Origin: Anaerolineae bacterium | Lineage (GTDB): Bacteria; Chloroflexota; Anaerolineae; JAFGEY01 | NCBI GenBank assembly: GCA_016783145.1 | Contig: JADHXD010000003.1 | Span: 6,437-70,436 of the forward strand | Direction of reading: 5' to 3' | DNA length: 64,000 bases | In this document: positions 1-64,000 of the stretch, piece after piece | Position numbering within the stretch: the first letter of the stretch is position 1 | Layout: every line of letters starts with the position of its first letter | Translations under genes and position numbers: made by a program | The notes under the pieces: generated by a model | Seen by the model: the letters and a program-made list of their open reading frames with translations, nothing else | The model's database searches: none | Told to the model about the DNA's origin: nothing

Positions 1-213
1 ATTCGCTTTGTCCGCGCTTCGACATCCGAGCCCCAGGCATCTGAAGAACCCACGCCCAGCGCGGGCGCGTCCCTGATCCGAACCCTGGCAGAGCGGAGCA
101 AGGGGTGGATCCAGGCGCTCAGGGCCCGGATCCGCAGGTCATCCGATCGGCGCCAGGAGCAGGTCGCTGGCGAGACGGAGGGGAGCGCGGAGACCCACGA
201 TGGCCCTCTCTAG
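1..213 (+). CDS. 3' end of an upstream gene truncated by the window edge; product unknown
   Basis: Frame 1 is open from base 1 (IRFVRASTSEPQASEEP...HDGPL) to TAG at 211-213. Confidence 0.45.
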   Translation: MRFVRASTSEPQASEEPTPSAGASLIRTLAERSKGWIQALRARIRRSSDRRQEQVAGETEGSAETHDGPL

Positions 214-253
214 CCATCTCACAGAGAGTACAGCTACTGCAAAGCCGGCTGAG

Positions 254-413
254 CTCTGGCTGGCGTATCTCCATGGGCCGAGCAGCGGCATGAGGATGCC
301 GCTGCTACCAGATTCCCGTAGGTTTGTCGAGGATCTCTGGCTGGGGCATCTCTATGGGCCGAGCAGCGGCATGAGGATGCCGCTGCTACCGCGTTCCCGT
401 AGGTTTGTCGAGG
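254..413. repeat. Two-copy 81-bp tandem repeat, each unit containing a GTAG-type REP-like hairpin
   Basis: Units start at 254 and 335; each has AGCAGCGGCAT-gagg-ATGCCGCTGCT (perfect 11-bp stem), and the minus strand reads GTAGCAGCGGCATCCTCATGCCGCTGCT. Confidence 0.85.
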
Positions 414-447
414 GGCTTTGCACCAGCTCCCCCGCCCGGAGAACGTC

Positions 448-1044
448 ATGCGGATAGGAGTGATCGGGGGCACGTTCGATCCGATCCACATCGGCCACCT
501 GATCATCGCCGAGGAGGCACGCGTCCTGCTGGAGCTCGATCAGATGGTGTTCATCCCCGCCGGGAAACCGCCCCACAAGCTCGATCTATCGATCACCGAC
601 CCCGAGCACAGGTTCGCCATGGTCGAGCTGGCTACCGCCGACAACCCGCATATGACCGTCTCGCGGGTGGACATCGATCGCCCAGGCCCGTGCTACACGG
701 TGGACACCATTCGCTTGCTCCAGGACGTGTGGGGGCCCGAGACCGCAATCTACTTTCTGATAGGAACCGACTCGCTGGCCGAGCTGCCGACGTGGTATCA
801 GCCCCAGCGCTTGCTCCGCCTCTGTCACATCGTTGCCGTCCGGCGGCCGGGATACCCGGTGGACCTGCAGGCATTGGAGGGCGTGCTGCCCGGAGCAGCA
901 TCTCTCATCCACATCCTGGAGGCGCCCGTGCTCGACATCTCGGCCACCGATGTCCGGCGACGCATCCGCGAGGGCCGGTCGATCCGCTACGTGGTGCCCC
1001 GTGCGGTCGAGCGCTACATCAGCGAGCATCGCCTCTACCTTTGA
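448..1044 (+). CDS. nadD: Nicotinate-nucleotide adenylyltransferase
   Basis: MRIGVIGGTFDPIHIGH (HxGH motif), PPHK, YTVDT, FLIGTD, ISAT; ATG at 448. Confidence 0.95.
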   Translation: MRIGVIGGTFDPIHIGHLIIAEEARVLLELDQMVFIPAGKPPHKLDLSITDPEHRFAMVELATADNPHMTVSRVDIDRPGPCYTVDTIRLLQDVWGPETAIYFLIGTDSLAELPTWYQPQRLLRLCHIVAVRRPGYPVDLQALEGVLPGAASLIHILEAPVLDISATDVRRRIREGRSIRYVVPRAVERYISEHRLYL

Positions 1045-1061
1045 TAGGCCAGGTCGATCGA

Positions 1062-3191
1062 ATGGCTGACGCAGCGAACCTGAACGTCGATCCTACGCTC
1101 CATCCCGACAAGAGGATCTTTTTCCTCCAGGGACCTCCCGGGGCTGGAAAGACCACCCTGGCGATACGCCGTCTCTCTCAATTGCTCCACAGCGGCGTGC
1201 CCGCCGAGTCGATCCTGGTCTGGGTGCCTCAGCGCGTGCTCGGCAGGCCATACACTGAGGCTCTGTGGGAGCTGGACATCCCCGGCAGCGAGGTCACCGT
1301 TGTCACGGTGGGCGGTCTAGCGCGGCGGACCCTTGCCCTGTACTGGCCACTGATCGCCGAAAAAGCTGGCTTTGGCCTCCCCGATCAGGAGCCCATCTTT
1401 CTCACCCTGGAGACAACCCAGTACTATATGGATCGCATCGTGTCGCCCTACATCGACCAAGGGCATTTCGATGGGATATCCATCCGCCGCAACCGCCTGG
1501 TCAGCCAGATCATCGACAACCTGAACAAGGCGGCGGTCGTCGGCTTTCCACACACAGACGTCGCCGCCCGCCTCAAACAAGCGTGGTCCGGTGAGAGCGC
1601 GCGCCTGCGCGCCTACGACCAGGTCCAGGCGTGCGTGAACGGCTTTCGCACCTACTGCCTGGCTCACAACCTGCTCGACTTTTCCCTCCAGCTCGATATA
1701 TTCTTTGACCATTTCTTGACCGAGCCCGCATGTCGCGGCCACCTGTTCGGGAGGTACCGACACCTGATCGTGGACAATGTCGAAGAGGACACGCCACGCG
1801 CGCACGACCTCCTGAAGCAGTGGCTGGGAGAATGCGAGAGCGCGCTGGTCGTGATGGATCAGGGTGGAGGATATCGCGCCTTCCTGGGCGCTGACGCCGA
1901 GGGTGCTGCAGAGCTCAAGTGGTCGTGCCAGGACTGGATGACCCTGGACCGATCGTACGTGGTGTCGGCACACGTGCAGGCCCTGGGAGACCACCTGGTA
2001 CAGTCGCTGGGAAGAGAAGTCGCCGAACGCCTTTCAGGCCCGAGTCCCGCACCCCGCCAGCCGGAGACAGGCAACCCGAGAGTCGCGATCCACTTTGAGC
2101 TCGCGCGCTTTCAGCACCAGATGATCGAGTGGGTGGCCGACCAGGTTGCGCTGCTCGTGCACGAGCGCGATGTTCCGCCTGGAGAGATCGCGATCCTGTC
2201 TCCTTTCCTCGGCGACGCGCTTCGGTTCGCGCTGTCCAACGCGTTGTCGCATCGCCAGGTGCCCGTGCGTTCGCACCGCCCATCGCGCGCCCTGCGCGAA
2301 GAGCCCGCGGCGCGCTGCCTGCTGACGTGGGCGGCCTTCGCCCGTCCCGACTGGGGGCTCTGCCCAGCGCCGCCGGACGTGACCCAGGCCCTGATGTTGG
2401 CTGTCGATGGTCTCGACCTGATCCGTGCTCGCCTGCTCACCGAGGTCGCGTACCGCCCGCGAGAGGGGCGACCGATGCTCACCTCGTTCGATCAGATGCG
2501 AACGGACATGCAGCAGCGGATCAGCTTTACGCTCGGGGAGCGATTCGAGCGCCTGCGCGGCTGGTTGGCCGCCTACGGGGAACAAAGACCGCTCGAGCTG
2601 GACGACCTGCTTGACGGGCTGTTCACCGAGCTGCTCTCGCAGCCTGGATTTGGCTTCTACCGCAACCTGGATGCCGGACGGGTCACAGCAAACCTGATCG
2701 AATCCTATCAAAAGTTCCGCCGCGTAGTGGGGGGCACCACCCCCGGCCCGCTCGGCCCGGAGTACCTGCGCACGGTCGATCAGGGGATCATCGCAGCTAC
2801 CTACGTACAGAGCTGGCAGATCGAAGCGACCGACGCGGTTCTGATGGCCCCGGCCTATACGTTTCTGATGGCCAACCGCCCCGTGGAGGTGCAGTTCTGG
2901 CTGGACGTGGGAAGCAGCGCATGGTGGGAGCGGCTCTACCAGCCCCTAACCCACCCGCACGTCCTGAGCAGGCAGTGGCCCGAGGGTAAAACGTGGGGCG
3001 ATGAGGAGGAATTTGCCGCCCGGCAGATCGCGCTCGGCCGGCTGGTCCTGGGGCTGGTTCGGCGCTGTCGCACCGGTATCTACCTGGGCATCTCTGAGCT
3101 CGGCGAGCAGGGATACGAGCAGCGCGGTCCCCTCTTGCAGGCGATCCAGCGCACATTGCGCCGGACGCCACCCCCTTCCCAAGACCTATGA
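1062..3191 (+). CDS. UvrD/SF1 helicase-like P-loop protein with degenerate Walker B
   Basis: Walker A GPPGAGKTT, 'GVPAESILV', 'YRHLIVDNVEED', 'VPPGEIAILSP'; ATG at 1062 within ORF 405..3191. Confidence 0.75.
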   Translation: MADAANLNVDPTLHPDKRIFFLQGPPGAGKTTLAIRRLSQLLHSGVPAESILVWVPQRVLGRPYTEALWELDIPGSEVTVVTVGGLARRTLALYWPLIAEKAGFGLPDQEPIFLTLETTQYYMDRIVSPYIDQGHFDGISIRRNRLVSQIIDNLNKAAVVGFPHTDVAARLKQAWSGESARLRAYDQVQACVNGFRTYCLAHNLLDFSLQLDIFFDHFLTEPACRGHLFGRYRHLIVDNVEEDTPRAHDLLKQWLGECESALVVMDQGGGYRAFLGADAEGAAELKWSCQDWMTLDRSYVVSAHVQALGDHLVQSLGREVAERLSGPSPAPRQPETGNPRVAIHFELARFQHQMIEWVADQVALLVHERDVPPGEIAILSPFLGDALRFALSNALSHRQVPVRSHRPSRALREEPAARCLLTWAAFARPDWGLCPAPPDVTQALMLAVDGLDLIRARLLTEVAYRPREGRPMLTSFDQMRTDMQQRISFTLGERFERLRGWLAAYGEQRPLELDDLLDGLFTELLSQPGFGFYRNLDAGRVTANLIESYQKFRRVVGGTTPGPLGPEYLRTVDQGIIAATYVQSWQIEATDAVLMAPAYTFLMANRPVEVQFWLDVGSSAWWERLYQPLTHPHVLSRQWPEGKTWGDEEEFAARQIALGRLVLGLVRRCRTGIYLGISELGEQGYEQRGPLLQAIQRTLRRTPPPSQDL

Positions 3192-4850
3192 AGACGGCCC
3201 GCCAGGGACATCCTCACTGCTGAAGAGAATGCCTGTGACAGCAGGCACGGGATCGGGGTCAATCCCCAGGGGAAGGGCGAATATGAAGCGGCTCCCCTGA
3301 CCGGGCTCGCTCTCCACCCAGATCCTGCCCTTGCAGCGCTCGACCATGCCCTTGGCGATCGAGAGACCCAGGCCGATTCCCTCGTGTTCACGAGTCAAGG
3401 ACGGCTCTACCTGGTAGAAAGGCAGGAAAATGCGTTCGTGTTCCTCCGCATGGATCCCAATGCCCGTATCCCAGACAGAGACCCTCAGCTCGTCCTCGTG
3501 CACGCTTGCCTCAACTCCGACCCGTCCCCCCTGCGGCGTGAATTTGATCGCATTCTGGATCAGGTTGGAAAGCGTCAAGAGGACCTTTTGAGGGTCCGTG
3601 CGAACGGGCTCCAGGTCTGCAGGTACGTTGACCAGGACCTGAATGCCTTTCGCCTCGACCATTGAGGCCAGATCGTCCATCGCATCCCTGATCAGGTCCG
3701 AGATGTGACAAGGGGCGATCTCGAGCTGCGCTTCCCCAGTCTGTAAGTGGCGCATATCGAGCAAAGCGTCCACCAACCCTCGCAGCCGAAGCGCATTCCG
3801 CAAAACGATCTGCAGCCGCGCTTTGATCTGCGTATCCTCGATCTCTTCTGCCAAGAGTTCGACGTGTCCCATCAGGATAGCCAACGGCGTGCGCAGCTCG
3901 TGAGCGGCGATGCTGATGAACTCGCTCTTCATGTCATCCAGCTCTTGCAGCTCCTGATAGGCACGCTGGATCTGCTCGAACAGGCTGGCATTCTGGAAGG
4001 CGATCGCTGCTTGCCCGCAAAGCACAGACAGCAGTTCGCTGTCGCCGGGGGCGAATCGCGCTCCCCGTTCGGACTTGGCCAGTACCAGCGCGCCGACCGG
4101 CGCATCCATCGCCAGAAGCGGACTAAACATAAAGCTCTCGATCTGGGTGCGGCGCATGAACTCGGCCACACGCGCTTCAGCGCCCGCGGACGTCTGTGCC
4201 AGCACCTGCTGGCGCTCCTGCAGCAAGGCCTCCGCGGTATGCAGCACGAAACTTATCGTCTCCGGTTGAGCCTGCTCCACATCGAAACCGGTGCTCGTCC
4301 CCACAAACAGGCGCCCGTCCGTCCTGCGCAGCATCAAGATCCCCCGCGTGGCCCCAAGCTCGTCACATGCAGCCCTCAGCACCCTTCGCGCTAGCTGGCC
4401 CTCTTCGACGGTGGTCATCAGGGTCTTGTTGATCTCGAAGAGCGGGATCAACGCGCTGAGCCGGGCGTTTTCGCGGCGGAGTCGCTCTTTCTCCAGCGCC
4501 CGACTGATAGCCAGCTTGAGATCGAGGGTGCTGAACGGCTTGACGACAAACTCGGAAAACCCGAGCTGCAGGGCCTGAATGGCGGTATCCATCGTGCCGT
4601 GTCCGGTCATCAGCACGCACACGATATCAGGCTGGTACGTGCGGATGATCCGGGACGTCTCCAACCCTCGGATCCCCGGCATGATCATATCGGTGAGGAA
4701 CAGATCGTAGCGTTCTCTCTGCGCTGCCTCGATGGCCTCTTCCCCGGTGAGCACGCCGGTGACCTCGTATCCCTCACTGCAGACAATGCGCGTGCATAGA
4801 TTGAGGACATCTGGCTCGTCATCCGCGATCAGGATCTTTTCCCTTGGCAC
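3186..4850 (-). CDS. Hybrid sensor histidine kinase (REC-GAF-HisKA-HATPase)
   Basis: N-terminal KILIADDE...DMIMPG...KPF; H-box AHELRTPL; N box NAIKF; DTGIG and GLGL boxes. Confidence 0.92.
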   Translation of the reverse strand: MPREKILIADDEPDVLNLCTRIVCSEGYEVTGVLTGEEAIEAAQRERYDLFLTDMIMPGIRGLETSRIIRTYQPDIVCVLMTGHGTMDTAIQALQLGFSEFVVKPFSTLDLKLAISRALEKERLRRENARLSALIPLFEINKTLMTTVEEGQLARRVLRAACDELGATRGILMLRRTDGRLFVGTSTGFDVEQAQPETISFVLHTAEALLQERQQVLAQTSAGAEARVAEFMRRTQIESFMFSPLLAMDAPVGALVLAKSERGARFAPGDSELLSVLCGQAAIAFQNASLFEQIQRAYQELQELDDMKSEFISIAAHELRTPLAILMGHVELLAEEIEDTQIKARLQIVLRNALRLRGLVDALLDMRHLQTGEAQLEIAPCHISDLIRDAMDDLASMVEAKGIQVLVNVPADLEPVRTDPQKVLLTLSNLIQNAIKFTPQGGRVGVEASVHEDELRVSVWDTGIGIHAEEHERIFLPFYQVEPSLTREHEGIGLGLSIAKGMVERCKGRIWVESEPGQGSRFIFALPLGIDPDPVPAVTGILFSSEDVPGGPSS

Positions 4851-4944
4851 TCGAACACCTCCGTTCAGCAGGGAGCGAGCAAGGGCCGTTCTGCCGCATC
4901 AAGGTCCGGAGCAGACCGGCAGGTTTCGCAACGCCCCTACTAAC

Positions 4945-4973
4945 ATTATACAAGTCCATCCACAGGTTGTCAA
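4945..4973 (-). promoter_or_regulatory. Consensus sigma70 promoter for the hybrid kinase
   Basis: TTGACA (4973-4968)-17 nt-TATAAT (4950-4945), a perfect consensus. Confidence 0.85.
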
Positions 4974-5011
4974 CGCATCTGGCCCGGTGCAATGGCGATG
5001 GCCCGAACCAT

Positions 5012-5040
5012 TGGACAATTCGTGGTTTTTGGTGTATCAT
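5012..5040 (+). promoter_or_regulatory. Sigma70-like promoter for rplI-rodZ-rimO
   Basis: TGGACA-17 nt-TATCAT. Confidence 0.6.
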
Positions 5041-5114
5041 AACCCACTGTCGAAAGGCGGCTGTGACGTATCTCCGCCTGCAGCATATTCTGAGGTTGAA
5101 AGCGAGGAGAGCAA

Positions 5115-5579
5115 GTGAACGTCTTGTTGATTCAGGATGTACCGGGTTTGGGCAAGGTTGGCGACGTGAAAAAGGTGGCCGATGGATATGCTCGAAACTA
5201 TCTGATCCCCCGCGGTTTGGCCAAGATCGCTACCCCTGGGGAGCTTAAGCAGGTTGAGCAACACAAGCGGACCGCTGCCAAGCAGACTCTGCACGAGCTG
5301 AAGGACGCCCAGGCCATCGCCGAACGGCTTGGGCAAATGACGTTGGTGTTCCAGGCCCGGGCCGGAGAGGGCACCAAGCTCTACGGCTCGATCACCAGCG
5401 CCGATATCGCAGAACGGATCTCGGAGGAATTGGGGCGTAGCTTTGACCGGCGCAAGATCCACCTCGATGAGTCTCTGCGTCAGTTGGGCACGCACCAGGT
5501 TCCCGTTCGCTTGATGTCAGACCTCGTACCCGAGGTAACCATCGTCATTGAGCGCGAGGGCGAGCCAGAAGCAGAGTAG
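5115..5579 (+). CDS. rplI: 50S ribosomal protein L9
   Basis: LGKVGDVKKVADGYARNYLIP; KLYGSIT. Confidence 0.97.
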   Translation: MNVLLIQDVPGLGKVGDVKKVADGYARNYLIPRGLAKIATPGELKQVEQHKRTAAKQTLHELKDAQAIAERLGQMTLVFQARAGEGTKLYGSITSADIAERISEELGRSFDRRKIHLDESLRQLGTHQVPVRLMSDLVPEVTIVIEREGEPEAE

Positions 5580-5601
5580 ACTTTGCGAGCGAGGACCATA
5601 C

Positions 5602-6687
5602 ATGGGTAAACTGGGCCAGCTACTGCGCCGGACCGGCAAGAGGGCGGGAGAAGCAGAGGGGGAGGAAGGAACCACGCAGACCCAGCGTGAGCATTCAAGC
5701 GCGAACACCACCAAGCTGGGTCAGCTACTGCGCGAAGCTCGCGAGGAGAAACGGCTGACCCTCGAACACATAGAAAGCGCGACCCGGATCCGATACAAGT
5801 ATCTGCTCGCCCTCGAAGAGGGCAGGTACGACGACCTGCCCACGCCAGGGCACGTTCACGGGTTCTTGCGCAACTATGCCCTCCACCTCGGCCTCGACCT
5901 GGCCGAAGTGGAGGCGCTGTTCGCGGAAGACAAGGCAGCACACAAGTTCGTTGAGCCAGGGATATTCCGTCCTCAGGACATCGAGCTGACCTCGCCGAGG
6001 CCGCTGATCAAGGCAAATCTGGTCTTTTGGTTTGTCATGCTGCTGGTCATCGTGGTAGTTGGCGGCGGCCTGTTCTGGCAGTATGGGTGGCCCCTGATCC
6101 GGCCTACGGTCACGCCCACAGCGACCCCTACGGCGACTGCGACCGCCGAAAGAGTGGTACTCGTACCTTCGGCCACGGCGACGAACACACCTGTGCCGCC
6201 GACACCGACATCGTCCGCCCCTACATCGACACCGTCCGCTCTGACAGCAACGCCGACCGAGTCACCGCCAGAGCCCTCACCCACCACGACGGCGACGCTC
6301 GCCTCAACCCCGGAGACCGCGACGCCGACGCCGCCCGCCGAGACGTCCACGCCCAGTGCAACGGAGGGCGTTACCCTGCACATCACGGTGACCGAACGAG
6401 CGTGGCTGCAGGTCACCGTGGACGAGCAACAGGTTCCGGGCGAGCTCTTGCAGGCAGGCGAAGAGAGAGAATGGCAGGCTCAGCGCTCACTCTACTTTAT
6501 CTGCGGAAACGCAGGGGGCGTGGAAGTGACCGTCAACGGCAAAGAGCTAGGCGCTCTGGGAGCGCGTGGGGAAGTAGTGGAGAGGCTGTGGACCCCTCAG
6601 GGCGAGGTGACCCCGACCCCAACAGGAGGAGAGACAGCGCCAACGCCCACGGGCGAGGCCGCTCCAACGCCCACTCCGGCGGCGTGA
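5602..6687 (+). CDS. rodZ: RodZ-like protein (HTH, TM, Thr/Pro linker, DUF4115-type C-terminal domain)
   Basis: LGQLLREAREEKRLTL...LALEEG...GFLRNYA; one TM helix; AWLQVTVD...GNAGGVEVTVNG. Confidence 0.85.
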   Translation: MGKLGQLLRRTGKRAGEAEGEEGTTQTQREHSSANTTKLGQLLREAREEKRLTLEHIESATRIRYKYLLALEEGRYDDLPTPGHVHGFLRNYALHLGLDLAEVEALFAEDKAAHKFVEPGIFRPQDIELTSPRPLIKANLVFWFVMLLVIVVVGGGLFWQYGWPLIRPTVTPTATPTATATAERVVLVPSATATNTPVPPTPTSSAPTSTPSALTATPTESPPEPSPTTTATLASTPETATPTPPAETSTPSATEGVTLHITVTERAWLQVTVDEQQVPGELLQAGEEREWQAQRSLYFICGNAGGVEVTVNGKELGALGARGEVVERLWTPQGEVTPTPTGGETAPTPTGEAAPTPTPAA

Positions 6688-6752
6688 ACTACAGAGCAGC
6701 TTGAGCATTTGGCACACGGTGACGCCGTGTGCTTTTTGTTGCAGGAGATGTC

Positions 6753-8135
6753 GTGCGTTACTTTATGATCTCATTGGGCTGTCCCAAGAACACCGTGGAT
6801 GCAGAAGACATGGGCCTTTTGCTCAATACGGGGGGACACCGACCCGTTTCGGACCCAGCCGACGCGGACGTGCTGCTCGTCAATACGTGTGGTTTCATCG
6901 AAAGCGCCCGAGCAGAGTCCCTGTTTGTCCTGCACGATCTGGCAGAGCAGAAGCGTCCTGGACAGCAGCTCATCGCGACCGGATGCCTGTCGCAGCGGGC
7001 GGGCGCAGAGCTAGCCGAGCAGGTTCCGGGCCTGGACGGCATCCTGGGCACGCGACGCTGGGCAGAGGTCTTGACTCTTGTTGAGCGCCTTGGGCAGCGG
7101 CGACAGCGCACAGAGACCTGCACCTGGGTGGGCGATCCTGTAGGGGCGGAATCGGGCGCACGAATCCGGCTGCGAGGGCGAGTGCCCCGCGTGGCCCTGC
7201 AGGGACGAAGCGCCTACCTCAAGATCGCCGAGGGATGCAGCGCGCCCTGTGCCTTTTGCGCGATCCCACTGATCAAGGGCCCCCTGCGCAGCAGGCCCGT
7301 GCACGACATCATCGCCGACGCCCAGCACCTTGGCGGGAAAGGCGTTGAGGAGATCATCGTCATCGCCCAGGACACGACAGCCTACGGGCAAGATCGGGGC
7401 GAACAGGACGCTCTGCCCGTCTTGCTGGAGACGCTGATCTCGGCTGTTCCCGAGGTGTCGTGGATCCGGATCATGTATGCCTATCCACAGCACATCAGCC
7501 CTCGGCTGATCGAGACGATGGCCCGGCACCCGCAGATCTGCCACTACCTCGATCTGCCCTTGCAGCACGCACATCCTGACACGCTCGGGCGCATGCGCCG
7601 GCCGACAGACGTCGATCGAGTGCGCCGCCTGATCGAGGCCCTGCGGAAAGCGATGCCCGACATCGCCCTCCGAACCTCCTTCATCGTGGGCTACCCGGGG
7701 GAGACGGAAGGTGAGTTCCGCGCTCTGGCGGCATTCGCTCAGGAGACACAGTTCGACAAGGTCGGCGTATTCACCTATTCTCCGGAGCAAGGCACCGCGG
7801 CGTACGACCTGCCCGACCCTATCCCGGAGGAGGTCCAGGCGGAGCGATATGACCGCCTGATGGGCCAGCAGCAGGCCATCTCGCTGGCCCGCAACCAGGC
7901 ACAGGTGGGCCGCACCTTGGGCGTGCTGATAGAAGGTCAGGGCGAGGCAGAGTACGAAGGTGCGGATGTGGACGACACAGAGGAAATCTCGTTGGTCAGT
8001 GTCGGTCGCTCCTACCGCGACGCACCAGAGATTGATGGACTGGTATTGATCGAGGAGGCCGTTGAGCCTGGACGGATTGTCCCCGTGAGGATCACCGGGG
8101 CACTGGAATACGATCTCGTCGGGACACCTCAGTGA
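6753..8135 (+). CDS. rimO: Ribosomal protein S12 methylthiotransferase
   Basis: SLGCPKNTVD, NTCGFI, radical SAM motif CSAPCAFC, GRSYRDAPEIDG TRAM region; RBS AGGAG before GTG 6753. Confidence 0.95.
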   Translation: MRYFMISLGCPKNTVDAEDMGLLLNTGGHRPVSDPADADVLLVNTCGFIESARAESLFVLHDLAEQKRPGQQLIATGCLSQRAGAELAEQVPGLDGILGTRRWAEVLTLVERLGQRRQRTETCTWVGDPVGAESGARIRLRGRVPRVALQGRSAYLKIAEGCSAPCAFCAIPLIKGPLRSRPVHDIIADAQHLGGKGVEEIIVIAQDTTAYGQDRGEQDALPVLLETLISAVPEVSWIRIMYAYPQHISPRLIETMARHPQICHYLDLPLQHAHPDTLGRMRRPTDVDRVRRLIEALRKAMPDIALRTSFIVGYPGETEGEFRALAAFAQETQFDKVGVFTYSPEQGTAAYDLPDPIPEEVQAERYDRLMGQQQAISLARNQAQVGRTLGVLIEGQGEAEYEGADVDDTEEISLVSVGRSYRDAPEIDGLVLIEEAVEPGRIVPVRITGALEYDLVGTPQ

Positions 8136-8171
8136 GCGGACTTGGCAGTTCAGCACCAAAGGTGCCAGCGA

Positions 8172-8206
8172 AGGTGCCAGGCACTTCAAGTAAGTGCCTG
8201 GCACCT
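8172..8206. repeat. Palindromic dispersed repeat between convergent rimO and aroQ; possible terminator
   Basis: AGGTGCCAGGCACTT-caagt-AAGTGCCTGGCACCT, perfect 15-bp stem; same arms recur at 49112-49179. Confidence 0.8.
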
Positions 8207-8658
8207 CAGATCTGCGCGACGCCCGATGACAGGTGATCCAACAGGGCGATCAGACCCAGGGTGTAACTGCGCCAGCCGAACCCGCTGATCTGCCCGACAC
8301 ATACGGGAGCGATCAGGGACGTATGGCGGAACGACTCGCGGGCGTGAACGTTGGACAGGTGGACCTCGACCGCCGGCAGCCCGACCCCAGCGATCGCATC
8401 CCGCAAAGCCACGCTGGTGTGCGTGTACGCACCGGGATTGATCAAGATGCCATCGGCCCACGACACCGCCTCGTGAATGCGGTCGATCAACACTCCCTCG
8501 TGATTGGACTGCAGGATGCGCAGCTCGACACCGCGCTCGGCAGCCAGGGCGGCAAGCTGCGCATCGATCTGGCTCAGCATCTGCTGGCCATAGATCTCTG
8601 GTTCGCGTTGGCCCAGCAGGTTCAAGTTGGGGCCGTGTAAGACCAGGATACCCGTCAT
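8206..8658 (-). CDS. aroQ: Type II 3-dehydroquinate dehydratase
   Basis: [39 protein letters not shown]. Confidence 0.97.
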
Positions 8659-8668
8659 CGTACGTTCC

Positions 8669-10264
8669 TCACTTTGCTCCCATCTCGCGCAGCACATCCA
8701 GCACCACCTGACGAGGCACGTCCTCGACGACCTCGACCTCGCCAATTGCGCGCGGTAGGACCCAGCGAAGGGCCTTCCCACGCTTCTTCTTGTCGCGCAT
8801 CATCGCCTCCCAGATCACCTGGCTGGAGACTGGCGGGCACTCTACTGGCAGATGGTGGGCCGTCAGCACCGCCGCCACGCGCTCAGGAAGCGCGGGGTCT
8901 GCCCGTCCCATCCGCACCGCGATTCGGACTGCGACCACCGTGCCGATGCTCACCCCTTCGCCATGACGCATGTGGAAACCGCTGATCTGCTCCAGTGCGT
9001 GCCCAGTCGTATGGCCCAGATTGAGAACAGCCCGCCAGCCACGTTCGTAGGGGTCGCCCTCCACGACGTCGATCTTGACCTGGAGCGAGCGGGCGATCCA
9101 GTTCTCCCACACCTGCGGGGTCTGCACCGTGGTCTCCAGCTCGACCAAGAGATCGGCGTCAGCGAGGACGCCGTGCTTGATCAGCTCGGCCATACCCGAT
9201 GCGATCTCTCCTGCGGGCAGTGTCCGCAGCACATCGGGGTCGATGACCACCAGCGCGGGCTGTTTGAACGCTCCCACCAGGTTCTTGCCCTGTGGCAGGT
9301 CCACCGCGGTCTTGCCGCCCACGCTGGCGTCCACCATCGCGAGCAGCGTGGTCGGCACCTGGATCACGGGCACCCCTCGCATGTACGTTGCCGCCGCGAA
9401 CCCGGCGAGGTCACAGGTCACCCCGCCGCCGAGGGCCAGCACCGTCCCACCCCGATCCAGATCCCCCTCCACGAGCTGTTCGTAGAGCCCGGCGGCGGTG
9501 TCCAGCGTTTTGTGCTGCTCGCCGTCCGGGATCGTGCACACGAAGAGAGAGAATCCGGCCTGGCGCAGGGACTCGATGGCAGGAGGCAGGTGAAGCGCCG
9601 ACACGGTGGTGTTGGTGATGACGGCGATGCGCTCGCCAGAGCCGATCTCTCGCGCCAGTTGGCCCAGCCCGCGCAACAGGCCGTGCCCGATATGGATGGG
9701 ATAGCTGCCCCCTGGATGGCGGACAGGCATGCAGATCGAGAACGCCCTCTCGAGCACCTGGCTCGCCACTTGGTCGATCGACAGAGAGGTGGTATCGATC
9801 TGGCGAGGAATGGAGCCATAGGCCGCCCGGCGGCTGTGCAGGAGCTGCTCAGCCCACGTCCTGCGGTTATCCACGTCCAGCAAAGGGCGGTCCCGCGCCG
9901 GCGCCAGCCGTCGCAGGACCTCGTCCAGATCACAGGTGAGGCAGAACACCGGGCCAGACGCCGTGATTCGCCGCCTGTTCTCAGGATCCACCAGCGCGCC
10001 GCCGCCCGTGGCGATGACCAGTCCTCGCCGATCGCTCAAGTGGCGGCAAAGCTCGGACTCGTATCTGCGGAAGGCCGGCTCGCCATCGTGGGCAAAGATG
10101 GACGAGATGGACTTGCCAGCACGCCTCTCGATCTCGACGTCCATATCCACGAAGGGGCGACCGAGCCGGCAAGCGACCTCGCGGCCCACGCTGCTCTTTC
10201 CGGTACCCATAAAGCCGGTGAGCACGATATTGCCGGAGGACAAGAGGTCAGGTTTGGAGGGCAT
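8669..10264 (-). CDS. aroB: Bifunctional shikimate kinase / 3-dehydroquinate synthase (AroK-AroB fusion)
   Basis: N-terminal [20 protein letters not shown] (AroK); C-terminal [29 protein letters not shown] (AroB). Confidence 0.93.
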
Positions 10265-10290
10265 GCGACACATCCCTACACCTTGGAACG

Positions 10291-11274
10291 CTAGGACGTG
10301 CGGTCGTACACGGGGTCCTGTCCCACCCAACGGCCTGGGGGCACAGCAGGCAGGGCGGCCCGTTGTTCTGGACTGAGAGAGAGGACCAGACCGCCCAGTG
10401 TATCATCGAGCTGCCCCAGGGTGCGCGCGCCCACGATCGGGCACGTCACGCGTGGCTCGGCGAGAACCCAGGCAAGGGCCAACTGAGCGGGCGTGACCTC
10501 GAGAGCTTGTGCGGCACGAACAAAGCGATCGACGATGTCCAGGGCGTTCTCGGTGAAATAGCGCCCCTGGTAGACCTGCACATCGCCCAGGCGCGTGCCG
10601 CCTGGAGGAGCCTGCTCCCGGCTGTACTTGCCGGTGAGCACGCCGCCCGCCAGGGGGTTGTAGACGATGACGCCCAGGCCCTCTTCGGCGCACAGAGGCA
10701 GGACCTCGTTCTCGATGCCCCGGTTGAGGGCGCTGTAGATCGGCTGTACGCTGATGAACCGTGACCAGTGATTCGCTTTCGCGATGTGAAGATACTTGCA
10801 CAGGTGCCAGGCCTTTAGGTTCGAGCAGCCAATGTAGCGCACTTTGCCCTGGCGGACCATGTCGTTTAGTGCCTCCATCGTCTCCTCCGGCGGAGCGCCA
10901 AAGTCCCAGCGATGGATCTGGTAGAGATCAATGACGTCCGTCTGCAACCGCCGCAGGCTGTCCTCCACGCCACGCTGGATGTGGATCCGCGACAACCCAC
11001 CGTCGTTCGAGGTCGGGCCCATCATCGTATATACCTTGGTCGCCAGCACGATCCGGTCGCGGACGCCGCGCTCTTTGATCCAACGCCCGACGATCTCCTC
11101 GGACAGGCCAGCAGAATACTGGTCTGCCGTGTCCAAAAAGCTGCCTCCCAGTTCGACGTACCGGTCCATCAACCGGAAGGACATCCGTTCGTCCGCGCCC
11201 GCGCCGAATGTCATCGTGCCGAGGCAGATGCGCGACACTTTGAGTCCCGACTGGCCCAGTCTCACAATCTCCAT
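10291..11274 (-). CDS. Aldo/keto reductase
   Basis: LGQSGLKVSRICLGTMTFG, DTADQY, SLRRLQTDVIDLYQIH, GKVRYIGCSN. Confidence 0.93.
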   Translation of the reverse strand: MEIVRLGQSGLKVSRICLGTMTFGAGADERMSFRLMDRYVELGGSFLDTADQYSAGLSEEIVGRWIKERGVRDRIVLATKVYTMMGPTSNDGGLSRIHIQRGVEDSLRRLQTDVIDLYQIHRWDFGAPPEETMEALNDMVRQGKVRYIGCSNLKAWHLCKYLHIAKANHWSRFISVQPIYSALNRGIENEVLPLCAEEGLGVIVYNPLAGGVLTGKYSREQAPPGGTRLGDVQVYQGRYFTENALDIVDRFVRAAQALEVTPAQLALAWVLAEPRVTCPIVGARTLGQLDDTLGGLVLSLSPEQRAALPAVPPGRWVGQDPVYDRTS

Positions 11275-11393
11275 GACCTGTCCTCCTCTCACGCTCAACA
11301 CCAGTAGCATCCAGTTCTCTGGCGGAACCCCGAACGTCCACAGGAACGCGACGTCTCAACATCCCCGACGCCCGGCGGCAGAGACCCGTCGCG

Positions 11394-11813
11394 CTAGGCC
11401 GCACCCTCCGCAGGCCCCAAGCACATCAGGCCGGCCTCGGTATGGCGGAACCCACATCCCCGGTAGAAAGCCGTCCATCGCGGCTCGCAGTCCACGTGCA
11501 GCCACACAGTGCCTCGTTCTCGGGCCACCTCTGCAGCGTGCCCCACCAGCCGGCGGCCGATCCCCCGGCGTTGCAGATCCGGGTGAACCGTTGTATCCAG
11601 CAGAAACGCGTGGAACCCGCCATCCCACGCGAGATTGACGAACCCGATCAGCCGCTCCGCCTGATAGGCGCACACGAATGCCAGGCTTTGCTTGAGAATG
11701 GGGCGGAAATCACGCCAGGAGTGCGCAGGCCAGGCAGCGGCAAACAGCGCGTTCAACTCCTCGTTGCGCACGGCGGGATCGATGCGATAGACAATATCCA
11801 ACTCCCGATGCAT
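11394..11813 (-). CDS. GNAT family N-acetyltransferase
   Basis: VHPDLQRRGIGRRL acetyl-CoA motif A; FYRGCGF. Confidence 0.85.
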   Translation of the reverse strand: MHRELDIVYRIDPAVRNEELNALFAAAWPAHSWRDFRPILKQSLAFVCAYQAERLIGFVNLAWDGGFHAFLLDTTVHPDLQRRGIGRRLVGHAAEVARERGTVWLHVDCEPRWTAFYRGCGFRHTEAGLMCLGPAEGAA

Positions 11814-11880
11814 GTCCGTCCTCATCCTCAAAACGCAGCACAAAGCTCCTTGCTGCCAAGTCGCCAGGAACCTGTGGCAT

Positions 11881-11889
11881 ATTATACCA
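11881..11889 (-). promoter_or_regulatory. Extended -10 promoter (TGnTATAAT), probably driving GNAT-AKR-aroKB-aroQ
   Basis: Minus strand TGGTATAAT in the aroC-GNAT gap. Confidence 0.5.
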
Positions 11890-11916
11890 CGTTTCCCGTC
11901 GAGAAAAAGACGCGCC

Positions 11917-13041
11917 CTATCCCGTGTGATGCCGCATCATCTCGGCGAGGCTGTCACCACCCAGCTTTTCGATCAACGCATCGGCGAGCACCCAGGCGAC
12001 CATGGCCTCGCCAACCACGGAAGCAGCGGGGACCGCGCAGACATCCGAACGCTGGTATTCTGTGGCCGCTGCCTCGCCGGTTGCCAGGTCCACCGAGCGC
12101 AGAGGCGTGATCGTCGTGGGGATGGGTTTCATAGCCGCTCTCAGCACAATCGGCTGTCCATTGCTCATTCCCCCTTCGATCCCCCCAGCCCGGTTGGAGG
12201 CGCGGAGGATGCGGCCCGCCACTGCCTCAAACTCATCGTGCACCTGCGTCCCCGGACGGCGGGCGTTCTCAAATGCCGGCCCGATCTCCACTCCCTTGAT
12301 CGCGGGGATGCTGATCACCGCCGCCGCCAGGCGAGCATCCAGGCGGCGTTCCCAGTGCACGTAGCTGCCCAGTCCCACGGGCAGACCGACCGCGATGACC
12401 TCAAAGACCCCACCCAGGGAATCCCCCTCCTGACGCGCTGCGTCGATCGCCGCACGCATGCGTCTGGCAGCCTCCTCATCTGGGCAGCGCACATCACTGG
12501 CCTCAGCCAGGTCCACCAGGTCCTGAACCGGCAGATCGGGCACTTGGGCAGTGATCCCACCGATCTCGGTCACACAGCTCCCAATGAGCACATCGAAGCA
12601 GGCGAGCAGCAGCCGGGCCAGCGCGCCAACCGCCACCCGCGCCGCCGTCTCGCGAGCGCTGGCGCGCTCCAGCACCGGACGCGCATCCTCCAGGCCGTAC
12701 TTGACCATCCCCGCATAGTCGGCGTGTCCTGGACGGGGAACCGTCAACGGGGGTAAATCGCCCTTTTCCCATCGTTCCGCCCAGTTGGCCCAGTCGCGAT
12801 TCGCCACGCGCAGAGCCACCGGCGCGCCGGTGGTCTGCCCGCCGATCACCCCTCCCAGGATCTCTACCCGGTCGCGCTCGATGGCCATCCGCCCACCCCG
12901 CCCATACCCTCCCTGCCGGCGGCGCAACTGGCGATCGATCTCCGCGGCATCCACCGGCAGTCCGGCAGGGAGACCCTCCACGATCGCGGTCAGGCATGGG
13001 CCGTGCGACTCACCCGCGGTCACGAAACGCAGCCTGCTCAT
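11917..13041 (-). CDS. aroC: Chorismate synthase
   Basis: TAGESHG, RRQGGYGRGGRM, PRPGHAD, ERASARETA, GGIEGGMSNG, RSDVC. Confidence 0.97.
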   Translation of the reverse strand: MSRLRFVTAGESHGPCLTAIVEGLPAGLPVDAAEIDRQLRRRQGGYGRGGRMAIERDRVEILGGVIGGQTTGAPVALRVANRDWANWAERWEKGDLPPLTVPRPGHADYAGMVKYGLEDARPVLERASARETAARVAVGALARLLLACFDVLIGSCVTEIGGITAQVPDLPVQDLVDLAEASDVRCPDEEAARRMRAAIDAARQEGDSLGGVFEVIAVGLPVGLGSYVHWERRLDARLAAAVISIPAIKGVEIGPAFENARRPGTQVHDEFEAVAGRILRASNRAGGIEGGMSNGQPIVLRAAMKPIPTTITPLRSVDLATGEAAATEYQRSDVCAVPAASVVGEAMVAWVLADALIEKLGGDSLAEMMRHHTG

Positions 13042-13925
13042 CGGCTACCCTCCTGCACCAACACCGCCTTGCACGCGGCACGCATCACGTCCTCCGGAGG
13101 CCACTGCCCGGTCCACATCTGGAATGAGAGCGCGCCCTGGCCGAGCAGCATCCCCAACCCATCGATGGGCCACGCCCCTGCTGCCCGTGCCTGCCGCAGC
13201 AGCTTTGTCTCCAGTGGGCGGTACACCATGTCACAGACGGCGAGATGAGAGGGTAGGCAACGGTCGTCAGGCCAGATCGAGACCCCATCGTGGGGCCACA
13301 TGCCGCGGGTGGTGGCGTTGACCAACAGGTCTGCCTCGTTGGCACACCGTTCCAGCACATCGGCGGTGAGCGCGCCCGATCGCAGCGCCGTGCCTGGCGC
13401 ATGGGTCGATAGATCGTCCACCAACGCCGCTGCCCGTCCTGGCGTGCGATTCAGGACGACCACCTCTGCCGCGCCCGCGCCGCACAGCCCATAGACCGCG
13501 CCCCGCGCCCCGCCGCCCGCGCCGACGACCAGCACGCGCCGGCCCTGCGGGTCGAATCCGCCACCCCGCAAGGCATGAACGAACCCCTGCACATCGGTGT
13601 TTTCGCCGTGGACCGTGCACCGCCCGCCCTCTTCCCTGTGGATGACCAGCGTATTCACCGCCCCGAACCGCCTCACGCGGGACGGGACCTCGTCCAGGGA
13701 AGGGATCACAGCCTCCTTGTGAGGGACGGTGACGTTCGAGCCACGGAATCCCAATGCTTTCAGACCTTCGATCGCTACACTCAGTTGCGAGGGATGCACG
13801 GGCAGGGCAACGTAGCGCCAGTTGAGACCCAAGGCATCAAAGGCAGCGTTGTGCATCACCGGCGACAGGCTGTGCGCGATCGGCCAACCCATCACGCCGA
13901 CCAGTTGCGTCTGTCCATCGAACAT
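13038..13925 (-). CDS. aroE: Shikimate dehydrogenase
   Basis: HSLSPVMHN, NVTVPHK, AVNT, NTD, GAGGGAR, DGLGML. Confidence 0.95.
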   Translation of the reverse strand: MFDGQTQLVGVMGWPIAHSLSPVMHNAAFDALGLNWRYVALPVHPSQLSVAIEGLKALGFRGSNVTVPHKEAVIPSLDEVPSRVRRFGAVNTLVIHREEGGRCTVHGENTDVQGFVHALRGGGFDPQGRRVLVVGAGGGARGAVYGLCGAGAAEVVVLNRTPGRAAALVDDLSTHAPGTALRSGALTADVLERCANEADLLVNATTRGMWPHDGVSIWPDDRCLPSHLAVCDMVYRPLETKLLRQARAAGAWPIDGLGMLLGQGALSFQMWTGQWPPEDVMRAACKAVLVQEGSR

Positions 13926-13934
13926 CTCGTCCCC

Positions 13935-15149
13935 CTACCAGGCAGCGAGACGCACGAACCTGCGCCTGCCTACCTGCACGACCCGCTCCCCCTCGATGCG
14001 CACCTCCTGCTCGACGCTGCTCACCCGCTCGCCATCGAGCCGCACGCCGCCCTGAGCGATCAGCCGCCGGGCCTGGCTCCGGGACCGGACCAGGCCCGCC
14101 TCCTCGAGGAGGTCCACGATGTTGAGCGCCGGCGCGCTGGGCCGGTGGAGGGGGATGTCCTCGGGCAGGTCTCCTCTTTGAAACACCGTTCGAAAGTGGG
14201 CCTGGGCCTCCTCCGCAGCGTCCCTTTCGTGGAAAATGGACACGATCTCGCGCGCCAACCCCATCTTGGCGTCCATCGGGTGCAGCGTGCCTTCCGACAG
14301 GTCCCGTTCTATGGCATCCACCTCTTCCGGACTGAAGCGAGTGACCAGCGTGTAGTAGTTGAGCATCGCGTGGTCGGGAATGCTCATCACCTTGCCATAC
14401 ATCTCTTGGGGAGGCTCGTCGATCCCGATGTAATTCCCGGTCGTCTTGGACATGCGCAGGCTGCCGTCAGTGCCGACCAGGATCGGAAGGGTGAGCACCC
14501 CCTGGGGGCGCTGGCCCCGGGCCTCCTGCAGCTTGCGCCCGACCAGCAGGTTAAAGAGCTGCTCCGTGCCTCCCACCTGCACGTCTGTGGCCATCGCCAG
14601 CGCGTCGTATCCCTGCATCAGAGCATACAGGAATTCGTGCACCCAGATCGGCTCCTCCTTTTCGTAGCGCCTGGCGAACCGGTCGCGAGCCAGGAACTGC
14701 TGCACGGTAAAGTGAGAGGCCAACCCGATCAGATCGGTGAGGGAAAGCTTGCCCAGCCAGTCGGCATTGTAGCGGACGCGGGTCTTGGCCCTGTCGAGGA
14801 TTTTGAAGGCCTGGTCAGCGTAGGTAACGGCCTTCTCGGCGACTTGATCCGCCGTCTGCTGCTTGCGCACGTCATCCCGGTCGCTGGGATCGCCAATCAA
14901 GGCAGTGAAACTCCCGATCAGGAAGGTCACCTCGTGGCCCAATTCCTGGAACTGGCGCAGCTTGTTCATCGTGACCGTGTGGCCCAGGTGGAGATCGGGT
15001 GCCGTCGGATCGTAGCCGCAGTAGACGCGCAGAGGGCGCCCCTCGGACAGCCGCTCGCGCAGTTCAGCGGCCATCACCTCCACGATTTGCGCATCGCCAA
15101 ACTCGATCCCCTGCATCAGGATCGCCATCTGTTCGTCTACGGACACCAT
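13935..15149 (-). CDS. tyrS: Tyrosine--tRNA ligase
   Basis: GYDPTAPDLHLGH (HIGH), MSKT (KMSKS-like), C-terminal S4 domain. Confidence 0.96.
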   Translation of the reverse strand: MVSVDEQMAILMQGIEFGDAQIVEVMAAELRERLSEGRPLRVYCGYDPTAPDLHLGHTVTMNKLRQFQELGHEVTFLIGSFTALIGDPSDRDDVRKQQTADQVAEKAVTYADQAFKILDRAKTRVRYNADWLGKLSLTDLIGLASHFTVQQFLARDRFARRYEKEEPIWVHEFLYALMQGYDALAMATDVQVGGTEQLFNLLVGRKLQEARGQRPQGVLTLPILVGTDGSLRMSKTTGNYIGIDEPPQEMYGKVMSIPDHAMLNYYTLVTRFSPEEVDAIERDLSEGTLHPMDAKMGLAREIVSIFHERDAAEEAQAHFRTVFQRGDLPEDIPLHRPSAPALNIVDLLEEAGLVRSRSQARRLIAQGGVRLDGERVSSVEQEVRIEGERVVQVGRRRFVRLAAW

Positions 15150-15181
15150 GTCCACACCTCTTTCTGACTCTGCTGAGAAGT

Positions 15182-15205
15182 GTCGCCTTTGGAAAGGCGA
15201 CCTAC
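15182..15205 (-). repeat. GTAG-type REP-like palindrome between aroA and tyrS
   Basis: Minus strand GTAG-GTCGCCTTT-cc-AAAGGCGAC. Confidence 0.6.
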
Positions 15206-15227
15206 ATATAGTCCGAGTACGTCCTCG

Positions 15228-16523
15228 CTATGCCATCCCTCTCGAACTCAGGGAGCGCAGCAGCTCCTCAAACCCAGGGAACGAATCCGCGATACAGTCT
15301 GCATCCCGCACGACGACCTCTGCGTCGGCCACCAGGCCGGCAACAGCCAGGGCCATAGCCAGGCGGTGATCGCCGAGGCTGTCCACCGTGGCTGCATGCA
15401 GTGGAGTCGGCCCGGAAACCACAAAGCCGTCTGGCTGCGGCTCGATCTGAGCGCCCATCCTGCGCAGCGCGATGACGATCGCCGCAATGCGATCCGTTTC
15501 CTTGACTCGCAGCTCACCCGCATCCCGCACCACCGTCTTTCCCTGGGCCTGGGTCGCGGCGACCGCCAGCACCGGGAACTCGTCGATCATACGCACCACC
15601 CTATCGCCGCCGATCTCTACTCCCGCCAGCTCCGATGCCCACACCGTCAGGTCAGCCACTGATTCGCCCCCCTGCTGTTGTTCGTTCTCGACGGTGATGG
15701 ACGCTCCCATGGACCTCAACACGTCCAGGAGCCCGGTGCGCGTCGGGTTGATGCCCACGCCCTCGACCGTCACCTGCGAGCCGGCGACCAGCAGCCCGGC
15801 GACCAGCAGGAACGCCGCCGACGAGACGTCGCCGGGAACGCGCAACGAGAGAGGGTGCAGAGATGAGGCCGGGGCGACGGTGACGTCGAGACCCCGCACG
15901 TCGATCGCGGCGCCCATGGCCGCCAGCAAGCGCTCGGTGTGATCTCGGGCCGGACCGCATTGGCGTACGGTGGTGGGGCCGTCTGCGTACAGCCCGGCCA
16001 GCAGGAGCGCGCTCTTGACCTGCGCGCTGGCCACGTCGAGGGAGTGGTCGGTGCCGCGCAGCGCACGCCCGCGGATGACCAGAGGGGCGTGACCGTCGGT
16101 GTCCTCGATCTCTGCGCCCATCTGGCGCAGCGGCTCGGTGATGCGCCGCATCGGACGACGCAGCAACTGGGAGTCTCCGGTCAGCGTGCAGCCAAACGCC
16201 TGTCCCGCCAGGATGCCCGCCAGGAGGCGCATCGTCGTGCCAGAACGCACGCAGTCCAGTGGGGCGGATGGGGCACGCAGGCCGCGCATCCCGCGCCCGT
16301 GGACAGTGAGAGTGGTCGCGTCGTGCATCTCGATCTGCACGCCCAGCGCACGGAGGCAGGCCAGGGTCGCCAGGCAATCGCCGGACGGCAGGAATCCGCT
16401 GACCTGGCTCGTTCCATCTGCCAGGCTGCCCAGCATCAAGGCGCGGTGAGAGATAGACTTGTCGCCTGGCACGCACACACGGCCGTGCAGGCCCCCGGAC
16501 GGTCGAACCGCCCACTCTGTCAT
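15228..16523 (-). CDS. aroA: EPSP synthase (3-phosphoshikimate 1-carboxyvinyltransferase)
   Basis: PGDKSISHR, SGTTMRL, ASAQVKS, RDHTER, LRVKETDR, DHR. Confidence 0.97.
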   Translation of the reverse strand: MTEWAVRPSGGLHGRVCVPGDKSISHRALMLGSLADGTSQVSGFLPSGDCLATLACLRALGVQIEMHDATTLTVHGRGMRGLRAPSAPLDCVRSGTTMRLLAGILAGQAFGCTLTGDSQLLRRPMRRITEPLRQMGAEIEDTDGHAPLVIRGRALRGTDHSLDVASAQVKSALLLAGLYADGPTTVRQCGPARDHTERLLAAMGAAIDVRGLDVTVAPASSLHPLSLRVPGDVSSAAFLLVAGLLVAGSQVTVEGVGINPTRTGLLDVLRSMGASITVENEQQQGGESVADLTVWASELAGVEIGGDRVVRMIDEFPVLAVAATQAQGKTVVRDAGELRVKETDRIAAIVIALRRMGAQIEPQPDGFVVSGPTPLHAATVDSLGDHRLAMALAVAGLVADAEVVVRDADCIADSFPGFEELLRSLSSRGMA

Positions 16524-17422
16524 GGGAACATCTCCTTGCGCATCTCTCGGATCGCGCTCAGCCTCGCCCGCAAGGCCTCCTCGTCCCCGGACTCGAGGAG
16601 GCGGCTCAGGTCACGCATCTGCGCGATGCAGACCTCCATAGCCTTGATCACCTTTTCCTGGTTGGTCAGCAAGATATCGGTCATCATAGTCACATCGCTG
16701 CCGGAGACCCGCGACGTATCCCGGTACCCACCGGCTACGATCTTCCAAACCAGGGGATCCGCAGAGGTCGTGGCATCGGCGGCGCTGACCAGCGCGCATG
16801 CCAGCATGTAGGGCAGGTGGCTGACGGTCGCCACCAGGTAGTCCTGGCGAGAGGCCTCAATCACCAGTGGGTTCGCGCCCACCGCGCGGACCAGGGCAGA
16901 GCCCAGAGTGAAAGCTGCTTCCGAGGTTCTCGGCAGGGGGCTGAGGATGAAGGTCGCCCCGTGATAGATCGCCGGGTCGGCGGCTTCGATCCCCGATAGT
17001 TCCTTGCCACACATCGGATGGCCCCCGAGAGGCTGGACGTGCGGCGGCAGATCGGCCATCGCCGCGACGATCTGCGCCTTGGTGCTGCCCAGGTCCAAGA
17101 GCAGGCAACCATCGGGCAGCAAGGCGCCGATCTCGGCCAACTGGGCCAGGATCACGCGCACCGGCGTCGCCAGGATGACGATGTCGGATCGAGAGACGCC
17201 GCTCGCCAGATCGGTTGTCGCCTCATCTACAAGGCCGCGCGCCAGGGCAATCTCTGCCGTCTCGGCACGCCGCGCCACGCCGACCACGGTCCGGCAGCGT
17301 TCACGCAGTCCGCCGGCCAGGGAGGCGCCCATTAGTCCCAACCCGACGACGGTCACACGAGCGCCAGCCAGACGCTCCCAGGCCGCCGGGCGAAAGTGAG
17401 GTTCCCCGGTCTGCCAGCTCAT
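16520..17422 (-). CDS. tyrA: Prephenate/arogenate dehydrogenase
   Basis: [32 protein letters not shown]. Confidence 0.92.
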
Positions 17423-18432
17423 ATGGACCTGCCCACCGCACCCGCCACGGCGCGCAGTTCGCCCATCAGCCGGGCAAAACGCTCCAGCTTGAGAGACTGC
17501 ACGCCATCGGACAGGGCCTCTTCAGGATTGGGATGGACCTCGATCATCAGGCCGTCTGCCCCGGCAGCCAGCGCCGCCCTGGCGATTGGACCGACGAGGC
17601 TCCACTTTCCGGTACCGTGGCTGGGATCGACGAACACCGGCAGGTGGGTCAACTCCTGGAGCATAGGCACGGCATTGATGTCCAGCGTATTGCGCGTGTA
17701 GGGCTCAAAGGTGCGGATGCCTCGCTCGCAGAGGATCAAGCGGTCGTTGCCGTGAGAGAGGATGTACTCGGCGGACATGAGCAGCTCTTTCATCGTGCAC
17801 ATCATGCCGCGCTTGAGGATCACCGGTTTGTGTGCTTCGCCGACGGCGTGCAGCAGGGCATAGTTCTGCATGTTGCGCGCTCCGACCTGCAGGATGTCTG
17901 CATAGGTCGAGACCAGAGGTACGGTTTCGGGAGAGATCACCTCGGTGACGACCAGCAGGCCCGTCGCCTCCCGGGCCTCAGCGAGGAGCTTGAGTCCTTC
18001 GAACCCCAGTCCCTGAAAGCTGTACGGCGAGGTCCGCGGCTTGAACGCCCCTCCGCGCAGGACCGTCGCTCCCGCTTCTTTGACAGCATAGGCTGTCTCC
18101 AGGAGCTGCTCGCGGTTTTCCACGGCGCACGGCCCGGCGATGATCACCACTCGCTTCCCGCCGGCCTTGATGCCATTGAGGGCAACCAATGTGTCTTGCG
18201 GACGAAAGTCGCGGCTGGCCAACTTGAACGGGCTGACGATGGGCACGATCTGCTCGACCCCCTCGATCCGCCCAAACTGCTCCTCATCCAACGGCCGGCC
18301 TTCTCCCAGCACACCGATGACCGTCCGTTCTTCCCCCTCTGAGAGGTGCACCTGCCGCCCCAACTGCTCAACGCGAGCGATCACGTGTGAGATCTGGCGG
18401 GAGGTTGCCCCTTTCTGCATGACAATGATCAT
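17419..18432 (-). CDS. aroF: DAHP synthase type I-beta with N-terminal regulatory (ACT-like) domain
   Basis: [42 protein letters not shown]. Confidence 0.95.
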
Positions 18433-18500
18433 ATTGGTTTCCCCTGTTGACATACGAACGCCCTGTCACGTCCTGGCCAGTGACAGAGGTCCCTTGGCGA

Positions 18501-19502
18501 TCACTCTTCCTCGATCACGGTGTCAAAGAACTTGACGATGTCCATTCGGTCATCGCTGCTGTTGAACATCATCGCCGAGCGCGGATGCTGGTTCAGGAGG
18601 CCCGTGATCATGTAGGGGATGTCAAACCCCCAGTGAAGCTCTGCGCGCAGCGGTTCGATATGCTCTTGGATGCACTGCAGGATCGGCCTCAGGCGGAATT
18701 TGGGATTGTGCAGAAAGCCCAACAGCAGCTCGAGAGGACAGTTGCCCGCCCCACGTCCCAGGCCGCCGATGCTCGCGTCCAGCATGTTGGCTCCCAGGAT
18801 GATCGCCTCGATCGTGTTGGCGTAGGCCAACTGCTGGTTGTTGTGGGCGTGCATGCCCACCACCTTGCCGCGCGGCACAGCGTGTCGCAGGTACTTGCGG
18901 GCCAGGTATTGGGTCTGCTCGCTGTAGAAGGCCCCAAAGCTGTCTACCAGGTAGATGGCCTCCGTCTCCGAGTCCGCCATGATCTCCAGCGCCTCGTCCA
19001 GCTCCCACTCCTGGATGGTAGAGATCGCCATCAGGTTGATGCTCGTCTCGTAGCCCTTGTCGTGAGCGGCCTTGAGCAGGTCCATCGCCGCTGGTATCTG
19101 GTGGATGTATGTGGCCACGCGAATCATGTCGAGCACGCTCTGATCGCGAGGCAAGATATCCACGTGATAGTCGGTGCGCTCAGCGTCCGCCATGACCGAG
19201 AGCTTGAGCGACGTATCATTCTCACCGACGATGCGGCGGATGTCCTCTTCATCGCAGAACTTCCACCGGCCATACTCTGTCGGAGAAAAGATCCGCTTGG
19301 AGGCCTTGTAGCCAAGCTCCATGTAGTCGATGCCCGCATCCACGCAGGCCTGATACACCGCCTTGACGATTTTGTCGTCAAAGTGATGGTCGCTCATCAA
19401 CCCGCCATCCCGAATGGTGCAGTCCAAGACCTTGAGTTCCGAGCGGTAGGAAAGCCAGTGTTTGGCGCGGCTCTCTTTGGCCTCCATCATGTTCATGTTC
19501 AT
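18501..19502 (-). CDS. DRE-TIM metallolyase (HMGL-like / 4-hydroxy-2-oxovalerate aldolase-like)
   Basis: LDCTIRDGG, YLVDSFG, HAHNN metal motif, GLGRGAGN. Confidence 0.88.
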   Translation of the reverse strand: MNMNMMEAKESRAKHWLSYRSELKVLDCTIRDGGLMSDHHFDDKIVKAVYQACVDAGIDYMELGYKASKRIFSPTEYGRWKFCDEEDIRRIVGENDTSLKLSVMADAERTDYHVDILPRDQSVLDMIRVATYIHQIPAAMDLLKAAHDKGYETSINLMAISTIQEWELDEALEIMADSETEAIYLVDSFGAFYSEQTQYLARKYLRHAVPRGKVVGMHAHNNQQLAYANTIEAIILGANMLDASIGGLGRGAGNCPLELLLGFLHNPKFRLRPILQCIQEHIEPLRAELHWGFDIPYMITGLLNQHPRSAMMFNSSDDRMDIVKFFDTVIEEE

Positions 19503-19566
19503 GTCTCTGTCTCCAATCTCTCTGTCTGCGCGCCTTGCCGGCTGCTTTCGCCCCAGGCGCTCATAG

Positions 19567-20403
19567 TCACAATTCCCCGTCAAACGGGGTTGTCGCCGCT
19601 GGATAGGAGCCCAGCAGCTTGACGAACGAGGAGCGGCGCAAGAGTCCCATCACCGCCGCCTCACACGCCGTATCCTGCCAATGCCCGTCAAAGTCGAGGT
19701 AGAACAGATACTGCCACGGACGATTGCGCCGGGGGCGTGATTCGATCTTGGTCAGGTTGATGTTGCGCTTGGCGAACTCGCCCAGGCTGTCGTACAGGGC
19801 ACCCGGATGGTGCCGTGTCGTGAAAATGAGCGAGGTCTTGCTGCGCTGGGCGCGAGGCGGATCGTCGAGCCCCAGGACAAAGAACCGGGTGTAGTTGAAG
19901 GGCAGGTCCTCGATCCCTTCCTCCAGGATTTCCAGGCCGTACAGCTCGGCGGCCAACGCGCTGGCGATGACACCTACCTCAGGTTCGGGGTTTGCGGCCA
20001 AGTCACGGGCACTGCCCGCCGTATCAAACCTGGGCACGGCCTCCAGCCCGCGCCGCGCCAGGTAGTGCTCGCATTGGGCAAGGGCCTGGGGGTGTGACCT
20101 GATCCGCTTCAGATCGCCCAGTTGAGTGCCCGGCAGGGCCATCAGCTTGTGACGCACGCGCAAGATCACCTCGGCTCGTACGCGCAGGTCGTGTTCCATC
20201 AGCAGTTCGTAGGATTGGACCACCGACCCGGCCACCGAATTCTCGATGGGCAGCATGCCATAGTCGGCGGTGCCCTCTTCCACCTCCACGAAAATGTCGC
20301 CAAACGTCCGGCACGGGTGCGTTTCGACCTCTGGCCCAAAGAACTGCAAGGTGGCTTCCTCGGAATAAGCACCGGCAACTCCTTGAAATGAGACACACGG
20401 CAT
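19567..20403 (-). CDS. pheA: Prephenate dehydratase with ACT domain
   Basis: [35 protein letters not shown]. Confidence 0.95.
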
Positions 20404-20443
20404 CGTCAGTTTCTCCTTTCTCGCTCGGGCAGCGGGATACCGA

Positions 20444-20821
20444 TCAGATGGAGCGCGCGACCAGGTCTGGCCGCAGCACACGCGCCTGGTGCAAATAGAC
20501 GTGATGGATCTCGTCAATCGCCCGGTCCGTATTCCAGTGTATGAGCACACGGATGCAGCGCGGCAGGCTTTCGGGCACGACCATCTCTTGAAGGCAAAGC
20601 AAGGCAGTGTACGTCCAACCCATCTGCCGGGCGGCGGCAGCAGGGCAGACGGCATCGAGATCGGGCGTCGTGGTAAAGATCACGCTGGCGACGTCCTCTT
20701 GGCACACGCCGTTCTCGTCGATGATCGTCTGCAGCAATTCCTGTGTCGCAGAGAGAATGGCTTCCACATTGTTCTCCGGTACGGTTGTGGCCCCACGGAT
20801 GCCACGGCAACGGCAACTCAT
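20444..20821 (-). CDS. aroH: Chorismate mutase, AroH class
   Basis: [35 protein letters not shown]. Confidence 0.95.
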
Positions 20822-20880
20822 AGATCCATCCTTTTCCTCTCCCTATGGGCGAGGTGCCCCTCGTCTCGGGATTGGGGTAC

Positions 20881-20919
20881 AAAAAAGAGAGCGTGGAGCA
20901 GATTGCTCCACGCTCTCTT
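20881..20919 (-). terminator. Rho-independent attenuator terminator upstream of aroH
   Basis: Minus strand AAGAGAGCGTGGAGCA-atc-TGCTCCACGCTCTCTT followed by a T run, located between promoter and first gene. Confidence 0.9.
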
Positions 20920-20936
20920 GCTGTGTTCAGGTCAGC

Positions 20937-21083
20937 CTAAGCAGTCCCCTTCCACCCGGCGCGAGGCAATCCGCCCAACCGGCCAAAGTAATAAAAGGGG
21001 AACGCAAACACACACGCAGCAGATGCTGGACTGCTGTTGCCCGGGCACACGCTCTGTGACTTGTGAGAGACTGGAACAGACAT
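20937..21083 (-). CDS. Phe/Tyr-rich leader peptide of the aromatic amino-acid operon (48 aa)
   Basis: MSVPVSHKSQSVCPGNSSPASAACVFAFPFYYFGRLGGLPRAGWKGTA*; GGAG upstream of the ATG; FAFPFYYF cluster; stop lies 17 nt before the terminator stem. Confidence 0.8.
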   Translation of the reverse strand: MSVPVSHKSQSVCPGNSSPASAACVFAFPFYYFGRLGGLPRAGWKGTA

Positions 21084-21112
21084 CCTCTTGCTCCGCACGT
21101 GTGGATGCCACT

Positions 21113-21141
21113 ATAGTACTGCAAACCAGGGAAAATGTCAA
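21113..21141 (-). promoter_or_regulatory. Sigma70 promoter of the aro leader/operon
   Basis: TTGACA (21141-21136)-17 nt-TACTAT (21118-21113). Confidence 0.75.
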
Positions 21142-21779
21142 ATCTGGATCGGGGCGCGAATCCCACACTGAGCGAGCACATTGATCCACGAGTGCTCTCG
21201 ACCGGCGAGATCCTCGCTTTCCCAGCAAGAGAGGACCTCAAAGCCAGCGTGCTCTACCAGCCGCCGGATCTCGACCGGCGCATAGTAGGCAAAGAACCGG
21301 CGCCGAACATCTTGGCGCTCTACCCACGTCTCTCCCCACCCCCGCTTGACGGAGAGGTAGACGTGTCCCGGGCGCACGGTGCGGGCGAGCTCACGGAGCA
21401 CACCCTCGGCTTCCGCCTTGGGAATATGCAGCAGCGAGGCACTGGCCCAGATGCCCCCAAAGCTCCCGCTGCGAAAGGGAAGGTCTCGCATATCAGCCCG
21501 GATCAGCGGCACCTCGATCCCGCACTTCCGCGCTTCTGCCAGCATCCCCAACGAAAGGTCAACGCCCACCGCGTCAAAGCCCTGTTCGGTCAACCAGACC
21601 AGGTCTTGACCCGGACCACAGCCCACATCGAGCACACGTGCACCCGGATTCAGGCAGCGGACAAAACGGGCCATCTCTCGGGTCAATCGAACGCCAAACC
21701 ACCGGGTCGCATAGACTGCGGCCATCGCATCGTAGGCAGCTATCGTGTCCCAAGTGGGACGGTCCCTCACGGGCCTCAT
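21138..21779 (-). CDS. Class I SAM-dependent methyltransferase
   Basis: VLDVGCGPG, GVDLS, ADMRDLPF, GIWASASLLH; ATGA overlap with pfkA stop. Confidence 0.9.
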   Translation of the reverse strand: MRPVRDRPTWDTIAAYDAMAAVYATRWFGVRLTREMARFVRCLNPGARVLDVGCGPGQDLVWLTEQGFDAVGVDLSLGMLAEARKCGIEVPLIRADMRDLPFRSGSFGGIWASASLLHIPKAEAEGVLRELARTVRPGHVYLSVKRGWGETWVERQDVRRRFFAYYAPVEIRRLVEHAGFEVLSCWESEDLAGREHSWINVLAQCGIRAPIQI

Positions 21780-22762
21780 ACTTCCATGATGTGCGCCAAC
21801 GAATAGAGGCGTTCGTCGATCGGGCGCAGGCGGGCCACGGCCTCCTCAAGCGGCGTGTACGCCACCTGCCCGCCGAGCAAGCCGACGACGTGCCCGCTCT
21901 TGCCTTCGAGCAAGCCTGTCACCGCCGCCGCACCCAGGCGCGTGCCCAGGATCCGGTCGTACGCCGATGGCGCGCCGCCACGCTGGACGTGTCCCAACAC
22001 GGTGACCCGCATGTGGAATCCCAGCTCCTCTTTGCGCTCCTCCAGGTACTGGAGTACGGCCTGCGTGCCCGGCCTGTACCCCTCGGCGACGACGACGATG
22101 CCGTGGGTTTTGCCCCGCATATAGGCGTTGGTCAGTGCCTCGGCCACTGCCGCCAGAGGCGTCGCGACTTCGGGGATCAAGATCATCTCTGCGCCACCGG
22201 CGATCCCGCTCATCAGCGCCAGGTAGCCGCAGTCGCGCCCCATCACCTCGATGAGAAAGGCCCTCTGGTGAGAGGAGGCCGTGTCTTTGATCTTGTCAAT
22301 GGCATCCAGCACGGTGTTCAGTGCCGTGTCCACGCCCACGGCTATGTCCGTGCCGCCCACATCGTTGTCGATCGTGCCTGGCACGCCGATCGCTGGATAA
22401 CCCAGCTTGTGCAAGGCCAGCACGCCGTTCAGCGAACCGTTGCCGCCGATCACCACCAACCCATCGACGGAATGTTGGTTGAGGACACGGATGGCCTGGC
22501 GCTGGTACCGGAGCCCATCGAACTCGGGCAGTCGCGTCGTGCCCAGGATAGTCCCCCCTTTGCCGAGGATGCCCCCCACAGACCGGGCGTCAAAGGGAAC
22601 AAACTCGCCATTGATCAGGCCCGTGTATCCCCGTTTGATCCCCATCACTTCCAGGCCCTTGCTGATCGCCGTGCGCGTCACCGCACGAATGCAGGGGTTC
22701 AGCCCCGGTCCATCTCCGCCGCTCGTCAATACGCCGATCCGCACAATCTTGGGTACCACCAC
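21776..22762 (-). CDS. pfkA: ATP-dependent 6-phosphofructokinase
   Basis: LTSGGDGPG, GGTILGT, PGTIDND, EVMGR, LGHVQRGG. Confidence 0.95.
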   Translation of the reverse strand: MVVPKIVRIGVLTSGGDGPGLNPCIRAVTRTAISKGLEVMGIKRGYTGLINGEFVPFDARSVGGILGKGGTILGTTRLPEFDGLRYQRQAIRVLNQHSVDGLVVIGGNGSLNGVLALHKLGYPAIGVPGTIDNDVGGTDIAVGVDTALNTVLDAIDKIKDTASSHQRAFLIEVMGRDCGYLALMSGIAGGAEMILIPEVATPLAAVAEALTNAYMRGKTHGIVVVAEGYRPGTQAVLQYLEERKEELGFHMRVTVLGHVQRGGAPSAYDRILGTRLGAAAVTGLLEGKSGHVVGLLGGQVAYTPLEEAVARLRPIDERLYSLAHIMEV

Positions 22763-22795
22763 TCAACCTCCTGGTGTCCGTTTCCGCCCCCAAGT

Positions 22796-25096
22796 TCAGG
22801 TCTGCCGGCGGAAAAGCACTCCGTCGCGCGTTCGCATGAACAGAACCGGTATGCCCCAGTCCATCACGTTCAGGTCGGTGGCAAACATCACCGCTTTGCG
22901 CCCTTCAGCCACAGCGGCATCAACCGGCCAACCATCGGCCAGAGTCCGGTAGAACTCGCCGGCAAAGATTGTAGCACTATGCTCAGAAATAGCAAATTGC
23001 ATAGCCAACGTGGCCGAAAGACCAGCGCGCATAAGCTGTCCGGCGATGCTCCTGCCCGTCGCCCCGTGGGCGGTCATGCAGGCGTTCAGCACGGTGAGGC
23101 GGATGGTTGTATCGCGCAGCATATAGTGCAACTGTGTGGCCGAGACGGGATGCGGCTCGCCCTCCTCATCTTCCAGGACCAACATCCCCGTACGCGCGCG
23201 ATCGTCGTATGCCCCGTGGCCGATGTAGTGCAGTACGTGAAAGGGACGGCGTGACATGGCCTGCAAGCTGCGTACGGTCGCGTGATCCAGGACCTCGATC
23301 TCGACCTTGCCCACGTGCTGGAGATAGTCCATGGCCTGGATGATCTGCGCCAGCTCGGCTTCCACGTCGATCGGGTCCTGATCGGCCGGTTCGGCACTGA
23401 CCAGCAGAATGCGCAGCGGCGAGTCGAATGCCAGCGGCGGCGGCTCCTGCTGGCGAGGGTCTGTGTACCTGGTGATTGGCGTCCGTGGGGATAGGGCTGG
23501 GAATGTCTGCGACTCGGGATCGTACAGATATTCCCACGGCAGATCCATCAGGTCGGGAGCCTCGATGTTCAGCTTGAATCGAATCCCTCTGTGGTTCCCA
23601 GCCTCGGCCTGGCAGGCCTGGTACCACTGCTCGGTCTCTGGAGAGCTAAAGAGGGCCTGCCACAGGATCGTGCCCAGGGTGTGCAGATCGTCATAGTGGA
23701 CCTGGCCCTTCTCCATCCGTTTCACGATCGCCCTCAACGCCGGAGACCCGATATCCAGCGCCATTTGGCCGCTTCCGGTTCCCTTGCACGAATCGACTGC
23801 GATCGGAAAGGAGCCTCTTCTGCCGGATCTCGGAGAGATATGCAGGCCAAAGTCCAGGTAGTTCCTGGGATCCACGGCAGGAGGCAGGGGCAACACGTTC
23901 ATCGCCCGTGCCGGTGACCTGTAGGCGCTCGCATCGGGGGCCGGCTCGTCGGCCGGGACGCTGGAAGATGAGAGCGGCACCACAGCGCCCACGGGCATGG
24001 CCTCAAAGTACTGGCGGAAGGCGCGCTCATAGATCCGATTGCGTACGGCACACCACGAACGTTCGCGCTCGACCCCGTCCACCGCCTCGACCGATCTGTC
24101 GCGCCGGAGGGCACCGATCACAAACAGGCGCGCCACGCGTGGATCGATGATGCTAAACGGTACGCTCTGGTTATCGATCATCATCTGGCGCAGGAGATAG
24201 GCGGCCTGGGGATACTTCCTGAGCTGGAGCGTCACGTACCTCAGGTTCTCGTCGCCCTCATACATGCGATCGCTCGCTCGATCCACTTCTCCAGTGGTGA
24301 TCCGCTTGAGCGAGGATCGTTCCCGGTGGCAAATGGCCTCGATCAAAGCACAGATCCGTTGGGTCAGGTAGGGGTGGCCCCCGGCGTGGTGCTGCACGTA
24401 CTGCGGTACGCCCGGGTCTACCGGTCGGACCCGCTCCAGGTTCCGAACCAGTCGCTCGGTGCCCGCAAGGCAAAAGTCGGTCAAGTAAAGGGGCCTGCAC
24501 ACGTTGGCCAGCGGAGAAGTATGCCCGGTGGTCAGTTCATGCAGGTCAACCGCACCGGAGAATACAAAGAGGTACTTTTTGAACGCGTGCTCCGAGTCGT
24601 GCACGCTGCTGGACGAGATGCTCCGCAGCGTCTCAAAGAACCCCATGTTGGAGATGAATGAGCCGACCTCGTCGAGGAGGATGACGATCCGCGTGCCGCG
24701 ACAGTGACGCGCCAGGTCGAGCATGAACTCTCGAAAGCGGACCGGGCCATCCACAGCGCTGGCTACAGCGCGCAGCTTGCCCGGGGTGATCAGCGTCTCC
24801 AGCAGCTCTTCGCGGATCTTGAGCGCAGCATGCGCATAGTTCTGCGCCACGCTGTTCACGCGATAGGCCGAGAGATCCAGAAACGCGACCGGTTCTCCTT
24901 CCCGCTTTAGCTCACGGTACAGGCGATACAACAGCGTGGTCTTGCCCGTCTGGCGGGATCCCAGCAGAGCCACATAGTTCTGCACATATGGCCTGTGCAC
25001 CTCGCGGAGGATGTCTTGCAGCTCTGGCCGCTCGACATAGATCGACTGATCCTGGTCAAAGTCCAGCGGCCCGGTGGTCTTGAACATCGGATTCAT
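22796..25096 (-). CDS. AAA_35-like STAND NTPase fused to a C-terminal CHAT (caspase-like) protease
   Basis: YVER, Walker A GSRQTGKT, Walker B ILLDEV, GGHPYLTQ; CHAT features LPWEYL, HYIGHG, LNAC, AMQF, FAGEFY, DWGIPVLF. Confidence 0.85.
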   Translation of the reverse strand: MNPMFKTTGPLDFDQDQSIYVERPELQDILREVHRPYVQNYVALLGSRQTGKTTLLYRLYRELKREGEPVAFLDLSAYRVNSVAQNYAHAALKIREELLETLITPGKLRAVASAVDGPVRFREFMLDLARHCRGTRIVILLDEVGSFISNMGFFETLRSISSSSVHDSEHAFKKYLFVFSGAVDLHELTTGHTSPLANVCRPLYLTDFCLAGTERLVRNLERVRPVDPGVPQYVQHHAGGHPYLTQRICALIEAICHRERSSLKRITTGEVDRASDRMYEGDENLRYVTLQLRKYPQAAYLLRQMMIDNQSVPFSIIDPRVARLFVIGALRRDRSVEAVDGVERERSWCAVRNRIYERAFRQYFEAMPVGAVVPLSSSSVPADEPAPDASAYRSPARAMNVLPLPPAVDPRNYLDFGLHISPRSGRRGSFPIAVDSCKGTGSGQMALDIGSPALRAIVKRMEKGQVHYDDLHTLGTILWQALFSSPETEQWYQACQAEAGNHRGIRFKLNIEAPDLMDLPWEYLYDPESQTFPALSPRTPITRYTDPRQQEPPPLAFDSPLRILLVSAEPADQDPIDVEAELAQIIQAMDYLQHVGKVEIEVLDHATVRSLQAMSRRPFHVLHYIGHGAYDDRARTGMLVLEDEEGEPHPVSATQLHYMLRDTTIRLTVLNACMTAHGATGRSIAGQLMRAGLSATLAMQFAISEHSATIFAGEFYRTLADGWPVDAAVAEGRKAVMFATDLNVMDWGIPVLFMRTRDGVLFRRQT

Positions 25097-27039
25097 GATA
25101 GCCCCCAATATCCCGGTGCTGCTTGCTCTCCCATTTGATGTCGCAAACTGGTGAGCAGGACATCGACCTCCTGGCTTTCCTGCACGACCTCGGGGAAAGC
25201 GCCGCTCGCAAACCGATACTGCTGCCCTTCTTTGAGCAAGATGCTGTACAGCCGAAGCCCGGCAATGGCCGCTTCCAGAGCTTCCTGGGGCACCGCGAAC
25301 CCGTGTTGGGTCAATTCCTCCTGGATGTCGCCAAAGGATACCTTTTCCCTGTCAGCGATCAGCAGCGTGATCACTTGCTCGAGAGCGCTGGTGTTCCCCC
25401 ACGTGACCTCCAAAAAGTACTCGTGGAAACTGCTCGAATGGCGTACTTTATTCAGGTCAGCCGGGGTGATCTGCCGCGTGTGCCGCGCATTGGCCTCCAG
25501 GATGAGCTGCTGGCACAGGTACTGAACGAGGTTCGGATGGCACGAAGAGAGGTTGATGATCTCGTAAACGACCTCTTCCTGATCCTGGATGGAAACGCCC
25601 ATCGCTTGCATGGGTTCAAGGATGATCCGCCTGGCGGCGTGTTCCCTGAGATAGCCCAGGTGGATGACGTCACAGAAGTTGAACAGGGGCGAATGAGCTG
25701 CGTGTAGCTGGTTGTGCAGCACCCGCTCTCCGCAGAAAACAAACCGGCAGTGTCGCTCCTGAGACATGGCGCGAAACAGGCCGAACAACGTCCCATCTCC
25801 ATGCTCCAGGTCGTAGCTCAACAGGGCATCCACTTCGTCCAGGAGAACGACGACGGGCTCGTCTGCATTCTCCTCCCTCTGGTAGACGACGTAGCGGCGA
25901 AAGTCCTCAGCCGAACGGATCAGCGGATGCACTCTCCAGATCGTGGTCGCCGCCTCAAAGAACGCCTCCGGGGTTTTCACCGACTGGCAGTCCAGGTAGA
26001 GAATGCTGCTGCGGGCTACGCTCTCTGACAACAGGCGGTATACCTTGGCCAGGATCGAGGTCTTGCCGATCTTGCGCCCGCCGATGAGGGCGAAACTGGT
26101 GTCATTGATCTTGCGAGTGATGGTCTTGAGCTCGTGGTCTCGGCCAAAGAACATGTTTGCGGGGACGGGACCGGATGTGACGTAGGGAGAGACGACGGTC
26201 AGGTCCACCTGCTGCAGCACGATCTCGACCAGCCGTTTGCCTGGATCCCTCGCGATGATGATCTGTCGCAGATCGTTCCCATTCAGAACGATAAAGTCGT
26301 GGATCGTGTCGCGCACGAGGTTCTTGAGGTTCTTGCGCGGGTCGAGGTGAACCGCAAAGTCGTTGAGATCGATGATCAGCGCAAAATAGCTGGTCATCGA
26401 GAGGATGCTCATCAGGCTGTGCAGATCGGTCAGGTCTTCTGGAGAACCTTCGTGGCGCCGCACAAAGACAACGGGGAAACGAGGAGGCACTTTGAGACGC
26501 AGCGCTGGGGCCCGGACGACGAATCCGTGCAAGCGACGGTACGTGCGCTGCTCTTCGGGTACGTGGACGAACCCCAGGATGTCAAAGAGTTGGGTGGCGA
26601 TATTCGAAACGACGCTGTGGAAATTCTCTTCGGCATCGACCAGTTCCCACGCTGCCTTCCAACTGTGAAGGAAGGTCTTCATACGCAGGCGGTTCACCAA
26701 CTCGATGCGCGGCAGGCTGTCGTAGAAGACGAGCGCGTCCTCGGGGTGCTCTTCGACGTACCTGCGCATGGTCGCCACCCACAGAGGCGGCGGAACGGAG
26801 GACAGGAAATACTCGTCCACCCACCCGTGCTGCATCAGCGCGTTGCGGATGCTCGTCTCCCAGGCCGGCCATCTATCCTCGGCCGAAGAAGCGGCGAGGT
26901 TTGAAACCGGGCCCGCCCCTGCTCGGCCCTTTGCACCAGACCTTCGCCTGCCGATCACGATCCACGCGATCGCCGCGACCGCGATGGCAACAGCGCCAAT
27001 GACGCCCCAAAGCCCTCGTTCGTTCAATGCCCCCCCCAA
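25093..27039 (-). CDS. Membrane-anchored STAND-like AAA ATPase (TM, unknown alpha/beta domain, P-loop NTPase, probable wHTH)
   Basis: N-terminal TM (LWGVIGAVAIAVAAIAWIVIG-RRR); SPYVTSGPV..FFGR; Walker A GGRKIGKTS; Walker B VLLDEVD; HPNLVQ; RBS GGAGGG 7 nt before TTG 27039. Confidence 0.8.
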   Translation of the reverse strand: MGGALNERGLWGVIGAVAIAVAAIAWIVIGRRRSGAKGRAGAGPVSNLAASSAEDRWPAWETSIRNALMQHGWVDEYFLSSVPPPLWVATMRRYVEEHPEDALVFYDSLPRIELVNRLRMKTFLHSWKAAWELVDAEENFHSVVSNIATQLFDILGFVHVPEEQRTYRRLHGFVVRAPALRLKVPPRFPVVFVRRHEGSPEDLTDLHSLMSILSMTSYFALIIDLNDFAVHLDPRKNLKNLVRDTIHDFIVLNGNDLRQIIIARDPGKRLVEIVLQQVDLTVVSPYVTSGPVPANMFFGRDHELKTITRKINDTSFALIGGRKIGKTSILAKVYRLLSESVARSSILYLDCQSVKTPEAFFEAATTIWRVHPLIRSAEDFRRYVVYQREENADEPVVVLLDEVDALLSYDLEHGDGTLFGLFRAMSQERHCRFVFCGERVLHNQLHAAHSPLFNFCDVIHLGYLREHAARRIILEPMQAMGVSIQDQEEVVYEIINLSSCHPNLVQYLCQQLILEANARHTRQITPADLNKVRHSSSFHEYFLEVTWGNTSALEQVITLLIADREKVSFGDIQEELTQHGFAVPQEALEAAIAGLRLYSILLKEGQQYRFASGAFPEVVQESQEVDVLLTSLRHQMGEQAAPGYWGLS

Positions 27040-27108
27040 GATCCTTCCCTCCTGCAATCCGTAGAGGTACGGTATGATGTGGTCGGTGTATCGTGGCGTT
27101 CGAGCCCT

Positions 27109-27137
27109 ATTATACACCAGAATGTGATTCTGGTAAA
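27109..27137 (-). promoter_or_regulatory. Sigma70-like promoter for the STAND pair
   Basis: TTTACC-17 nt-TATAAT on the minus strand. Confidence 0.55.
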
Positions 27138-27155
27138 AACGCACAGTACTCCGAT

Positions 27156-27184
27156 TTGACAAAATCCGCGTTATGAGGGATAAT
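27156..27184 (+). promoter_or_regulatory. Sigma70 promoter of a small divergent transcript
   Basis: TTGACA (27156-61)-17 nt-GATAAT (27179-84). Confidence 0.7.
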
Positions 27185-27190
27185 GAATCC

Positions 27191-27364
27191 GAGTGTGCAT
27201 CATCATTTCATTTTATGTAGCGTGCACACCGTCGCTATCTTTTTATATAGGAGGTGATGCGCATGGATGGTAGTTACTCTAGGTACACGGTCCGGCATCA
27301 CCTCCGGGTGAATTAGCCGGACCGGCCAAAAGCAGCGCACCCTTCGGGGTGCGCTGCCCTTTTA
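27191..27364 (+). ncRNA. Putative structured small RNA or small-ORF mRNA (17-aa ORF at 27263-27316)
   Basis: Own promoter and terminator; AGGAGGTGAT SD; several complementary segments (27193-204/27253-264; 27250-260/27295-305; 27288-296/27316-324). Confidence 0.55.
27328..27364. terminator. Probably bidirectional Rho-independent terminator
   Basis: AAAA-GCAGCGCACCC-ttcg-GGGTGCGCTGC-ccTTTTT with a cUUCGg tetraloop, between the small transcript and the convergent kinase gene. Confidence 0.85.
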
Positions 27365-27387
27365 TCCCCCTGTACGACGCCTGACCT

Positions 27388-29787
27388 TCACGATTCGCCA
27401 TCGTAGCGCGGCAGCGCAACCCCGAGCATACTGCCTTCCCCTGGTGCGCTCTCTAGCCAGACACGACCCCCGTGTCGTTCGACGATGCTCTTGACGATCG
27501 CCAGCCCGAGCCCCGTCCCCTGGACGCTCTCTGCGAGTTCATTGCGGCCTCGGAAAAAGCGATCAAAGACGTAGGGTTGGTCTTCCGGAGCGATGCCGAT
27601 CCCGGTATCCCTGACCCGGAGGACGGCTTCCTGCCCCTCAAGAGCCACACACACGGCAACCCGCCCCCCCGCTGCGGTGTACTTTATCGCGTTGCTGAGC
27701 AGGTTATCGATGACCTGCCAAAGCCGCCCGAGGTTTCCAAGGACCAGGAGGTTCTCCTGCGGCACGTCCACGTCGAGAACGAGTCCCCGTTCCTCAACCT
27801 GGTCGCGCCAGGTATCCGCTGAACGGGTCACGACGCCCCCCAGATCGCAGGGGGTCATCTCCAGCTCGATGTCTGCTTCCAGGCCTGCCAGATCCAGCAA
27901 GCCACTGGTCAGGTCCAGCAGTCGTGTGAGCTCCTGCCGGGCATTTGCCGCAAAATCCTGCTGCTGCTCGTTGAGCGGCCCGACCTGCTCGATCGCGTCC
28001 AAGAGGCTGTAGACCGTGCTCAGCGGGGACCGTAGATCGTGCGAAACTGCGGCCACAAACTCGGACTTCATCTCGGACAGTTCCTTGATGCTCGTGACAT
28101 CCTGCATCACCGTGACCAGACCGATTCCCGGAATCGGCGTCACCGAGACACTGAACGCGCGATCCCGATCCACGACGATCTCGCCGTAACCGATCTGCCC
28201 GCTGCTCTGGGCCTGATCGAGCAGCGTGGATAGGCTGGGATGGCCGATGAGCTCAGCGAGAAGCATGCCAGTGCCCCTGGTTCGACCGGTGCCAAAGACT
28301 CGATGCGCCGCAGCATTCATCAGCACCACCCTGTCGTCTACGTCCGTGACGATCACCGGCTGCTCGATGCCGCGAATCACAGCCTCCAGCTTGGTCTGCT
28401 CCGCCTTAACCTGGTGGAACAGCCGGGCATTCTCGATCGCAGCCGCTGCATGCACCGCAAGCGCGGTCCACATCGCCCGGTGGGTTTCAGTGAACTTTGT
28501 CTCTGAGTCACGGTGGTCCCCATAGATCGCGCCTATCGGGCCAGAGGCACCCGTGATCGGCACACAGATCGCTGCTCGTGGCTCGAAACCCGTTCCGTCC
28601 TCGATGCGTGTGCGCTCGACGATGGTCAGGATGGGCTCTCCCTCTTCGACCACGCGCTGGACAATGCGGCGCGCAAACCGGAATTCGGGAGCATCCAGCG
28701 TCTCCGGGGCAAGCCCGCGGATCACCCGGTGAGCCGTCTCCTGCCTCCCCTCTCCGAGCAGCACCAGGAATCCTCGCTCCGCGCCCACGATGTGAATAGC
28801 CACTTCCACGACCCTATCCAGGATCAGATCCAGGCGCAGCGTCGAGGAAAAGGTCGCGCCGATCTGCGAGATCGTCGTGCGCTCTATCTCGTTTTCGATC
28901 TCGGCGTGCAGGCCGATGTTCTCCAGCGCGATCGTTCCATAGCTAGCCAGGATCGCAAGCTTGTCGAGGTCGTCCTGCGAAAAAGGATGCGCATGCGCCA
29001 GTCGGGCGACGCGCAGCACACCAATGGGCCGCTCGCTGCTGCAGAGGGGCATATACGCCAACGCAGAGGCGGTGCCACCCTTCGTCGCGGCTCCCGAGGC
29101 AGGAAGGACCTGCGGAGAGCCACTCTCCAGGGCAAGCTGCACCATCGGATCCTGAACCGCCCGGTTGAGGGCACGAGCATGCTGCTGCCCCGCACTCAAC
29201 CGGGAACGGATGTAGACCATCCCCACGTCGGGGTCCTGGAGGAATATGCCGCCGTCGTCCGCGTTCGTGACAAAGACCGCCGCCTCGACCAAACGATTCA
29301 GGACCTGTTGGCGATCGGGCTCGGAGATCATCGTCTGCCCGATAGCATAGAACGTCTTTTGCTCCAGAACCTGCCGCTGAAGCCGCTGCCCCAGGCGATC
29401 TCGCTCTCTGCGCAGCCGGGGTTCCTCCAAGGCCTGCTCTACCGCCGCCAACACCTCCTCTTCGACAAGCGGCTCGCATACGCACGCCCTGACCCCGAGA
29501 TGAAGGGCTCGCAAGACCGCTTCTGCCCTGTCCTGCGGTGCATAGATCAGCACAGGGAGGATGTGTCCGCGTTCCCGCAGCGATTCGAGGACCTGGATGT
29601 CAGAGAAACCGCAGCACCCCAGGCCCAGGATGAGCAGGTCGGGGTGAGCGTCACGGGCTCTCTGAACCGCACCCTCGGCCCTCTCCTCCTCCAGCGTTCG
29701 GTAGCCACGGGGCACCAGCACGCGGTCAACGATAAACCTGCGCGGCGCACACCGATCATCCACGACCAAGACCAGTTCGTCCGCCAA
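27388..29787 (-). CDS. Sensor histidine kinase (atypical REC-GAF-GAF-PAS-HisKA-HATPase)
   Basis: VSHDLRSPL, NAIKY, DTGIGI, GTGLGL; the N-terminal REC has PDLLILG where the acceptor Asp is expected. Confidence 0.9.
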   Translation of the reverse strand: MADELVLVVDDRCAPRRFIVDRVLVPRGYRTLEEERAEGAVQRARDAHPDLLILGLGCCGFSDIQVLESLRERGHILPVLIYAPQDRAEAVLRALHLGVRACVCEPLVEEEVLAAVEQALEEPRLRRERDRLGQRLQRQVLEQKTFYAIGQTMISEPDRQQVLNRLVEAAVFVTNADDGGIFLQDPDVGMVYIRSRLSAGQQHARALNRAVQDPMVQLALESGSPQVLPASGAATKGGTASALAYMPLCSSERPIGVLRVARLAHAHPFSQDDLDKLAILASYGTIALENIGLHAEIENEIERTTISQIGATFSSTLRLDLILDRVVEVAIHIVGAERGFLVLLGEGRQETAHRVIRGLAPETLDAPEFRFARRIVQRVVEEGEPILTIVERTRIEDGTGFEPRAAICVPITGASGPIGAIYGDHRDSETKFTETHRAMWTALAVHAAAAIENARLFHQVKAEQTKLEAVIRGIEQPVIVTDVDDRVVLMNAAAHRVFGTGRTRGTGMLLAELIGHPSLSTLLDQAQSSGQIGYGEIVVDRDRAFSVSVTPIPGIGLVTVMQDVTSIKELSEMKSEFVAAVSHDLRSPLSTVYSLLDAIEQVGPLNEQQQDFAANARQELTRLLDLTSGLLDLAGLEADIELEMTPCDLGGVVTRSADTWRDQVEERGLVLDVDVPQENLLVLGNLGRLWQVIDNLLSNAIKYTAAGGRVAVCVALEGQEAVLRVRDTGIGIAPEDQPYVFDRFFRGRNELAESVQGTGLGLAIVKSIVERHGGRVWLESAPGEGSMLGVALPRYDGES

Positions 29788-29913
29788 ATCGCCTCCTCAC
29801 TGCTACGCCCGCCCTTCCTCTGCCTCCAAGGCACCGAAGGGTGCACAGGAGAGACCTCACACAGACGGGCGCTGCGGTGCCCCCAGGACGGCCTCACACC
29901 TGGGCCTATCCTC

Positions 29914-29942
29914 ATACTATCACATCCCTTCGAGAGCGTCAA
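29914..29942 (-). promoter_or_regulatory. Sigma70 promoter for the kinase at 27388-29787
   Basis: TTGACG-17 nt-TAGTAT with TG extension. Confidence 0.6.
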
Positions 29943-29961
29943 CTACACATAATGCAGACAT

Positions 29962-30081
29962 ACGGCTGTTGCAAAGTCCGAGGAGGGCGCATCCCCCGAT
30001 GCGCCCGGCTTACTGGCGCACCGTCCCGCATCGGGGGATGCGGCACTCCCCAGTCAAGTCAAGCGACAATGCAACAGCCGT
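29962..30081. mobile_element. 120-bp MITE with 12-bp terminal inverted repeats and 11-bp target-site duplication
   Basis: TIR ACGGCTGTTGCA (29962-73) / TGCAACAGCCGT (30070-81); flanking direct repeat AATGCAGACAT (29951-61, 30082-92); internal 16-bp inverted repeat (29988-30003/30027-42). Confidence 0.85.
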
Positions 30082-30148
30082 AATGCAGACATCCTGAAGC
30101 GCCTTTGTCCAGGCGGCAAGTCCCTTGGAAGGTCTTTTGCAGGCCACC

Positions 30149-30172
30149 GTAGGGCACGATTCCATTCGTGCC
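30149..30172 (+). repeat. GTAG-type REP-like palindrome
   Basis: GTAG-GGCACGA-ttccat-TCGTGCC. Confidence 0.5.
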
Positions 30173-30196
30173 GGCTGCGACCGAGCAAGCCCTCTG

Positions 30197-30342
30197 CGAG
30201 GATCTACGCCCGCCGGTGTCGCACAGGCCCCCTTCGAGGATCTACGCGCGCCGGTGTCGCACAGGCCCCCTTCGAGGATCTACGCGCGCCGGTGTCGCAC
30301 AGGCCCCCTTCGAGGATCTACGCGCGCCGGTGTCGCACAGGC
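30197..30342. repeat. 38-bp tandem repeat, about 3.8 copies, no spacers
   Basis: Unit CGAGGATCTACGCGCGCCGGTGTCGCACAGGCCCCCTT starting at 30197, 30235, 30273 and 30311. Confidence 0.92.
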
Positions 30343-30694
30343 GAGCCGCTTGCCCTGTCCCGTCTGGGCCAGGACGGGGTTCTACGGTCCAGAGAGCCGC
30401 TTGCACAACTTCTGCAAATTCGTCGATCTGTGGTACAATCGGCTATCTGCGCCGCTTGCCACGGCGCTCGCCTCCGGTACGAGCGGCGCAAGCGTATGGA
30501 AAGCGACATCCAGCCGTCCGGTTTGGTAAGGAAAACGCGAGTACAGTAGTCAGGATAGCGAAGGCGTGTACGAGGGCCATGCGGGTGCCCACCAGGAGAG
30601 AGCGGAGAACACCGTCAGCCGGGCGCTGTGTCCGATCGCGACGGGCAGTGCCCGTCGACCCTCCGGGTCTGTACGTGCAGAGGATTAGCGCTGA

Positions 30695-31849
30695 ATGAGC
30701 GTTCAGTTCGAGTGGCAAGCCGGCAACGAAGACGGGCGATGGGAGGTGATCGCCAAGACGGGGCCGCGTCCCAAGCGAAAATGGTTCAGGTGGGTATTGG
30801 GAGCGGTGCTGGTCTTGATCGTCGTCACAGGCGTAGGAGGGTATCTCCTTGCCCGCCGCCGCTATGCCCAGGCTGTTGGCCAAGCCACGTTTCAGGTCCA
30901 GAGCGTGATCGATCTGGAAGCGCGCGCGTTTCAAGAGGGGAACAAGATCCTCTACCTAGAGCAGCAGGACAGCGCATCGCCCGATTGGTATGCCCGGCAG
31001 CAGCGGCGCGTCAGCGAGGACTGCGAGCGATCTCGCAGCGGAGACAGCCTGGGCTCGATCGACGATGGCTGCTTCCCGGTGCTGCCTGCCAAGATCCAGC
31101 ACATTGACCTACGAGATGACGTGGCCTGGGCGGAGGTGATCGAAGGCCAGTCGCCTGTGCGGCGAGTGCGGTTCTATCGTCGCACAGACCTGGGATGGAA
31201 GCACACCGCCCCTCGCGACGAGTTTTGGAACGTCGCCATCGAGCTGCACTATGGCGATTTGCTGGCTCGATATCATCGACGAGACGCTCCCGACATCGAT
31301 CTTTTGATCGAGCACATCTATCAAGTATACGACGATGTGTGTACCCAGATCGAGTGCCCAGCGGACAACCGCACCCTGACCGTGAACTTTGTCACTCAGG
31401 TACCCGGCCTCGAGGGAACAGGTGAACTGCCTCGCCTGGACGGGAGCCAGTTGTTCCTACCCTCTCCTTGGCTATCCGGCCTTCCGGTCGGCGAGACGTG
31501 GGATGCGTCCTATCTCCAGGAACTAACGCACTGGGCAGCGTATGCGGCAGCCGCCAAAGCCATCCGCACAGACCCCGATCAGAAGCTGAGCGTGCTCCAG
31601 CAGGTGATCCTGGACGAGTATACGGTCTGGTACAGCGAGCGAGAGGAGGCCGACGCGGCCCTCCTCAAGCGGATCGTCCAACTCCACGGCGCAGACGCGC
31701 TGCCAGAGGTATTCCGCTGGATCAGAGATACGCAGGGCACTCAAAACCTGCGCACGTTCACGAACCGTTGGCTTTCTCCGCCGTCGATCGGCGCAGAGAA
31801 GGCCCCGCACGCAGTTTCAGCGCCCCTGGGCACGCACCCGCTCTCCTAG
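30695..31849 (+). CDS. Hypothetical single-pass membrane protein with a large extracytoplasmic domain
   Basis: 384-aa ORF; TM WVLGAVLVLIVVTGVGGYLL after a basic stretch. Confidence 0.7.
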   Translation: MSVQFEWQAGNEDGRWEVIAKTGPRPKRKWFRWVLGAVLVLIVVTGVGGYLLARRRYAQAVGQATFQVQSVIDLEARAFQEGNKILYLEQQDSASPDWYARQQRRVSEDCERSRSGDSLGSIDDGCFPVLPAKIQHIDLRDDVAWAEVIEGQSPVRRVRFYRRTDLGWKHTAPRDEFWNVAIELHYGDLLARYHRRDAPDIDLLIEHIYQVYDDVCTQIECPADNRTLTVNFVTQVPGLEGTGELPRLDGSQLFLPSPWLSGLPVGETWDASYLQELTHWAAYAAAAKAIRTDPDQKLSVLQQVILDEYTVWYSEREEADAALLKRIVQLHGADALPEVFRWIRDTQGTQNLRTFTNRWLSPPSIGAEKAPHAVSAPLGTHPLS

Positions 31850-31862
31850 CGCAAGCTACCCC

Positions 31863-32570
31863 GTGGAGTACCCGCCTACGGATCTATCCAGGAGGTCCGC
31901 CACGATCGTATACGACATCCAGCACTTGACCAAGGCGTATGCCGGGCAGACACGCCCGGCCAACAAGGACATCACCCTGCAGATCGATCAGGGTGAGATC
32001 TTTGGGCTGCTGGGGGAGAACGGAGCGGGCAAGACAACGCTGGTCCGACAGATGGTCAATCTGCTGCGCAGCACCTCGGGCAGCATTGTCCTGTTCGGAA
32101 AGCCGATCGACCAGGATGCCCTCCACGTCCCGCTGAATGTCGGATACATGCCCCAGGAAACGCACGCCCTGAACGTGCTCACGGTGGGCGAGGCCCTCTT
32201 TTTCACCGCACACTTCCATCTGAACCCAATCTTCTTCCTGGTCATGCCTCTATGTGCCGTCTCCCTGTCGGGCATCGGCGCGCTGATCGGCGTGCGCGCG
32301 CGCACTCCGCAAGAGGCCGATGCGCTGAACCTGTTCCTCACGTTGGTCATGGCCGGCCTTGGGCCAGTGGTGATCCCTCCCGATCGCCTGCCGCGCATCC
32401 TGCTGGTGCTGGGGCGCTTCAGCCCGGCGACCTATGCCGCATCCGCCTTCCGGCAGGCACTGCTCGGCCCCCTTACCGGACAGATCCTCGTGGACCTTGG
32501 CGTCTTGACGGCGATGTCGGCCGCCGTGTTTTGGCTGGTAGGGCGCAAGATGGACTGGCGGCAACACTGA
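31863..32570 (+). pseudogene. Deletion fusion of an ABC ATPase N-terminus and an ABC-2 permease C-terminus
   Basis: Walker A GENGAGKTT and Q-loop YMPQ, then an abrupt switch near 32213 to permease helices (SPATYA...LLGP); no LSGGQ, Walker B or H-loop; AGGAGG precedes ACG (31902) rather than ATG. Confidence 0.75.
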
Positions 32571-32676
32571 GATCGCTGTGCTCGGCACAGAACTCGCGCG
32601 GCTAAATCTGCGTCTAGCGGCAAATATCTGGAATACCGAAAGATACTCTAAATCAGATAGACCAGTTGCTCGTTCT

Positions 32677-32705
32677 TTGGTCTCCCCTGCATTCAGTGGT
32701 ATAAT
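32677..32705 (+). promoter_or_regulatory. Promoter for dnaE
   Basis: TTGGTC-17 nt-TATAAT with TG extension. Confidence 0.6.
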
Positions 32706-32772
32706 TCCTTTAGAACAATTGTTTGGAAACCCCGTTCTGATTTCCGTCGCCACGCACCTGGGGAGCACGTTG

Positions 32773-35700
32773 ATGTCCAACTTTGTACATCTGCACATTC
32801 ATAGCGAGTTCTCGCTGCTCGATGGCTTGAGCCGGGTCAGCGACCTGGCCAAGCGAGCCAAAGAGCTGAAGATGCCGGCCATTGCCCTCACCGATCACGG
32901 GGTGATGTACGGCATCATCGACTTTGTGCGTGCCTGCAGGGATGAGGGTGTCAAGCCGATCGCCGGCATCGAGATCTATATCGCTCCCAGGCGAATGACG
33001 GATCGCGACCCGCAGAAAGACAGAAATCCGTATCACCTGGTGCTGCTGGCTGAGAACCAAACCGGCTACCAGAACCTGCTTCAGATCGCCACGGCTGCGC
33101 AGTTGGAGGGCTTTTACTACAAGCCGCGCGTCGATAAGCCTTTTCTGGCAAAGCATGCGGAGGGCATCATTGCCCTGAGTTCGTGCAATTCTGGCGAGAT
33201 CCCACGTCACATCCTGGATGGCAACCTGAAACGGGCGAAACGGGCTGCGCAGTGGTACCGCGAGACCTTTGGCCCGGACAGCTTTTTCATCGAGATCCAG
33301 AACCATGAAGGGATACCAGAAACCGCAGAACTGAACCGGGGCCTGGTCGCTCTGGCGCGCGAGCTAGACATCGGCTTGGTGGCTACCAATGACGCACACT
33401 ATGTGCGCGCAGAGGACGCCGACGCCCAAGACATCCTGCTCTGCATTCAGACCGGCAAGGTGCGAGCCGACCCAGAGCGGATGCGGATGACAGACAGCGG
33501 CTACTATGTCAAGACCGCCGAGGAAATGGCCGCTCTCTTTCCAGAGTGGCCAGACGCCCTAGAGAACACCGTGCGCATCGCGGCGCGCTGCGAGGTAAAA
33601 GTCGAGAGTGACGAATACCACCTGCCCGTCTTTCCTGTACCCGACGGGCATACCCCAGAGACTTATCTGCGAGAGCTGACCGAAGAGGGGTTCCGCAGAA
33701 GGTATCCCGAAGCCGACGAGGAGCTGCGGCGGCGCCTTGACTATGAGCTGGCCGTGATCCACGATATGGGCTTTGACACCTACTTTCTCATCCTCTGGGA
33801 CCTGTGCGAGTATGCGATCGAGCATGACATCTGGTGGAACGTGCGTGGCTCAGGCACGGGCTCGGTGGTCGCCTATTCGTTGGGCATCACCCGCCTTGAC
33901 CCGCTGTCACAAGATCTGATCTTTGAGCGCTTTCTCAACCCCGAGCGGGTGACCATGCCGGACGTGGACCTCGACTATCCCGACGATCGCCGCCAGGAAC
34001 TCATCGACTATACACGAGCCAAGTACGGCGTCGACAAGGTCGCCAATATCATCACCTTTGGAACGCTCGGTGCGCGTGCCGCTGTGCGCGATGTAGGGCG
34101 CACCCTGGACATCCCGCTCAACGAAGTAGACCAGGTCGCCAAGCTGGTGCCCAGCGGCCCCAAGGTGCACCTCAAAGACGCCTTTGACGGCTCCGAGTTC
34201 AGGACACTGTACGATTCGCAGGCTTACATCCGCGAATGGATCGACATGGCGTCCAAGGTGGAGGGCATCGCCCGACACGCCAGCGTCCACGCAGCAGGCA
34301 TCGTCATCACCGACAAGCCGATGGTTGAGTACATCCCCCTGGCGCGTGCGCCCAAGGGGGACTCAGATATGGCTGTCACCCAATTCCCGATGACCGTCGT
34401 GGAGAGCATCGGACTGCTCAAGCTCGACTTTTTGGGCCTGGCCACACTGACCCAGATGCGCAAGGCGGCGGAACTGATCGAGGCCCGGCACGGCGTTCAG
34501 TACACCCTCGACGATATCCCCACAGACGATCCGTGTATCTTTGATCTGTTGACCAACGGAGAGGTCGTGGGCGTGTTCCAGGTCGAGAGCGGCGGGATGA
34601 AAAAGACACTGGCTCAGATGCGCCCCACCTCCCTGGAAGACATCATCGCCGTTGTCTCCCTCTATCGCCCCGGGCCTATGCAGTTCATCGACACGTACTG
34701 CAGGCGGAAACATGGCGAGGAAGAGATCGAGTACATTCACCCGGCCCTGGAACCGATCCTCAACGAGACCTACGGGGTGATTGTCTACCAGGAACAGATT
34801 ATCCGCATTATGCGAGACCTGGCCGGCTATTCTGGCGGCCAGGCCGATGTGATCCGCCGCGCCATCTCCAAGAAATACGACAAACTCATCGCCGAGCACC
34901 GGATCAAGTTCAGGGAAGGCTGCGAAACGAACCACATCCCGGGCAACAAGGCCGACGAGATCTATGCTTCGATCGAGTACTTTGCGAACTATGGTTTCAA
35001 CAAGGCGCATGCGGCAGACTATGCGGTGATCACCTGCCAAACCGCCTACCTCAAAGCCAAGTACCCGGTAGAGTATATGACGGCCCTGCTTACCGTGGAA
35101 AAAGACAACACGGACAAAGTCTCGGTATTCCTATCCGAGTGCCGTCGCCTGGGGATTGCCATCCTGCCGCCCGACGTCAATGCCAGCGATGTGGACTTTA
35201 CGATCGAAGAGGCCCCGCCAGACCAGCAAGCACGACATCACGTCGAGAGCGTGTGCGCCGTCGGCAGCGGCGCGATCCGCTTTGGGCTGGGTGGGATCAA
35301 GAACGTCAGCGCGACGGCGGTAGAAGAGATCATCCGGGCTCGCGATCAGGGAGGGCGGTTCGTCAGCCTGGACGATTTCTGCGAGCGCGTCGATCTGCGT
35401 CGCATCAACCGCCGGATGCTAGAATGCATGATCAAAGTGGGAGCCTTGGATCAGTTCGGTGCGCGCGTCCAGCTTCTAGCCGCCCTGGACCAGATGCTGT
35501 CCATCAGCGCTCAGGTTCACCAGGCACAAGAAGTGGGCCAGTTGATGATGTTTGACATGCTGCGCGACGAGGACAGAAACGGCCAGGGCAGCATTGTACT
35601 TCCGGAAGAGGCTCCGATCTCGCGCAAAGAGATGTTGAACTGGGAGAAAGAGCTGGTCGGCTTTTACGTCTCCGAGCACCCACTGAACCAGGTCGCCGTC

Positions 35701-36417
35701 GATCTGCAGAACACGGTTTCTTGTTTCTGCGGCGAGATCACCGAAGAGATGAACGGTCAGACCGTGGTCGTTGCTGGCATCGTGGAGTGGGTTCGCCCTC
35801 ACGTCACCAAAAAGGGAGACCCGATGGCTTTCGTACACCTCGAAGACATCCAGGGCAGTATCGAGGTCGTCGTGTTTCCACGCATCTATGCAGCCACGCG
35901 CGATCTGTGGCAGCCGGACAAGATCCTCATCGTCCGAGGCAGAGTGGATGGAGCAAGTCGAGAACCCAAGATCCTCTGCGAGTCGGCCCAAGACTATGTG
36001 ATGATCGCCCGGCCGGTCGAGCAGGAGCATTCTTCTCCGGCTGCAGGACCCCACGCGCAGGCTGTGCAGGAAGGCGCGCTGCCGTACTCCTCAAGCGCCG
36101 ATGAGGTGCCCGGACATGTGCCAGTCGAAGCAAACGGAGCCAATGGCTCCAGAGGCAATGGATCCGACCAGCCCGCCCAACGACATCTCTACATCAGCAT
36201 CCAGCGAACGGGCAATCAGGAACAAGACAAGCGACAAGTGGGCGAGGTATACAGTCTGCTGGAGCGCTATCCCGGCGATGACCGGTTTACCTTCTTTGTG
36301 CTCAACGGCAATCAGCAGGTCCAGATCGATTTTCCAAACGCGACGACCAGCTATACCTATGAACTGGTCCAGTCCCTCAGGGCGATGCTCGGCCGGGACG
36401 CGCTGCAACTGAGCTGA
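32773..36417 (+). CDS. dnaE: DNA polymerase III alpha subunit
   Basis: FVHLHIHSEFSLLDG PHP domain, RGSG, MPDVDLD, KLDFLGL, YGFNKAH, OB fold; ATG at 32773. Confidence 0.97.
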   Translation: MSNFVHLHIHSEFSLLDGLSRVSDLAKRAKELKMPAIALTDHGVMYGIIDFVRACRDEGVKPIAGIEIYIAPRRMTDRDPQKDRNPYHLVLLAENQTGYQNLLQIATAAQLEGFYYKPRVDKPFLAKHAEGIIALSSCNSGEIPRHILDGNLKRAKRAAQWYRETFGPDSFFIEIQNHEGIPETAELNRGLVALARELDIGLVATNDAHYVRAEDADAQDILLCIQTGKVRADPERMRMTDSGYYVKTAEEMAALFPEWPDALENTVRIAARCEVKVESDEYHLPVFPVPDGHTPETYLRELTEEGFRRRYPEADEELRRRLDYELAVIHDMGFDTYFLILWDLCEYAIEHDIWWNVRGSGTGSVVAYSLGITRLDPLSQDLIFERFLNPERVTMPDVDLDYPDDRRQELIDYTRAKYGVDKVANIITFGTLGARAAVRDVGRTLDIPLNEVDQVAKLVPSGPKVHLKDAFDGSEFRTLYDSQAYIREWIDMASKVEGIARHASVHAAGIVITDKPMVEYIPLARAPKGDSDMAVTQFPMTVVESIGLLKLDFLGLATLTQMRKAAELIEARHGVQYTLDDIPTDDPCIFDLLTNGEVVGVFQVESGGMKKTLAQMRPTSLEDIIAVVSLYRPGPMQFIDTYCRRKHGEEEIEYIHPALEPILNETYGVIVYQEQIIRIMRDLAGYSGGQADVIRRAISKKYDKLIAEHRIKFREGCETNHIPGNKADEIYASIEYFANYGFNKAHAADYAVITCQTAYLKAKYPVEYMTALLTVEKDNTDKVSVFLSECRRLGIAILPPDVNASDVDFTIEEAPPDQQARHHVESVCAVGSGAIRFGLGGIKNVSATAVEEIIRARDQGGRFVSLDDFCERVDLRRINRRMLECMIKVGALDQFGARVQLLAALDQMLSISAQVHQAQEVGQLMMFDMLRDEDRNGQGSIVLPEEAPISRKEMLNWEKELVGFYVSEHPLNQVAVDLQNTVSCFCGEITEEMNGQTVVVAGIVEWVRPHVTKKGDPMAFVHLEDIQGSIEVVVFPRIYAATRDLWQPDKILIVRGRVDGASREPKILCESAQDYVMIARPVEQEHSSPAAGPHAQAVQEGALPYSSSADEVPGHVPVEANGANGSRGNGSDQPAQRHLYISIQRTGNQEQDKRQVGEVYSLLERYPGDDRFTFFVLNGNQQVQIDFPNATTSYTYELVQSLRAMLGRDALQLS

Positions 36418-36438
36418 ACCGTTTGAGAACAGGTGCGT

Positions 36439-39249
36439 TTATTCCCGGTCTCCCATACGCAGGGCCTGAAAGACACCACCCCGCAGGGCCGCAACGATAA
36501 CCACTAGTTGAGCGACGACCAAGGTAATGGTAAAGGCTCCCGAGATCTGGCCGATCTCTGTCCAGGCGATCATCGGCAGCAGGGTCGGCGGGTTGAGGAT
36601 GTTCTTATCCGCGGCCTGGAAGAAGGGAATGAACAGCTCGGATGCCCAGACGCCGATCACCGCGCCTCCGGCTACGCTGTAGACCATCAGTACCAGATAC
36701 TCGATGGCAACCTGGCTGATGACCTGCAGGAGCGAGAGCCCCACCGCGCGCAAGATGGTGAAGCGAAAGAGTCGTTCTTGCAGTGAAGCATAGTTGTACA
36801 CCAGCAGCCCAACCCCCGACAGAACCGCTGCAGCCAGGAAACCGATGGACAGTGTGCCAAAGATGCCGACGCGCTCGACTCTGGATTGTTCCTCCGCGAT
36901 CAGGTCCCGCGTGTCCACCCAGCGACTGATAAAGACGCCCATCCCTTCTACGCTCTCGATCATGACCTCCTGGTCCACCTCCGGTCTGATCTTGAGCCAG
37001 ATGTTGTGAAGCAGCGTGGCCCCGATCTGCTCAAACAAAAAGTCCAGGTTACCGATGATCGCCGTCCGCCCTTCTGCCTCCTCATAGACCATGGGAAAGT
37101 ACTCGTACGTACCGGCGATCGTGAAATCGGTCTCCAGAGGCACATCGGCTACGTTCACGCGGACATGAACCTTGTCTCCGACCTCAAATTCACCGCGCTC
37201 CAGAACTCGTCTGGAGAGAAGCACAGCATCCTCCCGCTGCGCAAGCTGGTTCATCATCTCGCCCAGAGAAACGGGTCCAAAGTCGTTGCGGAAGAACATC
37301 AGCCTGGGTGCGTCGAGGCGATCCAGGCCAATGAAGGTGCCTCGCAGCGTCCGCCGATCTCCCATCGAGATCGTGGCCGGGTACATCCCCACCCGGCTTG
37401 CATCCGTCACACCCGGCACGTCCAGATAGCTGTCAACCGGCAGGACCCAGGCACCCTCCGTCGGGGATACCGTCTCATCATCCGGATTGATCGTTTGCCT
37501 GATCAAGACATCAGAGCCAACAGCATAGAAGACCTGATCGATCAGCCAACGGTCCAGGCTGAAAGCCATCGAGGCCATAAACGCCCCCAGGCTCAAGGAG
37601 GTGATGACGAGCAAGAGCGCGCTGGTATACTGGTTGCTCTGGCGCGAGAGCTGGCGGAAGGCAAGGTAGGACGTGGCCTGCCGCCCCAGGGAACTGAGCA
37701 GATCACCGATGCGCATCAAGATCGGGAACAAGCGCACCAGCAACAGGGAGAAAGCCAGTGTGAACAGGGCAGGAACCAGGAACATCAGTGGATCCTGGCT
37801 GCTTGAGGCGCCTTCTTCCACCACCGCCTCAGGAACGAGCGTGCCCTTGTCTGCAAGCTGGCGATACGCATACGCCACAGGGACCAAAAGCAAGAAATCC
37901 AGGTAGAAGCGCTGCCAGAACGGCTTTTCGGGTGCGCGCGCCCGTCTTCGCTCGTGTGTGACCACGCTGGTTCGCGCGGCGCGCAGTGTGGGCAAGAGCC
38001 GGGCCAGGAACGTGGCTCCTACGGCGGCGATGACCATGGGGACATTGAACGATGTCGGCGAGACCGGAAGCGGTTCTCGCCACACAAAGGACATAAAGCT
38101 CTGAGTGAACCCCATCAATTGAGCCAGTTGGATGCCGGACAGGATGCCCAAGGGACAGCCAATCCCGACCAGGATCACGGCCTCGATCAGTCCCACAGCC
38201 AACAACTGCCCGCTGCGCATCCCGCGGCTGACCATCACCGCCGTTTCCCTCTGCTGCCAGCGGATTGTGATCGTCGAGATCAGGGTCAAAAAGTACAGCA
38301 AGAAGGCGATCAGAGGTACACTGAAGACGAACAGAAGCACGGTCAGGTTCCCCTGGCGGGTGATCGAAGTATCCAGCGCTTCCGTGGGTGAGCTGTCAAT
38401 GCGCGTGTCGGGCAGGTACTCGGAGATGATCTTGACCCCCATCTTGAGCCCGTCGGCATAGTCCTGCATCCGCTCTGGGAGGAGCCTGCTATCATCCAGG
38501 ACCAGATACCAGGACACAAAGCCTAGCTGTGCATCGAGCGCTGGCTCGACAAGAGTCTGGTAATCCCCTTCTTTCGCCAGAAGCACCCGGCGCAGGCTCA
38601 TATCGGGATTCTGAAACCAGTACACATCCGTTGGATCACTCGCTTGCCAGGTGCCCGCGATGCGAATGGGCACTGAAACCCCACGGCGCAGATCGCGCAC
38701 CTCGAGCTTTTCACCTGTGTGGATGCCCATATCATCGGCCACCGTTTTGTGCATCCACACATTCAGCTCGCCCTCCACTGCCGCCGCCGACTCCATAGAG
38801 TCGCCTTCGAGGATCGTCATATGCGGCGCGATGCCAGGCAGCACGGTCAGATTGCTCTCAGCCAGGAAGGTGTTAGGTTCTCCGTAGGGGGTGACCTCGT
38901 CTCGCGTGCGGATGATCACCCCTGTCGTCTCAATATGGCGGTTCTGACTGACCAGAGGTAGGCCCACCTGAGAGGTGAGCGCATCCTCGATGTAGCGGCC
39001 CAATTCTTCGGTTTCCGCGATAGAAAGGGTATACCGGGCAGAAGGAAGAACATAGACGCGCATGGAAAACAGTGGGCGCTTTGTCTTGGCGCTGATCTCT
39101 CCCAGCTCCTCGTGCAGCATGACAAAGCTGACCGCTTGTGAAAAGATCGGAATGGCGGTCACTAATCCGACGGCCAACACCACGCCTGCTATCGACAGGA
39201 GTGTCAGCCACAAGCGGTTCCACAACTGCTTCAACGCAACAAAGAGCAT
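36439..39249 (-). CDS. FtsX/MacB-like ABC transporter permease (two-module)
   Basis: Two TM bundles with large extracellular loops; QQRETAVMVSRG and FTILRAVG motifs. Confidence 0.85.
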   Translation of the reverse strand: MLFVALKQLWNRLWLTLLSIAGVVLAVGLVTAIPIFSQAVSFVMLHEELGEISAKTKRPLFSMRVYVLPSARYTLSIAETEELGRYIEDALTSQVGLPLVSQNRHIETTGVIIRTRDEVTPYGEPNTFLAESNLTVLPGIAPHMTILEGDSMESAAAVEGELNVWMHKTVADDMGIHTGEKLEVRDLRRGVSVPIRIAGTWQASDPTDVYWFQNPDMSLRRVLLAKEGDYQTLVEPALDAQLGFVSWYLVLDDSRLLPERMQDYADGLKMGVKIISEYLPDTRIDSSPTEALDTSITRQGNLTVLLFVFSVPLIAFLLYFLTLISTITIRWQQRETAVMVSRGMRSGQLLAVGLIEAVILVGIGCPLGILSGIQLAQLMGFTQSFMSFVWREPLPVSPTSFNVPMVIAAVGATFLARLLPTLRAARTSVVTHERRRARAPEKPFWQRFYLDFLLLVPVAYAYRQLADKGTLVPEAVVEEGASSSQDPLMFLVPALFTLAFSLLLVRLFPILMRIGDLLSSLGRQATSYLAFRQLSRQSNQYTSALLLVITSLSLGAFMASMAFSLDRWLIDQVFYAVGSDVLIRQTINPDDETVSPTEGAWVLPVDSYLDVPGVTDASRVGMYPATISMGDRRTLRGTFIGLDRLDAPRLMFFRNDFGPVSLGEMMNQLAQREDAVLLSRRVLERGEFEVGDKVHVRVNVADVPLETDFTIAGTYEYFPMVYEEAEGRTAIIGNLDFLFEQIGATLLHNIWLKIRPEVDQEVMIESVEGMGVFISRWVDTRDLIAEEQSRVERVGIFGTLSIGFLAAAVLSGVGLLVYNYASLQERLFRFTILRAVGLSLLQVISQVAIEYLVLMVYSVAGGAVIGVWASELFIPFFQAADKNILNPPTLLPMIAWTEIGQISGAFTITLVVAQLVVIVAALRGGVFQALRMGDRE

Positions 39250-39395
39250 ACCCGGCTCCTGACTGAAATGGAGGTCCGATCCGCGCGCTGCCTGCTAGAA
39301 CAGAACCCCACGGCGCGGCCGGTGACCAGCACGCACGCGACGCGCGTCCGGCATCTCAGAACGACCCAGAGGTCTTGGCGAGTGCACGAAGCTGC

Positions 39396-39424
39396 ATCAT
39401 ACTCCAGTAAGCATCTGTTGTCAA
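39396..39424 (-). promoter_or_regulatory. Sigma70 promoter for the permease
   Basis: TTGACA-17 nt-TATGAT. Confidence 0.7.
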
Positions 39425-39522
39425 ACTCATGCCCTCCTGGGCACCTTTCCGTCCTCCGCTTGGCGCCGCCTGTCCCTGGCTGCACATTCCTTTCGCAGGC
39501 GAAGGCCTCCTCCGCGGTGGCT

Positions 39523-39551
39523 TGGACAAACAGCAGGGGATGTGATAGAAT
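39523..39551 (+). promoter_or_regulatory. Orphan promoter-like element facing the 3' end of the MFS gene
   Basis: TGGACA-17 nt-TAGAAT with TG extension; no credible + strand gene downstream. Confidence 0.4.
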
Positions 39552-39594
39552 GGTGCCACGCTTGGAAACATATCACCAGCGCGAGCGGGGCGTA

Positions 39595-40887
39595 CTAGCC
39601 AGCCTCGGACAGCGCTTCCCGTTGACGCGGCTCGGGTAGGCCAAGCAGGAACGGCCAGGAGAGCAGGAGCCCGGCGATGGTGAGCGCAAAGAGAACGCTG
39701 TAGTTGTGGCCTGTCCACTGGAGGATCACACCCCCGAGCACAGAGAACAGCGTGCTCACGCCATTGAGGGTGTTGGTAAGCCCCACATAGGTGGGACGGT
39801 CGGCCTCCTGCGCCCATTCCAGGACATAGGTCATCCAGCCTGGGAGCATGCTGCTTCTGGCAGCGCTCAGACTCAGGAACACCAGGCCGTATCCCCAAGC
39901 CAATGCACCGTCGCTGGTGAACAGCCGAGGCACGAGCAAGGCGATCGCAGGAGTGGCGAGGTCTAGGCCAAGGCTGATCCCGATGACTTGCTTGCTGCCG
40001 AACTGCTCGTTGATCCAGCCAAAGACCACAGCCGCCAGAATGCTGCCCACAACGCCGATAGAGGTGTAGCGGCCCGCGACCTGCGCCGGCAGGTTCAGCT
40101 CTGCAATGGCAAATGTCATGTAAAAGGGAACCGCCAGCCCGCTGAGCCCACTGAGCTGCCGGGCGATAATGAAACGGCGAAATACGCGGTCGCGCTTGAG
40201 TACATCCCACAACTGCGGGGCAAATTCGCGCCAGCTTGGGACCTGGCGTGCAGGCACGCTCTCTGCTTCGACCGCCATTGCGATGGCGATGAACGACGCG
40301 ACCATCATCGCAAACCCCAACAGAAACAGGACCGCATAGTTGTTGGGGAAGGATGGCCCGCCTTCGCTTAGCGTCCATTCCACGATGCCGCCAGCCAGGA
40401 AGCTCAGAGTGCCGGAAAAGACCTGCCCGGTGCCGGTCAACCTTCCTCGACGGCGAGGGGGAATCACCTTGCTCAGCAGGTCAAACCAGGGGACGCTGGC
40501 TAGTCCATCTCCAACCCAGAAGCCGATCACGGCGAGCGCCGTGATCAACATGATCAGCCAGGTCGGCTGCGCGTGGGTGCTCCAGATCAGGACCGCCATG
40601 ACCAGCAGCAACGTCCGTCCCACCGCTGCCGGCCAGAGAATGTAGGGCTTTTTCCGCGGCTTGTCGGCCAGGTAGCGCGCGGCGATGAGTTGAGGCAGCA
40701 GCCAGCCAGCGTTTTGCAGGGATGACACCAGGCCGATAAAGGCCGAGGATGCCCCCAGCACGGTGAGAAAGCTGGGCAGAACGGTGCTCTGACTGACAAA
40801 AGCCATCCCAATGCCAAAGAACCCGAAATCAAAGACCAGCGCCCAAAAGTTGCGCCGGTAATTCGCGGGCAGTGCGGTTTCTGCCAT
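39595..40887 (-). CDS. MFS transporter
   Basis: About 12 hydrophobic segments; KVIPPRRRGR and GWINEQFGSK loop motifs. Confidence 0.88.
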   Translation of the reverse strand: MAETALPANYRRNFWALVFDFGFFGIGMAFVSQSTVLPSFLTVLGASSAFIGLVSSLQNAGWLLPQLIAARYLADKPRKKPYILWPAAVGRTLLLVMAVLIWSTHAQPTWLIMLITALAVIGFWVGDGLASVPWFDLLSKVIPPRRRGRLTGTGQVFSGTLSFLAGGIVEWTLSEGGPSFPNNYAVLFLLGFAMMVASFIAIAMAVEAESVPARQVPSWREFAPQLWDVLKRDRVFRRFIIARQLSGLSGLAVPFYMTFAIAELNLPAQVAGRYTSIGVVGSILAAVVFGWINEQFGSKQVIGISLGLDLATPAIALLVPRLFTSDGALAWGYGLVFLSLSAARSSMLPGWMTYVLEWAQEADRPTYVGLTNTLNGVSTLFSVLGGVILQWTGHNYSVLFALTIAGLLLSWPFLLGLPEPRQREALSEAG

Positions 40888-40951
40888 CGTATATCCTTTG
40901 AGTTGTACGATATCGAGGTGCAGGAAAGCGAACCCGATATGCCAAGGGACA

Positions 40952-40980
40952 ATCATAGCAAAGGTTGTGCTACAAGTCAA
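40952..40980 (-). promoter_or_regulatory. Sigma70 promoter for the MFS gene, divergent from a + strand promoter at about 40986-41014
   Basis: Minus: TTGACT-17-TATGAT with TG extension; plus: TTTACT-17-TAAGAT. Confidence 0.55.
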
Positions 40981-41012
40981 ACGACTTTACTCTCGTGCCA
41001 AAGTGTGGTAAG

Positions 41013-41567
41013 ATGACTGAAACGTCGCAGGAGATGCCCCGCTTGCTGGCGGATTCGATGCTCGGCCGCTTGGCCCGGTGGCTTCGCTTCTTGGGATATG
41101 ATACACTTTATATCTCGATGCTCTCAGACCACCAGATCGCCGCACGAGCGCGCGCCGAAGGTCGCATCGTTCTCACCCGAGATCAGGAGCTGAGCCGCCG
41201 CAGGGGCATCCGCTGCCTGTACGTTCACGCTGATACCCTGGAGGAACAGGTGCGGGAGGTCTTGGCCGCCATCGGCGACCCACCGCCTGGAGTAGAGTCT
41301 CGCTGCTCAGAATGCAACTCGGTCCTGACGTCCGTTGCGCCGGAACAGGCTCGGCCGCATGTCCCAGCATACGTCCTGGCGGCTCATCGCCAGTTTCATC
41401 ACTGTCCCGAATGTGACAAGTATTTTTGGGCGGGCAGCCATTGGACGCGGATCCGCTCGACTGTCGAACGCGTGATGGAACACCGCGATGGCGGCGCTGC
41501 GCGCACTGTGCCTATGGACGGCCCGTCAGGTCCGAAGCCGTCGGGAAAAGGGGGGAGCCTTCCATAG
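41013..41567 (+). CDS. Mut7-C RNase domain protein (PIN fold plus Zn ribbon)
   Basis: LADSMLGRLARWLRFLGYDT, VLTRD, RCSECN, CPECDKYFWAGSHW; alternative start 41034. Confidence 0.9.
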   Translation: MTETSQEMPRLLADSMLGRLARWLRFLGYDTLYISMLSDHQIAARARAEGRIVLTRDQELSRRRGIRCLYVHADTLEEQVREVLAAIGDPPPGVESRCSECNSVLTSVAPEQARPHVPAYVLAAHRQFHHCPECDKYFWAGSHWTRIRSTVERVMEHRDGGAARTVPMDGPSGPKPSGKGGSLP

Positions 41568-41569
41568 CA

Positions 41570-43186
41570 GTGAAGCCACCAACCACACCTGCGAATCAGC
41601 GTACAGCGGCCCGGGCCTGGAAGCAAGACCCGGCGGACGGACAGAGGCGGGAGCGTCTCGAGCGAGACGTGATTCTCTTGCGCTGGGTGGTCTTGGCTGT
41701 GGCCACACTCTATCTCGTGCTCGGCAGAGCAGCCCGCATCCCGCTGTTGGGATGGATGGCCATCGCAAGCGGGATCGCAGCCAACGGACTTGCGGCGTTT
41801 TGGGTGCGACAGCGGCCCTTCTCGCCCTTTCAGAGCGTGGTCGGGCAGGTCGTGGATACGGTGGTCCTGGTGCTGTATACAGCCGCGCTGCGGGGTGGGA
41901 TCGCGCAGCACCTGCCACTATATACCACGATGCCGATCCTGGCCGCCATTCGGTTCGGTGTGTGGGGCGCTGCGGGCAGTGGGGCAGTGGGGCTGGGTCT
42001 GGCCCTGGGTGTCTTGTTGGCCGCGCCGCCCGCAGGCACGCCTGCGCCGGGCGAAAGTATGCCTGCACTGACAGTCACACTGGTCGCGCTCCTCGCTGAC
42101 GCGGCCTTGCTCGCTTACTGGGCAACCCTGATCCAGAGCCAATCCCTCGCGCACCAGCGCAGCGAGGAGCGCCTGACAAAGAGTATCTCTGAGCTCACCG
42201 TGCTGAACGAGGTAAGCAGCAGCGTTCACGATCTCCGATCGGAAGATGCGCTCCAGAACATCGTAGAGATCGTGACCAAGGTGATGGGCTATCAGAGGGC
42301 AGCGTTGTTCCTGGCCGATGGTATGGGAGAGATGATCCCGCACCACTACCACAGCTATCGGCCCCCGGTACAGGGGGCCAGGTCGGCATCCATCCATATG
42401 GATCCCGCGCTCTTTGATGAACTCTTGGGAAAGCAATCTCCGATCGTCATCGATGGCTCGCAGGGGTCATCGGATATGGCGCTCGGCGCCGCGCTGCAGA
42501 TCGCCGTTCCTCTGCACGGCGACCGGTCGGCCATCGGTGTGCTGATCGCAGACTGCTGCAACCGGCAATCGGCTTCACGATCCGATATGGTGATGCTGTC
42601 CAATCTGGCCCGATCTGCGGTGGTGGCCATCGAGAACGCCAGCCTCCACCGCCAGGTTCGACGAATGGCGAACCACGACGGCGTGACCGATCTGTATAAT
42701 CATCGCTACTTCCAGGAGCGCTTGCGGGAGATGCTGCAATCTGCTGATGGGCAGCGCCCTGTTTCGCTGATGATGGTCGAGATCGACCAATTCAAGAGAT
42801 ACAACGACACGTTCGGCCACCGCCAGGGGGATATGGCTCTGTTCAGTTTGTCTCGCGCGCTCGAGCAGAGCACCAAAGCCAGGGATGGCTTGGTCGCCCG
42901 ATACGGTGGCGACGAGTTCGTCGTCATCCTGCCGCAGGTGGGCCAAACAGAAGCGATCCACGTCGCACGCGAGGTGCGGGATCAGACGTATCGGCTTGTG
43001 GCTGAATCCCTTGCCCAGAAGAACCTGCCCTCTATCACGTTGAGCATTGGGGTGGCTACATACCCGGAGGACGCGCTGAGTGCTGGCGATCTGATCGAAG
43101 CGGCGGATCAGGCGATGTATGTGGTCAAGCACAGCGGCGGGGATCGCGTACACGCGTATTCAAGGTCTGGAACAACACGAACCTGA
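41570..43186 (+). CDS. Membrane GAF-GGDEF diguanylate cyclase
   Basis: N-terminal TM helices, GAF, DGVTDLYN, FKRYNDTFGH, RYGGDEF, ADQAMY. Confidence 0.88.
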   Translation: MKPPTTPANQRTAARAWKQDPADGQRRERLERDVILLRWVVLAVATLYLVLGRAARIPLLGWMAIASGIAANGLAAFWVRQRPFSPFQSVVGQVVDTVVLVLYTAALRGGIAQHLPLYTTMPILAAIRFGVWGAAGSGAVGLGLALGVLLAAPPAGTPAPGESMPALTVTLVALLADAALLAYWATLIQSQSLAHQRSEERLTKSISELTVLNEVSSSVHDLRSEDALQNIVEIVTKVMGYQRAALFLADGMGEMIPHHYHSYRPPVQGARSASIHMDPALFDELLGKQSPIVIDGSQGSSDMALGAALQIAVPLHGDRSAIGVLIADCCNRQSASRSDMVMLSNLARSAVVAIENASLHRQVRRMANHDGVTDLYNHRYFQERLREMLQSADGQRPVSLMMVEIDQFKRYNDTFGHRQGDMALFSLSRALEQSTKARDGLVARYGGDEFVVILPQVGQTEAIHVAREVRDQTYRLVAESLAQKNLPSITLSIGVATYPEDALSAGDLIEAADQAMYVVKHSGGDRVHAYSRSGTTRT

Positions 43187-43196
43187 GGAGGTCAAG

Positions 43197-43541
43197 CTGG
43201 GAACACTAGATTTGGCACGGACGATCGTGGACATGCTTGAGGAGCGCCTTGGGGTGGATATCCTGCTGCTGGATGTCAGCGAGGTGACCATCCTGGCGGA
43301 CTATTTCATCCTGTGCTCTGCCACCAGCGAGCGACAGCTCAAGGCTCTTGCCGGTGACCTGTCCAGGCAACTGAAAGCAGAGACGGGCCGTCCGCTGAGC
43401 ATTGAGGGGGAGCCGCAGTCAGGTTGGATCTTGATCGACTATGGCAGTGTGGTCGTTCATCTCTTCTTGCCAGAGATGCGCAGGTTCTACGCCCTGGAAG
43501 ATCTGTGGAAACGGGCACAGACGATCGTCCGCATTCAGTGA
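43197..43541 (+). CDS. rsfS: Ribosome silencing factor RsfS (Iojap)
   Basis: ADYFILCSATSERQ, WILIDYGSVVVHLF, FYALEDLW; GAGGAGG precedes CTG 43197 (alternative TTG 43212). Confidence 0.93.
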   Translation: MGTLDLARTIVDMLEERLGVDILLLDVSEVTILADYFILCSATSERQLKALAGDLSRQLKAETGRPLSIEGEPQSGWILIDYGSVVVHLFLPEMRRFYALEDLWKRAQTIVRIQ

Positions 43542-43602
43542 GCGTCTGCTAGCCCAACAGCACGGCGATCGTACGAGCACCGGATGGGTAGGAGTGTGAG
43601 CA

Positions 43603-44358
43603 TTGAGCAAATGGGTCGTTTTGGGCATCCTCGTCGCGGCATTGGCGGCTTGCACGGCGCAGCCGGGGCCAGCGCCAACGGTTCGTCTCGAGTCGCCAGA
43701 AGATGGTGTGCACGTCGTCTTGGGCGAGCGCGTGTTGGTTCAGTCTGTTGCGCAGGGAGAACAGGGCGTCGTCAAGACAGAACTGTGGGCGGACGGGAGG
43801 CTATACGAAGTTGAGCATTCTGGGGAGCCGGAAGGCCAGCCGCTGTTGGATGCGATCCATATCTGGGAGGCCTCGTCGATCGGCACGCACACGCTGTACC
43901 TCAGGGCGCACAGTTCGGATGGGCAGGTCTCCGAGCCGATCAGCGTGACCGTCTACGTCGTGGAACCCGAGCCCACACCGACGAGTGAACCCACCTCTGT
44001 GCCCACCGCGATCGTCGACAGCTCGTGCGATCCGTCAGCACGGTTTGTGGAAGACGTCACCGTGCCAGATGATTCGCTGTTCAACAGCGGGGTCAGATTC
44101 ACCAAGACGTGGCGCCTCCGGAATGATGGCGAGTGCGCGTGGGAGCCGGGCACAAAGTGGGTGTTCATCGGCGGAGACCAGTTGGATGCCCAGTCCCCCG
44201 CAGACGCAGAACTGGCCGAGCCCGGCCGGATCGTAGATCTGAGCATGGACATGGTTGCCCCCGGCGCACCCGGGACGTACAAGAGCTACTGGCGTCTCCA
44301 ACGCCCCAATGGCGACTTTTTCGGGGATCAGGCGTACGTGCGGATCATTGTCCCCTGA
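43603..44358 (+). CDS. Lipoprotein with Ig-like and NBR1-type Ig-like (FW) domains
   Basis: Lipobox LAAC; FVEDVTVPD...FTKTWRLRNDGECAW...APGAPGTYKSYWRL. Confidence 0.85.
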   Translation: MSKWVVLGILVAALAACTAQPGPAPTVRLESPEDGVHVVLGERVLVQSVAQGEQGVVKTELWADGRLYEVEHSGEPEGQPLLDAIHIWEASSIGTHTLYLRAHSSDGQVSEPISVTVYVVEPEPTPTSEPTSVPTAIVDSSCDPSARFVEDVTVPDDSLFNSGVRFTKTWRLRNDGECAWEPGTKWVFIGGDQLDAQSPADAELAEPGRIVDLSMDMVAPGAPGTYKSYWRLQRPNGDFFGDQAYVRIIVP

Positions 44359-44615
44359 TCGGCGCGGAAAAGCACGTCGCCACACAGGGACATCTTTCGC
44401 CCCTTCCTGCCCCGGACAGCAAGGTGTGCGGACTCTGCTCCTGGACGCTCTCCTGTCAAGCCCTCCGATCTGCTATCAGCCGCTCGGGCATCGTGCGCGC
44501 AGACAAGCGACATCCCCTCCGCAGTTGCACGCCTGTAATTCAATCGTAATGTTTCCCAAAGCATTCTATGGTATGATAGGATCGTATCCCCACAAGTGAA
44601 GCGTCCTGGATACGG

Positions 44616-44644
44616 TTGACTTGCACGAGAAGACAGGGTATAAT
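44616..44644 (+). promoter_or_regulatory. Sigma70 promoter of the signalling cluster
   Basis: TTGACT-17 nt-TATAAT. Confidence 0.75.
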
Positions 44645-44713
44645 GAATACGTGCGTCTTTTCGGATCGAACGGGATGGGCTGGACCGTTCCCGGACAGAA
44701 GAGCGAGAGCAAA

Positions 44714-45547
44714 ATGGCGCTGAAGGGTAATCTTCAGGACTTTGGTACGACACAGCTCCTGAACTTGGTCCACATGGCACGAAAAACAGGATCTCTACAG
44801 CTCAGCAAGACCTCCGACGTCGCAGAGCTCTATTTTCGTGAGGGAAGGTTGATCCACACCCTGATGACTGGGAGCGATGGTCTGCTCACCAGCATGTTGG
44901 TCCGGAGCGGCAAGCTGTCGTCAGAGCAGGCCAGAGCGATTCAGATGCGGGCCAAAGAGCAAGACGACAAGCGACTGGCCTTGATCTTGATCCAGAATGG
45001 ATATATCTCCAAGACGGATGTCGTACAAAGTGTGACGCGATATATGCTGGACACGGTGTATCGACTCTTTACGTGGACAGAGGGACAGTTCTACTTTGAG
45101 CCCAACAAGCAGCCCGAGCACACTCGCATCACCGTCCCGATCGAGCTGGGCAATGTCATTATGGAGGGCAGTCGCCGCATCCAAGAGCTGGAGCGGCTGC
45201 AGGACGAACTGCCAGATCTGAACATGGCGCTCAAGTTCACGGATCGACCTGATGCGAAACTGAGGAACATCAGCCTGAGCCCGGTCGAGTGGAAGGTTGT
45301 CTCTTACGTCAAACCGACGAACACGATCCGCCAGATTGCCCAGGCCAACAAGATGACCGATTTCCAGATCCGCAAGACGGTCTACGGGATGCTGCAGGCA
45401 GGGCTCGTTGAGCTCATCAGGCCGCCGGATGGGGCCAGACCCAGTGGCAGACCATCTGCCAGCTCGGCTCGGCGATCAGGAGCCACAGCGCCGTCCGTGA
45501 AGCGCGGTGTGATTCACCGGTTGATCGACCGCATCAAGAGACTGTAG
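44714..45547 (+). CDS. DUF4388 (PATAN-like) domain protein with C-terminal HTH
   Basis: MALKGNLQDF..QLLNLV...KTGSL; LFTWTEGQFYF; MEGSRRIQE. Confidence 0.85.
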   Translation: MALKGNLQDFGTTQLLNLVHMARKTGSLQLSKTSDVAELYFREGRLIHTLMTGSDGLLTSMLVRSGKLSSEQARAIQMRAKEQDDKRLALILIQNGYISKTDVVQSVTRYMLDTVYRLFTWTEGQFYFEPNKQPEHTRITVPIELGNVIMEGSRRIQELERLQDELPDLNMALKFTDRPDAKLRNISLSPVEWKVVSYVKPTNTIRQIAQANKMTDFQIRKTVYGMLQAGLVELIRPPDGARPSGRPSASSARRSGATAPSVKRGVIHRLIDRIKRL

Positions 45548-45561
45548 AACTGGGGGCCAGG

Positions 45562-46110
45562 ATGCAGACGGTCAAGATGGTCGTCACAGGACCATTCAAC
45601 GCAGGCAAGACGCAGTTCATCCGCTCGATCAGCGAGATAGATGTCGTCTCGACCGAACGCAGGATTACGAGCACACCCGAAAAGGTCAAGGATGAGACCA
45701 CGGTTGCTATGGACTTTGGGCGCATCACGGTGGACGAAGACCTGATCCTCTACCTCTTTGGGACGCCGGGCCAGAAACGATTTGATTTCATGTGGGAGAT
45801 CCTGTCGGAGGGCATGCTGGGTTTCATCGTGCTCATCGACAGCGCACGCCCGGAGACATTTCGGGAAGCGCGACGAATCCTCGAGATATTCCGCGGGTAT
45901 GCGCCCACCCCGTATGTCGTCGCGGCAAACAAGCAGGACTCGCCTGACGCGTGGTCAGCAGAAGACCTGCGCATCGCACTCAAAATCGCGGAGGATGTAA
46001 AGGTCTTGCCTTGCGTGGCCACGGACAAGGAGTCCGTGAAGAACATCCTGCTGGAACTGCTGTACTCGATCCTGGAGGTCATGGGAGAGGAAGAACTCGA
46101 AGGCGTCTGA
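45562..46110 (+). CDS. MglA/CvnD-like small GTPase
   Basis: G1 GPFNAGKT, TTVAMDFG, G3 GTPGQKRF, G4 NKQD. Confidence 0.9.
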   Translation: MQTVKMVVTGPFNAGKTQFIRSISEIDVVSTERRITSTPEKVKDETTVAMDFGRITVDEDLILYLFGTPGQKRFDFMWEILSEGMLGFIVLIDSARPETFREARRILEIFRGYAPTPYVVAANKQDSPDAWSAEDLRIALKIAEDVKVLPCVATDKESVKNILLELLYSILEVMGEEELEGV

Positions 46111-46198
46111 GAGCGGCCCTTCTCGTGACTGAGCGACCACCGGTCTGGAACTGATCTGCTCCCTCCGATGTCAAGCAGCAAAGCCTTGGAGGCTTGTA

Positions 46199-46993
46199 TT
46201 GAGCTCCATCGTCACCACCGAGGGAATCGTCCATTATGAGATGGACGGGCGAGGAGCGCCCGTTCTGTTGCTGCACGGATGGATTAGCTCGTGGGCCGTA
46301 TGGCGCGAGACGATGATCCATATCGCTGAACAGCAGCGCTTCAGAGTCTACGCCCTCGACTTTTGGGGGTTTGGCGAATCGGCCAAGGAAAAGACGCCGC
46401 CATTCAAGATCAGCTCCTATGTCTCTATGGTTGAGCAGTTCATGGAGATCATGGGCATTCAGAGCGCTCCGGTTATCGGGCACTCAATGGGAGGCACCGT
46501 CTCTCTGTGCCTCACCCTCGCGCACCCAACGCGTGTGCGCAAAGTGGCCGTGGTGGGCTCGCCCATCGTGGGGAGCTCGCTCAACGTCCTGCTGAAACTC
46601 GGTTCAGTGCGCTGGATTGCCAACGCACTGTTCAGGATCCCTGCCGCACTCCGTCTCGTCATCTGGTACATTCTGGCTGGCGACTCGAGGACAGTGCAGA
46701 GGATGATCTTTCGAGACGTGTCTCGGGTGAGTGTGGAGTCTTTCTTTCGAAGTATTGGCGACCTGTGGCGCACAGACCTGCGCCAGGGACTCGAACAGAT
46801 CAGCGTGCCCACGCTGGGCATCTTTGGCGAGCACGACAACATCGTCCATCCCAACCAATCCAGAGACCTCGCCACAGGAGTGCCTCACGCCCGCATCCAG
46901 ATGATGCCAGGTTCGCGCCACTTTCCTATGCTCGACGAGCCCGAGCTGTTTCGCAAGGCCCTGCTTGACTTTTTGATGGATCAAGATGGATAA
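46199..46993 (+). CDS. Alpha/beta hydrolase with intact catalytic triad
   Basis: LLHGW, GFGES, nucleophile elbow GHSMGG, GEHD, RHFPM. Confidence 0.9.
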   Translation: MSSIVTTEGIVHYEMDGRGAPVLLLHGWISSWAVWRETMIHIAEQQRFRVYALDFWGFGESAKEKTPPFKISSYVSMVEQFMEIMGIQSAPVIGHSMGGTVSLCLTLAHPTRVRKVAVVGSPIVGSSLNVLLKLGSVRWIANALFRIPAALRLVIWYILAGDSRTVQRMIFRDVSRVSVESFFRSIGDLWRTDLRQGLEQISVPTLGIFGEHDNIVHPNQSRDLATGVPHARIQMMPGSRHFPMLDEPELFRKALLDFLMDQDG

Positions 46994-47729
46994 TCGAACA
47001 TTAGGTCAGAGCATACGCTCTCGCGGGAGCGCAGATGTGACTGAAAGCCACAGAGAATGGACGGCGGGCCACGACAACGGGACGGGCTACCACTGGCCCA
47101 ACAAGATGGGGCGGATGCTGCTCCTGGCCTTGGAGGATGTGCTGGGCACAAACGGCGTCAATGCCGTGCTCAACCTGGCCAAGCTTCGCCACCGCGTGAA
47201 CAACTACCCGATCAACAACCTGGAGCTTCAGTTCGACTTTGGGGAACTGAGCAAGATCATGCAGGCCCTTGAAGACGTGTATGGCCCACGCAGCGGGCGC
47301 AGCCTGGCAATCCGGGCCGGGCGGGCGGGTTTCAAGTATGGGTTGAGGGATTTCGGCTCTCTGCTCGGCCTGGCTGACCTGGCCTTCCGGCTGCTCCCCC
47401 TGAGCATGAAGCTCCGGGTTGGGTTGAACGCCATGGGAGATACCTTTAACAACTTCACGGACCAGCGTGTCCGTGTGGAAGAAAAGGTCGGTCACTTTGT
47501 TTACTCGATCGACCGCTGTCCGGTATGCTGGAGTCGGCGTTCGGACAGACCGTGCTGCTATGCGGCTACGGGCTTGCTGCAAGAGATGTTGACCTGGATC
47601 AGCAACGGAAAGGGCTTTGACATTCAAGAGGTCGCCTGTATTGCCACCGGAGACTCGGCTTGTACCTTTGTCATCGACAAACGCCCTCTCGGCCAGGGAC
47701 CTACCGAGGGTCTGCGCGATGGGATCTGA
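46986..47729 (+). CDS. V4R domain protein
   Basis: GRAGF, CPVCW, PCCY, EVACIATGDSACTF; alternative start 47037. Confidence 0.85.
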   Translation: MDNRTLGQSIRSRGSADVTESHREWTAGHDNGTGYHWPNKMGRMLLLALEDVLGTNGVNAVLNLAKLRHRVNNYPINNLELQFDFGELSKIMQALEDVYGPRSGRSLAIRAGRAGFKYGLRDFGSLLGLADLAFRLLPLSMKLRVGLNAMGDTFNNFTDQRVRVEEKVGHFVYSIDRCPVCWSRRSDRPCCYAATGLLQEMLTWISNGKGFDIQEVACIATGDSACTFVIDKRPLGQGPTEGLRDGI

Positions 47730-47763
47730 GGGGGGGTAAACACGTTCTGACTGGAACGAAGAG

Positions 47764-49020
47764 ATGAAACGGGTTGTCATCCTGGACAATCGACATATCT
47801 ACCCGTTCAATGAGCCGGCACGAGAACTGCGGATCATGAACAAGCCTCTCAAGGTGCACCAGAGAGATATGCTGGTGGATTGCTGTGACTCGGTCATCGA
47901 GTGCGAGCGATTTGACCAAATCCCTCGTGCAGATGAGTCGGAAATGGTAGTCTATCAGGACAATCTGTTCTTTGACCAACCGTTTATCGATTCCTTCATC
48001 GGCGAGGCCCGAAAGCGCGACAGGGCCTGCCAGGTCGCGTTTTCCCACGATGACCTGGCGATCACCAAGCACGCGCTCTACCTCCAAGACGACATCCGCC
48101 TCAAAGGCGACGTTTACGTCGGAAACCTGTGGTACTTTCCCCGAGGTGTTCGAGATGATCCTGAGCCCCTGGTCATAGACACCCAGGCCTGCGAGATTGG
48201 GTACTACCACATACCCACCTACATGGCTCACGAAATGGGAGAGATGGTCTACTCTGTCCCGCTGCGTGCCTTTCTCTCCATCGAACACTGGTTTCACGTC
48301 TTCCTGGCCAACACGCCCTTTGGCATTTTCGCTGATGGTGCCCGCATGGAAGCCGATGCGAAACGGGTCACAGCGCGCCTGCGGCTGCTGCTGCAGGGAA
48401 TGTGGGAGCGCAAGCAGGCGCTTTCCACATCCAAGCTGGTGGTCGTGGGCAAGAACACCAAGATCATGCCTACTGCACAGATACTCGGACCGACGTTCAT
48501 CGGCGACAACTGCTACATAGGTCCAGGCGTGGTCATCCAGAACAGCATCATCGGCAACAATGTCAACTTGATGCAGGGCGCCCATGTCATGCTGAGCGTG
48601 GTCAGCGACAACTGCTATCTGCCCTTCCGAGCCGCGATCATGATGAGCACGCTTATGGAACGGTGTATTGTGGCACAGAATGCTTGCCTGCAGATGTGTG
48701 TGATCGGGAGGGGAACGTTCATCGGGTCAGGAACAACCTTCACGGATTTCAACCTGATCCCCAAGCCTGTTCGCACCTTGCGAGGTGACAAGCTTCAGCC
48801 CACGGGGTCAACCGTAGTCGGTGGCTGTGTGGGACACAACTGTCGCATTGGTGCGGGGCTGGTCTTCTACCCCGCGCGGATCGTCGAGTCCGACACCGTG
48901 CTGTTGCGCTCTGACCAGCGAGCGGTGATTGACAAGAATGTGACCTATCAGCAGAGCGATCACCACGTGTTAAGAGATGGCAACCTGCACAAGCCATTGT
49001 ATCGCCTTGACCGGGCCTAG
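47764..49020 (+). CDS. GlmU-like protein with left-handed beta-helix (hexapeptide) repeats
   Basis: ILGPTFIGDNCYIGPGVVIQNSIIGNN; VGHNCRIGAG; no GxGTR nucleotidyltransferase motif. Confidence 0.8.
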   Translation: MKRVVILDNRHIYPFNEPARELRIMNKPLKVHQRDMLVDCCDSVIECERFDQIPRADESEMVVYQDNLFFDQPFIDSFIGEARKRDRACQVAFSHDDLAITKHALYLQDDIRLKGDVYVGNLWYFPRGVRDDPEPLVIDTQACEIGYYHIPTYMAHEMGEMVYSVPLRAFLSIEHWFHVFLANTPFGIFADGARMEADAKRVTARLRLLLQGMWERKQALSTSKLVVVGKNTKIMPTAQILGPTFIGDNCYIGPGVVIQNSIIGNNVNLMQGAHVMLSVVSDNCYLPFRAAIMMSTLMERCIVAQNACLQMCVIGRGTFIGSGTTFTDFNLIPKPVRTLRGDKLQPTGSTVVGGCVGHNCRIGAGLVFYPARIVESDTVLLRSDQRAVIDKNVTYQQSDHHVLRDGNLHKPLYRLDRA

Positions 49021-49111
49021 CCTGCCTTGATCGAGATGTGTGGGTCTCGGTCGGAACACAGATATGGGCTACCTTTCTCGACTCTTTTTCACCGCTGCAC
49101 GCCTCTAGTTG

Positions 49112-49179
49112 AGGTGCCAGGCACTTGGGTAATCGACAGGGAAAGATGATCATCATCATCTGGCAAGTGCCTGGCACCT
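49112..49179. repeat. Second copy of the AGGTGCCAGGCACTT palindromic repeat, with a 36-nt loop
   Basis: AGGTGCCAGGCACTTG (49112-27) ... CAAGTGCCTGGCACCT (49164-79). Confidence 0.8.
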
Positions 49180-49242
49180 TCAGTGCTGAGATTGGTTTTG
49201 GCCTGCTCGCTATGCCTTCCCAGATGATCGGAGGAGACCATC

Positions 49243-50136
49243 ATGAGTAAGGGGAGAATACTCGTTGTAGAGGACGATTTCGACATCTCTAACTTGTTGC
49301 GCATCTACTTTGACTCACAGGGGTACGAGGTAAGCGTAGCTCCGAAAGGCAAGGATGCGCTAGAGATGTGTCGCCGCAGTTTGCCCAACGTGATCGTACT
49401 GGACATTCAGCTTCCAGACATCGATGGGTACCAGGTCTGTCGCCAACTGCGTGGGAATCTGCGTACCAGTCACATACCCATCCTCTTTTTGACACAGCGC
49501 GACGAACGCAGCGACAAGATCGCGGGCTTGCAGCTTGGGGCAGATGACTATATCACCAAGCCGTTTGACATCGAAGAGTTGAAACTGCGCATTCAGAACG
49601 CCATCAGCCGCGCACAGTGGGAAAACCTGACCAGTCCGACCACCGGTCTGCCCAGCGGCAAACTCATCGAAGAGCAGCTACGGCTGCTTATGCGGCGTAA
49701 GGCCTGGGTCGTCCTCTACATCGGCATCAACCACATCAATGGCTTCAACGAGGCCTACGGCTTTGTTGCCGGAGACGATGTCTTTCGCTTTGCGACGATG
49801 GTCTTGACAGACGGTGTGGATGAGCATGGAACAAACAGTGACTTTGTCGGCCATGTGGGGGGTGCAGACTTTATCGTGATCTCGGATCAGGAGCACGCTG
49901 GGGCGATCGAGGAATACATCACCAAACGGTTCAAGAACGAAGTGGGTACTTTTTACTCCTTCCGCGACCGAGAACGCGGATACATCCTGCTGGATAATAG
50001 AGCAGGAGGCCAGAGGCAAGTGCCGTTGATGTCGCTGGCCATCGGCGTTGTGAACGCAAAGACGGCTCACTTTGCCGACATCCGCGAGATCACCGAGGTC
50101 GCAGCCGCAGAGCGGCGCAAAGTGATCGACGGGTAA
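49243..50136 (+). CDS. Response regulator with degenerate GGDEF domain
   Basis: VVEDD, LDIQLP, KPF; SPTTGLP, FNEAYG, HVGGADF. Confidence 0.88.
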   Translation: MSKGRILVVEDDFDISNLLRIYFDSQGYEVSVAPKGKDALEMCRRSLPNVIVLDIQLPDIDGYQVCRQLRGNLRTSHIPILFLTQRDERSDKIAGLQLGADDYITKPFDIEELKLRIQNAISRAQWENLTSPTTGLPSGKLIEEQLRLLMRRKAWVVLYIGINHINGFNEAYGFVAGDDVFRFATMVLTDGVDEHGTNSDFVGHVGGADFIVISDQEHAGAIEEYITKRFKNEVGTFYSFRDRERGYILLDNRAGGQRQVPLMSLAIGVVNAKTAHFADIREITEVAAAERRKVIDG

Positions 50137-50164
50137 TCCGACCTCGATCCAAGAGGCAGCTCGA

Positions 50165-53100
50165 GTGAACGAACCACGCAGTCCTTCCGACAAGTCAAGC
50201 CGCAGATCTCACACGACCTGGGTATGGGCCATCGCCATCGCCAGCCTGCTTGCGGCCGCAACCGGCCTCTATCTCGCAGCCTGGCAACGCGACAGCTCGT
50301 GGCAGTGGGCTTTTGCTGCCGCCCTGGCGTATCTGGTACCCGTTACCCTGGCTGCCCTATCCCTCGGCTGGCGTGACAGCATGGTCACGGCAGGGATCGG
50401 GGCCTTGACGATCATCCCCCACGTCTGGCAGAGCTGGCGGCTGGGCAGACCATCAGGAATGATCGCGGGACTGGTCATCGTGGCTTTGCTCCTGCCTGCG
50501 TGGGCTCACTTGATGGGCACGCGCGCGGCATCCCAGCGGCGCGCAGGCACTCGAGTGCTGCGCCTGGGTCTGCGCCCCAGACCGGTAGAGCAACTCGCCC
50601 ACCTGGTGGACATTGGGAACGCCTTTCGCGCGGGCGAGTCCTTGCCCGAGATCATGGCGCTCACAGCTCAGGCCATCAGCAAGGGCGTGGGGGTTGGCAG
50701 AACGGTGATCAGCCTGACCGAGAGAGAACCTCCGGTCCTGCACAACGTGGCTGCTGTCGGCGTTGCCCCCTCTGCCTGGGAGCAGATCCAGTCCGTACAG
50801 TGCCCGCTGTCTGCCGTTCTGGACGTCATCCAGGACCGCTATCGCATCAGCCAGTCTTACTTTGTGCCCTCTTATGATCTGCCCACGTGGATGGATGCAC
50901 TGCGCACCGGGCTGTTCGTGCCAGCGGCCGATTCCGGGCAGGGCGAAGGGCTCTTGATCGTGCCGATGTACGGTTCGACTCAGAGGATCACTGGGTTCAT
51001 CGCCGTAGACCAGCCACCGAGCGGACGAGTCTCCGATCGGTCTCTGGTCGAGGTCCTGCAGGTGTTCGCTCACCAGGCTGCGATCTCGATGGAGAACTAT
51101 CGGCTGCGGAACGACCTGCAGCGGGGTAGAGATGATCTGGAGCTGTATACCAGCGTCGGACAGGTCATCACCTCAGACCTCGATCTCGAACGCTCCCTGG
51201 AACAGATCGTTGCTGCCAGCGTGCGGTTGCTGAACAGTGACTATGGCGCCCTGTTCACTTGGGATGAAGAGAGCGAAGGATGGGTGCCCACTATCGCACA
51301 CGGCTTTTCGGTGGGGGATACGCGGCTGTTCAGCGAATCCCAACTGAAAGAGCTGATCGCGCTCGTCGTCATCGGGGGACGTCCCCTCGTCCTCTCGGAC
51401 ACCAGCGCCGATCCAAGATTCAGCAACCTGCTCGCGGGGAAACTCCCGATTCGATCCTTGCTCCTCGTTCCGGTTGTAGAACGGCAGAAGGGGATCGGGA
51501 TGCTGCTGGCTGCTACTTCTCAGGCCAGTGTCTTTGACCAAACCGATCAGGCCTGGCTCTCAGCGCTGGCCAATCAGGCATCCGCCGCCATCCAGAACAA
51601 CCGCCTGCACAAACAGGCTGCGACCCGAACGAAGCAGTTGGCGACGCTGACTGTCCTCGGGGAAATGATCCTCTCCGGCCCAGATATTGACACGGCACTG
51701 GCCCGGATCGTGGACGAGGTACAGGCGATATCGAACGCCGAGTCCGGGGTGCTGCTGTTGATGGAGGAGGGAAAGCTTGCACCTCGCCTGTCTTTTGGCC
51801 TCGCTCGCGATCGGGAAACGAGCCTCTCTCAGGAACTCGGTCAGGGCACCGCTGACTGGGCAGCCCTGACCGGTTCGAGCGTCCTGATCCCCGACGTCAA
51901 GAAAGACAGGCGGTACTCGTTGGCAGTCGGCCCGGCGACGCGCTCTTTGCTTTGCGTGCCCCTCAAGAACCCTGACGACAACGTTATTGGGGTGATCGAG
52001 GTCGCCAACCCAACGGACAAGCGCGCGTTCACAGATCAAGACCGAGAGCTGTTGGAATCGATCGCACCTTTTGCGGTGATCGCCCTGCAGAACGCTCAGC
52101 TCCATCAGCAGACGGTAGACCACATTGCCGATCTTTCCTCGCTCTATGAGGTGGGCCAGGCGATCACCTCAAGACTGGACATCGAGGATACGCTCCAGAT
52201 CGCTGTCGACGAGACCGCACGCCTGACGAGTGCTGCGAGAAGTCAGATCCTGCTTGTCGATGAGGAGTCCCGCCAGGTCACCCACCTGGTGCAGAGGGGA
52301 TATAGTGCTCGCTTCCCGGCTGCGATAGCCTATGAGCAAGCTACCCGGGGACTGCATAGCTGGGTGCTCCGGGAAAAGATCCCCACCCTATCGGCTCACG
52401 TATACGAGGATGAGCGCATGCGCGGTGCGCCGGTGGAGCACCTGACAGGGCCAGATGCGCGTTCGCTCATCATCGCCCCGTTGTTGATCAAAGGTTACCC
52501 GGTGGGCACGTTGAGCGCGGTCCGGACAGCCGCTGCAGACCCATTCACTGAGCGCGAGCTGGAGCTACTCAATACGCTGGCCGGACAGGCTTCGATTGCC
52601 ATCGAGAACGCGCGCTTCTTTGAGGAACGCAAGCGCCAGATTACGGAACTGAGCATCTTGAACCAGATGGGGCAGTCTCTCAGCTCCTCTCTAGAGCTGG
52701 CAGATTTGCTGGATCTGATCTACCGGCAAGTCGCACGGGTGATGGATGCGCAGAACTTTTACATCGCGCTTTGGGATCCTGAACAAGAGGTCATCAGTTT
52801 TCCGCTTGCCTACGAACACGGGGTACAGCAGGCCGGTCCCAACCACGAGTCCCTTTCAGAGGAATGGCTTCCCAGGCAGGGCCGGATGGGGCTGACAGAA
52901 CGTATCATCCAGACAAAGAAGCACCTCTGGCTCCCGAGCCAGGTTCAGGAATGGCTGGAAAAGGAGGGTGTGGAGGAGATCGGCGAGCCCGCGCTTTCCT
53001 GGCTGGGAGTCCCCATCCTGGCAGATGACCGCGTACTGGGCGTGATCGCGGTGCAGAGTCTTGAGCAGGAGAACGACTACGATCAGGGGGATCTCGATCT

Positions 53101-55696
53101 GCTGATGACGATCGCCAGCCAGGCTTCGGCCCACATCCGAAACGCACAGCTATTTGCCCAGGTGACCCGAATGTCCGAGACCCTGGAGCAAGTGGTCGCG
53201 GAACGAACCGAAGCCCTCGCGCGGGCAAACCAGGAATTGAGGGTAGAGCGAGACCGTCTGGATCACCTCTACCAGATCACACGCCAACTGTCGAGCAGCC
53301 TGCAGTTGGAGCGAGTGCTGAGTCAGACCCTGGTCCTGATCAGTCAGGCACTGGACATCCAGCAGGGATACATCCTGGTCCAAGACGTGGGAACGACGAA
53401 CTGGACGTACAGGGCTTCGGTGGGGACGACGGCTCCATCTCCGGATGGAAGTGCATTCCCCTCGCCACGGGTGGGCGACAAGGTAGGCTGTGAGCGAGAT
53501 CGAGGGATGATCGGATGGCTGGCCTCTCAGCAGGACTCGGTTCGCATCGGCAACTTGAGAAACCGCGCGCGCTGGCAGATCGTCCAAAACCAGCATCGAT
53601 GGCACAGCTCTGTGCTCGCCGCCCCCCTGCTCTTGGGGGAGGAGGCCACGGGGGCTATCCTGCTCTACCACGCCCTGCCTGACCACTTTACGGCAGACCA
53701 TCAGCGTATGATCGGGGCCATCGCGTCACAGATCGCGATCACGGTCAGCAACGCCGATATGTTCAGGTTGTTGCGTGAATCTGCGGACCGACTGGGCAAC
53801 ATGCTGCGCACGCAGCAACTGGAAGCCAGCAAGAGTCACGCCATCCTGGAAGGTGTGGCAGATGGGGTGATGGTGACGGACGCCGTCGGGGAGATCACCT
53901 TATTTAACGTTGCTGCCGAACACATCCTGCAGAGGCCTCGCACTGAGGTGATCGGACGTTCCGTGCAAGAGATGTCCGGGATCTTGAACCTGGCCGGCAC
54001 ATCCTGGCCCGAACTGGCAGAGCGGTGGGGAGGAGGACGGATCCAGCCCGGACAAGAGGACCTGTACGATGACCGGCTCGAGCTGGAGGACCGGGTGATC
54101 AGCATGCGCGTTGCCCCGCTCATCCGCGAGGGAGAGTTTGGGGGAACGGCCTCGGTCTTCCGCGACATCACCAAGGATGTGGAGGTAGATCGGGTCAAGA
54201 GTGAATTCGTCTCCAGCGTGTCGCACGAGCTGCGTACTCCGATGACGTCGATCAAGGGTTATATCGACCTGCTCTATGGCGGGATGGTCGGGCCAGTCAG
54301 CGCGGAGCAGAGACGTTTCCTGCAGATCGTCAAGAACAACGCCGATCGACTGACAACGCTGGTCAACGAATTACTTGACCTCTCCAGCATCGATTCCGGG
54401 AGGCTCAACCTGATGCTGGAGCCCGTGGACCCTGTGTACATCGTGGACAGCGTTCTGACCGACCGGGCACCTCGAGCAGCAGAGCAAGGGCTCGACGTGA
54501 GGAGCTTGATCGAGGAGCCTTTGCCTTCCGTTCGCGCCGACCCGACCCGCCTGACGCAGATCCTAACCAACCTGGTGGAAAACGCGGTCAAGTATACGCC
54601 CACCGGGGGCCAGGTCAGGATCAGCGCTCAAGTAGTCAAGCAGGATCTACACTTTCACATCACCGACAGCGGCATTGGTATTTCCAGGGTCGATCAGGAA
54701 AAGCTGTTCGGCCGGTTCTTTCGCGCTGACAACACCACGGTACAGACACACAGCGGGTCGGGGCTGGGGCTCTCCATCGTCAAGGCGATGGTCGAACTGC
54801 ATGGCGGTGAGGTCTGGCTCAAGAGCAGGCTGGGCGAGGGCAGTACCTTCAGCTTTAGCATCCCCCTGGCAGAGCAGGGCCTCAGGGCAAAGCCTCGCCC
54901 AGAGTTCAGGACGGTCAGCTACCGAGTGCAAGATAAGCACATCCTGGTCGTCGAGGACCAAAACGATGAAGCGAACTGGATCGCTCACCAGCTCAGAAGC
55001 CAGGGGGGATACCGCGTGCACGTGGTGCGATCGGGGCGAGATGCTTTGGACTACCTGACGAACAGCGGGCATCCCACAGACCTGATCACATTGGACCTGC
55101 GCCTCCCAGATATGGATGGTCTGCAGGTGCTGCAGCAGATCCGGAAAACCCAATCCCTGTCCGCTATTCCAGTGGTGATCATCTCCGTGCGGAGGCGAGA
55201 CAAGGATGGGCAGAGGCTGGACGCCGAGGCGTACCTGACCAAACCCATTGAGGCTGGGCGCCTGCTGGCTACCATTGAGGAGATCCTGAGCGAGAAAGCC
55301 AAAGTGCTCATTGTCGAGGACGACCAGTCGCTGGCGCACCTGTTTCGGGAAGCGCTCGAGAGGCACGGCTTTGAGGTAGTCCTTCGATACGATGGACGGC
55401 AAGCCGTGAGTGCGGCCAGGGTCGAGCGTCCCGGGCTGATTTTGCTGGACATCAAGCTGCCGGGCATGGATGGCTTTGAGGTGCTGAGCAGGCTAAAGAA
55501 CACGCCCGAAACTCGCAACACGCCGGTGATCGTGGTCACCGGAAGCGTTACAGACGCAGAGGGCAAGCGGCGCCGGGTCTTGGATATGGGAGCGATGCAA
55601 TTTCTCACCAAACCACTGGATGTCGGAGCGCTGATTGCAGAGATCCAGGAGGTACTGGTTGGTGAAAGCCAGGAAGGCGTGGTCTCGTCGAATTGA
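50165..55696 (+). CDS. Giant hybrid histidine kinase (TM, multiple GAF, PAS, HisKA, HATPase, REC, REC)
   Basis: N-terminal TM helices; about 6-7 GAF repeats ending in QA(S/A)xAIxNxxL; SHELRTPM; NAVKY; two receiver domains. Confidence 0.92.
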   Translation: MNEPRSPSDKSSRRSHTTWVWAIAIASLLAAATGLYLAAWQRDSSWQWAFAAALAYLVPVTLAALSLGWRDSMVTAGIGALTIIPHVWQSWRLGRPSGMIAGLVIVALLLPAWAHLMGTRAASQRRAGTRVLRLGLRPRPVEQLAHLVDIGNAFRAGESLPEIMALTAQAISKGVGVGRTVISLTEREPPVLHNVAAVGVAPSAWEQIQSVQCPLSAVLDVIQDRYRISQSYFVPSYDLPTWMDALRTGLFVPAADSGQGEGLLIVPMYGSTQRITGFIAVDQPPSGRVSDRSLVEVLQVFAHQAAISMENYRLRNDLQRGRDDLELYTSVGQVITSDLDLERSLEQIVAASVRLLNSDYGALFTWDEESEGWVPTIAHGFSVGDTRLFSESQLKELIALVVIGGRPLVLSDTSADPRFSNLLAGKLPIRSLLLVPVVERQKGIGMLLAATSQASVFDQTDQAWLSALANQASAAIQNNRLHKQAATRTKQLATLTVLGEMILSGPDIDTALARIVDEVQAISNAESGVLLLMEEGKLAPRLSFGLARDRETSLSQELGQGTADWAALTGSSVLIPDVKKDRRYSLAVGPATRSLLCVPLKNPDDNVIGVIEVANPTDKRAFTDQDRELLESIAPFAVIALQNAQLHQQTVDHIADLSSLYEVGQAITSRLDIEDTLQIAVDETARLTSAARSQILLVDEESRQVTHLVQRGYSARFPAAIAYEQATRGLHSWVLREKIPTLSAHVYEDERMRGAPVEHLTGPDARSLIIAPLLIKGYPVGTLSAVRTAAADPFTERELELLNTLAGQASIAIENARFFEERKRQITELSILNQMGQSLSSSLELADLLDLIYRQVARVMDAQNFYIALWDPEQEVISFPLAYEHGVQQAGPNHESLSEEWLPRQGRMGLTERIIQTKKHLWLPSQVQEWLEKEGVEEIGEPALSWLGVPILADDRVLGVIAVQSLEQENDYDQGDLDLLMTIASQASAHIRNAQLFAQVTRMSETLEQVVAERTEALARANQELRVERDRLDHLYQITRQLSSSLQLERVLSQTLVLISQALDIQQGYILVQDVGTTNWTYRASVGTTAPSPDGSAFPSPRVGDKVGCERDRGMIGWLASQQDSVRIGNLRNRARWQIVQNQHRWHSSVLAAPLLLGEEATGAILLYHALPDHFTADHQRMIGAIASQIAITVSNADMFRLLRESADRLGNMLRTQQLEASKSHAILEGVADGVMVTDAVGEITLFNVAAEHILQRPRTEVIGRSVQEMSGILNLAGTSWPELAERWGGGRIQPGQEDLYDDRLELEDRVISMRVAPLIREGEFGGTASVFRDITKDVEVDRVKSEFVSSVSHELRTPMTSIKGYIDLLYGGMVGPVSAEQRRFLQIVKNNADRLTTLVNELLDLSSIDSGRLNLMLEPVDPVYIVDSVLTDRAPRAAEQGLDVRSLIEEPLPSVRADPTRLTQILTNLVENAVKYTPTGGQVRISAQVVKQDLHFHITDSGIGISRVDQEKLFGRFFRADNTTVQTHSGSGLGLSIVKAMVELHGGEVWLKSRLGEGSTFSFSIPLAEQGLRAKPRPEFRTVSYRVQDKHILVVEDQNDEANWIAHQLRSQGGYRVHVVRSGRDALDYLTNSGHPTDLITLDLRLPDMDGLQVLQQIRKTQSLSAIPVVIISVRRRDKDGQRLDAEAYLTKPIEAGRLLATIEEILSEKAKVLIVEDDQSLAHLFREALERHGFEVVLRYDGRQAVSAARVERPGLILLDIKLPGMDGFEVLSRLKNTPETRNTPVIVVTGSVTDAEGKRRRVLDMGAMQFLTKPLDVGALIAEIQEVLVGESQEGVVSSN

Positions 55697-55739
55697 CGTT
55701 GGCATAGGCGCGAGAACTGACTCGCGGCAGGGAGTCTAC

Positions 55740-58700
55740 GTGCTGGTCTGGTTAGAAGAGAACCAAGAGAATATCCTGGAGCACTGGCTGGCTGCCCTGC
55801 GCGGCCAAGGCGGGGCGATCGCTCGCCTGGTAGAGGACGACGATCGACTGCGAGAAGAGCTTATGCCGCTCTACCGGGCCGTCGCTAGCGCAGTCACAGA
55901 CCAGGGCACAGCGCTCGCCCTGGATCTGACCGGATGGGTGCAGCGATGCAGGCAGACATGGAACGCGTCTTTGGCCGACATGCTCCAGGTTGTGTTTCCC
56001 CTGAGGACGGCCCTTGAGACGCTGGCGCCGCACGACGACACAGAGCAGTCTGCCGGCTTTTGGCGCAGCGTGCTCTCTGGCATGGACCAGACGGTTGTCG
56101 CCCTCTCTGAGATCCACACGGGGGCAATGGAGCAGGTACTGACCGAGCGCTTGCAGGAAGCAGAACGCCTCAATGCCAGCCTGATCCAGGCGACCAAAGA
56201 GGCAGATAGAACGCTGGTTCAGCTACGATCGATCTATGACATCTCCCAGACACTGGCGACGGCGCTCAACAACGTCGAGGACGTCTTTACCGGTCTTGTG
56301 CAGAAGCTGGGAGCGGCGCTCCAGGCACACCACTGTGCGCTCTGGTTGAGTGACGTGGGTACACTGCATATCGTGGCTGCGTACGACGAAACCAACTTGC
56401 CGCACATCAGGGTGACAGAGCAAGATAAAGAGTGCTCGCTTGGCGCCATCCTTCGCTCCGGGAGATCTCAGGTGCTTTGCCGAGGCGAGACCACGCGTCC
56501 GGGCGACGAGGAATTGATGGCCAGACTACGGGCCCATACACTGCTGCTTGCGCCGCTGGCTGTCCAGGAGATCCCGATCGGGGTACTGACGCTGGGTCGG
56601 GGCAGCGAGTCCAGGGCGTTTGACTCGACTGAAGTAGACCTGGTCGAGTCGGTGGTCAGCCAGGCGGCCATCGCCATCCAGAATGCGGGCCTGTACGAGG
56701 AAATCCGCTCCTTGAATCGCAGCCTGGAGGAGCGTGTCGCCGCACGCACCCAGGAGGTAGCCAGAGAGAAGGAGCGAATGGGGACGCTCCATGCGCTGGG
56801 CCGTGAGTTGAGCATCAGCCTGGATCTGAACTATGTCCTGGAAAAGACCCTGCAGTTGGTCACCCAAGCTGTGGGCGCCCAGCAGGGCTCGATCGTCTTG
56901 CTGGACCGCGAGACGGATGACCTGGTGTACGGTGCCCGACTGGACGAGCACGGCCCGCTGCCCCTGGACGAAAAACGTGTGCCACTAAAGCCCGAGTCCG
57001 ATGCAGCCGGGTGGGTGCTCCGAAGCCGGGAGCCTGCGCTGATCGACGACGCATCCACGGACAAACGGTGGCTGCCCAGTGCGAACGGCGCGCCTGCAGT
57101 CCGGTCCTTGATCGCTGCGCCACTGATCGTGGGAGATGACATCCACGGCGTGCTCCTGATCTTGGACGACAGGCCAGGCGTCTTTGACGAGTCTCAGCTC
57201 AGGCTGGTCGCCGCTGCAGCGCAGCAAGTCGCGCAAGCGATCAGCAACGCGCAGCTCTACACCTATGTACGGAGCTCCGCCGAACGGTTGGGGCAGTTAC
57301 TTCGCCGCGAGCAGGAGGAGAGGTCCAAGAGCCAGGCTATCCTACAGTCGATCGCCGATGGGGTGATCGTGAACGACACGCAGCACAGGGTGATCGTCTT
57401 TAATGCAGCGGCTGAAGAGATACTGGACACCACGGAAGAGAAGGTCCTGGGCCAGGATGTCTGGCAGTTGTTCGACGTGTTCGAGGAGAGCGGGCGACGA
57501 ATCGCGCTGAACGCACTGGAAACCATCAGCTCGTCTCCACTTGGTTCGATGGGTGAGGTCATTGAGACGACGCTCGAGATCGACAGGAAAATCGTGAGCG
57601 CTCACATGGCGCCGGTTGTCACTGACACCCAGGAGCTGCTGGGCGTCGTCACCGCCCTGCGTGACATCACGCGAGAAGTGGAGGCCGACCGTGCCAAGAG
57701 CGAGTGGGTATCTACCGTCTCTCACGAGCTGCGCACTCCGCTGACGTCCATCAAGGGCTATACCGACCTGATCTACGCCGGAGCTGTCGGGCCAACGAAC
57801 GAAAGCCAGAAACGGTTCCTGGACATCATCAAGAACAACATCGACCGGCTGACCGCGCTGATCAGCGATCTGCTGGATATATCGCGCATCGAGATGGGAC
57901 GTATTAGGCTCAGGATCCAGCCCCTTGACCTCGTCGAGGTCGTTCAAGAGGTGGTCGAATCTCTGCGCGGGCAGATCCAGGCCAAAGGCATCAAGCTGGA
58001 ACTGGCACTGCCCAATCACGTCGACGAGATCATGGGAGACCGGACCCGCGTGACCCAGATCGTGACCAACCTGATCAACAATGCCTACAAGTTCACGGAC
58101 AGTGGATGGATCCGCGTGTCGCTTGCGCCGATCGGAGGAGCAGCGCGGTTGGATGTTGCCGACAGCGGGATCGGCATTTCGGCTGAGGACCTTGGCCGTA
58201 TCTTTGAGCGCTTTTACCAAGCAGATACCGCCAATATGGACGGCCGAGGAGGGGCAGGACTGGGGCTTTCGATCACCAAGGAGCTGATCGAGCTGCACGG
58301 CGGGCGCGTCTGGGTCAAGAGCGAGCTGGAAGTCGGCAGCACGTTCACCGTCGTCCTCCCTTCGGTGACACAGGAATTGCCGTCGTCCCTTGTGGCAGAA
58401 CTGCCCGCCGGAGCGAAAAAGATATTGGTGGTAGATGACGAGCGGGATATCCTGGCTATGCTGCGCCACGGCCTGACCATGCAGGGCTATAACGTGATCA
58501 CGGCTTCGACCGGGGGGGAGGCGATCGTCAGGGCGATCAGAGATCAGCCTGACCTGATCACCCTAGATATCTTGCTGCCAGACCGGCATGGTTTTGACGT
58601 GTTGCAGGAACTCAAGGCTCGCTCGGATACCTCGCACATTCCGGTCATCATCCTTTCCGTCGTTCAAGATGAGGGCAGCGGCTACCGGCTGGGAGCAGTA

Positions 58701-59165
58701 GATTACATTGTCAAGCCGATCGGCGAACAGCGTCTGGTGGACAGCATCTCTCGCGTGCTCGAGCGCAGAGGCAGGATCTTGGTCGCGGAGGACATCCCAG
58801 ACACCGCAGAGCTGCTGGTCGGGCTGCTGAGAAAGCACGGGTATGAGCCGATGCACGCCGTGGACGGATATGAGACCCTTCTGTTAGCCCGTCGCGAACG
58901 TCCCGGGCTGATCCTCCTGGATCTGCAGATGCCCGGTATGGACGGATACGAGGCACTGACGCGACTCAAGAAGGATCCCAAGACGCGCGGGATCCCCATC
59001 TTGGTAATGTCGGCCCACGCTGCCGACCCGGTTCAGGAACGGCTCAAGGTGCTGGCCATGGGCGCAGAGGATTTCCTGACCAAGCCTTTCTCCATAGAAA
59101 AGCTGTTGACCGGGATCGCCAAAGTCAGCTTTGACGAGAATGAGTCCGAACGCACGATGAATTGA
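55740..59165 (+). CDS. Hybrid histidine kinase (RsbRD_N-like, GAF, GAF, PAS, HisKA, HATPase, REC, REC)
   Basis: ENILEHWL N-terminal helical domain; SHELRTPL; NAYKF; two receivers; GGGAG before GTG 55740. Confidence 0.9.
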   Translation: MLVWLEENQENILEHWLAALRGQGGAIARLVEDDDRLREELMPLYRAVASAVTDQGTALALDLTGWVQRCRQTWNASLADMLQVVFPLRTALETLAPHDDTEQSAGFWRSVLSGMDQTVVALSEIHTGAMEQVLTERLQEAERLNASLIQATKEADRTLVQLRSIYDISQTLATALNNVEDVFTGLVQKLGAALQAHHCALWLSDVGTLHIVAAYDETNLPHIRVTEQDKECSLGAILRSGRSQVLCRGETTRPGDEELMARLRAHTLLLAPLAVQEIPIGVLTLGRGSESRAFDSTEVDLVESVVSQAAIAIQNAGLYEEIRSLNRSLEERVAARTQEVAREKERMGTLHALGRELSISLDLNYVLEKTLQLVTQAVGAQQGSIVLLDRETDDLVYGARLDEHGPLPLDEKRVPLKPESDAAGWVLRSREPALIDDASTDKRWLPSANGAPAVRSLIAAPLIVGDDIHGVLLILDDRPGVFDESQLRLVAAAAQQVAQAISNAQLYTYVRSSAERLGQLLRREQEERSKSQAILQSIADGVIVNDTQHRVIVFNAAAEEILDTTEEKVLGQDVWQLFDVFEESGRRIALNALETISSSPLGSMGEVIETTLEIDRKIVSAHMAPVVTDTQELLGVVTALRDITREVEADRAKSEWVSTVSHELRTPLTSIKGYTDLIYAGAVGPTNESQKRFLDIIKNNIDRLTALISDLLDISRIEMGRIRLRIQPLDLVEVVQEVVESLRGQIQAKGIKLELALPNHVDEIMGDRTRVTQIVTNLINNAYKFTDSGWIRVSLAPIGGAARLDVADSGIGISAEDLGRIFERFYQADTANMDGRGGAGLGLSITKELIELHGGRVWVKSELEVGSTFTVVLPSVTQELPSSLVAELPAGAKKILVVDDERDILAMLRHGLTMQGYNVITASTGGEAIVRAIRDQPDLITLDILLPDRHGFDVLQELKARSDTSHIPVIILSVVQDEGSGYRLGAVDYIVKPIGEQRLVDSISRVLERRGRILVAEDIPDTAELLVGLLRKHGYEPMHAVDGYETLLLARRERPGLILLDLQMPGMDGYEALTRLKKDPKTRGIPILVMSAHAADPVQERLKVLAMGAEDFLTKPFSIEKLLTGIAKVSFDENESERTMN

Positions 59166-59172
59166 GCAGACC

Positions 59173-59796
59173 GTGATGCCTGGGATAGAGACAAGCCAAA
59201 AGGAGAACCATACGGCCTTTAAGACCGTCGAGCAGACGAACGGGGCACGTATCGTTGAGCTGGTCGCCCTGGAACGCATAGGCCGCGAGCTGAATTCCAC
59301 GTTCGACTTGGATCAGGTCCTTGATCTCTTGATCCGCAAAGTCGTGGACCTGACACCCGCTGTGTGCGGCAGCGTGCTGCTCATCGATGGACAGGTGGAG
59401 ACGCTGCAGCCTCGTGCCTGGTATGGATACACCGCCCCCCAGGTGGTGACCAACTTGATGAGCAATGCTCACAAGTATTCTCCTGATGGTGCCCAGATCG
59501 CCATCACCGGCCAACACGAGAATGGACGCCTGATGATCCAAGTCCGAGATGCGGGCATTGGCATCTCGGCGACGGACCAGCGGCGTCTGTTCACGCGCTT
59601 CTTTCGGACGAATGACGCCGTCCTGACCCAAGAGAGCGGCACCGGCCTGGGACTCGCTATCTGTCGCGAGATCATGCAGCGCCATCACGGCGAGATCCAG
59701 GTTGAGAGCGAGGTGGGCAAAGGGAGCACCTTTCGCCTGGTACTTCCCGTCGATGCCGCTACCGACGGGAAGGCTCTAGAGAGGGACGCACGGTGA
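59173..59796 (+). pseudogene. Internally deleted histidine kinase (start of a GAF fused to HATPase_c; no HisKA)
   Basis: IGRELNSTFDLDQVL...AWYGYTAP joins directly to QVVTNLMSNAHKYS; no H-box. Confidence 0.65.
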
Positions 59797-61991
59797 CCAC
59801 AGAGACGGTCCTGCGAGGCGACGCACAAGAGACGACGATCTCGCGTGAGATCTGGCAGCGCGTGCTGCCTCATCTCACCTGTCTCCAGCGCGTGCTGGAA
59901 GAATTGACGGCCGTTTTCCAGTGCCATCTGGACCTGACGTCCTTCAACCTGTACCTGCTCGATCAGGAGGCCCAAGTCCTCCGATCGGTGGCTTTGTGGA
60001 ATGCAGGACCGTTCAGCAGTGAGACGATCTCTGTTGGAGAGAGCGTTTGCGGGCAGGTCGCCCAGACCGGTGTCCTGCGCAGCATTCCCGACGTCACAAA
60101 GGATCCTGAAGCGGCTGGCGCTGTTTCTGCGCAGGCGCGCTCGGAGCTGGTGGTTCCGCTCGCGGTCGGCGATCAGATCCTCGGCGTGGTTGATCTGACA
60201 CGCGGACAGCCCAACGCCTTTTCCAGGGAGGATGAGGACCTGATCACCTCCATTGCCGGACAGGTTGCCAGCGCGCTCGGTTATGCGTTGCGCTATGCCA
60301 AGCTAGAAGAGGCGGTGCAAGAGTCAGAGCAGCAGGCCGAAGCGCAAACGCGAGAGATACGCGCCGAGCGCGATCGAGCCAGCTTTCTCTACCAGGTGAC
60401 CCAGGAGATGACGTCCACCCTGGAGCTGGAACGCGTTCTAAACCGGACGCTGGCCCGAGTCAGCCAAGCGCTGGGAGTCCAGCAAGCGTCGATCATGCTG
60501 CTCGATGCAAGTTCGGGACGCTTGATCTACCGGGCGGCGCTGGGACGCCCTATCGCGCTACCGGAGGGCGGCAAGCAGACGCGCTACAGGCGCGGCCTCG
60601 GGCTGGCTGGATGGGTGCTGGAACACAACGAGTGCGTGATCATCAACGGTCTCGATCAAGACTCGAGATGGGACACCGATCCCAAGCAGAGAGGACAGAG
60701 CCAGTCGGCATTGGCGATACCGCTGAGCGCCGAAGGCGACGTCCTGGGGGTGATGCTGCTTTTTCACCCCGAACCGAACTACTTTTGCGAGGACCACATC
60801 CAACTGGCGACCGCAGCGGCAAACCACATCACCGTCGCCGTCACGAACACCGAGCTGTACAGGTTGATCAGGGAGCAGGCCGCAAGATTGGGGCAGATGT
60901 TGCGCGAGCAGCGCAGTATTGCTTCTCAGAGCATGGCCATCTTGGCGTCCATTGCCGACGGCGTGGTCGTCACCGACGAGAGCGGCACAATCACCCTGGT
61001 CAACGATGCCGTACGGCGCGTGGTTCGCGGCACAAACCGAGATCTGGTCGGATGCCCGATCTCTGAGGTGTTCCGCGGTTTTTCAGGGCAGGCACAGGAA
61101 GCCGTGCAACAAGCCATGATCGAGGTCACAGAGCAGCTTGAGGACCACGAACAGGAGGCATTCGTTCCCGTATCCGTGAAATTGGCCCGGGAAAAGCAGG
61201 TCATCCAGGCGTCTCTTATGAGGATGGTCGATGAGGGGCAGCAGTCCACGGGCACGGTGATCGTCCTTCGCGACGTGACGCACGAGCAAGAGATCGAGCG
61301 CGCGAAGAACGATATCATCTCGATCGTCGCGCACGAACTGCGCATGCCCATGACCTCGATCAGAGGGTATACGGATCTGATGCTGCAAGGGGCGATGGGA
61401 ACACTGACCGAGGGCCAACAGCACTTTCTGAGCGTCGTCAAGTCCAATGTCAATCGACTGTCCCAGCTCATCAGCGACCTGCTCGATATCACGCGTATCG
61501 AGGCCGGAAGCGTCGAGCTAGAGCTCGTTCCGCTGCAACTGGCAGAGATCGTGCCTGAGGTCTGCGAGAGCGTCGCCGAAGCGGTAGAGGAACGGGGCCT
61601 GACGCTCAACGTCGACGTGACGACGCCGCTCCCGATCGTGCGTGCCGACCGGAATCGCATCATCCAGGTCCTCGTCAACCTGTTGAGCAACGCTTACCGG
61701 TACACGCCTCCCGGTGGTTCGATCCAGGTGTCCGTTCGTCCACTGGGGAATACCGTACTGGTCCAGATCGCAGACACCGGCATTGGGATTGCCAAGGAAG
61801 ATCAGAGGAAGGTATTCGAGCGGTTCTACCGAGTCGATCACGATCTCGTCAAGAAAGAGTCGGGCACGGGGTTGGGTCTGTCCATTGTGAAATCGCTGAT
61901 AGAGCTGCACGGCGGAAGGTTGTGGCTCGAGAGCGAACTGGGACGGGGAAGCACATTCAGCTTTGCGCTTCCTCTAGCAACTGAACGCTAG
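59793..61991 (+). CDS. Sensor histidine kinase (GAF-GAF-PAS-HisKA-HATPase)
   Basis: AHELRMPM, NAYRY, DTGIGI, GTGLGL. Confidence 0.92.
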   Translation: MTTETVLRGDAQETTISREIWQRVLPHLTCLQRVLEELTAVFQCHLDLTSFNLYLLDQEAQVLRSVALWNAGPFSSETISVGESVCGQVAQTGVLRSIPDVTKDPEAAGAVSAQARSELVVPLAVGDQILGVVDLTRGQPNAFSREDEDLITSIAGQVASALGYALRYAKLEEAVQESEQQAEAQTREIRAERDRASFLYQVTQEMTSTLELERVLNRTLARVSQALGVQQASIMLLDASSGRLIYRAALGRPIALPEGGKQTRYRRGLGLAGWVLEHNECVIINGLDQDSRWDTDPKQRGQSQSALAIPLSAEGDVLGVMLLFHPEPNYFCEDHIQLATAAANHITVAVTNTELYRLIREQAARLGQMLREQRSIASQSMAILASIADGVVVTDESGTITLVNDAVRRVVRGTNRDLVGCPISEVFRGFSGQAQEAVQQAMIEVTEQLEDHEQEAFVPVSVKLAREKQVIQASLMRMVDEGQQSTGTVIVLRDVTHEQEIERAKNDIISIVAHELRMPMTSIRGYTDLMLQGAMGTLTEGQQHFLSVVKSNVNRLSQLISDLLDITRIEAGSVELELVPLQLAEIVPEVCESVAEAVEERGLTLNVDVTTPLPIVRADRNRIIQVLVNLLSNAYRYTPPGGSIQVSVRPLGNTVLVQIADTGIGIAKEDQRKVFERFYRVDHDLVKKESGTGLGLSIVKSLIELHGGRLWLESELGRGSTFSFALPLATER

Positions 61992-62036
61992 GGATCGCAG
62001 GTGGGCTTGTACGCAGATCGGATGATAGGTGGTGAA

Positions 62037-62417
62037 ATGGCTAAAATACTGATTGCCGAGGACGAGAAAGACATTCGAGAACTGATCGTTTTCAGCCTAA
62101 CCTTTGCTGGCTTTGAAGTGGTCTCTGCCATCGACGGGATAGAAGCGGTTGAAAAGACGCTGCAGACCAAGCCAGACCTGATTATGATGGACGTCCGCAT
62201 GCCAAGGATGACAGGGTATGAAGCGTGTGCAAGGTTGAAGGCGAACGAGAAGACCAAGCACATCCCTGTGATCATGCTGTCGGCCAAAGGTCAAGAGTCC
62301 GAGATCCAGACAGGCCTGGATGTAGGTGCGTACGAATACATCCTCAAGCCCTTTGCGCCCGACGAACTCATCCAACGAGTGAAAGACATCCTAGACCTCT
62401 TGCCTGAAAGGGAGTGA
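62037..62417 (+). CDS. Single-domain (CheY-like) response regulator
   Basis: MAKILIAEDE, MDVRMP, LSAKG, KPF. Confidence 0.93.
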   Translation: MAKILIAEDEKDIRELIVFSLTFAGFEVVSAIDGIEAVEKTLQTKPDLIMMDVRMPRMTGYEACARLKANEKTKHIPVIMLSAKGQESEIQTGLDVGAYEYILKPFAPDELIQRVKDILDLLPERE

Positions 62418-62455
62418 ACGATTTCTACCGTCCTGAACTGTGCTGAGGTTGTGGT

Positions 62456-63244
62456 ATGAGCGCCCTGGTCCTGGACAATGGCGTCGTACACTATGAATAC
62501 TTTGGGCGAGGCCGTCCGCTGATATTCATCCACGGCTGGCTGGGCTCGTGGAGGTATTGGGTGCCGACAATGGACGCGCTGTCCGAAGACCGCCGCGTCT
62601 ACGCCTTCGATCTCTGGGGGTTTGGCGACTCGGACAAGTCAAGGCCCCGGTACGATGTGGCCGACTATGTTCGTTTGCTGCACCGGTTTATCGATGAGCT
62701 CGGCATCTTTGGCCCAGTCCCACTGGTGGGTCACGCACTCGGTGCTGCAGTGGCGGTGTCCTTTGCCAGGGAACATCCCGAGTACATCGATCGGGTCATG
62801 GCCGTCAGCCTGCCATTGACTGGAGAATCGATCAACCAGCGGTTCCTGTCTGGTGGGGGTTCTCTCTTTGACCGCGTGTTGGGTCGCTCTCCTATTGCTG
62901 GCTATGCCGATGTGGAAAAGGAAGCCAGCCGGACCGCGCCCGACGCCATTCAGCAAAGCGTCAAATCCGTTATGGGGATGGATATGCGTCCTATACTGAA
63001 CGCTCTCAGCGTGCCCCTGCTGATGCTGTATGGCCAGAACGACAACGTCGTCCTCCCTGCAGACGCCAGCGCGCTCAATGGGGCGGGAGAGATGGTGCGC
63101 CTTTTGTCGATGCCCGAGGCCCGGCATTTTCCTATGCTCGACCGAAGCAGTCAATTCAACCGCCTGCTGCTCGACTTTTTGAATTCGCCAGAGGATCTGA
63201 GCGATCTGGAGTTGAAGGACGAGTGGCAGCGACGAATCCGGTGA
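62456..63244 (+). CDS. Alpha/beta hydrolase-fold protein lacking the nucleophile (GHALG)
   Basis: IHGW, GFGDS, GHALGA in place of GHSxG, GQND, RHFPM; paralog of 46199..46993. Confidence 0.88.
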   Translation: MSALVLDNGVVHYEYFGRGRPLIFIHGWLGSWRYWVPTMDALSEDRRVYAFDLWGFGDSDKSRPRYDVADYVRLLHRFIDELGIFGPVPLVGHALGAAVAVSFAREHPEYIDRVMAVSLPLTGESINQRFLSGGGSLFDRVLGRSPIAGYADVEKEASRTAPDAIQQSVKSVMGMDMRPILNALSVPLLMLYGQNDNVVLPADASALNGAGEMVRLLSMPEARHFPMLDRSSQFNRLLLDFLNSPEDLSDLELKDEWQRRIR

Positions 63245-63269
63245 ACCCCACCCCCTACAATCCTTCTCC

Positions 63270-64000
63270 TCAGTGAATCGGTTCGACCCGATACAGCCTC
63301 GCAGGCAGCGGAAGGTTTCCTCCCCCCAACGCAAAGTATGGCAGATCGAGCGTCTGGATCAGCTCAAGCGCATAGTCACGTTCCAGGCGCGCGAGCACGG
63401 GTCGCATCTCCTCCCCATCGTCCAACACGTAGAAAGGGGTCCCACGGGCCAGCAGCCCATCGACCCACAGCCGCAGCTCGTCCTCTGTCCACGGCGCAGG
63501 GTGGACGGCCCCGCGCCCGGAGTGCAACTCGATCGCGCCGCCGTTGAGCATGCTGCCGACCACCGCACCATCCGGCAGGAGGTCGCTGAGGGCCGCAAAG
63601 CTCCGGTATTGGCTCGCGCTGATGTGCCCAAAGGTGGTCACGTCATCTCGCCAGGGCAGGGCCAGGGTCCGGTAGGATCGTGCAAAGAGAAGCACCAGGC
63701 AGCACGTGAGCCACAGGGCCGAGGACACGGTGCGCCGCCCCTGACCGTGTCGCCAGGCGACGACGAACCCATATGCCGCACACAGGTAGAGCACGGGCAG
63801 AATGGCGATCAGATCGCGGGGACGAAGGGCCGCGTAGCAGAGGTGAAAGAGCAAGACTGCCCCGAATCCAGATGCCAGCACCAGGGCCGGGCGACGCTTC
63901 TCTCGCCAGAGCAGCCATGCGCCGTACACGGCGAATGGGGTCATGAACCCAACCTCCTCGCGCCTCAAGATCCCCTGCTGAAGGACGGCGAAAAAGGAGC
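63270..64000 (-). CDS. 3' part of a polytopic membrane protein, possibly a GT-C/PMT-like glycosyltransferase; truncated by the window edge
   Basis: Frame open to the window end; several TM helices followed by a soluble C-terminal domain. Confidence 0.6.
   Translation of the reverse strand, partial: SFFAVLQQGILRREEVGFMTPFAVYGAWLLWREKRRPALVLASGFGAVLLFHLCYAALRPRDLIAILPVLYLCAAYGFVVAWRHGQGRRTVSSALWLTCCLVLLFARSYRTLALPWRDDVTTFGHISASQYRSFAALSDLLPDGAVVGSMLNGGAIELHSGRGAVHPAPWTEDELRLWVDGLLARGTPFYVLDDGEEMRPVLARLERDYALELIQTLDLPYFALGGGNLPLPARLYRVEPIH

Follow-up and report, generated by a model that had tools for sequence, protein, structure and literature searches.

The region analysed lies in a window of 64,000 nucleotides from an Anaerolineae bacterium (contig JADHXD010000003.1). 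It contains 12 co-oriented, closely spaced or overlapping open reading frames on the + strand, g01 to g12, and both this arrangement and every domain call of the initial annotation agree with the ORF list and Pfam. The features are:

44616–44644, +: promoter-like site, sigma-70-like (TTGACT-17-TATAAT), ~70 nt 5′ of the g01 ATG
44714–45547, +: g01, PATAN (DUF4388) protein; Pfam DUF4388, E 1.6e-28; the ORF opens at 44621
45562–46110, +: g02, MglA/CvnD-type small GTPase; Pfam ATP_bind_1, Arf, Ras
46199–46993, +: g03 (ABH1), alpha/beta hydrolase; Pfam Abhydrolase_1, E 6.3e-32
46986–47729, +: g04, V4R protein (Bet3/TRAPPC3-type ligand-binding fold); Pfam V4R, 40.4 bits (cut-off 31)
47764–49020, +: g05, GlmU-like, divergent nucleotidyltransferase fold plus left-handed beta-helix (NT-LbH); Pfam Hexapep, LbH
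49111–49180, +: stem-loop, perfect 17 bp, inside the 222-nt g05–g06 gap
49243–50136, +: g06, receiver (REC) plus degenerate GGDEF-like domain; REC E 6.3e-30, GGDEF profile positions 6–107 of 161
50165–55696, +: g07, 1843-aa soluble hybrid histidine kinase; Pfam: five GAF, PAS, HisKA, HATPase, two REC
55635–59165, +: g08, ~1176-aa hybrid histidine kinase; Pfam: two GAF, PAS, HisKA, HATPase, two REC
59173–59796, +: g09, kinase remnant; Pfam HATPase_c only
59793–61991, +: g10, 732-aa non-hybrid histidine kinase; Pfam: two GAF, PAS, HisKA, HATPase
62001–62417, +: g11, single-domain receiver; REC E 3.5e-30
62456–63244, +: g12 (ABH2), alpha/beta hydrolase, g03 paralogue with a substituted nucleophile; Pfam Abhydrolase_1, E 5.3e-25

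Organization of the cluster and its proteins

The intergenic gaps are 14, 88, −8, 34 and 222 nt from g01 to g06, and 28, −62 (the start of g08 being uncertain), 7, −4, 9 and 38 nt from g06 to g12. The consensus-like promoter noted at the outset matches at 11 of 12 positions, and in 16 of 22 in-class loci, as well as in locus L056, a site of the same quality lies 42–135 nt 5′ of the PATAN gene. This score was reached by chance in 2 of 300 random 250-nt windows drawn from the 64,000-nt window; across 20 kb, promoter-like matches were not enriched (6 found, 4.9 expected). The gap between g05 and g06 contains the 17-bp stem, which is present in both the MFE and centroid folds, and a terminator-like match at 49172–49188. 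Taken over its full length, the gap folds with no unusual stability (z −1.31). Because 222 nt and a strong hairpin separate g05 from g06, the cluster may be split into two transcripts at this point.

The first protein, g01, has orthologues that begin MALKGNL. In the structural model (pLDDT 81.5), a PATAN domain with a helical insertion is followed by a winged helix, comprising residues 164–239, and then by a terminal helix. The top match of the winged helix is 8fw5_C (Z 10.4, rmsd 2.1 over 75 residues). When the C-terminus was aligned to the DUF742 profile with hhalign, a P value of 9.7e-5 was obtained at a probability of 58%, with controls at 0.11–0.48; Pfam DUF742 does not match g01 even at E 10. 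The winged helix thus shows a weak likeness to the conservon exchange factor CvnC/DUF742, and g01 is proposed to be a GTPase adaptor and possibly an exchange factor. The earlier statement that no DNA-binding response regulator is present is incomplete, as g01 carries a winged helix in its C-terminal part.

The GTPase, g02, is the sole copy in its genome and carries the motifs GPFNAGKT (G1), GTPGQ without Asp (G3) and NKQD (G4). It is strongly conserved, with a mean column identity of 79% in an alignment of 21 sequences. Its PDB matches include MglA (6e-9) and an Asgard Arf (1e-10). Identity to conservon GTPases is 40–45% and, together with the G3 motif, this agrees with the original placement in the MglA/CvnD class. 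Since conservon GTPases form a separate clade in a quick tree, the g02 system appears not to be a conservon proper.

The two hydrolases are, as first described, an active enzyme and a nucleophile-less paralogue, judged by their motifs. ABH1 has GHSMGG and the Asp and His of the triad in 17 of 17 sequences, and its 3′ end overlaps g04 by 8 nt. ABH2 has GHALGA in place of the nucleophile motif and keeps Asp and His; in 11 orthologues, the nucleophile position is Ala in six, Gly in two, Asp in one and Ser in two. The conserved part of the V4R protein g04 starts at ~47088, and its conserved cysteines align with the zinc-site region of MopR. The single-copy g05 is modelled with residues 1–192 similar to cytidylyl- and uridylyltransferases (Z 11–13.3) and residues 223–381 similar to the LpxD/LpxA-type beta-helix, the whole model having a pLDDT of 60. 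Here, the Gly-rich nucleotide loop is replaced by a conserved PFNEPAR. The g05–g06 gap is the position at which relatives hold a further gene, which matches acyl-ACP reductase (TIGR04058, 3.5e-40) and the N-terminal part of PigE (1.6e-62), both below cut-offs. It was not found in the present genome, which is 92% complete, nor was a remnant found in the gap, and we consider the gene lost in this organism.

The regulator g06 has the motif GGADF and is 55–83% identical across the class. Its orthologues and paralogue show a variable motif (GGADF, GADDF, GGDDF, SADDF, GGDNF and AANDF among others) with a substitution of the first metal-binding Asp, which together rule out a cyclase. The real start of g08 is probably downstream of 55696, its orthologues in L031, L033, L034 and L035 being 1121–1132 aa long. 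The truncated kinase g09 was correctly recognized: ~50 residues of a GAF start are fused directly to the HATPase N-box, without HisKA. The same-genus locus L033 has no orthologue of g09 as a separate gene and an orthologue of g10 that is 54% identical. Orthologues of the receiver g11 start with MAKIL, which corresponds to position ~62037 here; all 12 of 12 sequences retain the acidic pocket, the acceptor Asp, the Ser and the Lys, and the gene is always directly 5′ of ABH2. The term "phosphorelay" used in the initial annotation is not borne out, since Pfam found no Hpt domain in the 12 genes.

Conservation of the cluster and the Roadblock partner

Many Anaerolineae families share one gene order: PATAN/DUF4388, GTPase, hydrolase, V4R, NT-LbH, the acyl-ACP-reductase-like gene, REC-degenerate GGDEF, GAF kinases, REC and second hydrolase. 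Because this order recurs across so many families, the cluster is more than chance; an order that was not conserved in relatives had been named beforehand as grounds for abandoning the proposal, and this objection clearly falls away. Two sets of loci were counted. The first comprised 22 in-class loci, from which L050 was left out as a 61%, paralogue-like match. Here, the PATAN gene is present in 22/22, ABH1 in 18/22 and V4R in 16/22, the six loci missing V4R including the same-genus genome (L033). Among loci with room, LbH is found in 18/21, the reductase-like gene in 12/19 and REC-GGDEF in 15/19. The GAF-rich kinases lie 3′ of the REC-GGDEF gene in 14 of the 15 loci having that gene, and REC plus ABH2 are present in 11/15. 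In the second set, of 30 Anaerolineae-type loci, the counts are PATAN 30/30, ABH1 18/27, V4R 15/27, LbH 14/21, reductase-like gene 8/20 and REC-GGDEF 12/19. The PATAN gene is directly 5′ of the GTPase gene in every locus of both sets. Four in-class loci (L040, L061, L083 and L089) are short forms with PATAN, GTPase and V4R only, so the block downstream of these three genes is dispensable.

A Roadblock partner for the GTPase, absent from the first reading, exists at a second locus. In the present genome, the Roadblock gene is unlinked to the cluster and adjoins a paralogue of the V4R gene and a full-length paralogue of g06; this second module (Roadblock-V4Rb-REC-GGDEFb) is also found in eight of nine further unlinked loci. 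Roadblock and V4R genes are adjacent in 13 of 21 genomes. Linked forms exist as well: PATAN-GTPase-Roadblock-Roadblock-V4R in G034, GTPase-Roadblock in G009, and Roadblock adjoining the GTPase in L091 and L104.

Of 40 relatives, 21 have the GTPase and 19 do not. Roadblock is present in 20/21 of the former and 0/19 of the latter, V4R in 21/21 with one weak match among the 19, and g05-type LbH in 19/21 and 0/19. The GTPase, Roadblock, V4R and LbH therefore follow one common pattern of presence and absence. As relatives are not independent samples, this pattern and the shared gene order partly reflect common descent. The PATAN-GTPase pair is kept throughout Chloroflexota, and beyond the class nothing more than this pair, often accompanied by Roadblock, persists. 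PATAN-GTPase plus Roadblock also occurs in Aquificota, Actinomycetota and cyanobacteria, including nine Aquificota and Actinomycetota loci with a Roadblock-PATAN-GTPase trio. Conservons have a Roadblock-DUF742-GTPase arrangement. We regard the three-part switch of GTPase, PATAN-winged-helix protein and Roadblock as ancient.

A proposed G-protein signalling pathway and its alternatives

The explanation we favour, and hold to be moderately likely, is that the whole region forms a single long operon for signalling, with a switch of MglA/CvnD-type GTPase, PATAN-winged-helix protein and Roadblock at its core. Because a class-wide gene order joins a Ras-like GTPase to ligand sensors, enzymes and histidine kinases, the 12-gene operon probably encodes a bacterial G-protein signalling pathway not studied before. 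In mycobacteria, MfpC/DUF742 is the GEF and MfpD/Roadblock the GAP (PMC11343762). By analogy, Roadblock would be the GAP here, and nucleotide exchange would be promoted by the CvnC-like C-terminal part of the PATAN protein. Hydrophobic ligands bind to V4R/TRAPPC3 folds (PMC10933270), and the two V4R proteins would bind a hydrophobic small molecule; the hydrolase and the NT-LbH protein, joined in relatives by the reductase, may make or trim it. The phosphorylation targets of the GAF/PAS kinases would be the REC-GGDEF-like regulator and the lone receiver. Together, the ligand and kinase inputs could set the GTP/GDP state of the GTPase or its choice of partner, with the output at the protein level or through the winged helix. 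The ligand-processing and ligand-sensing scheme of the initial annotation fits the reductase-like gene of relatives and the g05 fold; the scheme itself is still something we infer.

It is improbable that the region consists of two unrelated neighbours, a PATAN-GTPase switch (with or without V4R) and a two-component/enzyme cluster, adjacent by descent and not by function. This would suit the block-less short forms, the hairpin-bearing gap before g06 and the other Chloroflexota outside the class, in which the PATAN-GTPase pair alone is kept. In addition, a thiamin pyrophosphokinase gene lies 3′ of ABH2 in L060 and directly 3′ of V4R in L040, as if the block had been inserted or deleted in one piece. 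However, no conserved consensus promoter was found 5′ of g06, an 11/12 match being reached in 1 of 16 loci, and the enzyme genes lie among those of the switch, with ABH1 between GTPase and V4R and overlapping the latter. LbH is confined to GTPase-positive genomes. Moreover, a REC-GGDEF paralogue accompanies Roadblock-V4R in 9 of 10 unlinked loci, our own included, which ties this regulator family to the GTPase partners without reliance on the operon.

Control of polarity, gliding or pili, an output suggested initially, is poorly supported because the PilT gene (TIGR01420) was found in only 3 of 41 genomes, of which just one (G018) has the GTPase. Under such a scheme, the GTPase would position a motility machine as MglA-MglB does in Myxococcus, with the kinases as Frz-type input, and we judge it unlikely. 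In Synechocystis, PATAN response regulators do attach to the motor of the type IV pilus (bioRxiv 10.1101/2021.06.11.447907), and in 5/5 Actinomycetota loci examined the trio is followed by a PilB-type ATPase with MshEN and T2SSE; the only pilus cluster of the present genome is of the Tad/Flp type and includes a REC-ParA protein. Against this, PilT is found in 1 of 21 GTPase-positive relatives and, at E 1e-30, not in the present genome, where there are only two T2SSE matches, the one examined being CpaF-type without MshEN. Further, none of the in-class loci examined has a motility gene within or next to the cluster, and the pilus link is missing in 2/2 Aquificota loci examined.

The least likely alternative, that the cluster serves mainly biosynthesis or turnover of a lipid-like small molecule under two-component control with the GTPase pair as a neighbouring regulator, could draw on the predicted activity of ABH1, the modelled resemblance of g05 to GlmU and GMPP-type enzymes and the reductase matches, but the reductase-like gene is also missing in 7 of 19 in-class loci with room, g05 has lost the nucleotide loop, 9 of 11 ABH2 orthologues lack the Ser nucleophile, the block has no transporter, carrier protein or synthase, and conservation is highest in the GTPase and the REC-GGDEF regulator rather than in the enzymes.

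Comparison with known systems

Small alpha/beta hydrolases act in signalling in the RsbQ-RsbP pair and in the plant receptors D14/KAI2. Like these, ABH2 stands beside a signalling protein, the receiver. D14/KAI2 retain the catalytic triad, whereas ABH2 is mostly without the nucleophile. Among the best 60 PDB matches listed for either hydrolase are epoxide hydrolases, PHB depolymerase, enol-lactonase and meta-cleavage hydrolases, and neither RsbQ nor D14/KAI2.

The favoured G-protein pathway also resembles the TRAPP core, a Rab GEF of Bet3/TRAPPC3 and longin subunits, in bringing together a V4R/TRAPPC3 fold, a Roadblock/longin-class protein and a small GTPase. The same trio occurs together in Asgard archaea (Tran et al. 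2024, PMC10933270), where, as described there, operons do not as a rule combine GTPase genes with those for RB, longin or TRAPPC3. In the bacteria considered here, by contrast, the link is a genomic one of adjacency and co-occurrence. MglA-MglB-RomRX of Myxococcus and Thermus shares a small GTPase and a Roadblock regulator, and MglA is among the best PDB matches of g02. The two are nevertheless distant in sequence, the pilus-retraction ATPase was not found in most carriers and there are no Frz/Che genes.

In MglA group 5 (PMC4316618), the MglA-family GTPase likewise has a G3 motif without Asp; the group is represented in Chloroflexi, and PATAN and Roadblock genes adjoin or co-occur with the GTPase gene. 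According to Wuichet and Sogaard-Andersen (2014), group 5 neighbourhoods are widely variable and PATAN neighbours "occasional", and the main text of that paper mentions neither V4R nor a hydrolase. The neighbourhood described here is fixed across a class and much larger.

The conservons/Mfp systems (CvnA-D) share a related GTPase, a Roadblock partner, accessory genes and a winged-helix protein 5′ of the GTPase with a C-terminus similar to CvnC/DUF742. Both also have histidine kinases with GAF-type sensory input, as reported for the actinobacterial G-protein systems (PMC13343842). They differ in that the GTPase here falls in a different clade (in the quick tree), the Roadblock gene is unlinked, the phylum is Chloroflexota and a PATAN domain is fused N-terminally to the winged helix. 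Soluble GAF/PAS hybrid kinases of the HisKA type, encoded downstream, stand in contrast to the upstream CvnA-type kinase of conservons, and V4R, two hydrolases, NT-LbH and the REC-GGDEF-like regulator have been added. On the best reading, the cluster corresponds, in Chloroflexota, to the actinobacterial G-protein systems and the MglA group-5 modules, with a set of ligand-handling genes and a block of kinases added.

Organization of the cluster

The region 44621–63244 is occupied by 12 ORFs on the + strand, and their Pfam domains are those that the initial annotation had named. In order, these are:

g01, from ATG 44714, +, DUF4388 protein (PATAN)
g02, 45562–46110, +, small GTPase
g03 (ABH1), 46199–46993, +, alpha/beta hydrolase
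g04 (V4Ra), 46986–47729, +, V4R protein
g05, 47764–49020, +, hexapeptide/left-handed beta-helix (LbH) protein
g06, 49243–50136, +, REC plus partial GGDEF protein
g07, 50165–55696, +, GAF-PAS-HisKA-HATPase hybrid kinase with 2 receivers
g08, 55635–59165, +, GAF-PAS-HisKA-HATPase hybrid kinase with 2 receivers
g09, 59173–59796, +, HATPase-only protein of 207 aa
g10, 59793–61991, +, non-hybrid GAF-PAS-HisKA-HATPase kinase
g11, 62001–62417, +, receiver
g12 (ABH2), 62456–63244, +, second alpha/beta hydrolase

The genes are co-oriented and closely spaced or overlapping, as first described, with gaps that are short or negative except for 88 nt 5' of g03 and 222 nt 5' of g06. As g01 orthologues open with MALKGNL, the start of g01 is placed at ATG 44714, and this positions a promoter-like TTGACT-17-TATAAT sequence (44616–44644) approximately 70 nt upstream. 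Of 22 in-class loci (that is, those assigned to Anaerolineae from their nearest named relatives), 16 have an equivalent site scoring 11/12 at 42–135 nt 5' of the PATAN gene, as does one locus from another class. Among 300 random 250-nt stretches drawn from the 64-kb window, only 2 score this high. A comparably conserved site was not found 5' of g06, where 11/12 is reached in only 1 of 16 loci.

The 222-nt gap (49021–49242) was considered as an unusually stable RNA, and this was rejected because whole-gap folding is no more stable than that of shuffles (z -1.31). Within this gap, which is that of a lost reductase-like gene, 49111–49180 can form a perfect stem of 17 bp closed by a loop of 35 nt, a possible terminator, processing site or scar. 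In one RNA library there are two short contigs, one in g02 and one in g05; neither spans two genes and there is no cover elsewhere. Near-identical DNA is present in sediment metagenomes from at least three studies (P4, P5 and P6), besides possible source runs.

In the truncated kinase that had been noted, g09, the N-terminal ~50 residues of a GAF domain run in frame into the HATPase N-box. It has the look of an internal-deletion remnant, with no counterpart in the same-genus genome.

The stretch upstream of the cluster (41426–44358) encodes a GAF-GGDEF protein whose GGDEF motif is intact, then RsfS and a protein of Ig-like type (N_BRCA1_IG). As the Ig-like gene does not precede the cluster outside the family to which the window belongs, these neighbours are regarded as flank, not part of the system. 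Elsewhere in the window, a 235-aa ORF (31863–32570) combines the first half of an ABC ATPase (profile positions 2–79 of 137) with the end of an ABC-2 permease (119–210 of 211) and looks like a deletion fusion. Approximately 5 kb past the window end, on the - strand (contig C41, L068:6479–8470), is the gene for a eukaryote-type topoisomerase IB of 663 aa, whose Topoisom_I_N, Topoisom_I and Topo_C_assoc domains make up an architecture unusual for a bacterium.

Conservation of the gene order

An orthologue of the GTPase, 73–90% identical, is present in 21 of 40 relatives, which span many families of the class. Neighbourhoods of 20 kb were compared at 22 in-class loci, leaving out L050, a 61% paralogue-like match. 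The nearest named relatives are Anaerolineae, Anaerolineales, Aggregatilineales, Ardenticatenales, Thermoflexus, Bellilinea, Longilinea and Anaerolinea.

Table. Genes accompanying the GTPase gene at in-class loci
PATAN: 22/22 loci
ABH1: 18/22 loci
V4R: 16/22 loci
LbH: 18/21 loci with room
Acyl-ACP-reductase-like gene: 12/19 loci
REC-GGDEF: 15/19 loci
GAF kinases: 14/15 loci that have REC-GGDEF
Terminal REC + ABH2 pair: 11/15 REC-GGDEF loci (three undecidable, as the fetched stretch ends)

The gene order is invariant among the 22 loci; the neighbourhood comparison that had been proposed as a check on the cluster found the order conserved within this class. In 30 named-species loci, the corresponding counts are PATAN 30/30, ABH1 18/27, V4R 15/27, LbH 14/21, reductase-like 8/20 and REC-GGDEF 12/19. 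The kinase block ranges from one giant protein (2400–2900 aa) to three genes. Short forms made up of PATAN-GTPase-V4R only also occur (L040, L061, L083 and L089). Here, a thiamin pyrophosphokinase gene is informative, as it lies directly 3' of V4R in L040 and 3' of ABH2 in L060, which argues that the intervening block behaves as a unit.

The reductase-like gene of the relatives sits between LbH and REC-GGDEF. It matches TIGR04058 (3.5e-40) and the N-terminal part of PigE (1.6e-62), both below cut-offs, as well as Pfam Shikimate_DH. It was not found at the same-genus locus or in the own genome (an assembly 92% complete), and no remnant was found in the window or the rest of this genome.

Across the phylum, 73 of 401 sampled genomes have a GTPase match at E 1e-20, a tally that includes the unpublished genome G076, which enters no other result given here. 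Orthologues in other Chloroflexota classes are 66–72% identical and only PATAN-GTPase is kept, the exception being L056, which reads PATAN-GTPase-V4R-LbH-hydrolase. In loci L054 and L055 of other Chloroflexota classes, a DUF1385 gene (Pfam) is directly 5' of PATAN-GTPase, and an ORF of DUF1385-like size takes this position in L053 and L059. Further afield, Roadblock-PATAN-GTPase is found in nine Aquificota and Actinomycetota loci, with a PilB-type ATPase following the trio in 5/5 of the Actinomycetota loci examined, and cyanobacterial loci contain GTPase and PATAN genes.

Proteins of the cluster

The GTPase, g02, is single-copy in its genome. Its motifs are GPFNAGKT, T47, FGTPGQ (with Gly at the Ras Asp position) and NKQD, which vary little or not at all among 21 sequences, where mean column identity is 79%. 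Tests for MglA-family membership found the G1–G5 motifs with the G3 Asp replaced and co-occurrence with Roadblock. The nearest solved structures by sequence are MglA and the Asgard Arf-type GTPases.

The PATAN protein, g01, matches DUF4388 with 99.7 bits (Pfam cut-off 25). In the model (pLDDT 81.5), helices 58–119 are inserted between strands 45–51 and 125–130, which is the known PATAN helical insertion. Binding of c-di-GMP by this insertion was not adopted, the NCBIfam match being sub-threshold (20.8 bits, cut-off 38). The fold of the PATAN N-terminus had no PDB match in Foldseek at E 0.001, and its scores in an Atlas look-up were 0.79 or less; comparison of g01 with the Roadblock profile gave P 0.35 (hhalign). 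Residues 164–239 are modeled as a winged helix, and this region fills the list of structural matches. The best of these is an NPRL-type chain of GATOR1 (Z 10.4, rmsd 2.1, 75 residues), with MarR-type domains at Z ~6; homology to NPRL was not adopted, as the likeness is confined to the 75-residue winged helix. The last 90 residues align end-to-end with a profile built from 21 CvnC/DUF742 proteins (probability 58%, P 9.7e-5), relative to P 0.11–0.48 in five control comparisons. Even at E 10, Pfam DUF742 has no match in g01.

The V4R protein, g04, matches its family with 40.4 bits (Pfam cut-off 31). Three cysteines (C144, C157 and C192) never vary, and two more (C147 and C184) hardly do. The cysteine region aligns with the zinc-site segment of MopR/PoxR, the MopR match being weak (E 0.02). 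A search found no longer fusion proteins with a V4R of this type, which is weak evidence. In one relative, the V4R gene (L034:3898–4779) has an insertion of ~75 residues just 5' of the last conserved Cys. V4R/TRAPPC3 folds have hydrophobic cavities, according to the part of PMC10933270 consulted.

The model of g05 has an overall pLDDT of only 60. Residues 1–192 adopt a nucleotidyltransferase (NT) fold (4mnd_A: Z 13.3, rmsd 2.5, 149 aligned; 1hm0_A: Z 11.6), and residues 223–381 match LbH proteins (Z ~13). The N-terminus reads VVILDNRHIYPFNEPAREL, with P14, F15, E17, A19 and R20 the same in all 17 sequences compared. The best Pfam name is LbH_EIF2B, and the likeness to eIF2B epsilon/gamma is taken to be one of fold only.

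In g06, the GGDEF motif reads GGADF and this signature varies freely among orthologues. In addition, the first metal-binding Asp is replaced (GIN, versus EID in the canonical neighbour gene). By these residues, g06 is not a diguanylate cyclase. Despite the degenerate GGDEF, it is 55–83% identical across the class. The single receiver, g11, has all receiver residues.

The pairing of an active hydrolase with a nucleophile-less paralogue agrees with the motifs. The g03 triad (GHSMGG, Asp and His) is present in 17/17 sequences, which predicts an active enzyme. In contrast, g12 reads GHALGA, and the nucleophile position in 11 orthologues is Ala (6), Gly (2), Asp (1) or Ser (2). The Asp and His are kept, though the Ser is replaced in 9 of the 11.

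The Roadblock locus and comparison with known systems

The own genome has one Roadblock/LC7 (Robl_LC7) gene, encoding 165 aa, on a different contig from the GTPase. Its locus is outside the window:

Contig C82, L063:8744–10975, Roadblock-V4Rb-REC-GGDEFb module, preceded by a Peptidase_MA gene

V4Rb directly follows Roadblock and is 49% identical to g04. Next comes REC-GGDEFb, which is full-length, 42% identical to g06 and has the same degenerate GGDEF. Eight of another 9 unlinked loci carry this trio, and Roadblock adjoins V4R in 13 of 21 genomes. Linked forms also exist: G034 has PATAN-GTPase-Roadblock-Roadblock-V4R, G009 has GTPase-Roadblock, and others are L091 and L104. Among GTPase-positive relatives, Roadblock is present in 20/21, V4R in 21/21 and LbH in 19/21, versus 0/19, 1/19 (a weak match) and 0/19 in GTPase-negative ones; as the 40 relatives are not independent, this is a pattern and carries no statistic. 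At L064–L067 (G022, G003, G011 and G002), a paralogous GTPase, 52–57% identical, follows an OmpR-type response regulator, and upstream are genes for a beta-propeller-bearing Ser/Thr kinase, a PP2C phosphatase and a DnaJ-VWA protein. A paralogue of this type was not found in the own genome.

The initial annotation had envisaged a GTPase/kinase signalling system, possibly controlling polarity or gliding. The signalling part is retained as the probable reading. A pilus or polarity role in this class is weakly supported, since PilT occurs in 3 of 41 genomes and only one of these has the GTPase. The own genome has two T2SSE ATPases, and the one examined sits in a Tad/Flp cluster (contig C36, L159:1344–7098) of RcpC/CpaB, REC-ParA, a CpaF-type ATPase and two TadB/C-type proteins, which a HisKA_3 kinase adjoins. 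The cluster is therefore read as a putative G-protein-type signalling pathway like the conservons, with a mechanism that would follow from family knowledge.

Eukaryotic TRAPP combines a Bet3-type subunit with one of the longin/Roadblock class, and these act on a small GTPase. As a tentative and rather unlikely extension, V4R proteins, which have the Bet3/TRAPPC3 fold, might be direct ligand-controlled partners of a bacterial Roadblock–GTPase switch, with Roadblock-V4Rb and GTPase-(hydrolase)-V4Ra as a prokaryotic TRAPP counterpart. In this scheme, the enzymes encoded alongside would make a lipid-like molecule that sets the switch, and its coupling to the histidine kinases would fall to the degenerate GGDEF regulators.

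A link between V4R/TRAPPC3, Roadblock and small GTPases has featured in discussions of how eukaryotic trafficking arose. In the part of an Asgard study consulted, it is made without operon support (PMC10933270). The present genomes provide bacterial evidence, at the level of gene content and order, that may connect the three, and the question is now testable with a few purified proteins. A 2026 preprint describes V4R fused to ParA, and ParA displacing MglA.

No description of the cluster was found in the literature searched, in line with the initial annotation, which knew of none; the supplementary tables of Wuichet & Sogaard-Andersen (2014; PMC4316618) may list such loci. In the consulted part of that paper, MglA group 5 occurs in Chloroflexi, and PATAN lies close to some of the MglA genes in groups 1 and 5. 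In Anaerolinea thermolimosa, DUF4388-GTPase-hydrolase-LbH adjoins nirS, as given in an appendix, without comment there (PMC8756737). Podar et al. (2008) mention neither GTPase nor Roadblock nor operons, nor the link of V4R with them.

Overall, the initial observation is confirmed and its interpretation partly supported, the system being a variation on known GTPase systems. This adds a third phylum with a related GTPase switch, fixed in a much larger, class-wide gene set. Candidate input parts can be named (V4R, the hydrolase pair, NT-LbH and the GAF kinases), together with a candidate GAP and GEF. To our knowledge, there are just two cases in which a bacterial small Ras-like GTPase system is understood, namely the MglA polarity switch and, in part, the actinobacterial conservons.

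The hydrolases RsbQ, D14 and KAI2 are not among the best 60 solved-hydrolase matches listed for g03 or g12, though families beyond those listed may still be related. GlmU/GMPP-type sugar-phosphate nucleotidyltransferases share the NT fold and LbH with g05, but their Gly-rich GxGTR nucleotide loop is absent from g05, which has PFNEPAR in its place.

The actinomycete conservons have the order Roadblock-DUF742-GTPase, and their CvnD-class GTPases are 40–45% identical to g02. Yet in a quick tree of 92 rows, they form their own clade (SH-aLRT 97), while Chloroflexota, cyanobacterial and Aquificota GTPases form another (SH-aLRT 99). DUF742/MfpC acts as GEF and Roadblock/MfpD as GAP in Mycobacterium smegmatis, according to the consulted part of PMC11343762. 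In conservons, Roadblock (CvnB) and DUF742 (CvnC) are directly 5' of the GTPase, whereas Roadblock is on another contig here. The PATAN gene occupies the operon position of CvnC, and its C-terminus is DUF742-like in profile only. Finally, a CvnA-type kinase heads the conservon operon, whereas here, by position and domains, the GAF-PAS-HisKA-HATPase kinases lie downstream.
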